A program made the position numbers and the translations under genes. Shown one piece after another: positions 1 through 64,000 of a stretch of DNA of 64,000 nucleotides. How positions within the stretch are numbered: the first letter of the stretch is position 1; each line of letters starts with the position of its first letter. The DNA is taken from the NCBI GenBank assembly GCA_963810095.1, contig CAWEMM010000014.1, positions 224,001 to 288,000 on the forward strand. The letters run 5' to 3'. Origin of the DNA: an uncultured Chloroflexia bacterium (GTDB taxonomy: Bacteria; Chloroflexota; Anaerolineae; CG2-30-64-16). The notes below the pieces were generated by a model. That model saw only the letters and a list, made by a program, of their open reading frames with translations, was not told where the DNA came from and searched no databases.

Positions 1-1822
1 CCGGCTCGCCGGTGACCGGGTGGGCCAGCCCCCCGAACATCCTGCCAAACGACCTTGCGTGCTGCTCGGCCAGGATTTCCGTCGGCGCCATAATCGCGCC
101 CTGGCATCCGTTGGTCACCGCCAACCACAGGGCCGCGGCGGCAACCGCCGTCTTGCCCGAGCCCACGTCTCCCTGCAGCAGCCGGCCCATTGGCCGTTCG
201 CATGCCATGTCGGCCGCAATCTCGGCCAGGGCGCGCGTTTGTGCCGCCGTCATTGCGAAGGGCAGCGCGGCGAGGAACGGCGCGAGCCGCGCCGCGTCGG
301 TCTGCAGCGGCTTCGCGGGAGTGCCCTGGAACCGCTGGCGAGCTGCCAGCACGCCCAGCTGCAGGACGAGAAACTCGTCGAAGCTCAGCCGGCGGTGTGC
401 CGCGGCCAGCTGGTCATGGTTGTCGGGGAAGTGGATCTGCCGGATTGCACGTGGCAGGGTCAATAGCCCGAACGACTCGCGGAGGTCGGAAGGCAGGAAG
501 TCGGGCAGTTCCTCGCCCCACTCGTCCAGCACGGGCTTGATGACCCCGCGCAGCCAGCGCTCGCTGAGCCCCTCGGTCAGCGGATACACCGGCGACAGCC
601 GGCCCGTGCTCAGCAGGTTGCGGTCCAGCGGCTCGAACTCAGGGCTTCGCATGACCAACGAGCTGCGATACGACTCGATCTTTCCGGCGAAGGAATAGGC
701 CTGGCCGATCCGCAGCTGCTTCTCGATCCACGGGTTGAACCAGGTCATCTCCATTTCCGCTGTCCCGTCGCCGATGCGGGCCGTGACGACCTTCCGGTCG
801 CTGCCGACGTCGCGCGAGCGCACGCCCCAGACGGTGGCGATGACAGTGACCTCTTCGCCCACCTGCAGCCTATCGATGGTCTTCAGCTGGCTCCAGTCGT
901 TGTAGCGGAAGGGCAGCATGTAGAGCAGGTCCCGCACGGTCTCGACGCCGAGCTTGCCCAGCTTCTCCGCGAATGCCGGTCCGACCCCGGGCAGGCGAAT
1001 CACCGGCGCGTCGAGGCCGGGGCCGGCGCGGCGCTGGAGCGCACGGGGTTCCGGCCGTGGCTCGGGGCGAGGCTCGGGACGCACGTCGAACCTGGGCCCG
1101 ATGCGGCCCTCGTCGCGGAGCGGCGCTGCTGGTTCAGACGCTGTCTCGACCGGCGGGGCGGGGGGCGGCGTCTGCGACGGTCGCGCATTGGAGGGCCGCA
1201 CCTCCGGAGGCGCCGGCGATACTGGCTTACTGTATTTTGGGATGTGGAGGTCCCCGCGCTCGGAAGCGGCGCGCTCAGCAGCAGCGCGCTCAGCAGCGGT
1301 TCGCTCGGGGGCGGCGCGCTCGGGCGCGATGCGCTCGACAGCGGCATGTTCATGAGGCGCTTGTTCGCGTGCACCTGGCTCGCCGCTGTCCCCTTCCGTG
1401 CTCTTGCCGGCCGGGGTGACTGCGTCCTGTTCGGCCCGCTCCAGCGTCGCGGGCTCGCTCTCGGCCGGGGCCGGCATATGGATGCCTGCTCCCGCAGATG
1501 GGGCCGTCACGCTCGGCCGCCCGGCCTGAGCGGGCACGCCCGGCAAGTCCCGCGGACCCTCGCCGTTCGCCAAGCTCTGAGCTCGCCGGACGATCAGGTC
1601 CAAAATTCGCTCGCGGGCCGTGCGATCTTCCACGACCGCGTAGCCCAAGAGCAGCGAGACGATCTCGCCGATGACCGGGCTGTTGCCGGTTTCCGCCCGT
1701 GCGTCCGACTCCCACCGGCTGGCGAACTTGTCCAGGCCGCCGATCACGGCCTTGTTGCGATAGCCTTGTTTGCGCTCCAGGTCGAGGACCTTGAGCAAGC
1801 GGGTTATAGCACTATCCATCAT
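1..1822 (-). CDS. recG: ATP-dependent DNA helicase RecG, N-terminal part (runs off left edge)
   Basis: Not in the ORF track (no stop in window). Manual translation: MMDSAITRLLKVLDLERKQGYRNKAVIGGLDKF... a Pro/Ala/Glu/Arg linker, then GLDAPVIRLPGVGPAFAEKLGKLGVETVRDLLYMLPFRYND (wedge-domain start) in the same frame; lies downstream of DAK2/DegV genes as is common for recG. Confidence 0.9.
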   Translation of the reverse strand, partial: MMDSAITRLLKVLDLERKQGYRNKAVIGGLDKFASRWESDARAETGNSPVIGEIVSLLLGYAVVEDRTARERILDLIVRRAQSLANGEGPRDLPGVPAQAGRPSVTAPSAGAGIHMPAPAESEPATLERAEQDAVTPAGKSTEGDSGEPGAREQAPHEHAAVERIAPERAAPERTAAERAAAERAASERGDLHIPKYSKPVSPAPPEVRPSNARPSQTPPPAPPVETASEPAAPLRDEGRIGPRFDVRPEPRPEPRPEPRALQRRAGPGLDAPVIRLPGVGPAFAEKLGKLGVETVRDLLYMLPFRYNDWSQLKTIDRLQVGEEVTVIATVWGVRSRDVGSDRKVVTARIGDGTAEMEMTWFNPWIEKQLRIGQAYSFAGKIESYRSSLVMRSPEFEPLDRNLLSTGRLSPVYPLTEGLSERWLRGVIKPVLDEWGEELPDFLPSDLRESFGLLTLPRAIRQIHFPDNHDQLAAAHRRLSFDEFLVLQLGVLAARQRFQGTPAKPLQTDAARLAPFLAALPFAMTAAQTRALAEIAADMACERPMGRLLQGDVGSGKTAVAAAALWLAVTNGCQGAIMAPTEILAEQHARSFGRMFGGLAHPVTGEP

Positions 1823-1834
1823 TGCCTCAGCCCG

Positions 1835-2683
1835 TCACCGGGTTCCTTCGTAGACCATCACGCCCAAGGCCCGCGGCCCGATATGGACGGCGAGCGAAGG
1901 CGTGTAGCCAACCACCGAGAACTCCTGGCGCGGGAACGCTTCTTCCAACCGCTCGAGGAGCTGTGCGGCCTCGGCCTCGAAGCCGTAGTGCACCAGGTAA
2001 AGCTGGTCGATGCGCGAGAACTCGACGACGAAATCGTACAATTCCTCGACCGCCCGGCTGTAGGTCTTGACCTTCTCCATGGGGATCAGGTCGCCGTCCT
2101 CCATCGTGGCCAGAGGCTTCAGGTCCAGCATAGTGCCGAGCAGCGTTTGCGCCGGGCCCAGCCGGCCCCAGGCTTCGAGGAAGTCGAGCGAATCGGAGAA
2201 GAACATGGCGTACATGTGCGGGATCATGCCGCGCACGATCTTGACGACCTCAGCCTGGGAAGCACCTTCCGCGGCCGCGCGCGCGGCCGCCTCGACGATG
2301 ATGCCCAAGGCGGCCGAGGTAGTCTGCGTATCAATCACGATGATGCGCTGGCGCCCCATGAACCCCGACGATGCGCGGCGAGCCACCTCGCCCACGTCGA
2401 ACAGCGCGCTGGACCCGTGAATACAGACGACGCTGTCTGTCACCTGGCCCAGCCGCGCAAACAGCTGCTGCACTTGCGCCACGCTCGGCGACTCGACGGT
2501 GACGCTTTTGCCGTCGGCGGCCAGCCGGCGCATGAACGTCTCGTCGGTCTGGTTGATCCGTTCCGGGTAGGTCTGCTGCCCGGCGCGGACGATCAATGGG
2601 ATGACCTCGATGCCCAGTTGGGCGATGGAGGCCGTTTGCGGCAGGTACGCGCTGCTGTCGGTGACGATTTTGACCTGTGCCAC
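1835..2683 (-). CDS. DegV family fatty-acid-binding protein (FakB-like)
   Basis: N-terminal IVTDSSAYLP, LEAWGRLG, LDLKPL and C-terminal VHIGPRALG motifs; adjacent to DAK2 protein. Confidence 0.92.
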   Translation of the reverse strand: MAQVKIVTDSSAYLPQTASIAQLGIEVIPLIVRAGQQTYPERINQTDETFMRRLAADGKSVTVESPSVAQVQQLFARLGQVTDSVVCIHGSSALFDVGEVARRASSGFMGRQRIIVIDTQTTSAALGIIVEAAARAAAEGASQAEVVKIVRGMIPHMYAMFFSDSLDFLEAWGRLGPAQTLLGTMLDLKPLATMEDGDLIPMEKVKTYSRAVEELYDFVVEFSRIDQLYLVHYGFEAEAAQLLERLEEAFPRQEFSVVGYTPSLAVHIGPRALGVMVYEGTR

Positions 2684-2796
2684 TTCGTCCTCGTGTTCCT
2701 TCTTGCCACGCAGGCCATGTAGGCAAGCAGAGTGCCTCTGCTAGCCCTGAGACCCCGCCGGCTACTATCGTTATCGGTCCGTGATCGGTTACAGCC

Positions 2797-4617
2797 TCAT
2801 TCGGCGCTGATGATGTAATGATAAAACGGTTGGCCGCCTTCGACCACCTCAATCTCTTGCTCGGGATAACGCTCGGCGAGGGCTTCACGTAACGCTTCGG
2901 CTTCGCTCAAGGTCACGGGCGCGCCGTAGTAGAGCGTGATCACCTCGCGCTGGGCCGCATCCATCTGCTCGAGCAGCATGACCACGACCTCCTCGGGCGT
3001 CGCGCCCTTCGCCGACAGCGTGTCGTTGAGCAGGCCGATCACGTCCCCCGCGACCACCTCGATCCCGTCAAAACGGGCATTTTGCACGGCTTTCGTAACT
3101 TCGCCCGTCTGCACCTGCTTTGCGGCGTGCGTCATGCTGGCCGTGTTATGCGCAAGGTCGCCGTGTGGGTTCAGGGCCAGCAGCGCACTGATGCCCTGGG
3201 GGATGCTCTTCGACGGCACGACTGCGACGTTCTTGCCCGCGCCTGCTGCCAGTGCCTGCGCCTGGTTCGCGGCCATGACGATGTTACCGTTGTTCGGCAG
3301 CACCATCACGTCGGGGACCGGCAGGTGGAGGATCGCGTCGAGCAAATCCTGGGTGCTCGGGTTCATGGTTTGCCCGCCGGATATAATGCAGTGGCTGCCC
3401 AGGCTGCGGAACACCTTCGCCAGCCCTTCGCCCGGCACCACGGCAATGATCCCAATCCCCTCGACGTGCTCGGTCTCGCACCCCATGGCCGATGCCTCGC
3501 TGGGCCGCTGGACGCCGGGCGTGCTGACCTCGAAGCGGGGCGGCACGGGATCGTAGCCGGCCGGCATATCGGGAATGGACATATCGTCCATGTTTTCCAC
3601 GACGACGTCCGTCACAAAACCGAGGCTGATCGCATAGGAAAGGGCGACGCCCGGGTTCGGCACGTGGACGTGAACCTTGACGAGACCCCGGTCGCCTTCC
3701 ACCAGCGGACAATCGCCCATCGCAGTGATGTGGTCGCGGATCGCGGCGACGTCGAGGCCGGGACCCTCGACGAGAAACTGGACGTCGAAACCGTGCACCA
3801 GGGCCGGAAGCTCGCGCTGGCCCTTATTCGGCCGCGGCGCAGCCGGCGCGGCCGCTGCTGCGCTGACCGGTGCGCCCGCCTCCGTGACGCCCAGGCCGGT
3901 CAACTCACGAAACATGCCCTCCAGGATGAAGAACAGCCCCTTGCCGCCGCTGTCGACCTTCCCCGCTTGGGCGAGCACGGGCAGCAGGTTCGGCGTGTTC
4001 GCCACGGCTCGATCTGCCGCAACGACGGCTCGACCCATCACCGTGGCAAGCTCAGGCTCGGGCGCATTGCCCTCGCCATGGGTGCCCGTCCCATCCGTCA
4101 GCGCTTCGGCCGCGGTCGCCGCCTCACGCACTACCGTAAGGATCGTGCCCTCCACCGGCCGGTTGACGCCTTTATACGCGATCCGGCTGCCTTCAGCGAG
4201 AGCGGCGGCAAAGGCGCGGCCCGTGAGCACGTGTTCTTCCGCCAGGCTCTTCGCCATGCCGCGCAGGATCTGGGAGAGAATCACGCCCGAGTTCCCGCGG
4301 GCGCCCATCAGTGCGCCGTGCGCCGCGGCCTTGGCCACCTCTCCCACCGATGCTGCCCGTTCGTCCGTGATCTCTCGGCAGGCCGACTTCATCGTCAGCA
4401 GCATGTTCGTGCCCGTGTCGCCATCGGGCACCGGAAACACGTTCAGCGCGTTTACGATCTCGTGATGGCGTTCCAGCCAGGTCTGCCCGGCCACGAGCAA
4501 CTCGCGGAACCGGGCCCCCTCGACGGGCGCAGACCTGGCCGGGTCAACCTTTGGGCCCACGGCGGGGTCACTGGCTTGGGGGTCGCCAGGACTCAAATGA
4601 GGGTTATTCACTGCCAA
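2797..4617 (-). CDS. DAK2-domain protein, fatty acid kinase catalytic subunit (FakA/YloV-like)
   Basis: NALNVFPVPDGDTGTNM, GARGNSGVILSQ, GGQTMNPS, GGQPFYHYIISAE motifs; start placed at TTG after GGAGG (GTG at 4611 is an alternative). Confidence 0.92.
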   Translation of the reverse strand: MAVNNPHLSPGDPQASDPAVGPKVDPARSAPVEGARFRELLVAGQTWLERHHEIVNALNVFPVPDGDTGTNMLLTMKSACREITDERAASVGEVAKAAAHGALMGARGNSGVILSQILRGMAKSLAEEHVLTGRAFAAALAEGSRIAYKGVNRPVEGTILTVVREAATAAEALTDGTGTHGEGNAPEPELATVMGRAVVAADRAVANTPNLLPVLAQAGKVDSGGKGLFFILEGMFRELTGLGVTEAGAPVSAAAAAPAAPRPNKGQRELPALVHGFDVQFLVEGPGLDVAAIRDHITAMGDCPLVEGDRGLVKVHVHVPNPGVALSYAISLGFVTDVVVENMDDMSIPDMPAGYDPVPPRFEVSTPGVQRPSEASAMGCETEHVEGIGIIAVVPGEGLAKVFRSLGSHCIISGGQTMNPSTQDLLDAILHLPVPDVMVLPNNGNIVMAANQAQALAAGAGKNVAVVPSKSIPQGISALLALNPHGDLAHNTASMTHAAKQVQTGEVTKAVQNARFDGIEVVAGDVIGLLNDTLSAKGATPEEVVVMLLEQMDAAQREVITLYYGAPVTLSEAEALREALAERYPEQEIEVVEGGQPFYHYIISAE

Positions 4618-4655
4618 CGAAGTAGTCCTCCGAAAAAGCCGGGATGAGCCGGGTG

Positions 4656-5012
4656 TCAATCGCCGTTGGGCATGCGGAGCCCCTGGACGTGAACGTTTAC
4701 CTCGGCGACGGGCACCCCGAGCGCCTGCTCCAGCGCGTACTGGACACCGTGCATAACACCGTGCGCCACCTCAGAGATGCGCGTGCCGTACTGGACGATC
4801 ACGTACAGGTCGACGCTCACTTTCCCGTCGCGGACGCGCACCTCTACTCCGCGACCCCAGCGGTCGGGCGCGAGGAGGTCGGCAATGCCGTCGATGAGGT
4901 TCTTGTTCGCCATGCCAACCACACCGTAGCAGCGCAGCACGGCCTCGCCGGCCATCGTGGCGATCGCTTGGGGCGAGATTTCAATCCGGCCGGTCTTTCT
5001 CTCCTCAGTCAT
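4656..5012 (-). CDS. Asp23/Gls24 family protein (YloU-like)
   Basis: GRIEIS..CYGVVGMA..YGTRISEVA..VNVHVQGL; conserved rpmB-yloU-yloV synteny. Confidence 0.9.
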   Translation of the reverse strand: MTEERKTGRIEISPQAIATMAGEAVLRCYGVVGMANKNLIDGIADLLAPDRWGRGVEVRVRDGKVSVDLYVIVQYGTRISEVAHGVMHGVQYALEQALGVPVAEVNVHVQGLRMPNGD

Positions 5013-5227
5013 ACGATCCCTTTCAGTCAGCGGGAGGATAAGGCCCCCCATCACTTTTGCACAACCTACCGGTTTGTGGTACTATACTGCTTACTTGTGG
5101 CCGGGCGCCCCCTGGGTTGGCTCGGTCTGTGTTTGTATAAGCGAGTTCGTCCAACGTGACGCCGTCCCATGTGGCGCAGTCACGGATGACGCAGTTGCGA
5201 AATCGTACCACTACTCGGGGGGACATC

Positions 5228-5419
5228 ATGGCCAAGTGTGAAGTTTGCGGCAAGGGGCCACAGTTCGGAAACAACGTCAGCCACTCGATGCGCCACACGC
5301 GGCGCCGCTGGAACGTCAACGTGCAGCGGATGAGCGTCAACGTGAACGGCGTTCAGAAGAAGCAATACGTGTGCGCCCAGTGCATCAAGACGATGCGCAA
5401 GGCGACGGCGGCGAAGTAA
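5228..5419 (+). CDS. rpmB: 50S ribosomal protein L28 (zinc-ribbon form)
   Basis: [33 protein letters not shown]...VCAQCIK. Confidence 0.97.
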
Positions 5420-5549
5420 CACAGCGCTCCCTGCCAACTCGACTGCATGCGGCCGGCGCCATCGCCGGCTGTTTGCTTTTAACGAGCCTGCGTCCACCGG
5501 CCTGTGCGGCACGGGACGCAGCCGACCTGAGATCGGACTGATCTTCCTG

Positions 5550-6224
5550 TTAGCGCGCGGGCTGACTTGCATTCACCGCGTCGCGTAATGCCCCGATCCC
5601 GCCCCCGGGGCCACCCTGGTGCTTGAAAACCGCAGTGCCGGCCACCAGCACGTTTGCGCCCGCGGCAACCACGTCGCCCGCCGTGCTCGCGTCGATGCCG
5701 CCATCCACCTCGATATCGATCTCCCGGCCGGTCACCCTGATCATTTCGGCCAGCCGCGCGATCTTGTCCGTCATGGTCGGGATGTAGCTCTGGCCGCCGA
5801 ACCCGGGATTCACCGACATAATCAGCACCTGGTCCACAAACGGCAGGATCTCGCGCACGGTCTCGAGCGAAGTCGCGGGATTGAGCGTGACGCTCGGCCG
5901 CGCGCCCAGGCCGCGTATCTGCTGGATGACCCGGTGCAGGTGGGGGCACGCTTCCACGTGGACGCTGAGGATCGACGCGCCGGCGTCGACAAAATCGGCA
6001 ACGTAGCGCTCGGGCTGCGTGATCATGAGGTGGACGTCGAGCGGCAGCCGGCTGACCCTTTTCAGCGCAGCCACGACCGGCAAACCGATGCTGATGTTGG
6101 GCACAAAATGGCCGTCCATCACGTCGACGTGTACATAGTCGGCGCCGCCGGCTTCAATCGCCCGGATGGCTTCCCCGAGGCGAGCGAAATCGGCGGATAG
6201 GATGGACGGCGCGATCTTTACCAC
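5550..6224 (-). CDS. rpe: Ribulose-phosphate 3-epimerase
   Basis: [39 protein letters not shown] motifs; GTG start. Confidence 0.96.
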
Positions 6225-6542
6225 GAATTCCCCCTGGTGGCGGCCGCACGGCATTGGGCGCCGCATGCATACTCGCTGCGGAAAAGCGCTAAAACGACAC
6301 AGCAGAGCCGAACCCACGCGGTCCGGCTCCAACACTCGACACGAAAACTGCGTGGCCATAATACAACAGAACAGGGTGAAGCGCAAAGCTCGGGCCATAA
6401 TCACCGCGGCTGTGCGGTCACTCCTGCGAGTTGGGATGAAACTTTCCTGCACCGGCTGCGTAAAGTAAATAGACTGAGATAGTTAGGTTCCGCGTGGTGC
6501 TTAACACGTGGGCCATCGCAGAGGAAGCACAGGGAGGGCATT

Positions 6543-7055
6543 ATGACCGAGGAACCGAAGGTCGACGAGACCATGGGTAGCGAAGAGATGGGCAGCGCGG
6601 GGCAGACGACGACCGAGCGCAGCATCGCGGACGAACTCGCGAAGCTGGGCCAGCAGTTGGCCGCCGCGGCCCGCACGGCGTGGGAGAGCGAAGACCGCAA
6701 GCGCCTGCAGAGCGAGATCACGACCGGCGTGCAGCGCTTCGGCCAGGAGATCTCCACCGCGGCAAGCAAGGCAGTCGAGAGCGACCAGGCCAAGGAACTG
6801 AAGACGCGCGCCACCCGGGTGGCCGAGGACGTGCAGAAGACCGACGTGATCGAGGAAGTTCGCAAGGGCTTGCTGGTCGGCCTGGAAGCCATCAACCGCG
6901 AGCTCGGCAAGATGCTCGAGCGCATGGAGCCGAAGGCCGGCACGACTGAGGTCGGGTCCCCGTTCACCGATACGACCGGCGGCGAGACCGTTGTCGTCGC
7001 CGAAACGCCCATCGTGCCCGACGTGACCCCGGACGAGGAAAACCCCGTCGCGTAG
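6543..7055 (+). CDS. Hypothetical acidic helical/coiled-coil protein
   Basis: 170 aa ORF with GGAGG RBS, host-like codon usage, amphipathic helical repeats; no recognisable motif. Confidence 0.7.
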   Translation: MTEEPKVDETMGSEEMGSAGQTTTERSIADELAKLGQQLAAAARTAWESEDRKRLQSEITTGVQRFGQEISTAASKAVESDQAKELKTRATRVAEDVQKTDVIEEVRKGLLVGLEAINRELGKMLERMEPKAGTTEVGSPFTDTTGGETVVVAETPIVPDVTPDEENPVA

Positions 7056-7078
7056 ACGGCCTCGATACCAAGTTACAG

Positions 7079-7142
7079 CAAACCAGGTTTCGCCCCAACA
7101 CGCTGCGACGGCAGGCAGTTGGGGGCGCCGAAGCCTGGTTTG
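7079..7142. terminator. Hairpin between convergent genes (likely bidirectional terminator / REP-like)
   Basis: CAAACCAGGTTTCG...CCCCAAC...GTTGGGG...CGAAGCCTGGTTTG followed by TTTATT. Confidence 0.6.
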
Positions 7143-7157
7143 TTTATTGTCCGGATC

Positions 7158-8609
7158 TCAGCTGCCCCCACCCTCCGGCGTCACGGCCTGCTCGTCGGCC
7201 ATGAGTTGGAAGACGTTCCAGCTCGCCCGGGCCAGGTCGCCCATGGTGGGGCTCGAGTAGGCCCATTCGAGCCACGTCGGGCGGTACAGGAACACCGAAA
7301 GCACAAACGGCCCTGCCGGCCCCCAAATCGCCGCCACGTCCCCATGCGTGTCGGGCACGTACCCGTGCTTGTGCACGGCTTTGGCGCCCTGGGGCAGCCC
7401 GCCCACGATCATCTCCTTCATCTCGTTAAGCGACATGAAGTCGAGCGCTTGCTGGCACTCCTCGGGCGTGATCTTGTTGTCATACAGCGCGATGAGCGTG
7501 CCGCCGCCCTGACTGCACGAGACCAGCATCTCGAGCGCGCTCCCGATGTCGCGCGGGGTCGTCTGCATGTACGGATCGGGCTGCGTGTTCATGTCCTTGC
7601 GCTGGTTCGCCTCGGTCACGATGTGCGGCGGGACGGCCATCTTGCGGTCGTACGGCGCAGCCATAAACGTGTTCGTCATCCCCAGCGCCTTGAACTGCTT
7701 GTTCATTTCCGCGACCCCGCGGTCCCAGTCGCCGTCGCCTACGATGCCCAACATCAAGTTCGCCGTGAAGTTCCCGCTGTGCATCATCGTTTCGCTGATC
7801 ACCTTGCTCGTCTCGATCCCAGGCGGCTGATCCAGCTTCCGGTAGACCTGTTCGAGGATGCCGATCTTGAGCGTGCTCGTGCCGGCGTAGGCCACATCCG
7901 CGTTGATCGCAATCTCTTCGCCTGTGGGCAAGTAGTGCAGCCAAACACTTCCGATGCCCGGGAACTGGTCGAGGCGGGCCTGCAGGAGCGATCCCAACGC
8001 CTTCACGTCGATCGGCTGGGGCGGGGTCACCTTCGTCGGCAGCTTCACCGACCGCGTCCCGGGACTGGCCAGGCCCGCAATCAACATCTTCTTGGCCTCG
8101 ACGCGGTCCGTTTCGAGGCCCGGCTTGCCGGGGGTCAGCGTTAGCGATTCCAGCACGGGCACGGGCGCGCCGGGCGGCCGGTCGTGCGTTTTGATCGCCT
8201 CGTCCAGCCAGGCGTCGAGCGCGGCTTCGTCATACCGGTAGTGCAAGGGGATGTCTACGGTCCGGGGCGTCCGCTCGAGCGAGTGCTCGACCAGGTAGCG
8301 CACCAGGAGGCCGGGCTGGTCCTGCGCCTGAGCCTCCTTGAGCATCGCGTACACGTCGACCTGGAACCCCACCGTCTCAGGCCGCAGCACCAGGCGCTCA
8401 TCGCCATGCCATACTTCGAGCGGCTCTTTCAGGCCCTGCGTCAGCGACGTCATCGCTTCGCTCTCGCTGGCGCCGTACACTTCGAGGCCGCCGACGCGTA
8501 CCCAGGCAGGCACGACGCCCGCCGTGCGCCGGTAACGGATGTAGGGCAGCGACAGAACTGCGACTGCGACGAGCAGCAGGATCAGCACTATCCGAAAAGT
8601 CTTACGCAA
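7158..8609 (-). CDS. Membrane-anchored serine hydrolase, class A beta-lactamase/PBP-like, with putative peptidoglycan-binding (PG_binding_4-like) N-domain
   Basis: N-terminal TM helix; SxxK (STLK), SGN and HKHG motifs corresponding to SxxK/SDN/KTG; MQTTPRD. Confidence 0.8.
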   Translation of the reverse strand: MRKTFRIVLILLLVAVAVLSLPYIRYRRTAGVVPAWVRVGGLEVYGASESEAMTSLTQGLKEPLEVWHGDERLVLRPETVGFQVDVYAMLKEAQAQDQPGLLVRYLVEHSLERTPRTVDIPLHYRYDEAALDAWLDEAIKTHDRPPGAPVPVLESLTLTPGKPGLETDRVEAKKMLIAGLASPGTRSVKLPTKVTPPQPIDVKALGSLLQARLDQFPGIGSVWLHYLPTGEEIAINADVAYAGTSTLKIGILEQVYRKLDQPPGIETSKVISETMMHSGNFTANLMLGIVGDGDWDRGVAEMNKQFKALGMTNTFMAAPYDRKMAVPPHIVTEANQRKDMNTQPDPYMQTTPRDIGSALEMLVSCSQGGGTLIALYDNKITPEECQQALDFMSLNEMKEMIVGGLPQGAKAVHKHGYVPDTHGDVAAIWGPAGPFVLSVFLYRPTWLEWAYSSPTMGDLARASWNVFQLMADEQAVTPEGGGS

Positions 8610-8610
8610 C

Positions 8611-10203
8611 TTACTCCCACTCGATCGTGGCCGGAGGTTTCGAGCTTACGTCGTACACGACGCGATTCACTCCCGGCACCTCGTTGACAATGCGGTTGCT
8701 GATGCGTGCCAGTACGTCATAGGGCAGCCGGGCCCAGTCTGCCGTCATGAAGTCGTCCGTGGTGACCGCACGTATCGCTGCGGTGTCGGCATAGGTCCGG
8801 CCGTCGCCCATGACGCCGACCGAGCGCACCGGGAGCAGCACGACAAAGGCCTGCGACACCGCACGGTAGAGGCCGGCCGCCCGCAGTTCTTCGAGAAAAA
8901 TCGCATCCGCCCGGCGCAGCGTCTCCAGTCGCTCCCAGGTCACCTCGCCGATGATGCGGATGGCGAGGCCCGGACCGGGGAAGGGATGGCGCCAGACGAT
9001 TTCTTCAGGCAGGCCGAGCGCCTCGCCCACCAGACGCACTTCGTCCTTGAACAGGTTCCGCAGCGGCTCGATGAGCTTGAACTGCATATCTTCGGGCAAG
9101 CCACCGACGTTGTGGTGCGTCTTGATGGTGCGTGCGGTGCGCTGCTCCCCCCGGCTCGCCGACTCGATCACGTCGGGGTAGAGCGTGCCCTGGGCCAGGT
9201 ACTGGGCCGGGACCGCAGCCTTCGACCCCATCGCCGGCTGCTCAGCGCGCTCGGTCAAGGCTGCGTCCGCGGCGGCAGCCTCGAAGACCCGCACGAAGCG
9301 CTTGCCGATCCGTTTGCGCTTCTGCTCCGGGTCGGTGACCCCGGCCAGGTCGGCGAGGAAGTCCTCGGTCGCATTGATTGCGGCCAGCCGCATCCCCATG
9401 TGGCGCTGGAACGTTTCAATGACCTGGCTCGCTTCGCCCTGGCGCAGCAGCCCGTGGTCGACGAACACGCAGGTGAGTTGATCGCCAATGGCCCGGTGGA
9501 TGAGCGCGGCCGCGACGGCGGAGTCGACCCCGCCGCTGAGACCGCACACCACCCGGCCGTCGCCCACCTGCTTGCGGATGCCCTCGACCGACTCGACAAT
9601 GAAGTTCGCGGCGGTCCAATCGGGCCGGCAGCCGCAGATGTCGAGCACGAAGTTGTGGAGGAGGGCCTTGCCCTGAGGCGTGTGCTGCACTTCCGGGTGG
9701 AACTGGACGCCGTAGAGGCCCTTGGCCGGGTCGCCCATGGCTGCCACGGACGACGGAGTCGTCGCGAGCGGCGTAAAGGTCGGCGGCAGGTCGATCACGT
9801 GGTCGCCGTGGCTCATCCACACGCTCAGCTCGAGCGGCAGACCATAGAACAGCGCGGCGTCTTCGGCGACGACCGTGACGCCTGCATGGCCGTATTCGCG
9901 GCGGGCGGAGGCGTCTACGCGGCCGCCGAGGTTGTGGGCCAGCAGTTGCATCCCGTAGCAGATGCCCAGCACCGGCTTGCCGCTGGCGAGCACGTAGTCG
10001 GGCAGGCGCGGCGCTCCCGGATCATAGACGCTGCTGGGCCCGCCAGACAGGATGAAGCCCCGGGGGTTGAGCTCGGTGATCCGGGCCGCAGGCGCGTCCC
10101 ACGGAACCAGCTCGCAGTAGACGTGCAGCTCACGCACTCGCCGGGTGATGAGCTGCGCCGTCTGAGAGCCGTAGTCCAGGATCGCGATGCTATCGTGCTT
10201 CAT
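8611..10203 (-). CDS. guaA: GMP synthase (glutamine-hydrolysing)
   Basis: [42 protein letters not shown]. Confidence 0.98.
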
Positions 10204-10219
10204 GGTCCAGCCCTTAACA

Positions 10220-10246
10220 AACCGGGTTTCTGCCAGAAACCCGGTT
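10220..10246. repeat. Perfect intergenic palindrome AACCGGGTTTCT-GCC-AGAAACCCGGTT (REP-like)
   Basis: 12-bp perfect inverted repeat between xpt and guaA; related arm AAACCAGGTTTC at 7080. Confidence 0.75.
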
Positions 10247-10248
10247 CG

Positions 10249-10821
10249 TCATTCCTCCAGCGTGATCTTGCCATTATCCATCGCCGTGATCACTGCGAGC
10301 GTCTCGATGGGCACGCCAAGGTCGGCAAGTGCCTCTCGCCCGCCCTCAAAGCGCTTCTCGATCACGGCACCGATCGCGATGAGGTGTGCGCCCGAAGCCT
10401 GGACGAGCCGCACCAGGGCCCGAATCGTCTCGCCCCGCGCAAGAAAGTCGTCGATCACGAGCACGTGGTCGCGGGGTCCCAGGAACTCGGGTGAGATCAT
10501 CAACTCGGTCATAACGCCCTTGGTATGGGAGGGTGCGGAGGCCTTCATCGCGTTGGGGTGCATGGTCACCGGCTTCGTCTTCCGGGCGTAGACAACGGGG
10601 ATGCCGAGGGCCAGCCCTGTCGTCAGCGCCGGAGCGATGCCGCTGATCTCTGCAGTGACGATTTTGTCTGCGCCGAGATGTGCAAAGCGGGCGGCCAGCG
10701 CGCCGCCGACCGCCAGCATGAGTGCCGGGTCGACCTGGTGGTTGATGAAGCTGTCCACCTTTAGGATGCCGTGGCCGAGGTTAACGCCGTCGCGGCGGAT
10801 GCGGTCTTTCAAGAGCTCCAT
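10249..10821 (-). CDS. xpt: Xanthine phosphoribosyltransferase
   Basis: MELLKDRI..ILKVDSFINHQVDP, PRPP-binding VLVIDDFLARG; upstream of guaA. Confidence 0.95.
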   Translation of the reverse strand: MELLKDRIRRDGVNLGHGILKVDSFINHQVDPALMLAVGGALAARFAHLGADKIVTAEISGIAPALTTGLALGIPVVYARKTKPVTMHPNAMKASAPSHTKGVMTELMISPEFLGPRDHVLVIDDFLARGETIRALVRLVQASGAHLIAIGAVIEKRFEGGREALADLGVPIETLAVITAMDNGKITLEE

Positions 10822-11021
10822 GGGCGTGACTCCTCTCGTCGCTGCTAGAGACAGATATTGTACCAAACGCAGGCCGAAATGGTGAAAGGCAGCCGCGCCA
10901 GCCGCAGTGGCCGGGTGTGGCTCGCGCGGTAGATGCCAGTGCCGGGGGCAAGTGATGTGCAATACGCGCAAATGCCAGCCGGCGTCAGCTAAATCCGCTA
11001 ATGACGTTAAAGAAAACGCGC

Positions 11022-11050
11022 TTGACACCGCAAGTTGTGAGCGGTATTAT
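11022..11050 (+). promoter_or_regulatory. Sigma70-type promoter for regulator/EPS locus
   Basis: TTGACA-17 bp-TATTAT. Confidence 0.7.
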
Positions 11051-11445
11051 GTGTCAAGTCATGAAGCGTTGACACTCATCCGAGATTTGAGCTACATGGA
11101 CCCGACTTCGTCGCAGCCACATGCCAATTCGCCCTGGGGGTTTGTTACCAGGCGGTCACTGACCGCCGACTGGATGCCTGGCGTTGAACCCGCGTTTGAT
11201 GCAGCCGGTCGTTCATCCCCTTGCGGTGGCTACTTCTGTCGCTACTGTATTCGTTCCGCGCATCCCTCGACCCGGGATGAGAGGACACCCGCCCTCAGCG
11301 CTCGCGCTCGCCGGACGTAGCATTCGCTCGAAGCACCGCACCCCGTTCACTCTCGTCCAAGCCCCTGCTTTTCCCTGCCCCCGCACGCTTCGACACGCAC
11401 CTTGTCTACTCGCCCCAGAGGCGCGGAGGACAAAGGAGGCACCAA

Positions 11446-12093
11446 GTGCGATTCCTGCTGGTTGACGACCACCCTATCTTCCTGAATGGACTGCTGCAGC
11501 TCCTGGCTGTGTCGGGCTTTGACGTTGTGGGTACGGCGCACGATGGCTTCGAAGCCCTTACCCAGACGCGTCTGCTCAAGCCCGACGTCGTGTTGATGGA
11601 TGTCCGGATGCCGCGTTGCGACGGGCTGGAAGGCACCCGCCTGGTCAAGGCCGAATTTCCCGACGTCCGCGTGGTCATGCTCACCGCCTGTGATGACGAC
11701 GATGCCCTGTTTGAAGCGATTCGGTGCGGCGCGTCGGGTTATCTGCTAAAGGGTCAGGACTCGGACGACTTTCTGCACGCACTTGCAGAACTGGCGCACG
11801 GCGACATTCCGCTGGCGCCAGGCTTAGCCCTACGCATCCTCGGTGAGTTTGCGCGTCTGGTCCCCCCGCCATCGGACGGAGGCAAGGATGGGACTGAGCT
11901 CTCGCCGCGGCAGACGGAGATTCTCGCACTTGTCGCAACCGGCATGACTTACAAGCAGATCGGGGACAAGCTGGGTCTCTCGGAGCGAACGGTCAAATAC
12001 TACATGAGCCAGACGCTAGCGCTGCTGCATCTCAAGGGCCGGGCAGAGGCCGTCTCCTACGCGCGGAGCCACAATCTCGCGGCACGATCCTGA
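11446..12093 (+). CDS. NarL/FixJ (LuxR-HTH) family response regulator
   Basis: LLVDDH, PDVVLMDVRMP, GASGYLLK; HTH LSPRQTEILALVATGMTYKQIG..TVK; AAGGAGG RBS before GTG. Confidence 0.95.
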   Translation: MRFLLVDDHPIFLNGLLQLLAVSGFDVVGTAHDGFEALTQTRLLKPDVVLMDVRMPRCDGLEGTRLVKAEFPDVRVVMLTACDDDDALFEAIRCGASGYLLKGQDSDDFLHALAELAHGDIPLAPGLALRILGEFARLVPPPSDGGKDGTELSPRQTEILALVATGMTYKQIGDKLGLSERTVKYYMSQTLALLHLKGRAEAVSYARSHNLAARS

Positions 12094-12372
12094 TCTCCTG
12101 GTAGCCCCCGCGCACTGCACTTCGTACTGCACCTTCCCGCCTGCACCTTTTGTTCTCCTGGCGCTCCTCGGTGTCCTCGCCTTGCCCTTTGCGCGGCCAG
12201 GCCTGTCCAAACTTGCCCCTGACACTGTCCCTTTCGCGCGCTCAAGGACAATGACAGCCACGACGAAAGTCTTATCCTAAGGTTGCTACTTCCGGAGCCA
12301 CTGTTGCGGCGACAGGGTTCTGTGTTCGAGCAACACCGGGACACCGGCGCAATGGGGGCGGGGGGTGATGAT

Positions 12373-12723
12373 ATGCATCGTCGGATTGCGCTCGTAGGGA
12401 AATCTGTGGGGCTCAACAGCATTGGCGCAGGCCTCGCAGGACGTCTGGACTTTGACTTGTTGCAGTACGCTGGCGAACTCGCTGACGTAGGCTTTTGGAT
12501 CGACGAGGTCGCGCCCGATGCGGTCATCTTCGACATCGCCGGGACGCAGGCCTGTCCGGTCGTCGCGCCGATGCGTCATCCCGGGCTGCTGCTGATCGGT
12601 TTGGATCTGTCGAGCCACGAGATGCTCGTGCTCTCCGGCGAGCAAGTTCAGCTCGCGACAGTCGATGACCTGTTAAGTGTTCTGTCACGCCCAGGTCACC
12701 TGACAGAGCTGTGTGGCAACTAG
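12373..12723 (+). CDS. Hypothetical protein, possible degenerate receiver-like domain
   Basis: RIALVG..PDAVIFDI..LLLIGLDL beta/alpha pattern; between regulator and wzc. Confidence 0.55.
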   Translation: MHRRIALVGKSVGLNSIGAGLAGRLDFDLLQYAGELADVGFWIDEVAPDAVIFDIAGTQACPVVAPMRHPGLLLIGLDLSSHEMLVLSGEQVQLATVDDLLSVLSRPGHLTELCGN

Positions 12724-12782
12724 GTTAGGAGTTGGGGCCGCTTGAGGCGCCGACGAGGGCGCGGCTGGTAGGAGACGGACTG

Positions 12783-15056
12783 ATGCAGACAGAAGAAACG
12801 GTCGAACTACGATGGATCCTTTCAGTGATCCGACGATGGTGGTGGCTCATCGCTGGATGCGCCGTAATCGCACTGGTCACTGGCCTCTTCACAACCTCTC
12901 GAATGGCTGCGGTCTACAAGGCCACCACGACCCTGTTGGTTGCGCCGGCGAAGCAAGCGACAACAAGCGAATATAACACCCTTATGGCTGGTGAACGCCT
13001 TGCCTTAACTTACGGTCAACTGCTGAAGGGGCGTTCGACTCTTGAGACCACGATCTCGCGCCTGGGTCTGAACGACACCCCCGAGACGCTTGAGAGGCGG
13101 GTCGAGACGACCCCCGTCAAAGACACGCAGCTCATTCGCGTCGCGGCGGTCGACACGTCGCCGAAACGGGCTGCCGCAATCGCTGATACCATCGCTGACG
13201 TCTTCACCGAGTATGCAGGAACGTTGCAGGAGGATCGCTATCGAAGCGATCTTGGGGACAAGCAGGCGAAAGCTGAAGCCCTGAGCGAGGCGATCGAGGA
13301 CACTCAAGCCAAGCTCGAAACTGCCAACGCCCAGAAGGTATCGGAGGAAGCTGAACTGGCACGACTGCAAGCGCTGTTCAGCGAATCTGGCAATGCTGCT
13401 CGGACGCTGGGACAGCAATTCGAGTCGCTTCAGCTGGCTGCCGAGCGGGCAAAGAATTCACTGACGGTGGTGGAAACCCCCCACGCATCTGCCATCGGCA
13501 CGACTCGACGCTACACTGCGACCGCCACGCTCCTGGTCGATCCTGGCGGTGCCAATCTCCAATCAGACTACTCGGGAATCCTCGCCAGCGAGCGGTTGGC
13601 CAGCACGTATGCCGAAATGTTGACCGGACCGTCAGTGATACAGGCGGCCATCGCCCAGTTGGGGAATAGTGAGACCTTGGAAGAGCGCGGAATCAGGGTG
13701 AAAGCAGAGCCGATTGCGGAAACGCAGCTTTTGCGGCTTGAGATTACCGCCCCGAGTGCGCAGCAGGCGACTCAAGTGGCCGATGCAATTATTCGAGCTT
13801 TTACGGAAGATCTGCGCGAGCTTTTGGGGAAGCCCTATGATACCCGCCTCATTCCGATGCAGACAGAGATTGCCCGTCTGCAAGGGGTGATCGCTGACAC
13901 TGGGGCCGAAATTCACCAACGCAATGCTGCCAAGCTCCAGAGCGAGAGCGAGTCGATGCGGCTTAGCAACCTTCTGACCGAGCAGCGTAACGACTACCGC
14001 GCAGTGCAGCAAGACTATGAGGAACTTCGCTTAGTGGCGAGTGAGGCCTCGGACACCGTTGTTATCACCGACCGCGCTGAAATTCCGCAGCGTCCCGCCC
14101 AAAACAGAATGCTTTACGTTCTGCTTGCCGTGGCCGTCGCAATGTTGGGAGCTTTCGGCGCTGCCTTCGTACACGACTACCTTGATGACTCTGTTAAGAC
14201 GGCGAACGACGTGACCAGCGCGCTCGGGCTGAGCACGCTAGGAGCGATTGTCTGGCTAGGCGAGGAAGGGAAGCTGCCGATTGTCGTCTCACGACCGCAG
14301 TCACCAGGTGCTGAAGGCTTTCGTATGCTCGCCACGAACATTCGCCTGGCCGGTCTCGATCGGCGCCTTCGCACGATCCTGGTGGTCAGTCCCGCGCCCG
14401 GCGAAGGCAAATCTACGGTCGGAGCTAATCTAGCAGTCGCAATGGCGAGAAGCGGCCTTCAGGTTTTGCTCGTCGATGCTGATCTTCGCAAGCCGCGGCT
14501 CCACGAGTTATTCGGGCTCGACCCGTTCGACGGACTGACCGAGTCCCTCGCAGAAGGATCTGCTGACCGATTCGTGAAATCTACAGGAGTGGAGGGAGTC
14601 AGAATCCTGACGAGCGGCAAGTTACCCGCAGACCCGGTGGGCGCACTTAGCTCAGTCCCGATGGAGCGGCTGCTCGAGGACCTTGCGCACCAGACAGACT
14701 TGCTCATTCTAGACAGTCCGCCGCTTCTTTCGGTGGCCGACGCGGCGATCCTGGGCGCGCGTGCCGATGGCGTGTTATTGGTGCTGCGCAGCGGCCGGAC
14801 GGGGAGTCGAACAGCACGAAGTGCGATGGAAGTCCTCCAGCAGGCCAGGACCCACGTACTCGGCGCGGTGCTTAACGCCATGCCTATCAGCAGCCACGGC
14901 TACTATCAGTACTACAGCAAGAGAGCCGGTCGCGACGGTCGCCTAAGTTGGCCGCCTCGGGCACCGGGCCTCTCTCGGCGGGACAGAATCAGACGGCTTA
15001 CTCCGCGCTACCTGCATGCGAGCGCAGATTCAGTGTCTGACCAGCAAGGTGAATGA
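12783..15056 (+). CDS. Polysaccharide co-polymerase / tyrosine autokinase (Wzc/CapAB fusion)
   Basis: RRWWWLI N-terminal TM, Wzz-like domain twice, second TM, Walker A GEGKST, A' VDADLRKP, B LILDSPP, Tyr cluster GYYQYY. Confidence 0.93.
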   Translation: MQTEETVELRWILSVIRRWWWLIAGCAVIALVTGLFTTSRMAAVYKATTTLLVAPAKQATTSEYNTLMAGERLALTYGQLLKGRSTLETTISRLGLNDTPETLERRVETTPVKDTQLIRVAAVDTSPKRAAAIADTIADVFTEYAGTLQEDRYRSDLGDKQAKAEALSEAIEDTQAKLETANAQKVSEEAELARLQALFSESGNAARTLGQQFESLQLAAERAKNSLTVVETPHASAIGTTRRYTATATLLVDPGGANLQSDYSGILASERLASTYAEMLTGPSVIQAAIAQLGNSETLEERGIRVKAEPIAETQLLRLEITAPSAQQATQVADAIIRAFTEDLRELLGKPYDTRLIPMQTEIARLQGVIADTGAEIHQRNAAKLQSESESMRLSNLLTEQRNDYRAVQQDYEELRLVASEASDTVVITDRAEIPQRPAQNRMLYVLLAVAVAMLGAFGAAFVHDYLDDSVKTANDVTSALGLSTLGAIVWLGEEGKLPIVVSRPQSPGAEGFRMLATNIRLAGLDRRLRTILVVSPAPGEGKSTVGANLAVAMARSGLQVLLVDADLRKPRLHELFGLDPFDGLTESLAEGSADRFVKSTGVEGVRILTSGKLPADPVGALSSVPMERLLEDLAHQTDLLILDSPPLLSVADAAILGARADGVLLVLRSGRTGSRTARSAMEVLQQARTHVLGAVLNAMPISSHGYYQYYSKRAGRDGRLSWPPRAPGLSRRDRIRRLTPRYLHASADSVSDQQGE

Positions 15057-15700
15057 TGCGCGCTAGCCGTCGGATAATCGTAGGGGCCCTGGCCGGAATT
15101 ACTGTACTCGTGCTAGTGGCTCACGAGTCAATCCTGATGGCGATCGGCGATTTCCTTGTGATTTCCGACACGCTCAAGCCTGCGGACGTGATTCATGTTG
15201 TGAGTGGCGCCGACTACCGGACGGACTACGCAGTGCGGCTTTACAACCAGCATCTGGGCCGCCAGATTTTTTTCACCGGCGGGTGGTGCGTTTATCACGG
15301 ATACTACCATGGTGAGCACGGATCAGAGCGTGCACGGGCCTACGGTGTCGAACTGCAAAGCATCGCGTTTGATGAATCGCCGGTGACGAGCACCTATGCG
15401 GAGGCCTCCAGGCTTAAAGAGTTCACTGAGCTAAGCGGCACACCTGCCGTCCGCTCGGTGATCGTGATTAGCGATCCATATCACATGCGGCGAGTTCGCT
15501 GGACGTACAGAAAGGTGCTTGGCGACCAAGTCGCGATCGAACTTGCGCCCGTGCCTTTCGTCATGACGCCGTATCAGCGGCGTTGGTGGGAGGACCCGGC
15601 TTCGAGGCAATACGTGCAGAGTGAGTACATTAAGCTCGTGTACTATTTCGCACGGTATCAGCTCGGGTGGACTTGGCTGGCTCGGTTCGACCGGGAATGA
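15053..15700 (+). CDS. YdcF/DUF218 family protein
   Basis: ADVIHVVSG, FFTGG, STYAEA, VISDPYHMRR, EYIKL. Confidence 0.88.
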   Translation: MMRASRRIIVGALAGITVLVLVAHESILMAIGDFLVISDTLKPADVIHVVSGADYRTDYAVRLYNQHLGRQIFFTGGWCVYHGYYHGEHGSERARAYGVELQSIAFDESPVTSTYAEASRLKEFTELSGTPAVRSVIVISDPYHMRRVRWTYRKVLGDQVAIELAPVPFVMTPYQRRWWEDPASRQYVQSEYIKLVYYFARYQLGWTWLARFDRE

Positions 15701-15768
15701 GGCTCGGTAAGCAAGGCCATTTCGTCCTACACTCATTGAGAGCCATTCGCCGACGCGGGAGGATCTGT

Positions 15769-16899
15769 ATGGATCAGAACGTTGAGCGATGCAACCTTTG
15801 CATCCTGCCCAAAACGAGTCAGTTTTGCTTTGACGAGCGCGGCATTTGTGCTCTGTGCATTGCCGCGGCCGAGACGCCTGCGGGCGAACAAGCCGCGCGT
15901 AATCCACTGCTTGACGATTACATCGAGAAGATCCGTCTTCGCGGCCGGGGACGCCCGTTCGACTGTGTAGTGGGGGTAAGTGGAGGCAGAGACAGTTCGT
16001 ATCTGCTTTACCTGTTGACTCGGAAGCATGGGTTGCGCTGTCTGGCGACCTACTACCGGACCCCCTTCACTTCCGATACAACGGACGCAAATGTCAAGCG
16101 TCTCACGAAAATCCTCGGCGTTCCCCTGGCCGAGTTGGCGGTCTCAAGCGATTACCATAGACGCATTGCCAAGGAGTTCACCGTTTTGTGGAGCGAGAAG
16201 CCTCAGCCTGTCATCGCGAACATGGCGTGTGCGCCGTGCAAGTTGATAAACCGCGAAGTTTTCCGGCTTGCCAGGGCGCAGGGTGTGAGCGCCGTGATCT
16301 ATGGCGGAAACCGGTTTGAATCGGTCCAGATAGCGCCGGGAGCTCCGGCCAACGAGACGATGACGACCAGTACTCTCGCCGCAAAGCAGTTCGCACTGGG
16401 TGGTCAGCTCCGGAAAGGGCTGCAGCTTACCCAAAAAGGCCTGGGGGCGCTGCGGATGTCGAGCGAGCTTTGGCGATACATTCCACTCGGCGTCCAGTCC
16501 TCCATCATGTACATCTGCCCGCACACCGCTTACTTGCGCTTCCGATACCCCAGCGTTTTCGCCTTCGAGTACTTCTGCTTTGGCGAATGGGATCAAGCCG
16601 AGAGCGAAAAAGCACTGGCTGAACTCCATTGGGAGCTGCCGCTCGGTTGCAACTCCACCTGGAAAAGCGATTGCTCCTTCGCGGAACTCAAGAACTACAT
16701 GTTCCGCAAAATGACGGGCATTACCTATATGGATGCCTTCCTTAGCAATATGGTGCGTGCCGGCGTGATCACCAGGGAGGAGGCGATAAAGCGCATTGAT
16801 GTCGAAGGACGAACGTCCGCGGTCCGACTTGCTGATGCGTGTGCGGCCATGGGCTTGCCGGGCGAGTTCTCCGGACCGTTGCTACGAGACGCCGGATAG
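15769..16899 (+). CDS. N-acetyl-sugar amidotransferase-like PP-loop ATPase (WbpG/PseA-like)
   Basis: N-terminal CxxC..FDERGICxxC, DCVVGVSGGRDS PP-loop, CAPC, W..DC, VRAGVITREEA. Confidence 0.8.
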   Translation: MDQNVERCNLCILPKTSQFCFDERGICALCIAAAETPAGEQAARNPLLDDYIEKIRLRGRGRPFDCVVGVSGGRDSSYLLYLLTRKHGLRCLATYYRTPFTSDTTDANVKRLTKILGVPLAELAVSSDYHRRIAKEFTVLWSEKPQPVIANMACAPCKLINREVFRLARAQGVSAVIYGGNRFESVQIAPGAPANETMTTSTLAAKQFALGGQLRKGLQLTQKGLGALRMSSELWRYIPLGVQSSIMYICPHTAYLRFRYPSVFAFEYFCFGEWDQAESEKALAELHWELPLGCNSTWKSDCSFAELKNYMFRKMTGITYMDAFLSNMVRAGVITREEAIKRIDVEGRTSAVRLADACAAMGLPGEFSGPLLRDAG

Positions 16900-16914
16900 G
16901 ACTGGGGGTATCTG

Positions 16915-18630
16915 ATGGCTTATTCCAGGCACCTGCACGGCTTCTCTCGGTTTGCGGGAGGACTGGTTCTCGCGGTGGTCACCACGGCGTGCGGTGTCGC
17001 CTGGCCTGCTTACCCCCCTCTGGGCCTGTCTACGGCCCATCAGCCGATCGAGGTGGGCTCGCGGCCCCAGATCAGCCTGCTTGCCCAGCGCGCCCTACCG
17101 CCCCAGGGTCTCTACGAAAGCTGTTTGCCAGACGAACCGGGCTGCCTGGATGAGTTGGACAAGATGGCAGCAGGCGGCTTTCGCTTGATCTTGAATGATG
17201 GGCTGCGGTACGGGTACAGTGCCAAGGCCATCCGGGCGTATGCGGACCGTGCAAACGCTCTCGGAATGATGGTGATTCTGCCGGTGAAGTACTTCCCCGA
17301 ATGGGACACGGACGGCCAGTACCTGGTGAAGAAGTTCCCGGAGCTGGCATCGGAAGCCGGCTGCACCAGTAACAAGTGCTTTCTGGCCTACTACATCGGC
17401 ATTCTCAGGGACCATCCGGCACTCTGGGGCTACTACATGGCTGACGAGATCGGCCCTGAGTACCATGACGGCTTGAAGATCTACTCCGACTTCGTCAGTG
17501 CCCTCGACTCTGGCCACCCCCGCCTCATCGTCGAACCCGGCACCAACGATCCGATGGAGATCTTCTTTACTTTCCATTCCTATATGCGTGATACCACCGA
17601 AGTTTTGGGTGCAACCAACTTCCCGTACGGTTATATCGATCTGAACCGCAGCCTTACGAGATACACAGGAGAAAGCGCCAGGATGCTGCAGGCCTGGTCT
17701 CGCGACCTCGGCCTCAAGCACACGATCGTGCTACAGGCATTCGCGCACCCACAGGTAGCCGATGTCGACCGGCTTTGCTCTCCCTGGCCTGCGTGTGCTC
17801 CATTTCCCAACTATGAGCAAATGAGAGCCCAGCGCGATCAAGCGTTGACGTATTCGAATCCAGAAATGATCCTGTGGTTCTACTATCGTTACATCCTCAG
17901 CTCCGACAACCCGGACGCGCATTGGCGCGATCTCGTGAGTGCCGCCTTCGCCTCGCTTCCGGAACCCGTTGCCACGCCGACCCCTCGCCCCCAGCATTGC
18001 GCACCGGGCTGGACTGGCGCGGACGTGGGCCAGCCAAGTCTCCAGGGCGATCAGAGCCTGGAGGGCGACGTGTGGACCGTCGACGGATCAGGATGGGATA
18101 TCTGGTCGGATATCCGCGAGAAGGCGGATCAGTTTCGCTACGTCTGGCGCGAATCCAGAGGCAACGGTGAACTGCTCGGCCGCATCGTGGCACAGGCGGA
18201 TACAGGTGACGCGGCCAAAGCGGGTCTCATGTTCCGAAAGACCGTTGACCCCGTCTCGCCCTATTATGCTGTGATCATGACACCCCACCAGGGTCTTCAT
18301 GTGCAGTATAGATCGCGTTACGACGAGGATCCAATCAGTGTTGCCTTGGGTCCGGCAACCCTCCCCGTGAGCGTGAGGGTGGTGAGGGCTGGCACGAGCT
18401 ACAGCACCTATGTGTCCAACGGCGAAGCCCAGTGGTCCTTAATGCCCGGTACCACTGTCGATCTGCCAGCGCTCAGGGGGGTGGTCATGGCGGGGCTCGC
18501 GGTGACCTCGGGCAATCCTGCTTCGCTTTCCGAGGCGCGATTCGAGGACGTACTGCTCGTGCCTGCACACCGGCTTTGGTTGCCCGCCATGACTGCGGCT
18601 CAAGACCGTGACTGGGAGCGCGACGAATGA
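16915..18630 (+). CDS. Secreted glycoside-hydrolase-like TIM-barrel protein with C-terminal beta-sandwich (DUF1349/ConA-like) domain
   Basis: Signal/lipoprotein-like N-terminus; HPALWGYYMADE motif; GSGWDIW..DQFRYVW..AKAGLMFR..GLAVTS sandwich; terminal HRLWLPAM. Confidence 0.7.
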   Translation: MAYSRHLHGFSRFAGGLVLAVVTTACGVAWPAYPPLGLSTAHQPIEVGSRPQISLLAQRALPPQGLYESCLPDEPGCLDELDKMAAGGFRLILNDGLRYGYSAKAIRAYADRANALGMMVILPVKYFPEWDTDGQYLVKKFPELASEAGCTSNKCFLAYYIGILRDHPALWGYYMADEIGPEYHDGLKIYSDFVSALDSGHPRLIVEPGTNDPMEIFFTFHSYMRDTTEVLGATNFPYGYIDLNRSLTRYTGESARMLQAWSRDLGLKHTIVLQAFAHPQVADVDRLCSPWPACAPFPNYEQMRAQRDQALTYSNPEMILWFYYRYILSSDNPDAHWRDLVSAAFASLPEPVATPTPRPQHCAPGWTGADVGQPSLQGDQSLEGDVWTVDGSGWDIWSDIREKADQFRYVWRESRGNGELLGRIVAQADTGDAAKAGLMFRKTVDPVSPYYAVIMTPHQGLHVQYRSRYDEDPISVALGPATLPVSVRVVRAGTSYSTYVSNGEAQWSLMPGTTVDLPALRGVVMAGLAVTSGNPASLSEARFEDVLLVPAHRLWLPAMTAAQDRDWERDE

Positions 18631-19298
18631 GTGGCAGAGCGCCGGTTGTCGAACTTGTAGGACCGCCGGGCGCCGGTAAGACGACGCTCACACAACTGTT
18701 GCTCGCGAAGCGTGCGGACCTAAGAGTCGAAACCTGGCCGTATTTCAGAAGGCTTCGGGACGACGCATTCTTTGTACGCAGCGGGGTGAGCTTGTTTCCA
18801 GTGCTTCTTCGTCTCCGCAGCGACCACCGCAATGGCTGGTTACGCCCTCGTGACGCCGCGCTAATGGCCATTCTGCAGCGTTGGGATCGTGAGCTCGAGC
18901 GCATGGCGGTGAGGGGTGGCAAGGTCATCATCCTAGAAGAAGGGGCAATTTGTCTGCTAGCGAAACTGCGGGCGTTTGGTGCTGAGGGGCTCAAGGCAGC
19001 AGCCGCGGCGCAGTGGTGGGAAGAGACGTACCGGCGTTGGGCAAGCACGCTTGATTTGATCATCGTGCTTGAGGCATCCATCCCCACGTTGCTTGCGCGC
19101 ATTCGGGGCCGCGAGCAGCAATATGAAATCGGCACCATGACCGACCAGGAGGCGGTGAGATACCTAAACCAAATCGACGCGGCGGAGCGAGCGGTGCTTG
19201 CCGGGTTGTCGGCGGTGCCGCACGGTCCAGAGATCCGCCATTTTGACACTGAGGCGCGCCGCCTGGATCACGTTGACATTCCGAGAATGGTGCGTTAA
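18627..19298 (+). CDS. P-loop (nucleotide-kinase-like) protein
   Basis: VELVGPPGAGKTT Walker A, IILEEG, ARIRGR lid motif. Confidence 0.75.
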   Translation: MSGRAPVVELVGPPGAGKTTLTQLLLAKRADLRVETWPYFRRLRDDAFFVRSGVSLFPVLLRLRSDHRNGWLRPRDAALMAILQRWDRELERMAVRGGKVIILEEGAICLLAKLRAFGAEGLKAAAAAQWWEETYRRWASTLDLIIVLEASIPTLLARIRGREQQYEIGTMTDQEAVRYLNQIDAAERAVLAGLSAVPHGPEIRHFDTEARRLDHVDIPRMVR

Positions 19299-20620
19299 TG
19301 GACACCTTTCTGACCGACATGCTGAATCGGCTTGGTCCGCTGGACATCGTATTGTTGCTCGTCGGGGGCATAGTGCTGCTTTACCTCGCCTTATCGAACC
19401 GGGTGCTCCCATTGATGTTCATGCTGATCCTAAGTGCATCACTGGTCACGAGCACGATCCCGATTATCGAGAATGTCGCTTCGCTTCTCCGATGGCTTTG
19501 CGTGCTTCTGTTGCTGGTGGCCGGGCTGTTGTTCAGCAAGGTCCAGTTATCGGTAGGCACCCTCCTTTTCTGGGGCTATGTCTTCTTCGGACTTGCCGCG
19601 ATGATTCAGGCCCTCTCCATCACGTGGCAGCTTCAACGCGGCCTATTGCTCTTGCTCGTGGCGACGGCCGTCCCCATCGTATACGGCGCCAGGTCGTACG
19701 CCACGCATCGTGCTACCCTAGTCGCGACCGCAGTCGCGGGAGCCATGTTCGGTATCCTGAACGCCGTCGCTCTCCCATCCCAACTCAGCAGCGTAGGCAG
19801 GTCCATTGGCTTCGCCCAAACCGCGCCCGGGCTTACTGTCGCTATGGGCAGCCTGTTGCCATTCGTGTTCTGGGGGTTTTGGAATGTGAGGACCCTAGTC
19901 GTACGAGTGTTTTTCGGGATTGGTTTTCTGGCTGGTGTCGCAACGCTGGTTCTTAGTGGGCAGCGGGCCGGCACCCTTGCCGGCATTGTCAGCGTCATCC
20001 CGATGGTGTTCATGCTCGTGCGCCGAAAGCAGAGCAGCGCACAACTGGTGCTGCTTCTTATCGTCCTAGCGGTGCTCGGCCTCGTCGTGATACAGAATAC
20101 CAACCCGGAAAAGATCAATTATGTACTCAACAGGTACCGGCCCGATACGGGCCTAACGAATAGGGACTGGCTGTGGAGCATTGCTTACTCCGAGATCTCG
20201 AAAAACCCTCTTTTCGGGCAAGGCATCGGAGCGGCTGAGTCGGTCATTCTCGCGAGCTTTCACAACGCTTATCTAGAAGTCTGGTTTAATGCGGGGTTTA
20301 TTGGTCTGGCCCTGTTCATTGCTTCCCAGCTCTATCTCTTGTTCCGGATACGATGCCTTAGCCGCATCCTGCCGGGCCCCGAGGCGCAGTCCATTCTGGC
20401 GCTTGCCCTCGGCTACCTGATGGGCTTTGTCTTGCTCTGCATTGTGGAGAGCGTTGGTGCGGGAGCCAGTAACCTGAGTCTGATACTCTTTCTGTACCTG
20501 GGTACGCTTGTGTCGGGGCACGCCCTCTTCGGCATCCCTGGTTGTGGAGCCGGGATGCCGACTGCCACGCGTACGAATTCCAGCGTTGCGTGGGACGTTC
20601 CTACTGCCATAACATCCTGA
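19298..20620 (+). CDS. O-antigen ligase/Wzy-family polymerase
   Basis: Multiple TM helices; LSGQRAG, R..LW..NPLFGQGIG, HNAYLEV. Confidence 0.88.
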   Translation: MDTFLTDMLNRLGPLDIVLLLVGGIVLLYLALSNRVLPLMFMLILSASLVTSTIPIIENVASLLRWLCVLLLLVAGLLFSKVQLSVGTLLFWGYVFFGLAAMIQALSITWQLQRGLLLLLVATAVPIVYGARSYATHRATLVATAVAGAMFGILNAVALPSQLSSVGRSIGFAQTAPGLTVAMGSLLPFVFWGFWNVRTLVVRVFFGIGFLAGVATLVLSGQRAGTLAGIVSVIPMVFMLVRRKQSSAQLVLLLIVLAVLGLVVIQNTNPEKINYVLNRYRPDTGLTNRDWLWSIAYSEISKNPLFGQGIGAAESVILASFHNAYLEVWFNAGFIGLALFIASQLYLLFRIRCLSRILPGPEAQSILALALGYLMGFVLLCIVESVGAGASNLSLILFLYLGTLVSGHALFGIPGCGAGMPTATRTNSSVAWDVPTAITS

Positions 20621-20650
20621 TCGTTCGCTCCGCCAGAAGGTAGGCTGAGG

Positions 20651-22150
20651 ATGGCTACGGTCCTTACAGTGTCAGGGGAGGCGGCCCAGCCCGACGCCAG
20701 GGCTTCCCTGGTCCGCCACTCCGCGCGTTCGGTAAAGTGGTCCCTCCTCTACAATCTTGTGCCGCGCCTCGTTACGCCGTTCTCCACCATGGTTCTGGCC
20801 GCCATCTTGACGCCCGACGACTTCGGACTTGTGGCAATTTCTACGTTCGTAATCGCCCTGGCGCGTATCGTCGTAGATCTGGGCTTGGGCAAGACGGTGA
20901 TTCAGCGCCAGACGAACGTAGACGAGGCCGCCTCGGTTTCGTTCTGTGTAGGCCTGCTCATCTCAGCCGTCCTCTACCTCGGCCTCTGGGTTGCCGCGCC
21001 TGCCATTTCCGCAGCCTACCATAACGCGAACGTCACCGCCGTGATCAGAACGTCTGCCTTGTCGCTGCCGCTGATGGCCGTGGCCACCATTCCGAAGGCA
21101 CTATTGAAGCGGGACATGCGCTTCCGCAGCCTGTTCTGGGTCAATTCTTCTTTCCTGATTGTGCAGTCGATTGCCTCGCTGGCACTGGCGCTGGCTGGTT
21201 TCGGCTACTGGGCACTCATTCTCGGGCAACTCATCGGTATGCTCATTAGCTCCGGACTGGCCTGCATAACGGCGCATCCGCGATTCGACTTCGTCCTCAG
21301 TTGGCCCGTTCTGCGGTCGCTGTTGGGATTCAGTGTCTGGGTGATGGTATCAGGTTTTCAGAGCTGGTTATTTCTGTACTCCGACAACGCGATCGCCGGG
21401 CTGTTCCTCGGCGTTCGCGAGTTGGGCATCTACGCACTTGGGTTCAGCGTGGCGGTCCTGCTGCCTGGGCTCGTCGAGGCCTCGCTCGGAGATGTGGCAT
21501 ATCCGGCGTTCTGCAAGCTTCAAGCGTCGCCTCGCGAGGTCGGCAAGAGCCTAGTTAAGCTTCAGACCTTGACACTCGCCGGGCTCCTCCCGGTGGCCAG
21601 CGCGGTTTCGGCCCTTGCTCCATCCGTTGCGGCCGGATTGTATGGGCCGAAATGGGCAGGTCTCGGTGCAGTCATCTCCGTCCTGGTGATTATGCCGGGG
21701 CTAATCTGCATCTGGGCGTTGAACGAGAACGCATACCAGGCCGTCGGCCGGCCAGATGTGGCGCCTAAGCTCGCCGCAATCTCGCTCTTGGTGCTCTTGC
21801 CTGCCCTATGGCTCGTGGCTCCACATGGTCTGGTGGCATTCACATTCGCTCGCTTTGCCGCCGCGTGGATTTTACCGCTGGGTAATATGCTGGTTACTGC
21901 TCGAATGTTCGGTGTTGGACTCGCAGACCAACTGAAGAGGATCGTCAGGCCCTCGCTGTATGCGATCGTCATGTACCTGTTCATTTGGCTCCTGGTTCAG
22001 CAAATCGGCCCGCTGACCAGTGCGGTGGACTGGCTGAAGCTTGGCCTCGTCACTGCCGCGGGCGGACTGCTGTATCTGTTCCTGATCTGCATAGGTAGTC
22101 GCGGTTTGTGGAATGAGCTTCGCTTCGGCGCCCGCCAGGTTCTGTCGTGA
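20651..22150 (+). CDS. Wzx/PST-family polysaccharide flippase
   Basis: LAAILTPDDFGLV, DLGLGKTVIQR, GFGYWALI, LGIYALGF; many TMs. Confidence 0.9.
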   Translation: MATVLTVSGEAAQPDARASLVRHSARSVKWSLLYNLVPRLVTPFSTMVLAAILTPDDFGLVAISTFVIALARIVVDLGLGKTVIQRQTNVDEAASVSFCVGLLISAVLYLGLWVAAPAISAAYHNANVTAVIRTSALSLPLMAVATIPKALLKRDMRFRSLFWVNSSFLIVQSIASLALALAGFGYWALILGQLIGMLISSGLACITAHPRFDFVLSWPVLRSLLGFSVWVMVSGFQSWLFLYSDNAIAGLFLGVRELGIYALGFSVAVLLPGLVEASLGDVAYPAFCKLQASPREVGKSLVKLQTLTLAGLLPVASAVSALAPSVAAGLYGPKWAGLGAVISVLVIMPGLICIWALNENAYQAVGRPDVAPKLAAISLLVLLPALWLVAPHGLVAFTFARFAAAWILPLGNMLVTARMFGVGLADQLKRIVRPSLYAIVMYLFIWLLVQQIGPLTSAVDWLKLGLVTAAGGLLYLFLICIGSRGLWNELRFGARQVLS

Positions 22151-22161
22151 GGGATGGGGCA

Positions 22162-23385
22162 ATGTTACCGCAGAGGATAGTTCTGATACACCCGTTTCTC
22201 TTGCACTACCACTTCGCTCGCCTGCAGGCGTTGTCCGACGCGTGCCGCAAGACCGGCAGTTCCGTGTACAGTCTGGAACTCGCGAGTTTTTCGGATCAGT
22301 ACCGGTCGCTTGCCCAGGATCAGACGGGTCGTTTCGACAATCGAGTTTTGTTTCCCGGGAGAAGCTTCGAGGAGTTGTCAACGGGTGAGGCGTGGGAGCG
22401 AGTAAAAGAAGAGTTGATGTTGCTAAAGCCGGACGTTGTTTTCATATATGGTTACTGCCTGGGTGTGATGCGGAGGACGGCGTTCTGGGCGCTACGGAAT
22501 GGAGTGGGCATCGTCGTAATCGGCGACAGTAACGAGTTTGACCGCCCCAGGCACAGCGCGCTCCAGTGGGCAAAGCGGCAGTTCATCTCGAGGATGGACG
22601 CGGCGTTCGTGGGAGGCACGAGCTCCGCTCAGTACCTCCAGGCGCTCGGCCTGCCGTTCGAACGTGTGATTCCCGGATATGATGTGGTAGATAACGAAGT
22701 TTTCCGCCGGTGTGCAGAGGAGAACTGGCCCATGCGCTCCGTTATCCGTGCGCAACGGGCGCTTCCAAGCAAGTACTTCCTCTTCGTGGGAAGACTTATC
22801 CCCGAGAAGAACCTCAATAGGTTGCTGCAGGCATACGAGTGGTACGCCGGGCTGCTGACGACCGAAGAAGAGCCGTGGGGCCTTGTCATCTGCGGTAGCG
22901 GCCCCCTGGAGGAAGAGCTACGGCTTTCCATTGATGCTATGCCGCAGCGACTGCAGGCTCGGATCCAATTGCGCGGCATGATCAGGCAAGCGGAAACGGC
23001 TGATTTCTACTCCTGTGCCTCCTGTCTTCTGCTTCCCAGTACTTATGAAACATGGGGCCTTGTCGTCAACGAAGCGATGGCCTGCAAGTTGCCGGTGCTC
23101 GCGTCGCGGCGGGCCGGCTGCGCGGCAGACCTGGTCAAGGACGGCGTAACCGGGTGGCTGTGCGATCCCTACGACACGGCCGAGATGGCACGGTTGATGG
23201 CCAACGTGCATCAGCTAGACCCTTCGGCTCGCGACGCCGTCGGTGAGAGGGCACAACAGGTGATCGGCCAATGGGGTCTGGAAAAGTTTTCGACCGGTGC
23301 CCTGAAGTGCGCCCAGGTGGCCGCGAGTCGGCACGCGGCCCGAGGGCGGAAGGAGGCGTTCAGAAGTGAATCAGCAGGCACGTGA
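22162..23385 (+). CDS. Glycosyltransferase family 4
   Basis: FLFVGRLIPEKN, ETWGLVVNEAMA (EX7E). Confidence 0.93.
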   Translation: MLPQRIVLIHPFLLHYHFARLQALSDACRKTGSSVYSLELASFSDQYRSLAQDQTGRFDNRVLFPGRSFEELSTGEAWERVKEELMLLKPDVVFIYGYCLGVMRRTAFWALRNGVGIVVIGDSNEFDRPRHSALQWAKRQFISRMDAAFVGGTSSAQYLQALGLPFERVIPGYDVVDNEVFRRCAEENWPMRSVIRAQRALPSKYFLFVGRLIPEKNLNRLLQAYEWYAGLLTTEEEPWGLVICGSGPLEEELRLSIDAMPQRLQARIQLRGMIRQAETADFYSCASCLLLPSTYETWGLVVNEAMACKLPVLASRRAGCAADLVKDGVTGWLCDPYDTAEMARLMANVHQLDPSARDAVGERAQQVIGQWGLEKFSTGALKCAQVAASRHAARGRKEAFRSESAGT

Positions 23386-24010
23386 AGCGCCCTGGAAGGT
23401 CTGGAACGAAATCCTCCGCCTCTTGGCTTATCCGGCGGTGCGCTTGCTATTTGCCTGGAACGGAATCGCGTGGGGCCAGGGATGGCGCTTCTACGGGGTC
23501 CCCATCATTCAGAAGCACCGACGGAGCTCCATGCACTTCGGGCCCGGTCTTCAGTTGCGATCGTCGCTGCGTTCGAACCCGTTGGGTCCCAACCATCCGG
23601 TAATGCTCGTCACATGGCGCAAGGGCGCGTCAATCGACGTCGGCGCGGATTTTCACATGACCGGCGGAACCCTGTGTGCCGCCGAGCGCATCAGCATTGG
23701 CAATCGTGTGGCGGTGGGGGCCAATACCACCATTGTCGATACAGACTTTCATCCCCTGGATGTGGAGGGTCGCAGAACCGACGCGGCGGCCGGTAAGTGT
23801 GCGGCTGTCATCATCGAGGATGACGTGTTCATCGGCATGAATTGCCTGGTGTTGAAAGGGGTCCATATCGGGCGCGGAAGTGTGATTGGCGCGGGCAGCG
23901 TGGTGACGAGTGACGTGCCGCCAGGGGTCATCGTGGCAGGCAATCCGGCCCACGTAGTGCGTCCGCTGGGTGCAAGGCCAGTCCGAGAGGAATGGCTTGT
24001 CGCGGCGTGA
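23366..24010 (+). CDS. Hexapeptide-repeat (LbH) acyltransferase
   Basis: IVDTDFH, VIIEDDVFIG, IGRGSVIGAGSVV, VAGNPA. Confidence 0.92.
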   Translation: MNQQAREAPWKVWNEILRLLAYPAVRLLFAWNGIAWGQGWRFYGVPIIQKHRRSSMHFGPGLQLRSSLRSNPLGPNHPVMLVTWRKGASIDVGADFHMTGGTLCAAERISIGNRVAVGANTTIVDTDFHPLDVEGRRTDAAAGKCAAVIIEDDVFIGMNCLVLKGVHIGRGSVIGAGSVVTSDVPPGVIVAGNPAHVVRPLGARPVREEWLVAA

Positions 24011-24024
24011 GCGGAGATAAGACG

Positions 24025-25266
24025 ATGCACATCATGTTCATGGCCCAATGCTACGCACCCGAAGATGTCAGCGCGGCGGTGCTGATCGCCGAACTCGCGA
24101 CGGACCTGGTGAAGCGCGGCCATGCGGTGACGTTTGTTACCGGTGCGCCCAACTACCCGGCCGGCCGTGTCTTCGAGGGTTACCGCAACCGCCCCTACCA
24201 GGTTGAGTGGCTGGACGGGGTGCGGGTTGTGCGCACCTGGAGCTACATCTCGCCCTCAAAGGCCCTTTGGCCCCGTCTGTTTCACTATGGCAGCTACAGT
24301 GCAACTGCGTTTTATGGCGGGCTGTTTGCCGGAAGACCCGACGTGATCGTCAGCTACTCGCCGCCCCTGCCCCTTGGCCTGTCGGCCTGGCTGTTGAGCC
24401 GGCTGTGGCACGTGCCGTGGGTCCTGGAATTGGAAGACCTCTACCCGGACGCGGCCGTGGCCGCTGGCGTCCTGCGTAACCAATCCCTGATCCGGTTCTT
24501 CTCGGCCATGGAAAGGTTCGAGTACAGGGCCGCGAGCCGTATCTCGGTCATTGCAGAGAATTTCCGGCAGATCCTGCTTGCGAAAGGCGTGCAGGGCGCG
24601 AAGATCACGGTTATCCCGGTCTGGGCCGACCCCGAATTCGTGCGACCGCTGCCCAAAACCAACGGCTTCCGGCACGCCCTGGGATTATCGGACGAACTGG
24701 TGGTGATGTACGCAGGCAATCTCGGCCTGACCTCCTGCCTGGAGGATGTGCTCTCGGCGGCCGGCCTCGTGCAGGATGCACCGCACATCCGCTTTGTGAT
24801 TGTCGGGGAAGGCGTGAGAAGGGCGTATCTGGTGGCAGCGGCACAACGCGCTGGCCTGAGCAACGTTACTTTCCTGCCATACCAGCCCCGCGAGGTCTTC
24901 CCGCAAATGTTGGCGGCTGCGGACGTGGGCCTTGTGACCCTCAACCAGGGATCCGCCAATTCCTCCTTGCCCAGCAAAATCTTCAACGTCATGGCCAGCG
25001 CCCGGCCAGTTCTCGCCGTTGCGCCGCCCGCCAGCGAAATTGCTCACCTGGTGGAAGCTGCCCATTGCGGGCTCGTCGTGCCGCCCGGGCGTCCTGAGCT
25101 GCTTGCCGCGGCATTGCGCGACCTCGACGCGCAGCCGGCCCAACTCGAAGAAATGGGCCGCAATGGCCGCACTCAGCTTGAAGAACACTTCTCACGTGGG
25201 CGCTGCGTGGAGCTCTACGAGAGCATGCTGGCGGCGGTCTGCCGGCGAGAAGGTGCTCAGACATGA
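24025..25266 (+). CDS. Glycosyltransferase family 4 (WbuB/WcaI-like)
   Basis: YAPE, GAPNYP, SPPLP, EDLYPD, YAGNLG, LPSKIFNVMA. Confidence 0.93.
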   Translation: MHIMFMAQCYAPEDVSAAVLIAELATDLVKRGHAVTFVTGAPNYPAGRVFEGYRNRPYQVEWLDGVRVVRTWSYISPSKALWPRLFHYGSYSATAFYGGLFAGRPDVIVSYSPPLPLGLSAWLLSRLWHVPWVLELEDLYPDAAVAAGVLRNQSLIRFFSAMERFEYRAASRISVIAENFRQILLAKGVQGAKITVIPVWADPEFVRPLPKTNGFRHALGLSDELVVMYAGNLGLTSCLEDVLSAAGLVQDAPHIRFVIVGEGVRRAYLVAAAQRAGLSNVTFLPYQPREVFPQMLAAADVGLVTLNQGSANSSLPSKIFNVMASARPVLAVAPPASEIAHLVEAAHCGLVVPPGRPELLAAALRDLDAQPAQLEEMGRNGRTQLEEHFSRGRCVELYESMLAAVCRREGAQT

Positions 25267-26260
25267 ACGCCGAGATTTTTGCCGAATGGCTGCGCCGCCA
25301 GGGCCATCGGGTGATCCGCAGCGCGAGCAGCTACTGGTACGATGCCGGCCCGCGGGTGTTCCAGGCCTTCCCGTACCACTGGCTAGATCGAGCCTTCGGC
25401 GGCCGAACTGCGCAGACTCACGCTCGGCCACGGGGTTGCGGCCCTCCGCTATTCGACGCCGTTGAGCGCGCCGCTCGGCATGGTCAGTTACCACGTCGTG
25501 CTGCACCGGCCCTACACCCTGGAGGGGCTGCGCGCACAGGCCAGGAACGGGGTGCGCCGCGGGCTGACAAGCTGTCGGGTCGAACAGATCTCGTTCGAGC
25601 GGCTTGCCGTCGAGGGCTGGAGCCTGCAGGCGGACACGCTCGAACGCCAGGGCCGCACGCAATCGATGCGCCAGGCCGAGTGGGAGCGTATCTGCCGGGC
25701 CGCAGAGGGCTTGCCCGGGTTCGAAGCCTGGGCCGCTGTCCACGGTGACGAACTGGCCGGGGCCATGCTGACTGCACAGATTGGTGATACGTGGTGTGTC
25801 CCCTACGCGCTTAGCCACTCCAAGTATCTGCGCGAGCACGTCAATAACGCGCTGTTCTTCACGGTCAGCAGTAACCTGCTCGCCCGAGAAGGGGTGGCGG
25901 GCATCTTCTTCACCCTGCAGTCGCTCGACGCGCCAGAGAGCGTCGACGAATTCAAGTTCCGGATGGGCCTGACCCCCATTCCAGTGCGCCAGCGGGTGGT
26001 CTTTAATCCCTGCCTTCAGCCGTTTGCCCGGCCTCGGACACATGCACTTGCTGGCCGAGCGGCTTGCCCGCGACCCCGGCAATCCGCTCCTTGCGAAGGC
26101 CGAAGGGATGCTCCGCTTCTACCTGCTGGGCCGTCGCCCGAGTGATGACCAGGCTTGGCCAGCCTGCCTGACCGAATACCGGAATCCGTCGACCGAGCCG
26201 GCAGTGCACAGCGTTACTCCGGCCCGCCCGAGCGAACCGGAGCCTGCCGGGGCGGCATGA
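25263..26260 (+). CDS. GNAT/FemAB-like acyltransferase; split by frameshifts near 25390 and 26050
   Basis: Stitched from ORFs 25263, 25462 and 26024; ARNGVRRG, WAAVHGDELAG, NNALFF, SVDEFKFRMG are typical FemAB/Acetyltransf_6-like motifs. Confidence 0.7.
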
Positions 26261-26275
26261 GAGGAGTTGCTTGCC

Positions 26276-26848
26276 ATGAGCGCACCGGAACTCGCGGCAG
26301 CATGCCAGGTGCCTTGCTTGCGGGGCATTGTCGAAGGGGAGGCAGAAGCGCCGCCTCAATCGATGCTTCGCCGGCTGAAGCTGATGGTTCGCCGGCGGAT
26401 GAGCCCGCAAACGGAACGGCGGTTCAAGGCACGCACGAACGCGGCGATGAACTGGATCTGCAGCGTCACGGGGAAGCCCCGACACCCGGCCGAATTGACC
26501 GTTGCACCCGCTGTCCACCTGCAGGCCGGTGATTGGGTCCGCGTGCGATCGAAGGCCGAGATCGACCGCACGCTCAACCACTGGCGCCAGTTGCGGGGGT
26601 GCACATTCATGCCAGAAATGGTGCAGTACTGCGAAAGCACCCAGCGGGTCTACAAGCCGCTCGGGAGGTTCGTAGACGAGCGTGATCTGCGCGTCAAGAC
26701 GGCCAGGGGCATCGTGCTTCTCGACCGGGTGATCTGCCAGGGTACCGCGGAATTCGGGCGGTGCGACCGTTCCTGCATGCTCTTCTGGCGCGAGGAGTGG
26801 CTCGAGAGGGTCGATGCGCCTGAACGGGAACCTATCGGCGAGGTATAG
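26276..26848 (+). CDS. Conserved hypothetical Cys-containing protein (SH3-like), EPS-locus associated
   Basis: LQAGDWVRVRSKAEI..RGCTFMPEM..YC..LLDRVICQG..CDRSCMLFWREEWLERV; GAGGAG RBS. Confidence 0.75.
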   Translation: MSAPELAAACQVPCLRGIVEGEAEAPPQSMLRRLKLMVRRRMSPQTERRFKARTNAAMNWICSVTGKPRHPAELTVAPAVHLQAGDWVRVRSKAEIDRTLNHWRQLRGCTFMPEMVQYCESTQRVYKPLGRFVDERDLRVKTARGIVLLDRVICQGTAEFGRCDRSCMLFWREEWLERVDAPEREPIGEV

Positions 26849-26850
26849 CG

Positions 26851-28445
26851 ATGAGCCAGTACGCTCTGGGTGGCATGGACCTGGAACGTCGGGACAGCAT
26901 AACGCTGGCTGCCCCGGTGAAGCGCGCCTTTGACATCGTCATCTCGCTGCTGGCGCTGATCTGTCTCGCCCCGTTACTCGCCCTGATCGCGGTCGCAGTC
27001 ACACACGATTCGCCTGGGCCCGCGATTTACCGCGGGCCGCGCGTGGGATTGGGCGGCCGGGTTTTCCAGATTCTGAAGTTCAGGACCATGTACGATGCGG
27101 CCTCCAGCTACTCCGGACCCAGAGTCACTGCACATGACGACCCGCGGGTGACTCCGCTTGGGCGGTGGCTGCGGAGCACCAAGTTGAACGAGTTGCCCCA
27201 ATTCTGGAATGTGCTGCGCGGCGACATGAGCCTGGTGGGCCCGCGGCCCGAGGACCCGTCTCTCGCCGCCGAGTGGCCGGCCGACGCGCGTGGGCGGATT
27301 CTTTCCGTGCGGCCCGGCATCACCAGCCCCGCCTCGGTTCTCTATCATAACGAGGAGGCGCTGCTCTGCAGCAACGACCTCTTCCGTAAGTACGCGCAGG
27401 AGGTGGGCCCTGACAAGCTGCGCCTCGACGAGCTCTACGTGCGCTACCTTTCGTTCTGCCTCGATATGGATACCTTGCTGTGGACTGCCTTGATCATGCT
27501 GCCGCGGGTGCGCTCGTTCGAGCCGCCCGAAAGCCTGCTGCTGGTCGGACCGTTCACGCGGCTTCGTCCGGCAGGTATGCCAACTGGTTCGCAATCGATT
27601 GGCTGGTGGCGTTGGTTGCAATCGGGTGCGCCGGGCTCGTCTGGCGAATCTACGGGCCACTGAACGTCGGCTGGCCCAAGGCGGTCGCGTCAGCTCTCGC
27701 CTTTGCACTGCTCTTCAGCATCACCGGCGCCGTCCTCGGCATCAATCGCGTCTCCTGGACGAAGGCCCGGGCCGAGGATGTCGGCGACTTGATCCTGGCG
27801 TGGGCGATTGCCGCAGGACTGACCTTCATCATCAGCCTCGTCGTGCGCGTGCTGCCGTTGGGCCTGCTGGTGCTTGCGTTCGTATTGGCTCTCTGCGGCT
27901 CCATTGCAATCCGCTATCGCACCCGCCTGGTGACAGCGTGCCTGAGCTACGCGATGCGCCGGAGGCGCAGGAACGCTGCCGACTGCGGGGACCGGGTCGT
28001 GATCGTGGGCGCCGGTCAGAATGCCCGGTATGCGACGTTACTGCTGAATCAGCCCGGAAACGTCCAGAAATTTCAGTTGGTGGGACTGGTGGACGACGAT
28101 CCCTTCGCGCAGGGTATGCGCCTCTACGGTGCGACGGTCGTGGGCACGCGGCACAATCTCCCTGGCCTCATCGCGCAGCAGAACATCAAAGTCGTCATCC
28201 TCGCGGACCCGGCCATTGCGCAGGGCGACATCGGCCCAATTACAGACGCATGTCGCGCGGCTAACAGCCGAGTCGTACGCATGCCCGATCTGGCCAGCGC
28301 GTTGGGCGCCTGGTGCGGGGGCGCCGACGATGCGGGCTGCCCGTCCGCCGCGCGTGCGGAAGCAACTTGCCTCGAGTGCCTTGCCCGGCGGTCCGCAGTG
28401 GGCGCGGCTGCCGCTTCAGAGAAAGAAACCGCAGGGGTGCCATGA
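26851..28445 (+). CDS. Priming sugar (phosphoglycosyl) transferase followed by 4-TM + CoA-binding-like domain; probable single gene with frameshift near 27570
   Basis: KRAFDI, KFRTM, DPRVT, NELPQFWNVLRGDMSLVGPRP in ORF 26851-27663; TMs plus RVVIVGAG..VGLVDDD in ORF 27480-28445. Confidence 0.8.
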
Positions 28446-29437
28446 ACGACTTCTTCAGCGGCAAGCAAGTCCTGATAACGGGCGCGGGAGGCTTCATCGG
28501 GAGTCATCTCGTCGAGGCATTGGCGGCACGCGGGGCGCGGGTGCGGGCTTTCGTGCGTTACAACTCGCGCGGCGATCCGGGCCTGCTCTCCTTGCTGCCC
28601 GGCGACCTTTTTGCGTCGCTGGACGTCATTCCCGGCGACCTGCGCGACCTGCCGGCGCTGTTAGCCGCATGCGCGGCGTCGAAGTCGTCTATCACCTCGG
28701 CGCGCTCATCGCGATTCCCTACTCCTATCTGCATCCGAGTGGAGGTCGTGCAGTCCAACGTTTTGGGAACGATGAATATCCTCCTCGCAGCCAGGGAGAC
28801 TGGCGTCAGCCGCATCGTGCACACCTCCACCAGCGAAGTTTATGGGAGCGCGTTACGCACCCCCATCGACGAGACGCATCCGCTGCAAGGACAGTCGCCT
28901 TACTCAGCCAGCAAGATCGGCGCCGACAAGCTGGCCGAAAGCTTCTACTGTGCTTTCGGGCTGCCCGTGGTGACAGTGCGGCCGTTCAACACCTACGGCC
29001 CGCGCCAGTCGGCGCGGGCCGTCATCCCCTCGATCATCGCTCAGGCGCTCACCCAGGAGGTCGTCCGCCTGGGCAACCTCGACGCCCGCCGCGATTTTAC
29101 TTTTGTTTCCGATACGGTAGGCGGATTCCTGGCTGCGGGACAGGCTCGCGGTGTCGAAGGACAAGTCTTCAACTTGGGGGTGGGTCGTGACATCCGGATC
29201 GGCGACCTGGCCGCCGAAATCTTCGCGCTTTTGGGCGTCACCCGGGAGATATGGGTCGACCGCGCGCGGCTGCGGCCCGACAAGAGCGAGGTGAGTCGCC
29301 TCATCTCGGATAACCGTCGCGCAGCCGAGTGCCTCGGGTGGGTGCCCCGCGTTTCGCTACCGGATGGCCTGGCGGCGACCATCGACTGGATCTCGGCTCA
29401 TGTTAGCTCGTATCGGCCCGAAAAGGACCAGGTGTAG
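28442..29437 (+). CDS. NAD-dependent NDP-sugar 4,6-dehydratase (LegB-like SDR); compensating frameshifts ~28665-28740
   Basis: ITGAGGFIGSH, FVRYNSR, alt-frame VYHLGALIAIPYSY, HTSTSEVYG, QSPYSASK, RPFNTYGPRQSARA. Confidence 0.9.
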   Translation: MNDFFSGKQVLITGAGGFIGSHLVEALAARGARVRAFVRYNSRGDPGLLSLLPGDLFASLDVIPGDLRDLPALLAACAASKSSITSARSSRFPTPICIRVEVVQSNVLGTMNILLAARETGVSRIVHTSTSEVYGSALRTPIDETHPLQGQSPYSASKIGADKLAESFYCAFGLPVVTVRPFNTYGPRQSARAVIPSIIAQALTQEVVRLGNLDARRDFTFVSDTVGGFLAAGQARGVEGQVFNLGVGRDIRIGDLAAEIFALLGVTREIWVDRARLRPDKSEVSRLISDNRRAAECLGWVPRVSLPDGLAATIDWISAHVSSYRPEKDQV

Positions 29438-29488
29438 CGAGAAGGCGAGTGACCATCAATCCTGTGCAGGCGGTACAAGGAGGCAACG

Positions 29489-30271
29489 ATGAAGGCGGTT
29501 ATCCTGGCAGGCGGCAAGGGCACCCGGCTGGCACCCTATACGAAGGTTCTGCCCAAGCCGCTGATGCCGATCGGCGAGGACATGCCGATTCTGGAGGTTC
29601 TGCTGCGCCAGCTCAAACGGTCCGGCATCGACGACGTGACACTCGCCGTCGGGCACTCGGCAGCGCTGCTGTGCGCCTTCTTCCAGGATGGGCAGCGGCT
29701 GGGCCTGGGCATCCACTACAGCTACGAACACCAGCCCCTCGGCACGGCAGGGCCGCTGTCACTGCTCGACGGGCTGGATGAGACCTTCATGGTGGCCAAC
29801 GGCGACGTGCTGACGACGCTGCCGTTCACAGCTTTGATCGACGCCCATCACCGCCGGGGCGCCATTGCAACCATTGCATCCAGTGTTAAGAAGATCAAGA
29901 TTGACCTGGGCGTGATCGGGATTGGCGCCGGCAGCCTGATCGTAGGCTATACAGAGAAGCCCACATACGAGTTCCTTGTCAGCATGGGCATCTACGTCTT
30001 CGAGCCGCGCGTCCTTTCTTACATCGGACACCAGGAGCGTCTCGACTTTCCGGACCTGGTCCTGCGCCTGATCGCTGCGGGCGAGCGGGTGTTGAGCTAC
30101 CCCTACGACGGCTACTGGATGGACCTCGGCCGAGTTGAGGACTACGAGCAGGCCGTTCGGGATTTCGAGAGCTTGAAGTCGCAGATGCTCGGGGAGCCGG
30201 AGGCGGGGCCGGCTCCCCAGCCTGCATTCGGCGTGCCGGTTGTGCCGCTCCAACATGCCGTGCCGGCATAG
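29489..30271 (+). CDS. Sugar-1-phosphate nucleotidyltransferase (NTP_transferase, GDP-sugar synthase-like)
   Basis: ILAGGKGTRLAP..LPKPLMPI, PLGTAG, ANGDVL, EKP, WMDLGR. Confidence 0.92.
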   Translation: MKAVILAGGKGTRLAPYTKVLPKPLMPIGEDMPILEVLLRQLKRSGIDDVTLAVGHSAALLCAFFQDGQRLGLGIHYSYEHQPLGTAGPLSLLDGLDETFMVANGDVLTTLPFTALIDAHHRRGAIATIASSVKKIKIDLGVIGIGAGSLIVGYTEKPTYEFLVSMGIYVFEPRVLSYIGHQERLDFPDLVLRLIAAGERVLSYPYDGYWMDLGRVEDYEQAVRDFESLKSQMLGEPEAGPAPQPAFGVPVVPLQHAVPA

Positions 30272-30293
30272 GGAAGGAGCACGGGGAGGTAGT

Positions 30294-31457
30294 ATGCAGC
30301 TACGCATTCCACTGTCTGACTTGGACTACGGGCCAGAAGAGGAGCAGGCGGTCCTCGACGTCCTCCGGCGCCGCTGGCTGACGATGGCTGCGGTGACGGA
30401 GGAGTTCGAGAGCGCGTTTGCCGCATTTTCGGGCGTCCGCCACGCGTTTGCCGTGACGAACGGCACGACTGCGCTGCACCTGGCATGCCTGGCGCTCGGC
30501 ATCGGGCCCGGCGACGAGGTCATCGTCCCGTCGCTAACCTTCGTCGCCAGCGCAAATGCAGTCCTTTACACGGGCGCAGACGTGCGCTTCGCGGACATTA
30601 TTGGGCCAGATAACCTGAACATCTCTCCGGCCGCGATCGAGTGGCAGATTACGCCACGCACGACGGCCGTGCTGGTCGTCCACTACGGCGGTTACCCCTG
30701 CCATATGTCCGAGATCATGGAACTGGCCCGGCGGAATGGGCTGGCGGTTATCGAGGACGCAGCCCATGCCCCCGGTGCGCGGCTCGGCGGCCGGGCGCTG
30801 GGCACCTGGGGCGACGTAGGGTGTTTCAGCTTCTTCTCGAACAAGAACATGGCGACGGGAGAAGGCGGCATGATCGTGACCAACAGCGACGTTTTGGCCG
30901 AGAGGATCAAGCTGCTGCGCTCGCACGGGATGACGACGCTCACATGGGACCGGCATCGCGGCCACGCCTCCACGTACGATGTCGTGAGGCTGGGCTACAA
31001 CTACCGGATCGACGAGATTCACTCTGCCCTGGGGCTGGCCCAACTGGCCAAGCTTCCTGCCAACAACGCGCGCCGGCGGCGTCTCACCCGCCGCTACTGG
31101 GACGGTTTGCAAGACCCGATGTTCGCCGGGATCGAGGCGCCGTTTCAGCACGCGGCCGGCGAGTCCAGCCACCACATCCTGCCGGTGTTATTGCCGGTGG
31201 GCGCCGACCGCCAGACGTTCATGGACGATCTGCGCGGGCTCGGGGTGCAGAGCAGCATCCATTACCCCCCGATCCACCGCTTCAGCTACCATGCAGCGCG
31301 GTACCCGGACGTCGTGTTGCCAGTTACGGAAGCCGTTGCGGCCCGGGAGGTGACGTTACCGCTGTATCCCGCAATGACCGAAGAGGATGTCGATTACGTG
31401 CTTGTCGCCGCTGCGACAGCCCTGGCGGCCGCTCGCCGGGAGGCCGAGTTTGCCTGA
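30294..31457 (+). CDS. DegT/DnrJ/EryC1/StrS PLP-dependent sugar aminotransferase
   Basis: NGTTALH, IEDAAHA, FSFFSNKNMATGEGG, GYNYR. Confidence 0.95.
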   Translation: MQLRIPLSDLDYGPEEEQAVLDVLRRRWLTMAAVTEEFESAFAAFSGVRHAFAVTNGTTALHLACLALGIGPGDEVIVPSLTFVASANAVLYTGADVRFADIIGPDNLNISPAAIEWQITPRTTAVLVVHYGGYPCHMSEIMELARRNGLAVIEDAAHAPGARLGGRALGTWGDVGCFSFFSNKNMATGEGGMIVTNSDVLAERIKLLRSHGMTTLTWDRHRGHASTYDVVRLGYNYRIDEIHSALGLAQLAKLPANNARRRRLTRRYWDGLQDPMFAGIEAPFQHAAGESSHHILPVLLPVGADRQTFMDDLRGLGVQSSIHYPPIHRFSYHAARYPDVVLPVTEAVAAREVTLPLYPAMTEEDVDYVLVAAATALAAARREAEFA

Positions 31458-31584
31458 TCGCCAGATCGCATAGAAGGGCATAGCAGCCACGTGACGCCGA
31501 TTACAACAAACAGACGGTGACAGAGAGCGCCGGAACGTGTAATGATAGGATGAGGTTTGTGGGTGCAGTGGATGGTGCAGCGGA

Positions 31585-32097
31585 ATGGCGAAGAACCGGC
31601 GAATCAGCGACATCGACATCGACGAGGACATGGCCTATCAGGAACGCGAGTGGAAGATTCAGCGCGTCGGCTGGGCGGTCATCTGGCTCCTGATCCTGGC
31701 GGCGCTGCTGGGCGGCTTCGGCAAGGGCGTGCTGGCGAATGCGCGGCTGGGCGACCCGTCTGGCGCCCTCACAGCCAACTATGCCCGCATCGAGCGTTAC
31801 CGGTCTCCGACGACGATCGAGGTGATCGTCGGGCCGGGCCAGGCCACGGCCGGGAATTTCGCGCTGACGCTGAACCGGGCGTTCGTGGATCGGATTTCGA
31901 TCGACCGCATCGACCCCGAGCCGGCCTCGGTCAAGAGCGAGGTGGACCGGCTGCGTTACGAGTTCGAAGTCACCGCCGACGGGCAGCCCGCGCATGTCTT
32001 CATCAACTATGAGTACGCGGACTTCGGGCTTTCGGAAGCGCACCTGGCGCTCGAGGGCGGCCCCGCGTTGACGCTCAAACAGCTTGTGTATCCCTGA
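31585..32097 (+). CDS. Hypothetical single-TM membrane protein
   Basis: QEREWKIQRVGW, TM, GGFGKG; host-like codon usage; upstream of DUF421 gene. Confidence 0.75.
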   Translation: MAKNRRISDIDIDEDMAYQEREWKIQRVGWAVIWLLILAALLGGFGKGVLANARLGDPSGALTANYARIERYRSPTTIEVIVGPGQATAGNFALTLNRAFVDRISIDRIDPEPASVKSEVDRLRYEFEVTADGQPAHVFINYEYADFGLSEAHLALEGGPALTLKQLVYP

Positions 32098-32130
32098 TCG
32101 CGCGCGATGTATTGGCAGAAGGAGTGAGTA

Positions 32131-32585
32131 ATGGGTTCAGTGTTGCGGGCGACGGCGGTCTATTTCTTCCTCCTGATCGTTTTCCGCGTCTCGGGCAAAC
32201 GGACCCTGGCACAGTTCACGCCGTTCGACTTCATCCTATTGCTGATCATCAGTGAGACCATTCAGCAGGCAATGGTCGACACTGACAATTCGTGGACAAA
32301 CGCCGCGATCCTCGTTCTCACGCTCGTCGGTATCAGCATCGCGCTGTCCCTCGTCCGCGAAGGGTCCCCTGGCTCGAGCGGCTGCTCGGCGGGAGCGCCG
32401 TGCTCGTGATCCAGGACGGTAAGATGCACGAGGACCGCATGCGCCGCATGCGCATCGACGAAGTGGACATCATCGGCGCGGCACGCGCACAAGAGGGTCT
32501 GGAGCGGATCGACCAGATCAAACATGCGGTCGTCGAGACCGGCGGCCAGATCACGATCATTCCGAAGAAGCAGGCCGCGGGATAG
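32131..32585 (+). CDS. DUF421/YetF family membrane protein; frameshift near 32360
   Basis: RVSGKRTLAQFTPFDFILLLII then ERLLGG..VIQDG..AVVETGGQITII in second frame. Confidence 0.85.
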
Positions 32586-32598
32586 GGTAGGAGGGCAC

Positions 32599-32924
32599 GT
32601 GTTTCTGGTCCAGATTCTGCTGCCGCTGTACGACAACGACGGTCGCGCGCTGGCGCGCGATCGCTACGATGCCGTTTTCCACACGCTCACCGAGCGCTTC
32701 GGCGGCGCGACCGCGTTCACCCGTGCGCCGGCTGAGGGTGCGTGGAAGGAGCCGGGGCGCAGCCGGCAGGCCGACCGGCTGTCAACCGTGACCGGGTGAT
32801 CATTTTTGAGGTGATGGTGGAGCGGCTCGATCACGACTGGTGGGGCGCGTACCGGCGCCAGCTCGAGGCCGACTTTCGGCAGGAGAAGATCCTGATGCGC
32901 GCAATGGCCGCTGAGGAACTCTAG
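32599..32924 (+). CDS. Small hypothetical protein; frameshift near 32780
   Basis: GGAGG RBS + GTG; VQILLPLYDNDG..RFGGATAFTRAPAEGAW then D..IIFEVMV..WW..YRRQLE..FRQE. Confidence 0.7.
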
Positions 32925-33897
32925 CGGCGCCAGTGAATCTCGGGCCGGCGCCAGTTGCGCAGGCGCCAAAGCCAGCCGGCAGGATAGCCCGCCATCTTCG
33001 CCACATCGCCCAGCGCACGGATGAACGGCACAAGCAGCAGCGCCGGGCGCGGTCCGAAGGCGTCATGTCCGGTAACCGCTTGCCAAGCCGCCGGTACGGC
33101 GTCCTACAGTAGCCCACCACGCCCCCCGCCAGCGCCAACAGCCACCACGGTTTGTGGAAGAAGCCCAGGAGGAGCAGGGCAGGGAAGGCCACGAAATAGG
33201 TGACATAACGAATGGCATGACGCCTGCGCCACAAGTCCGCCTTGCCATCGCCCCGGGCGTACCGGTAATACTGCTTTGCGAAGCCCCTTGCCGACCCGCG
33301 CGGCCGGAAATGTGCGATCGCTTTCGGCGCCCACGCAAACTGCCCCACCGCCTCGCGCAGCCGCAGGTCGAAGATCAGGTCCTCGCAGTAGTCGAGCCAC
33401 TCGGGGTAACCGCCGGCCGCCTCATATGCCTGGCGGGTGAACGCGACGGACCTGCTGGACGGCAGGAAGGTCTCCGGGTTCACATCCTCCAGGTCGGGCA
33501 GCGTCGTCGCGCCCAGGGCGATCTCGAACGTGGAATGTGGGTCGCTAACAAAGAAGCCTGCCGTTGCCTGCGCATGCCCGCCGAGGATGGGTCCCACCAG
33601 TTCTTCCAGCCATTGTGGCTCGAGCTCCACGCCGGCGTCTACCGACGCGATAATGTCGCCCGCAGCCGCGGCAATGGCGACGTTCCGCCCGCGGGAAATG
33701 TTCGCGCCGGGTTCGACGATCACCCGTAACGGCAGTTGGCGCGCGTATGCCTCGATCACCTCGACGGTGTTGTCCCGCGAGCCGCCGTCGACGAAGACAA
33801 CCTCGTCGGGCAGACGGGTCTGGGCCGCGATGGAGTTCATCAGGCGGCGGATCGCGTCGCCTTCATTAAGAACGGTGCAGATTAGTGAGACTTGCAT
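32921..33897 (-). CDS. Glycosyltransferase family 2 with C-terminal TM; frameshift near 33045
   Basis: MQVSLICTVLNEG, VDGGSRD, GRNVAI, DAG, GGYPEWLDYCEDL; C-terminus recovered in alternate frame ending IHWRR-TAG. Confidence 0.88.
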
Positions 33898-34009
33898 GAA
33901 AAGAGGACCTGTCGGGTAGGATGGGTTACCGCCATCGCGTGTATTGCCGGACATAATTATAAGGTGTGACGGTGTGGATCGAAAATCGGTTTGTAGAAAG
34001 GAAACGAGG

Positions 34010-34856
34010 ATGAGCCAACGTGAGACAGGGCAGGCGGACCAGGCGCCGCGCCGCTCGCCTGATGCGCAGCGGGACCTGGCCGGCCTTCTTGGCGGCCTCT
34101 TGGGTGGCCAGGGATCGCAAGGCGCGGCGGGCCTCGGTGCGGCGGGACAGAATATCCCCGAAGACAACGAAGTTGCAAACGTGTTGGGCGGCTTGCTGGG
34201 CGGTAACCAGCCGGGGTCGCTCCCTTCGGGCGGCCACACGACCGAGCAGTCGGGCGCGGCGGCAGCCACAGCCGGGCGCGGCGGGCCCCTCCGGCGACGA
34301 ACTGGGGTCACTTCTCGGTGGACTTCTGGGCGGCGGGATGGCGGGCGGGCAGCTGCCGCAGCAAAATCCGTACGCCGGCCAGGAAAACGGGGGCTACGGC
34401 GCAGTGGAGCGGGGGGCATGGGCGGGCTCGGCGGCCTGCTTGGGGGGTTGCTGGGCGGGGGTGGTGGCAGCGGGGAGCGGCGGCTTAGGCGGCCTCTTGG
34501 GCAGCGTCATCGGCAATGACCAGACGAGCAGCACGGTCGCGCAGCAAACCGGATTGGCGCCGAGCCTGGTCCAGGCACTGCTCCCCATGATCATCGGCAT
34601 GCTTATGCGGGGAGGTCAGCGCTCCAACATGCGCAGCCAGGGGATCGACATCGACGGCGACGGGATTCCCGACACGGGCGACCAACTGGCGGGCGTCGCA
34701 CACCGCGTTCAAGCAGGGGAGGCGGTAGACGAGCAGGAGCTGCGGTCCTCGGGAGTCACGGCCGCGCTGGCTAAGCATAGTGGTTATGCCGAGCCCGAGG
34801 TAGCGTCGGCAACGGTGAAAATCCTGCAGGCGTTAGCCGAGCAGAACAAGCGCTAA
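34010..34856 (+). CDS. Gly-rich protein with GLLGGLLG repeats (DUF937/YidB-like); several frameshifts
   Basis: Repeated LGGLLGG blocks, VAQQTGLAPSLVQALLPMIIGML, DIDGDGIPD; stitched from ORFs 33944 and 34020. Confidence 0.65.
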
Positions 34857-34875
34857 CAAACCTCTGCAGGAGATC

Positions 34876-34927
34876 GGCAGGGGCGCCTGCGCTGCCCAGC
34901 TCCGGGCGGGCTCAGGCGCTCCTGCCG
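34876..34927 (+). terminator. GC-rich hairpin after gene
   Basis: CGGCAGGGGCGCCTG...CAGGCGCTCCTGCCG inverted repeat; no clear U-tract. Confidence 0.4.
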
Positions 34928-35090
34928 TGCTGAGTAAGCAAAGTTTTGTGAGATGTAGCGACTACCATCTAAATTTGATATTGCTATCATTAATTCTTTT
35001 TACCGATGACATACGTGGCCGGCTGCCGCGATACTGATCCGAGAGCCTGTGGCGGGTGCAGGATCGTTGCTCCAAGGACGGAGGGACAGC

Positions 35091-36524
35091 ATGGCCGGGC
35101 GAACTGCTGTGATGGTTCATCGGGTGCCGGTGGCGACGGCGCTCGCATTGGTGTTTCTGCTGGCAATCGCACTGGGCGCGCAAGCCCAGTCGATAACACC
35201 CTACTTCGGCTGCATCGACGACTTCCGCCAGAGTTCGAACTGCACGGCGGATGATGTGCGTATCGCCTCGATGGTTGTGGACCAGGTGATCGACACGTGC
35301 GCCTACCCCGGCGACACGGGCCGGTTCGTCTTCAAGGCCGAGCTTGTGAGCGGGGCGCAACGAGCGCTACGACCTCGGTCTCTTCGTCGCACTGGATGGG
35401 GGCAGCGCCCAGCTCGCCTCCCGGCCTGGGTACCCGAATGGCACCAGCTGCTATCACGATTTTCTCTCTCCTATCGGTCCGCCCTTCGACCTGCTCGGAG
35501 GGCACGGTCCGTTCTACGACGCTGAGGGCGGCGGTGACCTGTGCGGGGATATCCAACAGTCCGTCACCAACTACTACATCACCGAACCGATTACCATCCT
35601 CTGCCCGGATTCAAACGGCGACACGACCGTGGAGCCGATCAGCACGTGCGTGAGCTGGGACAATAACCGCCAGGGCGTATGTGTGGACGTGAACGGCGCC
35701 ATCCCCGGGGAGACGACGCCCGGGACGCCCTCCAAGTGCCGGTGTGAGAGCATCGCCGTGCCCGACGTCGTCATCCGCAAGATCGTCGTCGACAAGGTGA
35801 CTGACCCCGCGGGGGCCGGCAAGTCGTTCCCCTTCACGCTGACGAAGCCGGGCGGCAGCATAGTCGGGTTTTCTCTGACGGACAGCGCTGCGCCGTGGAT
35901 CAGCGGCCTTTTGCCCGCAGCCACGGGCTATTCAGTTGTCGAGACCGTGCCAGAGGGCTGGGTCCAGACGGCCGTGCACTGCACGAATGGCCTGGCCGCC
36001 GACAATATCGACCCTGGCAACATCGACCTGACTCCCAACCGTGAGGTGCGCTGCACCTTCTACAACGCCGCCGGTTCGCTTGCGGCAGACCTCGTCGAAT
36101 ATGCTGGGGAGGCGCAGGGCAGCCAGGTAGCGCTGCGCTGGGAGACCGTATCCGACTTCAGTGTGCGCGGGTTCAACGTGTACCGCGGTCTTTCGAATCA
36201 GGGACCGTGGGCGCGCGTCAATTCTGTGCTCATCCCGGCACAGTCCCCGGGCGCGGCCAGCGGCGCGCGCTATGAATGGGTCGACCGGTCGCCGGGCAGC
36301 GGCGCGAGTCTGGTACCTGCTGGAAGAATCGGGTCTGAACGGCGAGACAGAGCGTTACGATCCGCTGGAGGTGGTGCTGGGCGCGCCCAACGCGGTCGGG
36401 ACGAGCGAGTTCGAGCGCGGCGCGAACGCTTCCGGGATGGCTGTCCGTCGCGGGTGTGTCGCTGGGGCTTGCACTGCTAGCAGGTGTAGTTGCCAAGGGG
36501 TTCGGAGGACGCCGGCGGGGATAG
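35091..36524 (+). CDS. Cys-rich secreted surface protein with SpaA/prealbumin-like domain, Fn3-like domain and C-terminal TM-RRR anchor; frameshifts near 35360, 36310, 36445
   Basis: Signal peptide ending AQA; KIVVDKVTDP..YSVVETVPEGW..CTFYN; VALRWET..GFNVYR; tail VAGVSLGLALLAGVVAKGFGGRRRG-TAG in alternate frame. Confidence 0.7.
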
Positions 36525-36686
36525 GGGCCGGGAAGTTGCACCAGAGTCGGCGCAAGAACCAGGTCCGGTTGGTCTTGCGCCGACACACGGACTCAGAGTT
36601 TCTGTGTCCTGTGAACTGGTGATTGCAGAATACCCGAGAGTTGTTGCACCCTTATCACCATTGTGGGGCAGGCGGGTTACATCGTG

Positions 36687-38177
36687 TTACAGAACTGCAA
36701 CATCGCCGCGCTCCTGCCCGCGCCACCAGTCAAAGTGCTGTGACCAGTCAATGTACCCGTAGTTGCCGATGGGGTCTGGCGCCGGGGTCAGCTCGTCGAC
36801 GACAAGCGCCGGGGCCCCGCCGCCCCACGGAATGAGCCACAGTGATGCCTGGCCCTCCCGGTTGATGCGTGCAAACAGCAAGTGGCTCCCCTGGCGCGAC
36901 CACTGGGGCCGTTCGTCGCGATAGCGCGGGTCATCCGTCAGGGCCGTTGGCGCGCCCGCTGCTGCTGCGCCCACCCAGAGGTGGCGGGCAAGCATCGTGG
37001 TTAGTGCGTCTTCCCCCAGCGTCAGGTCGGGCGCATCGGGCATGGCGACGAACGCCAGCTCTTGCGCGTCGGGCGACCAAGCCGGCGTCATGGCCGCCAG
37101 GTCCGGGGGAGTCTGGAAATCTCCTGCCACCACCCGTTTGTCTGTCCAGGTTGCCAGCCCCGGGCCGACCGTGGCGGCGACGGTGTGATCGCCGGTGCGG
37201 GCGACGTCCAGAAAGTCGCTCCGCTGCAGCATCGGTTCGCTCGTCACCATCTGCGCGGGGCCAGGGTTCTCCCCTACGGGCGGCAGCGCGGCCGTAAAGA
37301 GCCACACCCCGTCGACGGGCTCGGCCACCCGGCTGGGGTGCTGCCAGAACAAGACGTGCTCGGGGTCTTGCCACCCAGCCAGGCTCGCCGGCGATTCAGA
37401 GGCACGCATGACGAGCGTGGACTGCCCGCCGGCTGTGGGGATGACCCAGATCCCGTCGTCGCGACCCGACCGTGACCCGCTCTGTTCGTCAGACGTCCAC
37501 TCGTACGCCAACCACCGCCCGTCAGGACTCCACGCAATCGCGTTCACCCGGCCGTTCGCCTGCGCAGCGACGAGGCGCGCTCCGATGTCTGTGGCTGGGT
37601 CGAGCGTCTGTAGGTGGCCTGCCTCGCTGACATACGCCAGCAAGTCTGCGGTTGGCGACCAGGCAAAGTGCTCGACGGTGAAGCCCCGATTGATCACGTG
37701 GTGATCCGATCCGTTCCGCCGCGCCAGCCAAACTTGCTGTTGGAACGTCGAAACGGTCTCGCGGCAGGGCGGCTCATTCTGGCGTAACGGGTCTTCACAG
37801 GGGCGCTCGCGCTCGACCAGGACCGTGCGGTCTTTGCGGTAAGCGATCCACTCGCCCACGGTCGACCACTTCGGCTCGCGGTTGTGCCCGTCAATCGTCA
37901 GGCGTTGGTGCGGTCCCTCGGGGAGCACGGTGATCCACAGATCGCCTCCCCGGATGTAGGCGACACGGCCGAGCGCGGTGGGTACGGGCGGCGGCGGCGC
38001 GATCGCCGTAGCGAGTGCATTCGACAGCCGCTCGTTTTCCTCCACTAGCGCTTGCAGGGTTGCGGCCGGCGCGGGGTTTGGCGTAGGGGTCTGCTCCAAG
38101 CCCACGGCAAGGGTGCCCGCACAGGAGGTGAGCAGAGCAGCAGACGAACAGGTGGGGATGCGCAATGAGCGACGCAT
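36687..38177 (-). CDS. TolB-like beta-propeller (PD40-repeat) lipoprotein
   Basis: Lipobox-like LLTSC; repeated PxWS/AWSPDG motifs (PKWST, FAWSPT, IAWSPDG, PAWSPD, PQWSRQG). Confidence 0.8.
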   Translation of the reverse strand: MRRSLRIPTCSSAALLTSCAGTLAVGLEQTPTPNPAPAATLQALVEENERLSNALATAIAPPPPVPTALGRVAYIRGGDLWITVLPEGPHQRLTIDGHNREPKWSTVGEWIAYRKDRTVLVERERPCEDPLRQNEPPCRETVSTFQQQVWLARRNGSDHHVINRGFTVEHFAWSPTADLLAYVSEAGHLQTLDPATDIGARLVAAQANGRVNAIAWSPDGRWLAYEWTSDEQSGSRSGRDDGIWVIPTAGGQSTLVMRASESPASLAGWQDPEHVLFWQHPSRVAEPVDGVWLFTAALPPVGENPGPAQMVTSEPMLQRSDFLDVARTGDHTVAATVGPGLATWTDKRVVAGDFQTPPDLAAMTPAWSPDAQELAFVAMPDAPDLTLGEDALTTMLARHLWVGAAAAGAPTALTDDPRYRDERPQWSRQGSHLLFARINREGQASLWLIPWGGGAPALVVDELTPAPDPIGNYGYIDWSQHFDWWRGQERGDVAVL

Positions 38178-38291
38178 CCTTCGACTGCGGCTGGGCGGCC
38201 GGCCGGCGCCTCCGCTCAGGATGCTTTTCGGGCGGCGGCAGGCATCCTGAGCGGAGCACGGCCCGCACTTGGGCGGTCCATCGAAGGACGC
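38173..38291. repeat. Nested-palindrome repeat element, copy 1
   Basis: CGCATCCTTCGACTGCGGC and GGCGCCTCCGCTCAGGATGCT blocks identical to copy at 61794-61907. Confidence 0.85.
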
Positions 38292-38307
38292 CCGTGATTC
38301 CGCTCGC

Positions 38308-39204
38308 TCATCGCGCCCCCGGCAGTCGGACGGTCACCACCGTGCCCCGCCCGGGACGGCTGCGGATGGTCATGCTGCCGTGATGCCGGGTGACGATTGC
38401 CTTGACCAGGGCCAGCCCCAACCCGCTGCCTTCGACGCCGATCCCCGCGCTGCCCCGGTAGAGTTCCTCGCCCAGGTGTGGCAGTTCGTCGGACGGGACG
38501 CCAGGGCCGGTGTCGGCCACCTCGACCGCAACGTTGGTCCCGTCCTCGAACGCCCGGATTTCGACCGTCGCGCCTTCGGTCGTGAACTTGAATGCGTTAT
38601 CCACCAGGTTGTGGAATGCCAGGAAGAGCAGGTCGCGATCCCCTGGGATCGGGGCGATGGGCCAGGGCGCCTCGGGTGCGGTCAGGTTAATGCGCCGCGC
38701 TGCGGCCTCGGGCCGGTCGCGTGCGATCTCGACGATTTCGGTCAGCAGCCCGACGACGTCGACCTCGTCCTGCTCGAGGGGTTGAACCTCCAGGTCCGTC
38801 AGCTTCCGCAAATCGGCGCTCAACCGGGCCAGCCGGTCGACCTGGCCGCGCAGGCTGCGCATCGTCTGCGGGTCACAGGCCCCATTCAGGTTCGCCAGTG
38901 CTGCGCGCATTGCCGTCAACGGGTTCTTGACCTCGTGATCCAGCCGGCGAATGAAACGCCGCCGCGAATCGGCCTCTTCGGCCTCCATTGCGGCCGCAGC
39001 CGCGGCGACGGCCCGGCGTTTCCGCTCGTTCAGCACTACCACGGCGGTCACACAGGCTGAAGCAACCGTGCCGAGCAGGACGAACAGCGTGCCGACGTCC
39101 GCGCGCAGGTAGACGACGGGGTTCAGTAAAGCCCCGCTTTGCCAAACGAATGCGAGAGCGAGCCCGATGACCAGCGGGATGAGCGCCAGCGCGAGACGCG
39201 TCAC
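38308..39204 (-). CDS. Two-component sensor histidine kinase (HisKA/HATPase, small sensor)
   Basis: Two TMs, DHEVKNPLT H-box, NLVDNAFKF, DTGPG, GSGLGL. Confidence 0.95.
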   Translation of the reverse strand: MTRLALALIPLVIGLALAFVWQSGALLNPVVYLRADVGTLFVLLGTVASACVTAVVVLNERKRRAVAAAAAAMEAEEADSRRRFIRRLDHEVKNPLTAMRAALANLNGACDPQTMRSLRGQVDRLARLSADLRKLTDLEVQPLEQDEVDVVGLLTEIVEIARDRPEAAARRINLTAPEAPWPIAPIPGDRDLLFLAFHNLVDNAFKFTTEGATVEIRAFEDGTNVAVEVADTGPGVPSDELPHLGEELYRGSAGIGVEGSGLGLALVKAIVTRHHGSMTIRSRPGRGTVVTVRLPGAR

Positions 39205-39932
39205 CGGCCAACCTCCACCGCTGCAACGAAGCGGTAGCCCTGGCCGATTAGCGTCTCAATAAAGCGGGGGGTCTCGGCATCGTCCTTGAGGGTGCGGCGC
39301 AGCTCGGCTATGCGGGTGTCGACGGCACGGGTGGCCGCCGGATAATCCCAGCCCCACACCGCATCGAGCAGGCGCTCGCGCGACAGGACTTCGTCGGGGT
39401 GCAGCATGAGGTATTCGAGCACCGAGATCGCTTTGGCCGTGAGCGAGACCTCGCGGCCGTTCAGCGTGGCCCGGCGCGCCTGGCGGTCGAGCTCGAGGCT
39501 GCCGGAACGGAGCCGGTGTGCGCCTGCCAGCGAGGGCGCGCCGGGATGCGCCCGGCGCAGCACGGCCCGGATGCGCGCGACCAGCTCGTACGGCTCGAAC
39601 GGCTTGCCGAGGTAGTCGTCGGCCCCCTCGTCGAGGGCGACCGCCCGTTCTGCGGGCGAGCCGACGCGCGTCAGGAGAATGACGGGGGTCCAGTTGCCCG
39701 CCCGGCGCAACCGTCGCAGCACTTCGCGGCCGTCGAGCACGGGCATCAGGACGTCAAGAATCACCAGGTCGACCGGGTTGCGATCGAGCTGCTGGAGCGC
39801 GGTTCCGCCATCCGGCGCGTACGTAACCGTGTAGCCCGTGCGCTCGAGAAACGCACCGACATGCTCGGTCACCCCCGGGTCGTCGTCGACCAGGAGGATG
39901 CGCGTCGGTACGGACTTGGGATCGAGAACCAT
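39201..39932 (-). CDS. OmpR/PhoB family response regulator
   Basis: ILLVDDD, ILDVLMP, GADDYLGKPF, winged helix LLDAVWG..VDTRIAELR..GQGYRF. Confidence 0.95.
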   Translation of the reverse strand: MVLDPKSVPTRILLVDDDPGVTEHVGAFLERTGYTVTYAPDGGTALQQLDRNPVDLVILDVLMPVLDGREVLRRLRRAGNWTPVILLTRVGSPAERAVALDEGADDYLGKPFEPYELVARIRAVLRRAHPGAPSLAGAHRLRSGSLELDRQARRATLNGREVSLTAKAISVLEYLMLHPDEVLSRERLLDAVWGWDYPAATRAVDTRIAELRRTLKDDAETPRFIETLIGQGYRFVAAVEVGR

Positions 39933-40039
39933 TCTTCGGAGCCTCAGGCGCAGTATAGCGCGAGGCAGGGGGAGATGCAACACAGAACGCGGCAACAGCA
40001 GGAACTCCAGGCGCAGGATGCGAAGTCGGGCCGGCCAAG

Positions 40040-40048
40040 TGGTATAAT
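40040..40048 (+). promoter_or_regulatory. Extended -10 promoter, probably leaderless mRNA
   Basis: TGgTATAAT ends 8 nt before ATG at 40057; no SD. Confidence 0.55.
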
Positions 40049-40056
40049 GATCCTCT

Positions 40057-41896
40057 ATGTCCAATCGCGAGTTCCGTCTGGAGCACGAGCACCGTTACGA
40101 CCGCCGGGGACCGGTCCGCTGGATCATTTCGCATCTGGCCCGCTATCCGCACTTCCCGCTGCTGGCGCTGCTTGCTGCCATCTTCAACAACTTCTTCTAC
40201 AGCGAGATCCAGGTCATCATCGGCCGCGCCTTCGACCTGATCAGCCAGCCGGCCTGGTTGCCCTCGGCCCTGCTCGCGCTGGCGCTGCTCGCGCTCGTCG
40301 TGGCAGTCGGGCAGGGGCTCACCGGGCTTGCTGCGCAACTACTCGGTCGAGTTCGTCGCCGCCCGCGTCGAGCGCGACGCCCGCGACGAGCTGTACGCCA
40401 GCCTGCTGGGCAAGAGCCAGACCTTCCACGGCCGGCAGCGCATCGGCGACATCATGGCGCGGCACGACGAACGACGTGCACATGCTCAACCTCATGTTCA
40501 GCCCCGGCCTCATGCTGATCCTTGATTCGAGCCATGGCCGTCGTGGTGCCGCTGATCCTCATCGCTCGCATGGATACCCGCCTGCTCATCGTGCCGGGGG
40601 TGTTTCTGGTCTTCCTGGCCCTGACCCTGTTCGAGTACAACCGGCGCTTGAACCCGGTGAGCACGGCGATTCGCGAGCGCTTTGGCGACATGAATGCGGG
40701 CCTGGCCGAAGCTATTGCCGGGGTCGAGGTGGTCAAGTCGAACGTGCAGGAGCGTTACGAGTGGGCGAAGTTCACCGGGAACGCCCGCCTCGTCCGCGAC
40801 GCGACGGTGCGCCAAGGCGAGGTGCAGGCGCTCTACTGGCCGACCCTGGTATTTGCCTTTGCCTGGGCGGCCGCGCTGCTGCAGGGGCTGCTCATGTGGC
40901 AGGCCGGCGAGCTGAGCCTGGGCACCGTCATCGCGTATCTCGGCCTGGTGGGCACCCTGCGCTTCCCGACCAACATGTCGATTTTTACCTTCAACCTCGT
41001 CCAGCTGGGCCTGGCGAGCGCGCGCCGCATCCTCGAGACGGTCAACACCGAGACGGAGCTGGACGAGAACCCGGCCGGTGTCGTCCAGCCGATGCACGGG
41101 GAGGTGGCCTTCGACGGCGTCAGCTTTGGCTATGCTTCTGCCGCAGACGTCTCAGGGAACGGCAGAGACGTCCTCCGAGACCGTCGAATCCCTGGCGGCA
41201 AGCCCGCGGCGGCGTTCTGAAAGATGTCACCTTCTCCGTGCGCCCGGGCGAGACATTGCCATCGTCGGCCAGACCGGCTCGGGCAAGTCCACGCTGACGC
41301 GGCTGATCAACCGGATCTTCGATGCGGAGCGCGGGGCGCGTGCTGGTCGACGACATCGACGTGCGCGACTGGAACCTCGAATCGCTGCGCTCGCAGATCT
41401 CCTTCATCGAGCAGGACCCGTTCCTTTTCTCGCGCACGATTCGGGAGAACATTGCGTTTGGCCGGCCAGACGCGAGCGAAGAGGAGATCATGGCGGCCAG
41501 CCGGGCTGCGCAGGCGCACGACTTCATCCTGTCGTTCAAGGACGGGTATGACACGGAGGTGGGCGAACGCGGGGTGACGCTCTCGGGCGGACAGCGCCAG
41601 CGCATCGCCATCGCCCGCGCCTTCCTGACCGACCCCCGCGTCCTGATCCTGGACGACAGCACGAGCGCGATTGACAGCGAGACGGAGGACCAGATCCAGC
41701 GCGCGATGCGCCGCATCAGCCGCTCACGTACCACGTTCCTGATCACGCACCGGCTGAGCCAGATCCGCTGGGCCGACCGCATCCTCGTGCTGCGCCGTGG
41801 CGAGCTGGTCGACCAGGGCACGCATGAGGAGCTGATGCGGCGCAGCCCCGACTACGCCCGCATTTTTGCGGCCCGCAACTTCGCCGGGACTAACTG
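40057..41896 (+). CDS. ABC exporter, fused permease/ATPase subunit 1; multiple frameshifts
   Basis: Stitched from ORFs 40057, 40328, 40522, 41078, 41322; [16 protein letters not shown], degenerate Walker B LILDDST. Confidence 0.85.
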
Positions 41897-43741
41897 ATGG
41901 GTTTCATTCTCGACGGCCTCGAAAGCGAGGCATACGACCGCCAATACGGCGACCGCGAGCTGCTGCGCCGGGTGCTGACCTATTTCCGGCCGCACACGAA
42001 GCGCATGCTGCTCGTCGCGGTCGCGCTGACCCTGAACTCGCTGGCCGGCAGCGGCGGTCCGATCCTGATTTCGTCGGGCATCGACATGGTCGAAAAGAAC
42101 CCGTCGCGGCAAGCCATCTTCCTGCTTGCGGGCGGCGTCCTGCTGCTCGGCATCGCGGCCTGGGTGTTCAACTTCATCCAGCAGTGGTTCTCGGCTCGCG
42201 TCGTCGGCGACGTGGTGCTGAAGATTCGTGAGGACGTTTTTGCCGCCACCATCCGGCACGATATGTCGTTCTACGACGAGCACCCGTCGGGCAAGGTCGT
42301 GAGCCGGGTGACCTCGGACACGCAGGACCTGTCGGACGTGGTGACACTGATTACCAGCCTCATCAGCCAGGTGATGTTGGTGCTGTTCCTGGCTTTCTGG
42401 CTTTTCAGAATCGACGCCCGCCTGACGGTGGCGCTGTTCCTCATGGCGCCGCTGGCCGCGTTCATCGCTCTGAGCTTCCGGCGCATCGCACGCACCGTCA
42501 CCCAACGCGCGCGGCGGGTGACCGCGAAGATCAACGCGCAGATCCAGGAATCGGTCAGCGGGATCGTCGTGGCGAAGAGCTTCCGCCAGGAGCGGGCCAT
42601 CTACCAGGCCTTCGCAGATAACAACCGCCAGGCGTACGGGGTGACGCTGCGGCGGGGCATCACGCTGGACACGATCTTTCCGATCATCGCCACCTTCTCG
42701 GGCATCAGCGTCGCGATCCTGATCTATTTCGGCGGCATGGCGACCCGCGGCCCGAACGGCATTACGACCGGCAACTGGTACCTCTTCATGCAGTCGGTCG
42801 GCTTCTTCTGGTGGCCGGTCATCGGCATTGCGTCGTTCTGGAGCCAGTTCCAGGATGGGCTGGCCGCGTCCGAGCGGGTCTTTGCACTGATCGACGCGGA
42901 GCCCAAGGTGGTGCAGAACGCGGCGGAGCCGGTGACCCGGCTGACCGGCGACGTGCGATTCGAGCACGTTCAGTTCACCTATACGCCGAACGTTGAAGAA
43001 AGCCGCGGCGGCGAGGTGGTCCTGCCGGACTTCAACCTGCACATCCGCCCGCAGGAGACGGTGGCGCTGGTCGGCCACACGGGCGCCGGGAAGAGCAGCG
43101 TGGGGCGGCTGGTGGCCCGCTTCTACGAGTTCCAGGGCGGGGCGATCCTGGTCGACGGCGGGGCATCAGGGACGCACGATATCCGCTCGCTCGACCTGCA
43201 GGCCTACCGCCGGGAGGTCGGCATCGTGCCGCAGGAGCCCTTCCTGTTCTCCGGCACGCTGCGCGATAACATCCGCTACGCCCGGCCCGAGGCGACGGAC
43301 GCCGAGGTCGCGGCGGCCGCGCGGCGAGTGGCGGGTGGCGAATGGGTGGACGATTTACCGCACGGCCTCGACACCGACGTGGGCGAGCGCGGTTCGAGCC
43401 TGTCGATGGGGCAACGGCAGCTGACCGTGCTGGCGCGGGTGGTGCTGAAGGACCCGGCGATTTTCATCCTGGACGAGGCGACCGCGAGCGTGGACCCGTT
43501 TACGGAGATGCAGATCCAGGAAGGGCTGGCCGAGGTGATGGCCGACCGGACGGCGATCGTCATCGCGCACCGGCTGTCGACCGTGGTGGCTGCCGACCGG
43601 ATCATCGTGATGGACCATGGGGAGATCATCGAGGAAGGGAACCACGAGGAACTGATGGTGCGCGGCGGACATTACGCGACGCTGTATGACACCTACTTCC
43701 GGCACCAGTCCATCGAATACGTGGAGGCGCAGCGGGCATGA
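41897..43741 (+). CDS. ABC exporter, fused permease/ATPase subunit 2 (heterodimer partner)
   Basis: 6 TMs, GHTGAGKS, degenerate signature LSMGQRQ, ILDEAT, IAHRL. Confidence 0.93.
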   Translation: MGFILDGLESEAYDRQYGDRELLRRVLTYFRPHTKRMLLVAVALTLNSLAGSGGPILISSGIDMVEKNPSRQAIFLLAGGVLLLGIAAWVFNFIQQWFSARVVGDVVLKIREDVFAATIRHDMSFYDEHPSGKVVSRVTSDTQDLSDVVTLITSLISQVMLVLFLAFWLFRIDARLTVALFLMAPLAAFIALSFRRIARTVTQRARRVTAKINAQIQESVSGIVVAKSFRQERAIYQAFADNNRQAYGVTLRRGITLDTIFPIIATFSGISVAILIYFGGMATRGPNGITTGNWYLFMQSVGFFWWPVIGIASFWSQFQDGLAASERVFALIDAEPKVVQNAAEPVTRLTGDVRFEHVQFTYTPNVEESRGGEVVLPDFNLHIRPQETVALVGHTGAGKSSVGRLVARFYEFQGGAILVDGGASGTHDIRSLDLQAYRREVGIVPQEPFLFSGTLRDNIRYARPEATDAEVAAAARRVAGGEWVDDLPHGLDTDVGERGSSLSMGQRQLTVLARVVLKDPAIFILDEATASVDPFTEMQIQEGLAEVMADRTAIVIAHRLSTVVAADRIIVMDHGEIIEEGNHEELMVRGGHYATLYDTYFRHQSIEYVEAQRA

Positions 43742-43803
43742 CGCAGAGCGGGGGCGGGGCGCGGCCGTACGCGGCTGCCCCCTGCGCGGTGCCGCCGGTC
43801 GCG

Positions 43804-44949
43804 TCAGCCGGCCGAGTAGATTGCCAGGATGTTTTCGAGCGGCGTCTCGGGAACGGCCTCGTGCGACGGGCCGAGGACCAGCCCGCCGCGTGCGCCCCAC
43901 AGATCGCGCGCTCGCTGCACCTCTGAGCGCACCTGCTGCGGCGACCCGCTCACCAGGAGCTTTTGCACGTCGATGCCGCCGCTGATGCAGACGTCGCGCC
44001 CGTACCTGGCATAGACCGTCGCGAGGTCCATGTCGCGCGCCGAAGTTTGGACGACGTCGAAGACGTCGATCCCCGCGTCGATCATCATCGGCAGCACTTC
44101 GTGCACGCTGCCGCAGCAATGCCAGCTGAACACCAGCCCGTAGCGTTTGACCTCGGCGATCATCTCCCGGTAGAGCGGCTGGAAGTACTTCCGGAACAGC
44201 GCCGGCGCAAACATGATGTGCTCTTGCCCGGCCACGTCGTCCCACGACGCATACAGGTTGGCCGCATGACCGAAAGCCGCGAGCGAACGCCTCGAAAACT
44301 CCAGGCAGAACTCTCCGACTTCGCCGATCAGCCGCTCGGCCAGCCCCTTGTCGAGCACCATATCCATCAGGAATTGCTCCATCCCCCGCAGGTAGGAACA
44401 GATCATGAATAGGTTGTTGAGGACGCCCATGCAGACGACGTGCTGCTCGCGGCCCGCCAGCGTGTCACAGGCCAACGCGCTCTCCTCCTGCCCGTGTTTG
44501 GCCTGCCGGTTGACCATGCAGGAGAAGTCGAAGTCGGCCAACCGGTGCATCAGGAAGCCCGCAGGGAGGTCGCTCGCGCGCTCCACACGCGCAAGCGGCG
44601 GATCGGCATACGCGGGATACTCGAACCCAAGCTCGTCCACCCCGCCCGAAATCGCGGGGATGCCGAGCGTGTAGAAGTAAGCGCCGTCAGGGACGTAGCG
44701 CCCGGCCGGCGCGGGCCCCCGGTAGGCGGGCAGGAAGGTGGCCCAGGCGTCGACGCGCGAGCCCGAGGCCCAGAAGTCCGCGCCGAGACAGTCGAGAAGC
44801 GCCTCGGCCGCCCCGAGACCGCCGGCCGGATCGAGATCGAAGTGGGCCATCAAGCGGCGCACGAGGACCTTCGATCCTCGGAAATGCGTCGGGATCCGGT
44901 CGACCGGCCGGCGCCCCGCAGCAGCCAGATAGCGCTCTCTGCCGTTCAC
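43804..44949 (-). CDS. Uroporphyrinogen decarboxylase/MtaA-CmuA family protein (paralogue 1)
   Basis: MNGRERYL..DRIP, YLRGMEQFL.D, WDDVAGQ, WHCCG, GGIDVQ, GPSH. Confidence 0.88.
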   Translation of the reverse strand: MNGRERYLAAAGRRPVDRIPTHFRGSKVLVRRLMAHFDLDPAGGLGAAEALLDCLGADFWASGSRVDAWATFLPAYRGPAPAGRYVPDGAYFYTLGIPAISGGVDELGFEYPAYADPPLARVERASDLPAGFLMHRLADFDFSCMVNRQAKHGQEESALACDTLAGREQHVVCMGVLNNLFMICSYLRGMEQFLMDMVLDKGLAERLIGEVGEFCLEFSRRSLAAFGHAANLYASWDDVAGQEHIMFAPALFRKYFQPLYREMIAEVKRYGLVFSWHCCGSVHEVLPMMIDAGIDVFDVVQTSARDMDLATVYARYGRDVCISGGIDVQKLLVSGSPQQVRSEVQRARDLWGARGGLVLGPSHEAVPETPLENILAIYSAG

Positions 44950-44967
44950 CTGTGTCCCCCGTCTCCG

Positions 44968-46515
44968 TCAGCCCAGGAAGCGGTCGTAGAGTTGATGGTT
45001 GACCGGCGCCAGGGCGCCGTAGAGCTGCTTGTAGATCGGGAAGAGCTCGGCGTAGCGAGCGGTCACCTTGAGATCCGGCTCGAAGGTCACGCCCGGCTTC
45101 CACACATGCTCGAAGGCATCCTGTTCGTCCCGGTAGATGCCGACCCCGATGCCCCCCAGCAGGGCGGCGCCCATCGGCGTTGCGTCTTCCACCGCGGGCA
45201 CTTCGATCACCTGCCCGACCATGTCCGCCTTGTTCTGCATCCAGAACTTGTTGCGCACCGCACCGCCGACGACCACCAGCTTCTCGAACGGGACGTTCAT
45301 CTCGTTCTGCATCGTCTTCACGACGTCGAGGAACTGGTAGTCCAGCCCTTCGATGATCGCGCGCAGCATATCGCCCTTTTCGACAAAGTTGCTTAACCCC
45401 ACAAAGCCGGCCAGCGAGCGGTTGTCCACCGTCGGGCAGCCCGCGCCCGACATGTGGGGGAGGAACATGACCCCACGCGCACCCACGGGAGACTGGGCCG
45501 CCTCCGCCATCAGGTAATCCCAGTCCACACCGCCCGAGGTCTCCGCCTGGCGCTTGGCCTCGAACCCGTACTGCTTGCGATACCACTCCAGCATGTCGGA
45601 CGAGACTGCGCCGCCCCAGACGGCAAACAGGTTCCGCGCGACATGCGCCTCCACGGTCACCCCGGCCCGCTGCGCCTGGGGCGTGAGGACGGGGGCCGGC
45701 GTCGAGGCCAGAACGACTTCCCAGGTGCCGCTGACGTCGAGGATGGCGCCCGGCTTGATGGCGCCGACCGGCAGCGCGCCGCACAGATAGTCGTGCCCTC
45801 CGAGCACGACGGGCGTGCCGGGCGCCAGCCCTGTGGCCTCCGCCGCATCCGGCGTAACGCCGCCGATGACCGTGCCGCTGGGGAACGCATCGCAGAGAAT
45901 CCGCCTGTCAATCCCCGACAGGGCCAACATCTCGTCCGACCAATTCAGGTTGCACTGGTCGAACAAGAGCGTGCACGAGGCCATGGTGTAATCTGTCGCG
46001 GCGACGCCGCACAGCATGTAATTAACGAAATCCTCGATGAGCAGCCACTTGTGCGTTCGCTTCAGGATCTCGGGCTCGTGCTCGGCCATCCACAGCAGCC
46101 GCAGCGCGGTGGAGAAGCGCCAGAGCGTGTTGCCGCCAATCGAGAAGGTCTTTTCCGCGCCGATGTGCTTGACCCACCAGTCAAACTGCGGCTGAGTGCG
46201 CGGGCAGTGCCAGCTGATCATGGGGTAGAGCCAGTTCCCGTGTTCGTCGATGGGCAGGCCGTCCATCCCCATGCCGGTGACCGCAATCGCTTTTACGTCG
46301 CGCGGATCGCCGACCGCGGCCATGGCATCCTTCAGCGCGGCCGCGCTTCCGCCCCAGATCTGTTCGGGCTGCCACACGGTCCACTCGGGGTGGAGCGGAT
46401 CGGGATGGAAGCGTTCGGTTGGCCGCGAGCCGCTCGCGATGACATTGCCCTGCGTATCGTAGATGACGGCCTTGAGGCTGGTCGAGCCCAGGTCAATCCC
46501 TGCCAGATAAGCCAT
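44968..46515 (-). CDS. FGGY family carbohydrate kinase (xylulokinase/fuculokinase-like)
   Basis: GIDLGSTSLK, GGHDYLCG, SGTWE, LPHMSG, VGGAVRN..Q.KAD. Confidence 0.93.
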   Translation of the reverse strand: MAYLAGIDLGSTSLKAVIYDTQGNVIASGSRPTERFHPDPLHPEWTVWQPEQIWGGSAAALKDAMAAVGDPRDVKAIAVTGMGMDGLPIDEHGNWLYPMISWHCPRTQPQFDWWVKHIGAEKTFSIGGNTLWRFSTALRLLWMAEHEPEILKRTHKWLLIEDFVNYMLCGVAATDYTMASCTLLFDQCNLNWSDEMLALSGIDRRILCDAFPSGTVIGGVTPDAAEATGLAPGTPVVLGGHDYLCGALPVGAIKPGAILDVSGTWEVVLASTPAPVLTPQAQRAGVTVEAHVARNLFAVWGGAVSSDMLEWYRKQYGFEAKRQAETSGGVDWDYLMAEAAQSPVGARGVMFLPHMSGAGCPTVDNRSLAGFVGLSNFVEKGDMLRAIIEGLDYQFLDVVKTMQNEMNVPFEKLVVVGGAVRNKFWMQNKADMVGQVIEVPAVEDATPMGAALLGGIGVGIYRDEQDAFEHVWKPGVTFEPDLKVTARYAELFPIYKQLYGALAPVNHQLYDRFLG

Positions 46516-46555
46516 GCCTGCACCTCCCTGTGTCCGCTACCGCGGCTTGTCGCGC

Positions 46556-47581
46556 TCAGTATCGCCCGAACTGCCGAAGCGTCTGCATCATTGCCGCGTA
46601 GTTTTCCGGCTTCACGCCCGAGTGAATGCTGTTGCTCGAGGACAAGATGTAGCCGCCGCCCGGCATGCCCTCGCGCAGCGCCTGCTTGGTGGCCTCTACC
46701 GTCTCTTCCACGCTGCCGAAGGTCAGCAGGTCGGCGCAGTCGACGTTGCCCTTGATGGCGATGCGATGGCCGTACTTCGCCTTGACCTCAGGAATGCTCA
46801 TGCCGCCCTTTGGGTCGATCGGATCGAGGCAGTCGATGCCCGAGTCGATGATCATATCCAGGATGGGCCACAGGTTGCCGTCGGTGTGCTTGATCACCAG
46901 CAGCCCGAGGTCCTTGTAGCCGCCCATGACCCGGCAGAGCCCGGGATAAAACAGCTTGCGGAAATGGCGGGGCGACATCAGCGGTCCTTTGCTCGAACAA
47001 TAGTCGTCGCCCGTATAGACGATCTTCACGCCCCGCGCCACTAACTCCTTGGCCATGACGAGGTTAATGTCCACCGACATGTCGACGAGTCCCTGGACTA
47101 ACGCAGGCTCGCCCGCAATCGCCATGAGCAGGTTCTCCATGCCCATGAGATAGCGCGGGAGCGAGAAGACGTCGTTGAGGTGCACGACGACCGCGTATTG
47201 GTCGCCGTATTCGGCAAGCGCCTTCTCTACCGACGCATAGCGGCCCGGCTTCAATGGGTCAGGCGGCGCATAGCGCTCGAAGTCCGCCATCGTCGCGATG
47301 GGCGACTCCACTTCGATGCCATGTTCCTCCTGCGTCTTCTGGCCCACGTAGCCCCACTCGCTGCGATAGCGCCCATCTTCGAGCGGCTCTTTCGTGAAAT
47401 TGGGGTCGACGAGGACCGCGTCGTGGCCCATCCGAACCGCGAAATCATTGTGATCGCGACAGCCCGGCAGCAGCGCGTCGCGCACCTTCCGGTCGACCAG
47501 CCATTCAAAGTGTGGCACCCGGTCTGGCTCCTGTCGCTGCAGCGCGGCCATGACGCGTTCTTTTGAGGTCATTTCGGACAA
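46556..47581 (-). CDS. UROD/MtaA-CmuA family protein (paralogue 2)
   Basis: MTSKERV..EPDRVP, SEWG, GMENLL, GDDY, KHTDG, KGNVD, SSSNS. Confidence 0.9.
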   Translation of the reverse strand: MSEMTSKERVMAALQRQEPDRVPHFEWLVDRKVRDALLPGCRDHNDFAVRMGHDAVLVDPNFTKEPLEDGRYRSEWGYVGQKTQEEHGIEVESPIATMADFERYAPPDPLKPGRYASVEKALAEYGDQYAVVVHLNDVFSLPRYLMGMENLLMAIAGEPALVQGLVDMSVDINLVMAKELVARGVKIVYTGDDYCSSKGPLMSPRHFRKLFYPGLCRVMGGYKDLGLLVIKHTDGNLWPILDMIIDSGIDCLDPIDPKGGMSIPEVKAKYGHRIAIKGNVDCADLLTFGSVEETVEATKQALREGMPGGGYILSSSNSIHSGVKPENYAAMMQTLRQFGRY

Positions 47582-47636
47582 TTGATTAACCCTCCGTTGC
47601 TGTGCTGGTGCCGGCTGCGCTCGACTCTCACTGTGG

Positions 47637-48599
47637 TCAGCACAGAGCGAGGACCGCTTCTGCCGCCAGATCGTCGATGATTAGCCAGTCGATGACGCCG
47701 CTGCGTACGGCGCCAAGGATCGCGGGGGCCTTGGCCTTTCCCGAGGCCACCGCGATGACGTTCGGGAAGCGGTTGAGGTCGGTCCAGTCGACGCCGATAA
47801 CGCAGGAGTTGAACCAGGGAATCTCCACGTACTCCCCGTTCAAATCATAAAAGGAGGAACAGACCGCCCCGACAACCCCCTGGCGGTCAAGCCGCCGGAG
47901 TTCCTCGTATGAGATGTAGCCTGAGTGATACTGGGTCGAAACCCCGGGAACGATGGAGCCGATGCCGACCAGGGCAATATCCGACTGTTTTGCCAGCTCC
48001 AGCACCTCGCGCACCGACCGGTCTTCCCGCAGCGCCTCCGCGACGCTTGCACTATCCACTCGCATGGGTGCGTTAAGGTAGTAGTGCTGTGCGCCGAAGA
48101 TCTCGCCTGCTCGCCGCACCTGCTCCGGGCCGTCGATCGTCGCATGTGGCGCGCCCACCCCCCCGAGCAACTGCACGACCTTGAGGTTTGGCAGGCGCTT
48201 CGGCCGCAATTCACGTATTACGGTATGCACCGTGGTCCCCCACGACAGGCCGAGCGTCATCCCGTCGTGGAGCATCCTGTCGAGGGCGGTCACGGCGAGG
48301 CGGCCCAGTTGGCGGCGCACTTCATCGTCGCTGGTGTTCCGGCACTCGACGACCGACACTTCCTTCAGGGCAAAGGTGCGGGTGAACCGCTCCTCCAACT
48401 CGGGCACGGTCGGTATGGGTGGGTGCACCCGTATTTCGACGATGCCAAGCTCGCGCGCCTCGAGAAGGAGTCGCGAGATTGACGGCCGCGACAGGCCCAC
48501 CAACTTCGCGATTTCATCCTGAGAGAGGCCGTCGGCGTAATAGCGCTGGGCGATCTCTGCGATCAACTGCAGACGGTCAAGCGATAGCTGCTCTGCCAT
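47637..48599 (-). CDS. SorC/DeoR family sugar-binding transcriptional regulator
   Basis: YYADGLSQDEIA..SRPSISRLL..GIVEI HTH; SWGTT, DIALVGIG, KAPAILGA, IIDD. Confidence 0.95.
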   Translation of the reverse strand: MAEQLSLDRLQLIAEIAQRYYADGLSQDEIAKLVGLSRPSISRLLLEARELGIVEIRVHPPIPTVPELEERFTRTFALKEVSVVECRNTSDDEVRRQLGRLAVTALDRMLHDGMTLGLSWGTTVHTVIRELRPKRLPNLKVVQLLGGVGAPHATIDGPEQVRRAGEIFGAQHYYLNAPMRVDSASVAEALREDRSVREVLELAKQSDIALVGIGSIVPGVSTQYHSGYISYEELRRLDRQGVVGAVCSSFYDLNGEYVEIPWFNSCVIGVDWTDLNRFPNVIAVASGKAKAPAILGAVRSGVIDWLIIDDLAAEAVLALC

Positions 48600-48660
48600 G
48601 CTCTTACCTCTGAACCCGTATTCGACTCGTTGCGTGCCACTTCACAATATTATCACAGAC

Positions 48661-49635
48661 TCATGCTTCGGCCTGGGTTAAGACGCGCTCCGCTGCTGCG
48701 TCATCCGTTACGAGCACATCCGGGATTCCGGTTCGCAGCGCGCCCAGGATCGCGTCGGCCTTCCCACGCCCACCTGCGACGGCCAAAACCGTCCCGTACT
48801 GCTGCAGATGATCCCAACTCGGCCCGATGGTACACGCCTCGAGCCTGTGCAGTGGCGTGCGGCGCCCCTGCAGGTCGAAGTAGTATTGGCAAAACGCGCC
48901 CACCGACCCTCGGGCGCGCAGATCGTCCAGCTCGGACAGCGAGACGTAGCCCGCCTGGTGCGTCGTGCTGGTCTCCGCCTCGGTCGTGCCGATCCCGAGC
49001 AGCGCGATGTCGGAGCGCCCTGCCAGCTCCAACACCTCGGCGATCGAGTGGTCAGAGCGCAGCGCCGCCGCCACCTCGGCGGAGCTGACGATGAGGGGAG
49101 CATTGATGTAGAAGTGCTGGGCCTGCAGGACGGCCGCGGCCCTGCGCACTTGCTCGGCCGCGTCGATCTGCCGGTAGCTCATTCCCACGCTGCCGACCAG
49201 TTGGACGACTCGCACGCCGGTCAGCGCCCTTGGAGACAGCGCCCTCACTACGGCCTGGCTCGCCGTGCCCCAAGCGATGCCGACGACCATATTATCCTTG
49301 AGCAGTTCGCCCAAGACAAGCGCCCCCAGGCTGCCCAGGAGCGACAGCACCTCCGCGTCGGTGGCCGTCCGGCGCGCCAGCACGCGCGCCCCGCGCAGCC
49401 CGAAACAGCGGACGAGCCGCGTCTCCAACTCGGGCACGGTGGGGATGGGCGGCTTCAGGCTGATCTCCACAATGCCGAGCTTCTTGGCTTCGTCGAGCAG
49501 GCGGGCGACCGCGGACCTTGAAATTCCTGCGCGCGCGCCGACTTGCTCCTGCGACAGCCCTTCGAGGTAGTACCACTGCGCGACGTCGGCCGTCAGCCGG
49601 AGCCTGTGCCCACTCTCGGGCCCCACGTTGGGCAT
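48661..49635 (-). CDS. SorC/DeoR family sugar-binding transcriptional regulator (second paralogue)
   Basis: YYLEGLSQEQVG..SRSAVARLL..GIVEI; AWGTA, DIALLGIG, KADAILGAL, VTDD. Confidence 0.95.
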   Translation of the reverse strand: MPNVGPESGHRLRLTADVAQWYYLEGLSQEQVGARAGISRSAVARLLDEAKKLGIVEISLKPPIPTVPELETRLVRCFGLRGARVLARRTATDAEVLSLLGSLGALVLGELLKDNMVVGIAWGTASQAVVRALSPRALTGVRVVQLVGSVGMSYRQIDAAEQVRRAAAVLQAQHFYINAPLIVSSAEVAAALRSDHSIAEVLELAGRSDIALLGIGTTEAETSTTHQAGYVSLSELDDLRARGSVGAFCQYYFDLQGRRTPLHRLEACTIGPSWDHLQQYGTVLAVAGGRGKADAILGALRTGIPDVLVTDDAAAERVLTQAEA

Positions 49636-49692
49636 ATCGAGCACCTCACCGATCAGGGACACGGCATATGCAAAATGCCTTGTCCCTACACT

Positions 49693-50886
49693 CTAGTGGT
49701 CCATCGCCAATAGGAACTCCCGCGAGTAGGCGCGTTCGATAGGATACCGTCCGTATTCCACTCCGGCACGGGCAAGCGCCAGGGCATTCTGGCCCGGCAC
49801 GTCGGCCTGCAGGTTGTGAGTGGGGCACAGAATGTACCCCCCGCCCGGCGCGAACGACTCGATCTTTTGCCGCACCTCGGCGCTGACCTGCTCCTCAGTC
49901 CCGAAGGGGATGACTCCCTGCGTGTCCAACCCGCCGTGGAAGGAGATCCGGTCGCCGTAGGCTTCTTTCAGGCCCAGCGCGTTCATGCCTCGGGCGCGCG
50001 TCTGCACCGGGTCCAGCACGTCGACCCCAATCTCGATCAGGTCCGGGATGATCGGCGCCACCGCGCCGCACGTGTGCAGCATCAGCTTGCACTCGTAGTT
50101 CCCCAGGTCGGCCAGTCGTTCCTTCACCGCACAGTACACGTCGGCCAGGATGGGCTTGACCAGGCTGCGGAACACCCGAGGCGAGATGAGCATGCCCGTC
50201 TGGATTCCGAAATCCTCGCCGCCCAGGCGGACCACCGACAGGTACTTGCCGATGTGCTTCAGCCCTTCCAGATACACCTGCTTCTGGATGGCCGCGACGC
50301 GGGTCATGAGCTCTCGGCAGAAGTCGGGGTCGGTCGCCACGTACATCAGCCAGTCGGCCTGGCCGGCCATGTAGTTGCCCATCTCCCAGATGTTGTCGCC
50401 GAGCCGCCCGCACAGCGCGTAGTCCGTCGTCTTGTACAGGTGTTGCACCTGGTCGCCCACCCCTTCATAGCGGGCGGGGTCCAGTGGATTGGGCCACGCA
50501 TACGCGTCGAGCAATTCGAGCCGTGGCGCCTTGATGGGCCAGTCGTGGATTTCGAACTGGTCGCCCTGGTCGGGCCGGGTCACCTTCCTGAAGGTCACGC
50601 CCCACTCGTCCGACCACTCGTCCATGGCGAAGCTGAAAGGCGCCCGGTTAGCGGGGCCGCGCACGCCGACCCAAACGAAGTCGACGCTCAGACGCTCGAT
50701 CACGTCGAGGCCCGGCTTCACGCGATCCCAGACGTCGGGCTTCAGGACCTCGTCAGGCAGGCCCAGGGCGTGCCGGGCGGCAGCATAAGGCACCTTGGTC
50801 CAGGTGATGTCGATGGGAACGCGGTCGGGCTCCTGATGATTGAGGGCCAGCCGCACGCGCTCTCGGGATGTTAGCTCTGATCTCAT
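49693..50886 (-). CDS. UROD/MtaA-CmuA family protein (paralogue 3)
   Basis: TSRERV..EPDRVP, DEWG, GEDFGIQ, LHTCG, HGGLDTQ, CPTHN. Confidence 0.9.
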   Translation of the reverse strand: MRSELTSRERVRLALNHQEPDRVPIDITWTKVPYAAARHALGLPDEVLKPDVWDRVKPGLDVIERLSVDFVWVGVRGPANRAPFSFAMDEWSDEWGVTFRKVTRPDQGDQFEIHDWPIKAPRLELLDAYAWPNPLDPARYEGVGDQVQHLYKTTDYALCGRLGDNIWEMGNYMAGQADWLMYVATDPDFCRELMTRVAAIQKQVYLEGLKHIGKYLSVVRLGGEDFGIQTGMLISPRVFRSLVKPILADVYCAVKERLADLGNYECKLMLHTCGAVAPIIPDLIEIGVDVLDPVQTRARGMNALGLKEAYGDRISFHGGLDTQGVIPFGTEEQVSAEVRQKIESFAPGGGYILCPTHNLQADVPGQNALALARAGVEYGRYPIERAYSREFLLAMDH

Positions 50887-52043
50887 TACCCGCTCACTGC
50901 CATGGAATGCAAGGGATAGGCGCCATAGGTGCGCCAGCCGTCAAAGAATGCAAGTATGTTCTCGAGCGGCACGTCGTCGCCGATGTTGTGTGATGGGGCC
51001 AGGATGTAGCCGCCGCCCGGACCGAGCTGCTCGATCCGCACGCGCACTTCCTCGCGCACCTCGTCGGGCCGGCCCGCGGGCAGCAGGTGCTGCGCGTCGA
51101 CTCCACCCAGAAAACACAGGCGGTCGCCGTACTCGGCCTTGATGATGGCTGGATCCATTCCCTTTGCGGCCACCTGGATCGGGTTCAGGATGTCGACGCC
51201 GATCTCGACCAGGTCGGGGAGGAACCGGCGGATGGACCCACAGGTGTGATACATGACCCGAACGCGAGGCGAATGAGCCTTGATCGCCCGGATCAGGTCG
51301 GCGTGGGCGGGCTTGAGCAGCGCCCGGTAGGTTGCGGGCGAAATCAGGGGCCCGCCCTGGGTGCCCAAGTCGTCACCCATCTCGACCCATTCGACGAAAT
51401 CGCCGACCGCGTCGAGCTGCGCGAGATATAGCGCCTTCAGCCCCTCCTCCACCCGCCAGAACAGCGCCTCCGCGAACTCGGGCTGGAGCACCATATCGGT
51501 CAGCAGTTGCTCGGTCCCGCGCAGCACCTGGCAAAGTTCGAATAGCCCGTTGTACTTGGGCCGGTAGGCCGCGAGCGCATAGTCGGTCTCGCGGTAAAGC
51601 CGCTGGGCCTCCTCGCGCAGGCCCTCCCACCGGGCCGGGTCGCGCGCATCGGGGAGAGGAAGGTCCGCGAGGCTTTGGATCGTGGCGCCGGCAAGCGGAT
51701 GGTTCGTGTACTCGTACATCATGCCGTCGCCGTGCTCGCGGTAGATCAGCCCCCAGTCGTAGAACCAGCCCCCGCCGGGCGCCGGGTGCTGGCGGAACCC
51801 GGTGGGCGGGCGCATGTACAGGAAGCGCACGTCTGTGCCCAGCGCATCGAGCACCCGGTTGTCAAGGCGCATCAACTGCGGCCCCACCAGCACAGCCGGT
51901 GTCTCGCCCCGGATGCTGAAATGCTGCTTGAGAAGCTCGATGCGTGACTCGGTGATCTTGCCGCCCGTCCCGCCCACGCAGACCGGGACCCGGTCCGGCT
52001 CTCGATGCTCCAGCGCGGCGCGTACACGCTCGCGCGATGTCAT
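50886..52043 (-). CDS. UROD/MtaA-CmuA family protein (paralogue 4)
   Basis: MTSRERV..EPDRVP, DWG, GDDLGTQ, YHTCG, GGVDAQ, APSHN. Confidence 0.9.
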   Translation of the reverse strand: MTSRERVRAALEHREPDRVPVCVGGTGGKITESRIELLKQHFSIRGETPAVLVGPQLMRLDNRVLDALGTDVRFLYMRPPTGFRQHPAPGGGWFYDWGLIYREHGDGMMYEYTNHPLAGATIQSLADLPLPDARDPARWEGLREEAQRLYRETDYALAAYRPKYNGLFELCQVLRGTEQLLTDMVLQPEFAEALFWRVEEGLKALYLAQLDAVGDFVEWVEMGDDLGTQGGPLISPATYRALLKPAHADLIRAIKAHSPRVRVMYHTCGSIRRFLPDLVEIGVDILNPIQVAAKGMDPAIIKAEYGDRLCFLGGVDAQHLLPAGRPDEVREEVRVRIEQLGPGGGYILAPSHNIGDDVPLENILAFFDGWRTYGAYPLHSMAVSG

Positions 52044-52065
52044 GGCGCACATAGCGCGCCGCCTC

Positions 52066-53339
52066 CTAGCGGCCCAGCAGAGAGAACAGCTTGTACAGCA
52101 CCCAGATGCGCAGGTCGCCGCCCCCGTCCCAGCTGGTGACCTGGACGCCTGCCGCCGCCAGGTCCTTCGGGATGATGCCGTAGAGATTGGCCCAGAAGGT
52201 GTAGGGCTCTGCCATGGCGGTCGCGGCAAGCCCGTAGAGCACGACCAGGACCGAGCAGATGATCAGGTTGTGGATGATATTGCCCTTGGTCCAGCCGGTG
52301 ATGTGGGCCATCCACCACTGGATGATTTGCACGCTGATGACGGGGAACAAGCCAATGCCGGGCACGAACACGGAGAGCAGAAACGCGATGGGGTACATTA
52401 GCGTGGTCGACACGCCGACGCTCGGATGACCCAGCAGAACGCTGGTGTCGACCGCGACGTATATCTCGCGCTTGCCCTTGAAGAACTTGACCAGGAGTCT
52501 ACGCATGCCCTCGTTGAAGACGGACCAGCCCTCGAACGTGACGCCGAGCGCCATCGGCCAGACGTGGAACATCATGCCCGAGACGATGCCCACGAGCATG
52601 GCCCGCAGGATGTCAAACCCGGCGAGCAGGCCGAGGACAAGGCCGGTGATGAACCCGAGCACCAGCGGCTCGGCGAAGAAGCCCAGCCTCTCCTGGACCT
52701 TGTCGCCCTGGATGTTCCAGCTCTTGAGCCCCGGAATGCGGGCGAGAATCCAGGCAAGGGGAACGGCGACGATGAAGGCATTCTGCGAGTTGGGGAAGCT
52801 GGCGGAAGATGAGAACTCGTGGAAGTCCTGGAGGCGCTTGGCGTTCCAGTCGGCCAGCAGCACGTCGCTGATCAGGAAGATGATCATGGCGACGGTGCCC
52901 CAGATGTAGCTCTTGGTCACGTACCACACGACCATGCCGGTCCAGACCCCGCGCCACATGCAGGGGAAATCGACGTACAGGGTCTTGGTGACGCGAACCA
53001 GATCAGCCCGATGTTCACCCCGACGAAGATCAGGATATTGATCCAGATCATCGGGTTGACCAGCACCATGGCTGCGTTGGTCCAGCCGACGTCGACGAGG
53101 GTTAGCTTGCTGAAGGAGCCGCCCAGGCGCTGGGCCGCGCCCTGGACGGCGGGATTGAAGAAGGTGATTGCCAGGTAGCTGATCGCGATCATGGCAAGCG
53201 AGCCCATGGCTACCTTGATGCCGCCCTGGATGCCTTTCTTGACGGGTTGGCGAATGATGACGGACAAGAGGAAGACGACGATGGTGCTGGCTGCGATGGC
53301 GGGGATCGCCATGCCATTGTTGAGAAAGTCGAGGTTCAT
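52066..53339 (-). CDS. PTS galactitol-family IIC component (GatC-like); frameshift near 52995
   Basis: LVDVGW, KTLYVDF..W across frameshift, ERLGFFAEP..GF..G, IYVAVD..GHP, TKGNII. Confidence 0.82.
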
Positions 53340-53425
53340 ACAGCCCCTCCTGAGCCGCTTAGGGTGGATGAGTGGATCCCGACAGAAGCTGTAAATGGCG
53401 CGGTCAAGCATGCCGGCGCGGCGCC

Positions 53426-53502
53426 TCACACAAAGAACCGAAGAACTCAAAGTTTCGCAAAGGCGCTTTGTGAACCTTCGCTGTCCTCGGTCCTTTGTGT
53501 GA
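53426..53502. repeat. Long imperfect palindrome with ~9-bp periodic arms (REP-like)
   Basis: TCACACAAAGAACCGAAGA..TTCGCAAAG-GCG-CTTTGTGAA..TCCTCGGTCCTTTGTGTGA. Confidence 0.7.
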
Positions 53503-53544
53503 ACAATCTCCAGCCGGAATGCCACGTTGCGGCGGTGCGAGCGA

Positions 53545-53832
53545 CTAATTGGCCCGGACGAGCCGGACGACCTCGTCCAGCGCGTCGTCGCCGTCGAGGC
53601 CCATGACGAACTCCGAGCCGTCGATAATGGGGACGCCCAGGTTCTGGCGGATCTTGACGGTCGTAACGACGCACAGGGCATCCTGCGCGGCCGTCGCCAG
53701 CTCAGGCACCTTCGCGCAGACGACTTCCACGCCGGTGATCTTTTCTTTTTTGAGGCGTTCTCGCACCTTTTCGGCCACGAGCGGCGCCATCGAGGCAGCC
53801 AGACCGCAGGCAGTGACGATCTTCTTTGACAT
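53545..53832 (-). CDS. PTS galactitol-family IIB component
   Basis: KKIVTACG phosphorylatable Cys, ~95 aa, VVTT. Confidence 0.85.
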   Translation of the reverse strand: MSKKIVTACGLAASMAPLVAEKVRERLKKEKITGVEVVCAKVPELATAAQDALCVVTTVKIRQNLGVPIIDGSEFVMGLDGDDALDEVVRLVRAN

Positions 53833-53845
53833 CGAATCCTCTCCT

Positions 53846-54331
53846 TTAAGGCATGGACTGGGCAAGCTCGGCGTTGACCTGGCTTGCGATCTGGGCAGCG
53901 TCAGTGGAAGCGTAGAGACGGCGCAGTGCCGCCTCCTCCCGGTAGACCGAAACGAGCGAGCGCAGCAGGTAGACCTGCGCCTCGGGCTCGGTTACCGACA
54001 ACATAAACACGATTGAAACGTCGAGTTGGCTCTCGGGATCGCCGAGCTGCCCAAACAGTACCGGATGGGCGAGGGTGGCGATCCCAATTCCCGGCTTGAG
54101 CGTATGCTCAATGTCCGCATGGGGGATTGCGGTGCCCAAACCGGGCGTGGGGAGCCCGGTAGGCGACGTCTGCTCGCGCACGATGGCTGCCGTGATGAAG
54201 CTCGGCAGGACGTAGCCATGCTCGACCATCACGCGGCCCAGTCGCTCGATGACCTCGTCGGGGGTTGCCGCTTGCAGGCGGACGATGACGAGCTCCTCGG
54301 GCACCCGGAACGGCGCTTTTGCGGCAGCCAT
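53846..54331 (-). CDS. PTS IIA component (fructose/galactitol EIIA-2 type)
   Basis: REQTSPTGL, TAIPH with phospho-His. Confidence 0.9.
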   Translation of the reverse strand: MAAAKAPFRVPEELVIVRLQAATPDEVIERLGRVMVEHGYVLPSFITAAIVREQTSPTGLPTPGLGTAIPHADIEHTLKPGIGIATLAHPVLFGQLGDPESQLDVSIVFMLSVTEPEAQVYLLRSLVSVYREEAALRRLYASTDAAQIASQVNAELAQSMP

Positions 54332-54334
54332 CGC

Positions 54335-55459
54335 TCAGCGTGCCTCCATGTTCGCCGTTGCCACCAGCTTCGACGTGGCCGCGTCGAAGACATACATGCG
54401 GCAGTGTTCGAAGGTCAGCCACAACGGCAGGCCGACCGGCGCGCTGGACAAGCAATCGGAGATCAACTCGACCAGGTGCTCGCCAAACTGCGCCGTGACG
54501 ATGGGCGTATGGCCCGAGTGCTCGACCGCATAGACGCTTGCGGGGATCGAATGCGGCGCCTCGTTGAGATCGCAGGCGACGTCTGGCGGGCGGACGCCGA
54601 TGAGAACTTCCTGGCCCACGCCGCTGTCGACGAGCGCATCCTTCGTGCAGTCGTCGAGCGGAATGAGGTGGCCGGCCAGGTCGAACGCCATGTGGCCGTC
54701 TGTGGAGACAAGGCGGGCCGGCAAAACGTTCATCGTCTGGTCGCCGCCGAAGCGCGCCACGTCAACGGACACCGGGCGCTCGTACAGGTCGCGGGGCGAC
54801 CCGATTTGCTGCACCTTGCCGGCGAAGATGACGACGATCCGGTCGGCCATCGCCATCGCCTCGGTCTGCGCGGGGGTGGCGTAGATGGTCGTCGTGCCCC
54901 GGTCGTGCTGGATGCGCTTGAGCTCCGCGTACATGCGGTGGCGCAGCTTGGCGTCGAGGTGCGCGATCGGCTCGTCGAGCAGGGTGACGGCGGGCTCGCG
55001 GATCAGGCAGCGCCCCAGCGCCACGCGCTGCCGCTGTCCACCGCTCAGCTCGCGGGGCGTGCGCTTCAGCAGCATGTCGATCTGGAGCACCTGGCTGATT
55101 TCCTTCACCCGGCGCTCGATATCTTCCTTGCTGTACTGCCCGCGGCGGCTGGGCACGTTGAGCGGGAACGCCATGTTTTCAAAGACGGACATGTGCGGAT
55201 AGAGCGCGTAGTTCTCGAACGCCATGGACACATTGCGCTCGGCCGTGTCCACGTCGTTCATCGGGCGATCGTCGAAGCAGATCGTGCCGCCGTCGAGCGG
55301 TTCCAGCCCGGCTATCAGCTTGAGCGTGGTCGTCTTACCCGCACCGGCCGGCCCAAAAATCACGAGGAACTCGCCCTGGTTGGCCGTGATGCTCATGTCG
55401 GAGACCGCGGCGACCTTGCCGTAACGTTTTGTAACGCCATCGAGCGTGATTACAGCCAT
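54335..55459 (-). CDS. Carbohydrate ABC transporter ATP-binding protein (MalK-like) 2
   Basis: [28 protein letters not shown]. Confidence 0.92.
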   Translation of the reverse strand: MAVITLDGVTKRYGKVAAVSDMSITANQGEFLVIFGPAGAGKTTTLKLIAGLEPLDGGTICFDDRPMNDVDTAERNVSMAFENYALYPHMSVFENMAFPLNVPSRRGQYSKEDIERRVKEISQVLQIDMLLKRTPRELSGGQRQRVALGRCLIREPAVTLLDEPIAHLDAKLRHRMYAELKRIQHDRGTTTIYATPAQTEAMAMADRIVVIFAGKVQQIGSPRDLYERPVSVDVARFGGDQTMNVLPARLVSTDGHMAFDLAGHLIPLDDCTKDALVDSGVGQEVLIGVRPPDVACDLNEAPHSIPASVYAVEHSGHTPIVTAQFGEHLVELISDCLSSAPVGLPLWLTFEHCRMYVFDAATSKLVATANMEAR

Positions 55460-56588
55460 GTCTGTGCTCCTCCGCCGTCGCCTGATCGCGGCGCACTGAC
55501 GAGGTTTTGGCCGGTCTGTGCGTCGAAAAAGTGCAGGTGGTTGCCGAACTCCAGGAAGATAGGCTGCTTGGTAGCCGGGAAGAAGTCGGAGCCCGAGACT
55601 GCGAGCAGAACTTCGGAGCCCACCCGGGCCGTCACCACATTGTAATCTCCGTGCGGCTCGAGCCCGTACACTTCGGCCGCCACGCCTGCGCCGCCCGGCG
55701 CCCCCCGCGGGTTGACGTGCAGCGGCCGGACGCCCAGCGTCAGGTCCGTCTTGTTCGCCCGGTCGAGCGCGGCCACTGTCGCCGGGTTCTGAACCGGCAG
55801 GCAGAGTCCATTCGACTGGAACAACAGTTGGTCCTGCTCGCGGCGCACCTGGCCCTTGACGATGTTCATCGGCGGCTCGCCGATGAAGCCGGCGACGAAG
55901 AGGTTGGACGGGTGGTCGAACAGCTCTGCGGGCGTGCCCGCCTGCATGACGACGCCGAGGTCCATGACGACGATGCGGTCGGCCATCGCCATGGCCTCGA
56001 TCTGGTCGTGGGTCACATAGAGCATCGTGGTGCCCAGGCTGCTCTGGAGGTGCTTGATCTCCTTGCGCATGCGGCGGCGGAGCGTCTCGTCCAGGTGCGA
56101 GATGGGCTCGTCGAACAGGAACACGGCCGGCTCGCGCACGATGGCCCGCGCGAATCGAAACGCGTTGCTTCTGCCCGTCGCCCAACTCCGAGGGGTAGCG
56201 GTCGAGGATGCCTTGCAGGTCGACGACCTCGGACGCGTGCGCCACCCGCTGCTTGATCTGCTCATCCTTGATTTCGCGGACGCGCAGGGGGAAGGCGATG
56301 TTGTCGAAGACGGTCAGGTGGGGGTAGAGGCCATAGGACTCGTAGACCATGGCGATATCGCGCTCGGCGGGGCTTGAGGTCGTTGACCACCCGGTCGCCG
56401 ATGGTGATCTCGCCGGCCGTGATGTCCTCGAGCCCGGCGACCATGCGGAGGGAGGTCGTCTTGCCGCAGCCGGAAGGCCCGAGCAGCGCCAGGAACTCGT
56501 GATCCTTGACCACGAGGTTAAGGTCGCGGACGGCGATGACCTTCTTGTTGTAGATCTTCCAGATCTTGGAAAAGTTGATGGATGCCAC
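55450..56588 (-). CDS. Carbohydrate ABC transporter ATP-binding protein (MalK-like) 1; frameshifts near 56370 and 56160
   Basis: GPSGCGKT, YGLYPHL, degenerate LGDGQKQR, FDEP, YVTHDQ across three frames. Confidence 0.85.
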
Positions 56589-56604
56589 TGCCGCTCTCCT
56601 CCCG

Positions 56605-57534
56605 CTAACCCTTCACCGCACCCAGCGTCAGGCCGCGGACAAGATACTTCTGGATGGCGATCGCCAGGATCAGGACCGGCACCACCGTGAGCAGGACGGC
56701 GCCCGACATGGGCCCCCACATCATGCCCGTGAATGTCCGGTATAACGTCAGGCGCACGACGGCTGTCTGGTGCTCGCCGCTCGTCAGCAGGGAACTGAAG
56801 AGGTAGTTGTTCCAGCTGAAGATGAAGCACAAGAATCCGGTAGCGACCAGGCCCGGGCGGACGAGGGGCAGGATGATGCGCCAGAACGTCCAGGTGCCCG
56901 ACGCCCCGTCGACCTTCGCCGACTGCTCGATCTCGACCGGGATGTCTTTGAAGAACCCGAGCATGATCAGGACGACCAGCGGCAACGTGATGAGCTGGAG
57001 CACCAGCCACATGCCCCAATAGGTGTTGTAGAGGTGGATCTTGTTGTACAACACGAACAGGGGAATGATGATCAGCAGGGGCGGCATGAAGTACAGGCTG
57101 AGATAGAAGAAATGGATGTCGCCCTTCTGCTTGAAGTTGTACCGGGCCAACACGTAGGCCACCGGCGTGCCCAGCAGCAGCGCGATAAACACTGCCGGGA
57201 TGGTAACCAACAGGCTGTTGGTGATGGCCTGGATGAAGTCGACGCCCGTGAGGGAGGCCGGCCCGGCAAAGACTTCCTTCCAGTTGTCCATGGTCGTGAG
57301 GAAGCCAAACAGCTTGGGCGTCTTAGTGTAGATCTCGCTCTCAGCCTTGAACGCCAGCGTGAAGGTCCAGTAGATCGGCAGGAGCGAGAAGAGGCTGTAG
57401 GCGATCAAGGCGACATAGGTGAGGACCTTGCCGATGACCGCCGAGGCGCTGAACGCCGTCTTGTGGATCTGGAGCCCGGCAAGTTCCGCCTGGGACAACC
57501 CTTCGATATTACCGAGTCCTTCGATAACAGCCAT
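56605..57534 (-). CDS. Carbohydrate ABC transporter permease (MalG-like)
   Basis: EAA loop IPVEIEQSAKVDGAS, FIFSWN, GLTLGAVKG. Confidence 0.95.
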   Translation of the reverse strand: MAVIEGLGNIEGLSQAELAGLQIHKTAFSASAVIGKVLTYVALIAYSLFSLLPIYWTFTLAFKAESEIYTKTPKLFGFLTTMDNWKEVFAGPASLTGVDFIQAITNSLLVTIPAVFIALLLGTPVAYVLARYNFKQKGDIHFFYLSLYFMPPLLIIIPLFVLYNKIHLYNTYWGMWLVLQLITLPLVVLIMLGFFKDIPVEIEQSAKVDGASGTWTFWRIILPLVRPGLVATGFLCFIFSWNNYLFSSLLTSGEHQTAVVRLTLYRTFTGMMWGPMSGAVLLTVVPVLILAIAIQKYLVRGLTLGAVKG

Positions 57535-57544
57535 GTCGAACTCC

Positions 57545-58423
57545 TTACGCCCAGCTTCGCGAGACGCGGTTGAACAGCTTCTTCGAAATGATCAAGACCA
57601 CGAAGAAGAGGAACACGCAGTAGGCGCCGGCCTGGCCGAGCAGCATGTTGCGGTAACCCGTGATCGAGGCTTGCAAGCTGAGCGTCGTCGTTACATCACC
57701 CGGTCCACCGCGGGTCGCCACCTGGATCACCTCATATCCGTTGAGGGCCAGCACCAGGCGGAACAGCAGCACGAGGAAGATGGTGGGCATGAGCTGGGGC
57801 AGCGTGACCATGCGGAAGGTTTTCCAGCTGCTCGCACCGTCGACCTCGGCCACCTCGTACTGGAGGCGCGGGATGGATTGCAGGCCGGCGAGCAGGATCA
57901 GCGCCACGAACGGGGTGAAGTGGTAAACGTCGATGGCGACTACCGAATAGAGCGCGATGCCTGAGTCGGAGAGCCATGCAGGCGCGTTAATGCCGATGCC
58001 GCGCAAGGCGTAGTTGACCCAACCGAGGCTGGGGTCGAGCAGCGATTGCCACATGAGCGCGCCGGTTGCGGGCGGCAGCATCAGCGGCAGGAGGATCAGA
58101 ATCCGGAACAGCCAGCGCCCCCTGATCGGCTTGTTCATGAGGAGCGCAAGGCCAAACCCGAGCAACATCTCGATGCCCACCGCGAGGACGACGTATTGCA
58201 GGCTGACCCAGGCGGCGTGCCAGAAGACCCTGCTCGTGAACATCTTGATGTAGTTGTCAAACCAGATGAATTTGGAGGCGGATCCATTGAGGAGGGTGTT
58301 CGTCAGGCTGGTGTAAAAGGCGTAAAGAATGGGGTAGATGGCGATGAACATCACCAGGATAATGCTGGGCAGGGCCAGGAGCACCGGGGCCCGCGCCTTC
58401 ATGCGCTTCATTGAGATACTCAT
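57545..58423 (-). CDS. Carbohydrate ABC transporter permease (MalF-like)
   Basis: LAGLQSIP..YEVAEVDGAS, TLPQL, TRGGPG. Confidence 0.95.
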   Translation of the reverse strand: MSISMKRMKARAPVLLALPSIILVMFIAIYPILYAFYTSLTNTLLNGSASKFIWFDNYIKMFTSRVFWHAAWVSLQYVVLAVGIEMLLGFGLALLMNKPIRGRWLFRILILLPLMLPPATGALMWQSLLDPSLGWVNYALRGIGINAPAWLSDSGIALYSVVAIDVYHFTPFVALILLAGLQSIPRLQYEVAEVDGASSWKTFRMVTLPQLMPTIFLVLLFRLVLALNGYEVIQVATRGGPGDVTTTLSLQASITGYRNMLLGQAGAYCVFLFFVVLIISKKLFNRVSRSWA

Positions 58424-58583
58424 GCTCGCTCTCCATCGTACGGGCGACTGTGCCAGCGCCGCTGGCCGAGACTGGACTATTCCACCCCCTGGTCCCACGA
58501 TTCGATCACACCGCGCCGGCGGCGGCCTGGTTCTGCCCACCGGGCAGCCGCCAGCGCAGCATGATAGAGACAGGAGGAGCCTG

Positions 58584-60107
58584 TTACTTGTTCTTCTGTG
58601 CGGCTAGCTTCTCGTAGAAGCCGGCGTCCTTCAGGATTTTCTCGGACTCGACCACGGCGGCGTCAAGCGCCTCTTTCGCGGTCTTGTCGCCCTGGACGAC
58701 CTGCTGGATGGCGACGACCCACGGCCCGGTCATGGCGACCATCTGCGGGCTGACCGTGTAGAAGTTGCCCCAGTACTGGCGGGATTTGTCCACGGCGTCG
58801 CGGTAGTTGCCCCAGTCCTTCGTGATGTTCATGATGCCTTCGCCTTCCCAGGTGGACTTGCGCACCGGGATCATGGCGTGCTGGCATGCGCTCACGACCT
58901 TCATGACTGGCTTGCTGGTGGCCCACTGCAGGAACAGCCAGGCCGCGTCCGGGTGGACGGCCTTCTTGTTGACCGACCAGGCCCAGTACCACACGGGGAT
59001 GCGGACGTCGCCGGTGGGGCCGGCAGGGGGGTTACCGTAGATCATCTTGCCCGCGACCTTCGACTTCGCGGGATTCTCGTAGGTGTCTGCGAAGGCCATG
59101 TCGTCGATGGTGCAGCCCACCTGGCCCGAAGCCATGTTGGCCACGACCATGTCCCAGCCGATCTGGGTCTGGCCGGGAGGTCCGAACTTGCGCAGGGTGT
59201 CGCCGTAGAGCTGCGTGTATTTCACGCAATCCGGGCAGTTGTAGACCGGTTTGCCGTTCTCGTCGAGGTCGGTCTTCGAGTTGGCGAAGAAGCCGGGGGC
59301 ATAACCGTACATCAGGCTGTAGTCGCGCGCGCCGCGCTGCACCACGCCGTACTCACCGTTAGCCGTCATCTTCTCAGCCGCGGCGGCCCACTCGTCCCAG
59401 GTCTTGGGCGGCCCGCTCAGGCCGGCCTTGGCGAGCTTGTCCTTGTTGCAGATCAGCATGAGCGGTTCGGAGTTGACCGGGATCGCGTTCTGCTGGCCCT
59501 TGCCATAGGTGCCAATGCCATACTGGCCGTTCCAGGCGTGGGCATCCCAGTCGGCAGGGAAGAAATCCTTGACGTCGTACCATGCAAGGTCGGTGAGCTT
59601 GGGATCGTTGAGGAACTTGTTGAGGTCCTCGGTCCAGCCGGCTTCCGAATAGGCCCATTCGAACTCGGTGCCGTTCTGGATCAAGTCATAGAAGCCGGTG
59701 CCGCCCTGGAGGTCGGCCGCCGTCTTGGTCCAGAACTCTTCCACGGGCAGGATGTCGTAGACGACGTTGATGCCCGTCAGCTCGGTGAACATCGGGACGT
59801 AGGGCCGCAAGGCGTTGATGTAGGGGTGCGACAGCGCGGCAACGTGGATGGTGATGGGGCCCCCGTTCGCTGTGACGGGCGCTTTCCAGTCGATCTTGGC
59901 GTTAGTGAAGTCTTCCATCTTGAGGTCGCCGCACGCGTTGGCGGCTGCTGCGGCTGCAGGCGCCGCGGTCGCGGCCGGGGCGGCCGCTTCCTGTTTGGCA
60001 GGAGCTTGAGTGGCGGCAGGGGCTGGTGCTGGCGCCGGTTGGGCACAGGCGCTGAGTATGAGCACCAGCGTTAGAAGCACAAAGAACGTTCGCTTCGCCG
60101 GGAACAT
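58584..60107 (-). CDS. Sugar ABC transporter substrate-binding lipoprotein
   Basis: Lipobox LSAC, Pro/Ala linker, FTELTGI, PKTWDE, AAWLFLQW. Confidence 0.93.
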   Translation of the reverse strand: MFPAKRTFFVLLTLVLILSACAQPAPAPAPAATQAPAKQEAAAPAATAAPAAAAAANACGDLKMEDFTNAKIDWKAPVTANGGPITIHVAALSHPYINALRPYVPMFTELTGINVVYDILPVEEFWTKTAADLQGGTGFYDLIQNGTEFEWAYSEAGWTEDLNKFLNDPKLTDLAWYDVKDFFPADWDAHAWNGQYGIGTYGKGQQNAIPVNSEPLMLICNKDKLAKAGLSGPPKTWDEWAAAAEKMTANGEYGVVQRGARDYSLMYGYAPGFFANSKTDLDENGKPVYNCPDCVKYTQLYGDTLRKFGPPGQTQIGWDMVVANMASGQVGCTIDDMAFADTYENPAKSKVAGKMIYGNPPAGPTGDVRIPVWYWAWSVNKKAVHPDAAWLFLQWATSKPVMKVVSACQHAMIPVRKSTWEGEGIMNITKDWGNYRDAVDKSRQYWGNFYTVSPQMVAMTGPWVVAIQQVVQGDKTAKEALDAAVVESEKILKDAGFYEKLAAQKNK

Positions 60108-60330
60108 GGCACTCTCCTTGGCTGTTAGTGGGAATTCGACGTTGGATTCTGCGGCGCGACGTGGCCGGAACTATGCAGTTCCTTCTCCTCCCAATTTACC
60201 TCCTTCTGCGAGGGCGGCTCGCACTCTGGGGCTGGACCCCACAGGCACAATCGGGTTGTTTAGAAGATGAACACGTGAAATCCGGTACAGGTTGGAGGCG
60301 CAACCACTCAGCGACACGGGGGTCAGCCAA

Positions 60331-60361
60331 AAACAAATGCTCTATATTCGATCAGATGTTT
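60331..60361. promoter_or_regulatory. Putative SorC-family operator, copy 1 (CAAATG-N13-CAGATGTT)
   Basis: Overlaps predicted +1 of the minus-strand promoter; same motif and spacing at 60611-60637. Confidence 0.6.
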
Positions 60362-60365
60362 GCCG

Positions 60366-60394
60366 AGTATAGCACGGCCGAAAGGGTTTGTCAA
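60366..60394 (-). promoter_or_regulatory. Sigma70 promoter of the ABC/PTS/UROD operon
   Basis: TTGACA-17 bp-TATACT with extended -10 TG. Confidence 0.8.
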
Positions 60395-60563
60395 CAGGCA
60401 ATTTTTGCGGCGTTGCAATACAAGATTTCGCTTAGCGACGCTCGCCGCAGGCAGGAGACGGCAATTATGTCGGCACCACTGCTTGCGAGCCGAGGGTCCG
60501 GAGTCGTACAATTGCGTAGGTCGCCCACGCTCACGCCAGCGTCCCCTCCGCAGAAACAGCCCA

Positions 60564-60592
60564 TTGACAGGCAGGAGGCGAGGTGATACACT
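60564..60592 (+). promoter_or_regulatory. Sigma70 promoter of the divergent UROD gene
   Basis: TTGACA-17 bp-TACACT with extended -10 TG. Confidence 0.75.
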
Positions 60593-60607
60593 CCGCATTG
60601 TATACGT

Positions 60608-60638
60608 GAGCAAATGTACGAGGATCAAACAGATGTTA
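60608..60638. promoter_or_regulatory. Putative SorC-family operator, copy 2
   Basis: GAGCAAATGTACGAGGATCAAACAGATGTTA just downstream of +1, covering RBS and start codon. Confidence 0.6.
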
Positions 60639-61751
60639 CCACGCGACCGGGTGTGCGCAGCCCTGGAGCACCGTGAGCCGGACCGCGTGCCGCTGAGCCT
60701 CGGCGGCACCGCGCACAAGCTGTCCGACTCGCGGCATGACCTCCTTAAAGAGCATTTCGGCATTACGGGCGACTCGCCGCAGCGCCTCACCGGCGCCTAC
60801 CTGAGCTACGCCGACAACCGGCTGCTCGACGCACTGGGCACGGACATCCGCCAGGTCCACCTGCGGCCGCCCCAGGGTTACCGCGAGAACATGAGGCCCG
60901 ATGGTAGTTGGGTGGACGAGTGGGGCCTCACCCACCGCGTGCTGCCGAGCGGGTTCTACGAATTGGGCGGCACGCCGCTGGCAGAGGCCGGCCGCGACGA
61001 CCTGGATCGCTACCCCTGGCCCGACCCGTGCGATCCGGCCCGCCTTATCGGGCTGCGCGAAGAAGTTGAGACGTTGGCGCACGAGAGCCCCTATGCCATC
61101 GCCGCCTACCGGCCCACCATTTCTGGTATTTTCGAGATGGCGCAGCAGCTGCGGGGCATGGAAAGACTCCTCACCGACCTCGTGCTCGACCGGGGCTTTG
61201 TGGACGGCCTGTTTGCGAAGCTCGCAGAGGTCCAGGCGGAATTCTACCGCGCATATCTCGGGGTGGTGGGGCCCTACGTGCAGATCGTCGAGCTGGCCGA
61301 CGACCTGGGCAGCCAGAGCGGCCCCCTCATCGCCCCCCGCCTGTACCGGGCGCTGCTGCAGGATAAGCACGCCTACCTCGTGCGGACGATCAAGCGGATC
61401 GCACCGCAGGCGAAGGTGATGCTCCACAGCTGCGGCTCGGTGCGGGCGTTCATTCCCGACTTCATTGCTGCCGGGATCGATATCCTGAACCCCGTCCAGC
61501 CGCGGGCCAAAGGCATGGATCCGGCCCTGTTGAAAGCAGAGTTCGGCCGCGAGATCGCGTTCCTCGGCGGCGTCGACGTCCAGCAGACCATGCGTGGCCC
61601 TGTCGAGGGGGTGCGCGACGAGGTGCGCCGGCGCATCGAGGAATTGGGGCCGGACGGGGGGTTTATCCTCGCGCCTTCACATAACTTCGGGGACGATGTG
61701 CCGCTCGAAAATATCCTGGCGTTTTTCGAGGCCGCGCATCAGTACGGGTAA
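60633..61751 (+). CDS. UROD/MtaA-CmuA family protein (paralogue 5, divergent)
   Basis: MLPRDRV..EPDRVP, DEWG, LRGMERLL.D, ADDLGSQ, LHSCG, GGVDVQ, APSHN. Confidence 0.9.
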   Translation: MLPRDRVCAALEHREPDRVPLSLGGTAHKLSDSRHDLLKEHFGITGDSPQRLTGAYLSYADNRLLDALGTDIRQVHLRPPQGYRENMRPDGSWVDEWGLTHRVLPSGFYELGGTPLAEAGRDDLDRYPWPDPCDPARLIGLREEVETLAHESPYAIAAYRPTISGIFEMAQQLRGMERLLTDLVLDRGFVDGLFAKLAEVQAEFYRAYLGVVGPYVQIVELADDLGSQSGPLIAPRLYRALLQDKHAYLVRTIKRIAPQAKVMLHSCGSVRAFIPDFIAAGIDILNPVQPRAKGMDPALLKAEFGREIAFLGGVDVQQTMRGPVEGVRDEVRRRIEELGPDGGFILAPSHNFGDDVPLENILAFFEAAHQYG

Positions 61752-61793
61752 GGGCCTGTCGGTCTGCCGCCGGCGCGGCTGATTCTGACGGGT

Positions 61794-61907
61794 CGCATCC
61801 TTCGACTGCGGCACGCCAGCTGCGCTGGCGCCTCCGCTCAGGATGCTACAGGCGCAGGCAGCCTGAGCGGAGGGCGGTCCGCAGGAGCGCCCGCAGTCGA
61901 AGGGTGC
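61794..61907. repeat. Nested-palindrome repeat element, copy 2
   Basis: GCATCCTTCGACTGCGG..CTCCGCTCAGG..CCTGAGCGGAG..CCGCAGTCGAAGGGTGC. Confidence 0.85.
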
Positions 61908-61965
61908 CGAGCGTCATGGTTCAACAGATTCACTGTGGTTGTACTTAGCGCCGGCGGGGCAAAAT

Positions 61966-62066
61966 GGGAAGCAGATTCAACTGATGCAACTGATTGACAT
62001 GATCTTCGCTTAAGCGGACTGCCAAACGATCAGGGTGATCCTGCCAATCAGTTCAATCAGCGTCCC
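61966..62066. repeat. Palindrome with ~9-bp periodic arms (REP-like)
   Basis: GGGAAGCAGATTCAACTGATGCAACTGATTG...CAATCAGTTCAATCAGCGTCCC. Confidence 0.65.
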
Positions 62067-62257
62067 ACCGGCGGGCGGGCGTCCGTCTCAATGGTCGCTT
62101 CAATCGCGCGCCGGATTCCCTGTGCGCGCTCCTTCGTCTCCCGCGCGCGCTCCAGGTACGCGTCGGCCACCCCATTCTGCCCGTGCTCGGCCAGGTGATG
62201 GCCCATGTGTTCAAGCAGGCTGGCGTTTTCCTCCATCCCGCGCATCGATGCCGTCAC
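62057..62257 (-). CDS. Small 66-aa protein resembling the C-terminal helical tail of CheB-type methylesterases
   Basis: GAGGAGG RBS 7 nt before GTG; SMRGMEENASLLEHMG..YLERARETKERAQGIR. Confidence 0.6.
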   Translation of the reverse strand: MTASMRGMEENASLLEHMGHHLAEHGQNGVADAYLERARETKERAQGIRRAIEATIETDARPPVGR

Positions 62258-62271
62258 GGCGTCGCCTCCTC

Positions 62272-64000
62272 TCAGTTGACCCCGCCCGCAGGCAACTTCG
62301 ACGCGCTCGCTGCGGGCGGCATCACTGGTATCCGCGCCCGCACCACGGCGCCCTCGCCCGGCGCGTCTACGACTTCGACGCTGCCCGCGCAGGCCGCGGC
62401 CCGTTCGCGCATGGACCTTAGCCCCATCGTCATCATCCCCTCGGCCTCGGGCGCAAAGCCTCTGCCATTGTCGCGCACTTCCATGTGCAGCGCGTCGTCC
62501 GCGCGGTCCAACTGCAACCACAGCTCGGTCGCGCCCGCGTGGCGCACCACGTTCTGCAGCGCCTCGCGCGCGATGCCGTACATCGCCTCCTTCGCCTCGA
62601 TCGCAGCCTCCGGCTCGTTGCCGATGACCGCATGGATCCGAATGTCGTTGCGGGCCGCAATGGCGTCCAGTTGATGGCGCAGCGCCAGCACCAACCCATC
62701 GCGGCGGATGCCCTCGGCCTGCAGGTCGAAGATGAGCGTCTTCATCTCGGTCAGCCCCGCGCCCGCCAATTCGACGATGTGGTCGATCCTGTGCCCCACG
62801 AGCGCCTGCCCGGGGGCAAGCTGCGCCTTCGCCGAGTGCGAGGCGAGCCCGATGCTGTAAAAGGTCTGCGCAACGGAGTCGTGTAGCTCGCGTGCCAGCC
62901 GCTGCCGCTCTTCGACCGCGGCCACACGCTGCACCTGGCTGAAGAGCCGCGCGTTAACGACCGCCGTCGCAGCCTGGCTGGCGAGCGTCAGCACCAGGTC
63001 CACATGCTCCTGGGCGAAATGCCCCGGCTCCCTATGATCGAGCCGCAGCACCCCGACCGGCTGGCCTTGCGCCAGCATGGGCGCGGCCAGCCAGGAGCGC
63101 GACGCCCCCAGCAGGTAGCGTTGGAAGCTCCCCGCGCGCTTGTGCCATTCCCGTGTCAGCGGCGTGTTGGCGTTCATGTCTGCGATGATGAGGGGCGCCT
63201 TGCTCTGAATCACCATCTTGAGCAGGGGCGATTCGTCGAGGGTGGCCTGTGACTGGACAAGCTCCTTCCGGTCGGGGGGACCGTCATACGCGGCCAGCGT
63301 GAGCACCTTGCCGTCGAGGAGGAAGATGCCGCACCCGTGGTATTCGACGATCCGCGCCAGCTCTCGCACGATGATCGACAGCACCTCGCCAATATCGAGC
63401 GTGGAGCCGAGCTCGCGCGCGACGACCAACAGCGCGGCGAGCGCGGCTGTGCGCTCGGCCACCCGGTGCTCCAGCCATTCCTCGCGCTCGCGCAGCCCGG
63501 CCTCGGCCTCGCGGCGACGGCCGATCTCTTCGACCAGCAGGCGGTTGCTCTCTGCCAACTGCTTGGTGCGGCGCTCGACCTGCTCCTCCAACTCCTCGTT
63601 CACCCGCTGCAGCGTGAGCTCCGCGCGCTTCTGGGTGTCGATGTTGTTGATTGCGACCTGCCAGACGAGTGCGCCCTCCGTCAGGTCGTGCCGCGTAATG
63701 ACTTCGAGCCGGGCCCAAAACGGCCGGCCGGCCGGGTCCTGGCCCTGCGCTGGCTGCAGGACGAACTCCGCGCTCTCGCTCAGGCCCGCGACGACGAGAC
63801 GCCGCCGCATGGCCTGATAACGGGCCAAGTCTTCGCGGCCGACGAAGGCGCTCAGGGGCCTGCCAGGCAGCAGGTGACGCTGGACGCCGAGGAGGTGCGC
63901 AGCGACCACGTTCGCGCGCGTGATGATGCCATTGAGGTTGACCGAGAGGTAGCCGACGGGGGCATGTTCGTACAGGTCCGCATAGCGCTCGAAGCTGCCT
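62272..64000 (-). CDS. PAS-GAF sensor histidine kinase (HisKA_3/NarX-type), 5' end beyond window
   Basis: Frame open to edge (RYADLYEHAPVGY PAS), coiled coil, GAF, ERQRLARELHDSVAQ, EALQNVVRHA, DNGRGF, MGLRSMRER. Confidence 0.93.
   Translation of the reverse strand, partial: GSFERYADLYEHAPVGYLSVNLNGIITRANVVAAHLLGVQRHLLPGRPLSAFVGREDLARYQAMRRRLVVAGLSESAEFVLQPAQGQDPAGRPFWARLEVITRHDLTEGALVWQVAINNIDTQKRAELTLQRVNEELEEQVERRTKQLAESNRLLVEEIGRRREAEAGLREREEWLEHRVAERTAALAALLVVARELGSTLDIGEVLSIIVRELARIVEYHGCGIFLLDGKVLTLAAYDGPPDRKELVQSQATLDESPLLKMVIQSKAPLIIADMNANTPLTREWHKRAGSFQRYLLGASRSWLAAPMLAQGQPVGVLRLDHREPGHFAQEHVDLVLTLASQAATAVVNARLFSQVQRVAAVEERQRLARELHDSVAQTFYSIGLASHSAKAQLAPGQALVGHRIDHIVELAGAGLTEMKTLIFDLQAEGIRRDGLVLALRHQLDAIAARNDIRIHAVIGNEPEAAIEAKEAMYGIAREALQNVVRHAGATELWLQLDRADDALHMEVRDNGRGFAPEAEGMMTMGLRSMRERAAACAGSVEVVDAPGEGAVVRARIPVMPPAASASKLPAGGVN

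Follow-up and report, generated by a model that had tools for sequence, protein, structure and literature searches.

Five UROD-fold paralogues in a sugar-uptake locus of an anaerobic Anaerolineales bacterium: possible corrinoid-dependent demethylases of methylated sugars or polyols

Introduction

The three-component O-demethylases of anaerobes consist of a methyltransferase I (MT-I; MtvB, OdmB, VdmB, MtoB or CdmB), a corrinoid protein, a methyltransferase II (MT-II) and an activating enzyme, and in the available text of the report describing them MT-I enzymes of the UROD fold are established, some of them containing zinc (PMC13222342). For carbohydrates, a cytochrome P450 6-O-methyl-D-galactose demethylase has been described from marine bacteria in the accessible parts of two reports (PMC6292453, PMC10033563), and our literature search on carbohydrate demethylation found only P450-based routes and no description of a corrinoid-type sugar demethylation.

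Here we analyzed a window, i.e. an entire stretch of 64,000 nucleotides from an uncultured Chloroflexia bacterium (GCA_963810095.1, contig CAWEMM010000014.1), in which five UROD-fold paralogues are encoded together with genes for sugar transport and phosphorylation. In our estimate the chances are about even that this operon serves to take up a methylated sugar or polyol and to carry out the first step of its catabolism, with the URODs acting as corrinoid-dependent MT-I demethylases. If true, sugar methyl groups would be stripped under anoxic conditions using vitamin B12 proteins encoded elsewhere in the genome.

Results

Analysis of open reading frames with Pfam and NCBIfam profiles found the gene content and order of 43804-61751 to be as given in a preliminary description of this DNA. 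The minus-strand genes begin with a CUT1 solute-binding lipoprotein (SBP; SBP_bac_1, 58584-60107), two BPD_transp_1 permeases (UgpA/MalF-like, 57545-58540, and GlcU/MalG-like, 56605-57534) and two MalK-like ATPases, for which Pfam returned ABC_tran with OB_MalK (ATPase 1, 55450-56600; the MalK/UgpC-like ATPase 2, 54335-55441, recognized by Pfam and NCBIfam profiles). They continue with a Gat-type PTS, composed of a galactitol-type EIIA (PTS_EIIA_2, 53846-54331), an EIIB of 95 aa (53560-53844; 41.8 bits with the galactitol IIB model, under its cut-off of 95) and EIIC (EIIC-GAT, 52066-53411), and with UROD-D (50886-52052), UROD-C (49693-50886), two SorC-family regulators (regulator 2, 48661-49662, and regulator 1, 47637-48599), each combining an HTH with a Sugar-bind domain (228 and 202 bits), UROD-B (46556-47581), an FGGY carbohydrate kinase (FGGY_N and FGGY_C, 44968-46515), which comes closest to the XylB, fuculokinase and LsrK models but scores under the cut-off of each, and UROD-A as the last gene of the operon (43804-44949). 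UROD-E (60633-61751, plus strand), which is 55% identical to UROD-D, is transcribed divergently, and the control region between it and the SBP gene (60108-60632) contains TTGACA-17-TATACT (minus strand, 60394-60366) and TTGACA-17-TACACT (plus strand, 60564-60592); the syntenic locus L021 has kept both TTGACA -35 boxes. All five URODs match PF01208 (87, 116, 59.9, 93.8 and 79.6 bits; cut-off 23.9 bits). An ABC exporter and a GAF histidine kinase flank the locus. Among solved structures, the SBP matches 5IAI (a sugar ABC SBP) best and 4RYA (named a sorbitol SBP) second best; the latter match lends slight support to the polyol substrate hinted at earlier.

As to reading frames, the preliminary description was right about the gene set but not about ATPase 1, which lies in three frames in the assembly (two extra bases, near 56365 and 56152), EIIC, which lies in two (one missing base near 52995), or the starts of UROD-D and UROD-E, which are near 52052 and 60633 and not at the starts of the long open reading frames; EIIC starts near 53411. 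Three frameshifts inside 4 kb, together with the label 'uroporphyrinogen decarboxylase' that sources give these proteins, could point to a decaying or non-functional locus, or to URODs that are redundant HemE-type uroporphyrinogen decarboxylases. However, L021, which is syntenic with the locus in the window (~73-90% identity at the amino-acid level for most genes), has both ATPase 1 and EIIC in one piece; ATPase 1 is also unbroken in near-identical public contigs, and EIIC in one identical public contig. Since neither L021 nor public contigs of otherwise identical sequence show them, the three breaks are, by sequence comparison, single-base indels and assembly errors, and rpoB, hemE and RhaA are likewise split elsewhere in the assembly. 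Moreover, TIGR01464 (hemE) gave no more than 20 bits where its cut-off is 303, and no UROD of the locus has the RQAGR motif, as had been claimed, whereas the genome's best HemE match (C11:71057-72541; 351 bits) contains it. With the indels explained, TIGR01464 near-unmatched, a separate HemE and the locus kept in L021, decay or HemE function is highly improbable and close to refuted.

The best NCBIfam matches of the five proteins are instead MtaA/CmuA methyltransferase models, and their closest solved relative by sequence and fold is MtaA (4AY7), which was also the top fold match of the AF2 model of UROD-D (pLDDT 93.1). The described motifs are real: an H-x-C or H-x-D element (WHCCG, KHTDG, LHTCG, YHTCG and LHSCG in UROD-A to UROD-E) is followed by PSH, SSN, PTH, PSH and PSH, respectively (within PSHE, SSSNS, PTHN, PSHN and PSHN), at the alignment position of the third Zn-binding cysteine in MtaA. 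Among 48 relatives of UROD-D, H269, H355 and N356 never vary, and C271 is kept in at least 90%. The replacement of the third MtaA cysteine in 5/5 proteins and the Asp as second ligand of UROD-B suggest a metal site that is not of the thiol-alkylation type, which counts against the demethylase reading.

The earlier proposal of position-specific demethylases with corrinoid partners encoded in trans gained support, in the first place from the presence of such partners. The genome, that of an anaerobic Anaerolineales bacterium with the Wood-Ljungdahl pathway, contains 22 B12-binding matches, of which 7-8 are MtaC-like corrinoid proteins that carry DxHxxG, as well as three RACo activators, one methyl-THF:corrinoid methyltransferase (344.5 bits; cut-off 259), MTHFR and acetyl-CoA synthase; EI and HPr of the PTS are also encoded elsewhere. 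As had been noted, Pfam detected no corrinoid protein, activator or MT-II in the locus, and none is present in the syntenic L021 either. Also against the demethylase reading, CobS was not found in the genome, which is 88.5% complete.

The locus is not the singular system it had been taken for: the genome has 44 PF01208 matches and about 20 loci with URODs, this one included. Of the 19 surveyed, 15 are sugar loci, with genes for transport, kinases, isomerases or glycosidases, and five include a corrinoid protein. The latter include L004 (corrinoid protein, UROD, TIM barrel, UROD, rhamnulokinase-like FGGY, UROD, sugar ABC) and L015 (GH4, five AP_endonuc_2, GFO/MocA, UROD, corrinoid protein), and UROD-B is 43% identical to C6_1219410 from a rhamnulokinase-type locus with a corrinoid protein. 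Across 40 loci from 19 other Chloroflexota genomes, a corrinoid protein was found within the examined stretch in seven, three of which also have a sugar ABC system, as exemplified by L057 (SBP, permeases, ATPase, three URODs, polyol-type dehydrogenase, corrinoid protein, lyxose-isomerase-like protein and FGGY); L024 has the order UROD, corrinoid protein, UROD. In a second set of related loci one of 17 has a corrinoid protein nearby.

This scarcity speaks against the demethylase reading, as does the lack of a corrinoid protein, activator and MT-II in both the locus and L021, and is compatible with the URODs being cobalamin-independent metalloenzymes of the UROD/MetE fold, which would perform new sugar or sugar-phosphate chemistry (isomerisation, epimerisation, dehydration or decarboxylation) at a 2-His + Cys/Asp site, while the corrinoid neighbors serve another subset of the family. 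The candidate ligands are rich in N and O, in contrast to the sulfur-rich Zn sites of thiol alkylation, MetE folds can be recognized among the structural neighbors, and, since the locus is otherwise devoid of isomerases, dehydrogenases and aldolases (none of these, nor a glycosidase, was seen among the open reading frames and Pfam matches within 43804-61751, as reported before), the URODs could supply the missing catabolic steps. However, besides the top profile matches to corrinoid methyltransferases, a tree of 90 URODs placed the five proteins scattered across the HxC/D...H clade, interleaved with corrinoid-protein-adjacent members that form no separate branch; only the subclade of UROD-D and UROD-E was devoid of corrinoid-adjacent members among the sampled sequences, a further point against demethylation. 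In addition, RACo is present in all 22 of the 151 Chloroflexota genomes that have this UROD type, versus 29/129 of the rest, and the pairing recurs in 4/5 genomes from other phyla. This result could have argued against corrinoid dependence and did not, although these genomes are related to each other. RACo serves the Wood-Ljungdahl corrinoid iron-sulfur protein as well, and one copy in this genome lies ~9 kb from acetyl-CoA synthase, so that the 22/22 co-occurrence may partly reflect lifestyle.

A predicted complex of UROD-D with the corrinoid protein of L004 likewise argues against cobalamin independence. It reached a score of 0.62, a mark attained by 116/157 solved complexes and 2/215 mismatched pairs, while the best of three controls gave 0.00; at least 85% of the contacts agreed between runs, with a partner pLDDT of at least 80. 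The predicted interface places barrel segments 180-189 and 231-241 against the cap (56-68) and the DxHxxG and GGA loops of the corrinoid protein, and this pass may rest on resemblance to solved methyltransferase-corrinoid complexes. These results weaken the cobalamin-independent alternative, which we regard as unlikely.

The same corrinoid evidence (RACo co-occurrence, neighborhoods, tree and docking) fits equally well if the URODs are corrinoid-dependent MT-I enzymes whose methyl donor is not an O-methyl carbohydrate but an S-methyl sugar (methylthio-pentoses), the methoxylated aromatic aglycone of an imported glycoside or a small methylated compound. In L038 a UROD is paired with a class II aldolase (UROD, aldolase, IIA, IIB, IIC, SorC, SorC), a family that is also used in methylthioribose salvage, and the corrinoid-linked clade locus L044 carries an amino-acid-type ABC system and a molybdopterin oxidoreductase, which implies that at least some clade members do not handle sugars. 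An alkyl methyl ether is, furthermore, a harder leaving group than an aryl methyl ether, a point against the demethylation of methylated sugars or polyols. Known substrates of UROD-fold MT-I enzymes, as far as the available text of two reports covers them, are aryl methyl ethers, methyl halides and methyl thioethers (PMC13222342; PMC10418091). On the other hand, the URODs are repeatedly co-located with sugar kinases (FGGY, PfkB, GalK), sugar ABC systems, PTS and sugar isomerases (RhaA, FucI, UxaC, UxaE, RhaM), an HPr-UROD fusion (P0075) ties the family to sugar phosphotransfer, and the locus in the window contains no glycosidase and, by Pfam, no aromatic-ring enzyme. A donor other than an O-methyl carbohydrate appears rather improbable to us.

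Discussion

In the demethylase reading, a substrate would enter through the CUT1 ABC system or the Gat-type PTS, and the five UROD-fold proteins would act as MT-I enzymes, each of which would bind the methyl ether, presumably at a His/Cys(Asp)/His(Asn) metal site atop the TIM barrel. A free-standing, MtaC-like corrinoid protein encoded outside the locus would accept the methyl group on its Co(I), with RACo re-reducing the oxidized corrinoid. The methyl-THF:corrinoid methyltransferase would then transfer the methyl group to tetrahydrofolate, and so toward acetyl-CoA synthase or oxidation. The demethylated sugar would be phosphorylated by the FGGY kinase, or would already be phosphorylated via the PTS, and both SorC regulators may sense the sugar phosphate. 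What the sequences show directly is the gene content, the fold, the conserved residues, the presence of partners in trans, the synteny and the association with corrinoid proteins and RACo across genomes; from these we infer metal binding, corrinoid docking, methyl transfer and its direction, and the substrate class.

The PTS genes resemble the galactitol (Gat) PTS with its SorC/DeoR-type regulation: IIA, IIB and IIC are all of the Gat/EIIC-GAT type, and the genome encodes EI and HPr at other sites. The ABC genes resemble CUT1 polyol systems in that, of the solved structures whose ligand is named, a sorbitol-binding protein comes closest to the SBP. In contrast to Gat systems, the locus has no GatD-type dehydrogenase or tagatose-bisphosphate aldolase, and all of its component scores are under the equivalog cut-offs. 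HemE shares the Pfam family and fold of the locus URODs but differs in profile and motif, as outlined above. The MtaA/MtbA methylcobamide:CoM methyltransferases (4AY7) are the top sequence and fold match, and the H-x-C of the locus URODs aligns with their Zn ligands. However, the locus URODs score only 42-94 bits with TIGR01463 (cut-off 235), have His or Asn in place of the third Zn cysteine and contain insertions (length 341-397 aa), and their host is bacterial, with no coenzyme M genes in the surveyed loci.

Like the P450 6-O-methyl-D-galactose demethylase, which is encoded in sugar-utilisation loci, the proposed system would remove a sugar methyl ether so that ordinary catabolism can proceed. 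According to the accessible parts of the reports, the P450 route is oxidative, requires O2, yields formaldehyde and employs an unrelated fold, whereas the route proposed here would be an anoxic methyl transfer to cobalamin. The three-component O-demethylases are similar in that the MT-I candidates of the locus are UROD-fold TIM barrels, that MtaC-like DxHxxG corrinoid proteins, RACo-type activators and a methyl-THF-forming methyltransferase are present in the genome, and that the Wood-Ljungdahl pathway of the host can take up the methyl group; zinc in some known MT-I enzymes, in the text available, is in line with this. In contrast, these systems act on aryl methyl ethers, methyl halides and thioethers in the source as available, while the context of the locus in the window is sugar transport and phosphorylation. 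The one solved MT-I, CdmB (9RUI), has marginal sequence similarity to the locus URODs (E 8e-5), and here the partners lie outside the operon and about 35-40 paralogues are distributed over sugar loci.

Organization and Integrity of the Gene Cluster

The gene content and order given in the preliminary description were borne out by our analysis, in which window genes were taken from an ORF listing combined with Pfam since a GC3-based gene caller was wrong around the second ATPase gene. Fifteen genes run along the minus strand from 60107 to 43804, beginning with a CUT1 solute-binding lipoprotein (SBP) and continuing with two permeases, two MalK/UgpC-like ATPases, PTS components IIA, IIB and IIC (galactitol/EIIC-GAT type), UROD-D, UROD-C, two SorC regulators, UROD-B, an FGGY kinase and, as the last gene, UROD-A. 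The fifth paralogue, UROD-E, starts at 60633 and is encoded divergently on the plus strand. Intergenic spacing within the 15-gene run ranges from overlap to approximately 60 nt, with the exception of about 150 nt ahead of IIC. The divergent region of 525 nt contains two near-consensus, outward-facing sigma-70-type promoters, the -35 boxes of both being conserved in one relative, and an operator search of its repeats returned short two-copy matches only. A terminator scan found 10 terminator-like sites, with 10.5 expected by chance.

The flanking genes are unrelated to the locus: an ABC exporter pair and a two-component system lie at one end, and a GAF histidine kinase lies at the opposite end. 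Elsewhere in the window, polysaccharide-biosynthesis genes (Bac_transf sugar transferase, NAD epimerase/dehydratase, nucleotidyl transferase and DegT-type aminotransferase) occupy 26851-31454, G+C is lower between 12000 and 24000 (0.59-0.60 vs ~0.65), AT skew is strongly negative at 20-22 kb, and the GC3-based caller placed zero genes in 12643-16914.

In the assembled sequence ATPase 1 is split over three frames and IIC over two; indel sites of the window are 52995, 53482, 56152 and 56365. Compared with L021, the syntenic locus of a relative, the window is one base short in IIC and has two bases too many in ATPase 1. Contigs from independent public sequencing runs carry an extra base behind 52995 (198 nt, no other differences), one base fewer at 56152 (345 nt, no other differences, and likewise a contig of a second run) and one base fewer at 56365 (172 nt, one other difference), each correction coming from single contigs at a depth of 6 or less. 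In other parts of the assembly, rpoB (L018:12900-16920), hemE (C11:71450-72468), RhaA (L014:7539-8799) and one PfkB gene are split likewise. A pseudogene reading of the frameshifts was rejected, as the breaks are absent from L021 and from otherwise matching public contigs, and in view of these contigs and of the split essential genes all genes of the locus were taken as intact in the organism. Since frequent indels split even rpoB and hemE, apparent pseudogenes of this genome need a read check first. Short contigs identical to the window occur in three runs (X2-X4) labelled freshwater sediment metagenome, which places the organism, or a strain very near to it, in those samples.

Conservation of the Unit and Substrate Uptake

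Among species-representative genomes, the sole close relative found was an uncultured Anaerolineales MAG carrying L021, whose UROD-D is 85% identical. Its unit reads UROD-E / SBP, permease, permease, ATPase, ATPase, IIA, IIB, IIC, UROD-D, UROD-C, aldo/keto reductase, SorC, SorC / UROD-A, without UROD-B and without the FGGY kinase of the window; a gluconolactonase-like gene, a HAD phosphatase, a third SorC and another FGGY gene lie nearby. In a genome of another genus of the same class, L038 combines a Zn-dehydrogenase, a UROD, a class II aldolase, IIA, IIB, IIC and two SorC genes. A related protein of 470 aa, P0075, is a UROD of the clade (53% identical to UROD-D) fused to a C-terminal PTS HPr domain.

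The Gat-family PTS set is complete, with IIA, IIB and IIC (EIIC-GAT) in the locus and EI and HPr encoded elsewhere in the genome, and the galactitol equivalog cut-offs were not reached. Both SorC regulators have an N-terminal HTH and a PF04198 domain (228.1 and 202.4 bits). The kinase matches FGGY_N (200 bits) and FGGY_C (110.6 bits), scores below every equivalog cut-off and is equally distant from xylulokinase, LsrK and glycerol kinase. None of the FGGY, SBP or PTS models yielded a substrate call, all matches lying under the equivalog cut-offs. Since the second-best solved match of the SBP is a named sorbitol-binding protein and the kinase is equidistant from its relatives, a polyol- or pentulose-like substrate core is plausible.

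The UROD Paralogues and Their Candidate Metal Site

All five paralogues belong to PF01208, with scores of 87, 116, 59.9, 93.8 and 79.6 bits relative to a gathering threshold of 23.9. Only UROD-B matches the HemE model TIGR01464, at 20.3 bits vs an equivalog cut-off of 302.95, and UROD-A, C, D and E gave zero matches to it at E<=0.001. The N-terminal substrate-binding motif of HemE, RQAGR, is missing from all five, as the preliminary description had stated, and is found in the best HemE ORF of the genome, C11_71057_72541. With the genes taken as intact and this motif missing, it is very improbable that the locus reflects decay or HemE function, to which the broken frames might otherwise point.

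Scores for the MtaA/CmuA subfamily model TIGR01463 (58.4, 94.5, 42.3, 52.2 and 49.0 bits) are all below its cut-off of 235.4. The zinc-site-like motifs proposed at first sight, H-x-C in four paralogues and H-x-D in UROD-B, were read correctly, and the position of the third zinc Cys of MtaA is occupied by His in UROD-A, C, D and E and by Asn in UROD-B, so that the H-x-C ... C triad of MtaA/CmuA is incomplete in 5/5. A UROD profile search of solved structures returned MtaA (1.9e-14) and the solved substrate:corrinoid methyltransferase (MT-I) CdmB (8e-5). The AF2 model of UROD-D (pLDDT 93.1, pTM 0.92) has its best fold matches in MtaA 4AY7 (E 3e-16), HemE structures and MetE. Across 48 relatives of UROD-D, H269, H355 and N356 never vary, and conservation of C271 is 90% or higher. 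Searches of a protein atlas matched unnamed Chloroflexota URO-D clusters only, with no lead to function. Of the established UROD-fold MT-I enzymes, only some bind zinc (PMC13222342). The N/O-rich candidate site of the paralogues would be a better fit for an oxygen ligand than for a thiol.

UROD Genes in Sugar Loci of the Same Genome

The genome (6.13 Mb, 16 contigs, 88.5% complete) contains 44 PF01208 matches, one of which is a true HemE (351 bits); since several matches are split genes, we estimate 35-40 genes rather than 44. Their candidate ligands fall into three patterns, H-I-C...G-C, H-x-C...H and H-x-D...H/N, the first and MtaA-like one in about six genes. ORFs were called around the other URODs and 292 were scanned against Pfam, which gave 19 UROD-bearing loci. 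Fifteen of the 19 are sugar loci, and the window locus thus represents one case of a genome-wide pattern; L005, L010, L012 and L018 have no clear sugar context.

URODs occur with PfkB and a ribose-type ABC system (three URODs, L002), with FucI, FGGY, CUT1 ABC and RhaM (two, L006), with GH78 and GH106 rhamnosidases (one, L007), with GalK (one, L013) and with RhaA (two, L014). L015 and L016 are inositol-like clusters of AP_endonuc_2, GFO/MocA and KduI/IolB genes with URODs. L015 (G000:C12:433000-452999) and the likewise inositol-like L003 (G000:C6:1064000-1083999) hold many AP_endonuc_2 TIM barrels together with GFO/MocA, GH4, SIS and FGGY genes, L015 also containing a UROD with a corrinoid protein and L003 a UROD of the MtaA-like H-I-C...G-C pattern. 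L017 (G000:C14:76001-96000), a hexuronate cluster that shares its contig with the window and lies ~130 kb upstream of it, comprises two LacI regulators, UxaE, UxaC, an SDR, a LarA-like protein, a PfkB-family kinase and four or five URODs. An obvious candidate substrate for this cluster would be a methylated uronate.

Among further neighbors, two genomes have a creatininase-family amidohydrolase next to URODs in a CUT1 sugar locus (L006:8205-8978 and L075:4350-5123). In two genera, genes for E1 alpha, E1 beta and E2 of a 2-oxoacid (acetoin-type) dehydrogenase (L009:8264-11629 and L038:16045-19418) adjoin orthologous URODs, C9_117610 and L038_9402.

Candidate Corrinoid Partners and Their Association with the UROD Clade

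The preliminary description had placed any corrinoid partners in trans, and corrinoid proteins, the reductive activator RACo and a methyl-THF-forming partner (MT-II) were indeed found elsewhere in the genome, none of them within the locus. Seven or eight of the 22 B12-binding matches in the genome are MtaC/MtgC-like corrinoid proteins of ~210-230 aa with an invariant DxHxxG, and RACo is present in three copies, zero in the locus. The MT-II candidate, a methyl-THF:corrinoid methyltransferase (L020:11485-12465), scores 344.5 bits with NF005719 vs a curated cut-off of 259, and the neighbors of its gene encode a corrinoid protein, RACo and homocysteine methyltransferase. A stretch of less than 20 kb (G000:C6:918651-938367) encodes acetyl-CoA synthase (CdhC domain), another RACo and MTHFR, a grouping that points to a Wood-Ljungdahl cluster in this Anaerolineales genome. 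CobS was not found in the genome, whose 88.5% completeness means that this absence says nothing on corrinoid supply.

A corrinoid protein lies within 5/19 UROD loci of the genome, compared to a chance of ~3% for a random 20-kb stretch (a rough estimate from ~8 such genes in 6.1 Mb). In L004 the order is DeoR, corrinoid protein, UROD, TIM barrel, UROD, rhamnulokinase-like FGGY, DeoR/PBP-UROD and sugar ABC, and in L015 the UROD and corrinoid protein are embedded in a GH4/TIM-barrel/GFO cluster. From 19 other Chloroflexota genomes, 40 loci were examined: a corrinoid protein was present in 7, sugar-type transport, kinase or regulator matches in at least 16 (a lower bound, since the query set was small) and both in 3. 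One complete sugar cluster, L057, encodes LacI, UROD, SBP, permeases, ATPase, two more URODs, a GH57-like protein, Zn-dehydrogenase, a corrinoid protein, a lyxose-isomerase-like protein and FGGY, and L067 combines RACo, URODs and a corrinoid protein. A related-locus search (n=17) found a corrinoid protein in one locus, L024, in the order UROD, corrinoid protein, UROD.

A methyl donor other than an O-methyl sugar would also be compatible with a corrinoid-dependent clade. L044 (G072:C43:68800-88799) looks like a counter-example of this kind, in which the same clade has another, non-sugar use: after UROD, corrinoid protein, UROD and corrinoid protein come genes for a 4Fe-4S protein, NrfD, a molybdopterin oxidoreductase, a pterin-binding methyltransferase and two ArsA ATPases, adjoining an amino-acid-type ABC system. 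With sugar genes around most URODs of the genome, we regard such a donor as rather unlikely for the window locus.

In a FastTree phylogeny of 90 URODs (37/127 candidates, covering <270 of 375 profile positions, were left out), the five paralogues fall in separate parts of one large H-x-C/D...H/N clade, mixed with corrinoid-adjacent members. UROD-B is sister to C6_1219410 of L004 (43% identity) and UROD-C groups with L044_10312; the UROD-D/UROD-E subclade of this tree has PTS-linked members (L038) and zero corrinoid-adjacent ones. When a profile of the five was run over 151 Chloroflexota genomes (E<=1e-30), the UROD type was found in 22 and RACo in 51, RACo being present in 22/22 genomes with the UROD type vs 29/129 others (naive Fisher test p ~1e-12, an overstated value since the genomes are related to each other). 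Outside Chloroflexota RACo occurred in 4/5 MAGs with a UROD relative, the one miss being the possibly incomplete Planctomycetaceae MAG G153, with no RACo match.

When UROD-D and the L004 corrinoid protein were co-folded, from alignments of 48 and 8 sequences respectively, the score was 0.62, a mark reached by 116/157 solved complexes and 2/215 mismatched pairs; the best of three controls scored 0.00. The runs share at least 85% of contacts with a partner pLDDT of at least 80, and the predicted contact joins the C-terminal face of the barrel to the cap helix and cobalamin loops of the corrinoid protein. Since methyltransferase-corrinoid complexes have already been solved, the co-fold indicates likeness and is no proof of binding.

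These observations also bear on the possibility that the five enzymes carry out cobalamin-independent metal chemistry, for which the N/O-rich candidate site and the lack of a corrinoid gene in the locus might speak; next to the co-occurrence with RACo and the mixed phylogeny, we give it a minor share of probability. In summary, the most likely mechanism, to which we assign about half of our confidence, is that the five MT-I-type paralogues O-demethylate a methylated sugar or polyol in a corrinoid-dependent manner, using partners encoded in trans.

Possible Implications for Methyl Sugar Breakdown

Methylated carbohydrates include 4-O-methyl-glucuronate in xylan, 6-O-methyl-galactose in porphyran, 2-O-methyl-fucose and 2-O-methyl-xylose in pectin, methyl-rhamnoses and pinitol, and methyl ethers of sugars block their ordinary catabolism. 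More than 3480 relatives scored at E<=1e-10, and the clade, with ~35-40 copies in the present genome, was seen in MAGs of Chloroflexota, Acidobacteriota, Armatimonadota, Bacteroidota and Pseudomonadota. Somewhat short of an even chance, in our judgment, is the broader proposal that anaerobes demethylate carbohydrates in a cobalamin-dependent manner through this large, unnamed clade of UROD-fold MT-I enzymes specialised for O-methyl sugars. Its substrates would be O-methyl sugars, uronates, deoxyhexoses and cyclitols, many MT-I enzymes would pass methyl groups to a small common pool of corrinoid proteins encoded in trans, and the sugar-borne methyl groups would enter the Wood-Ljungdahl pathway. 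If true, corrinoid methyltransferases would gain a new substrate class, the dozens of 'uroporphyrinogen decarboxylase' annotations in many Chloroflexota would be accounted for, and glycan-bound methyl groups would feed acetogenic and methylotrophic carbon flow.

Our search of open-access articles found no UROD-family or corrinoid methyltransferase tied to methylated sugars, and the words 'sugar' and 'carbohydrate' are absent from PMC10418091 on mlp clusters. In this search, carbohydrate demethylation was met only as an O2-dependent P450 reaction. Since the P450 demethylase found needs O2, the fate of methyl sugars in anoxic sediments and digesters would be an open question, and the UROD gene family makes their anoxic breakdown directly testable. 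The proposed route would be to anoxic habitats what P450 sugar demethylation is to oxic ones.
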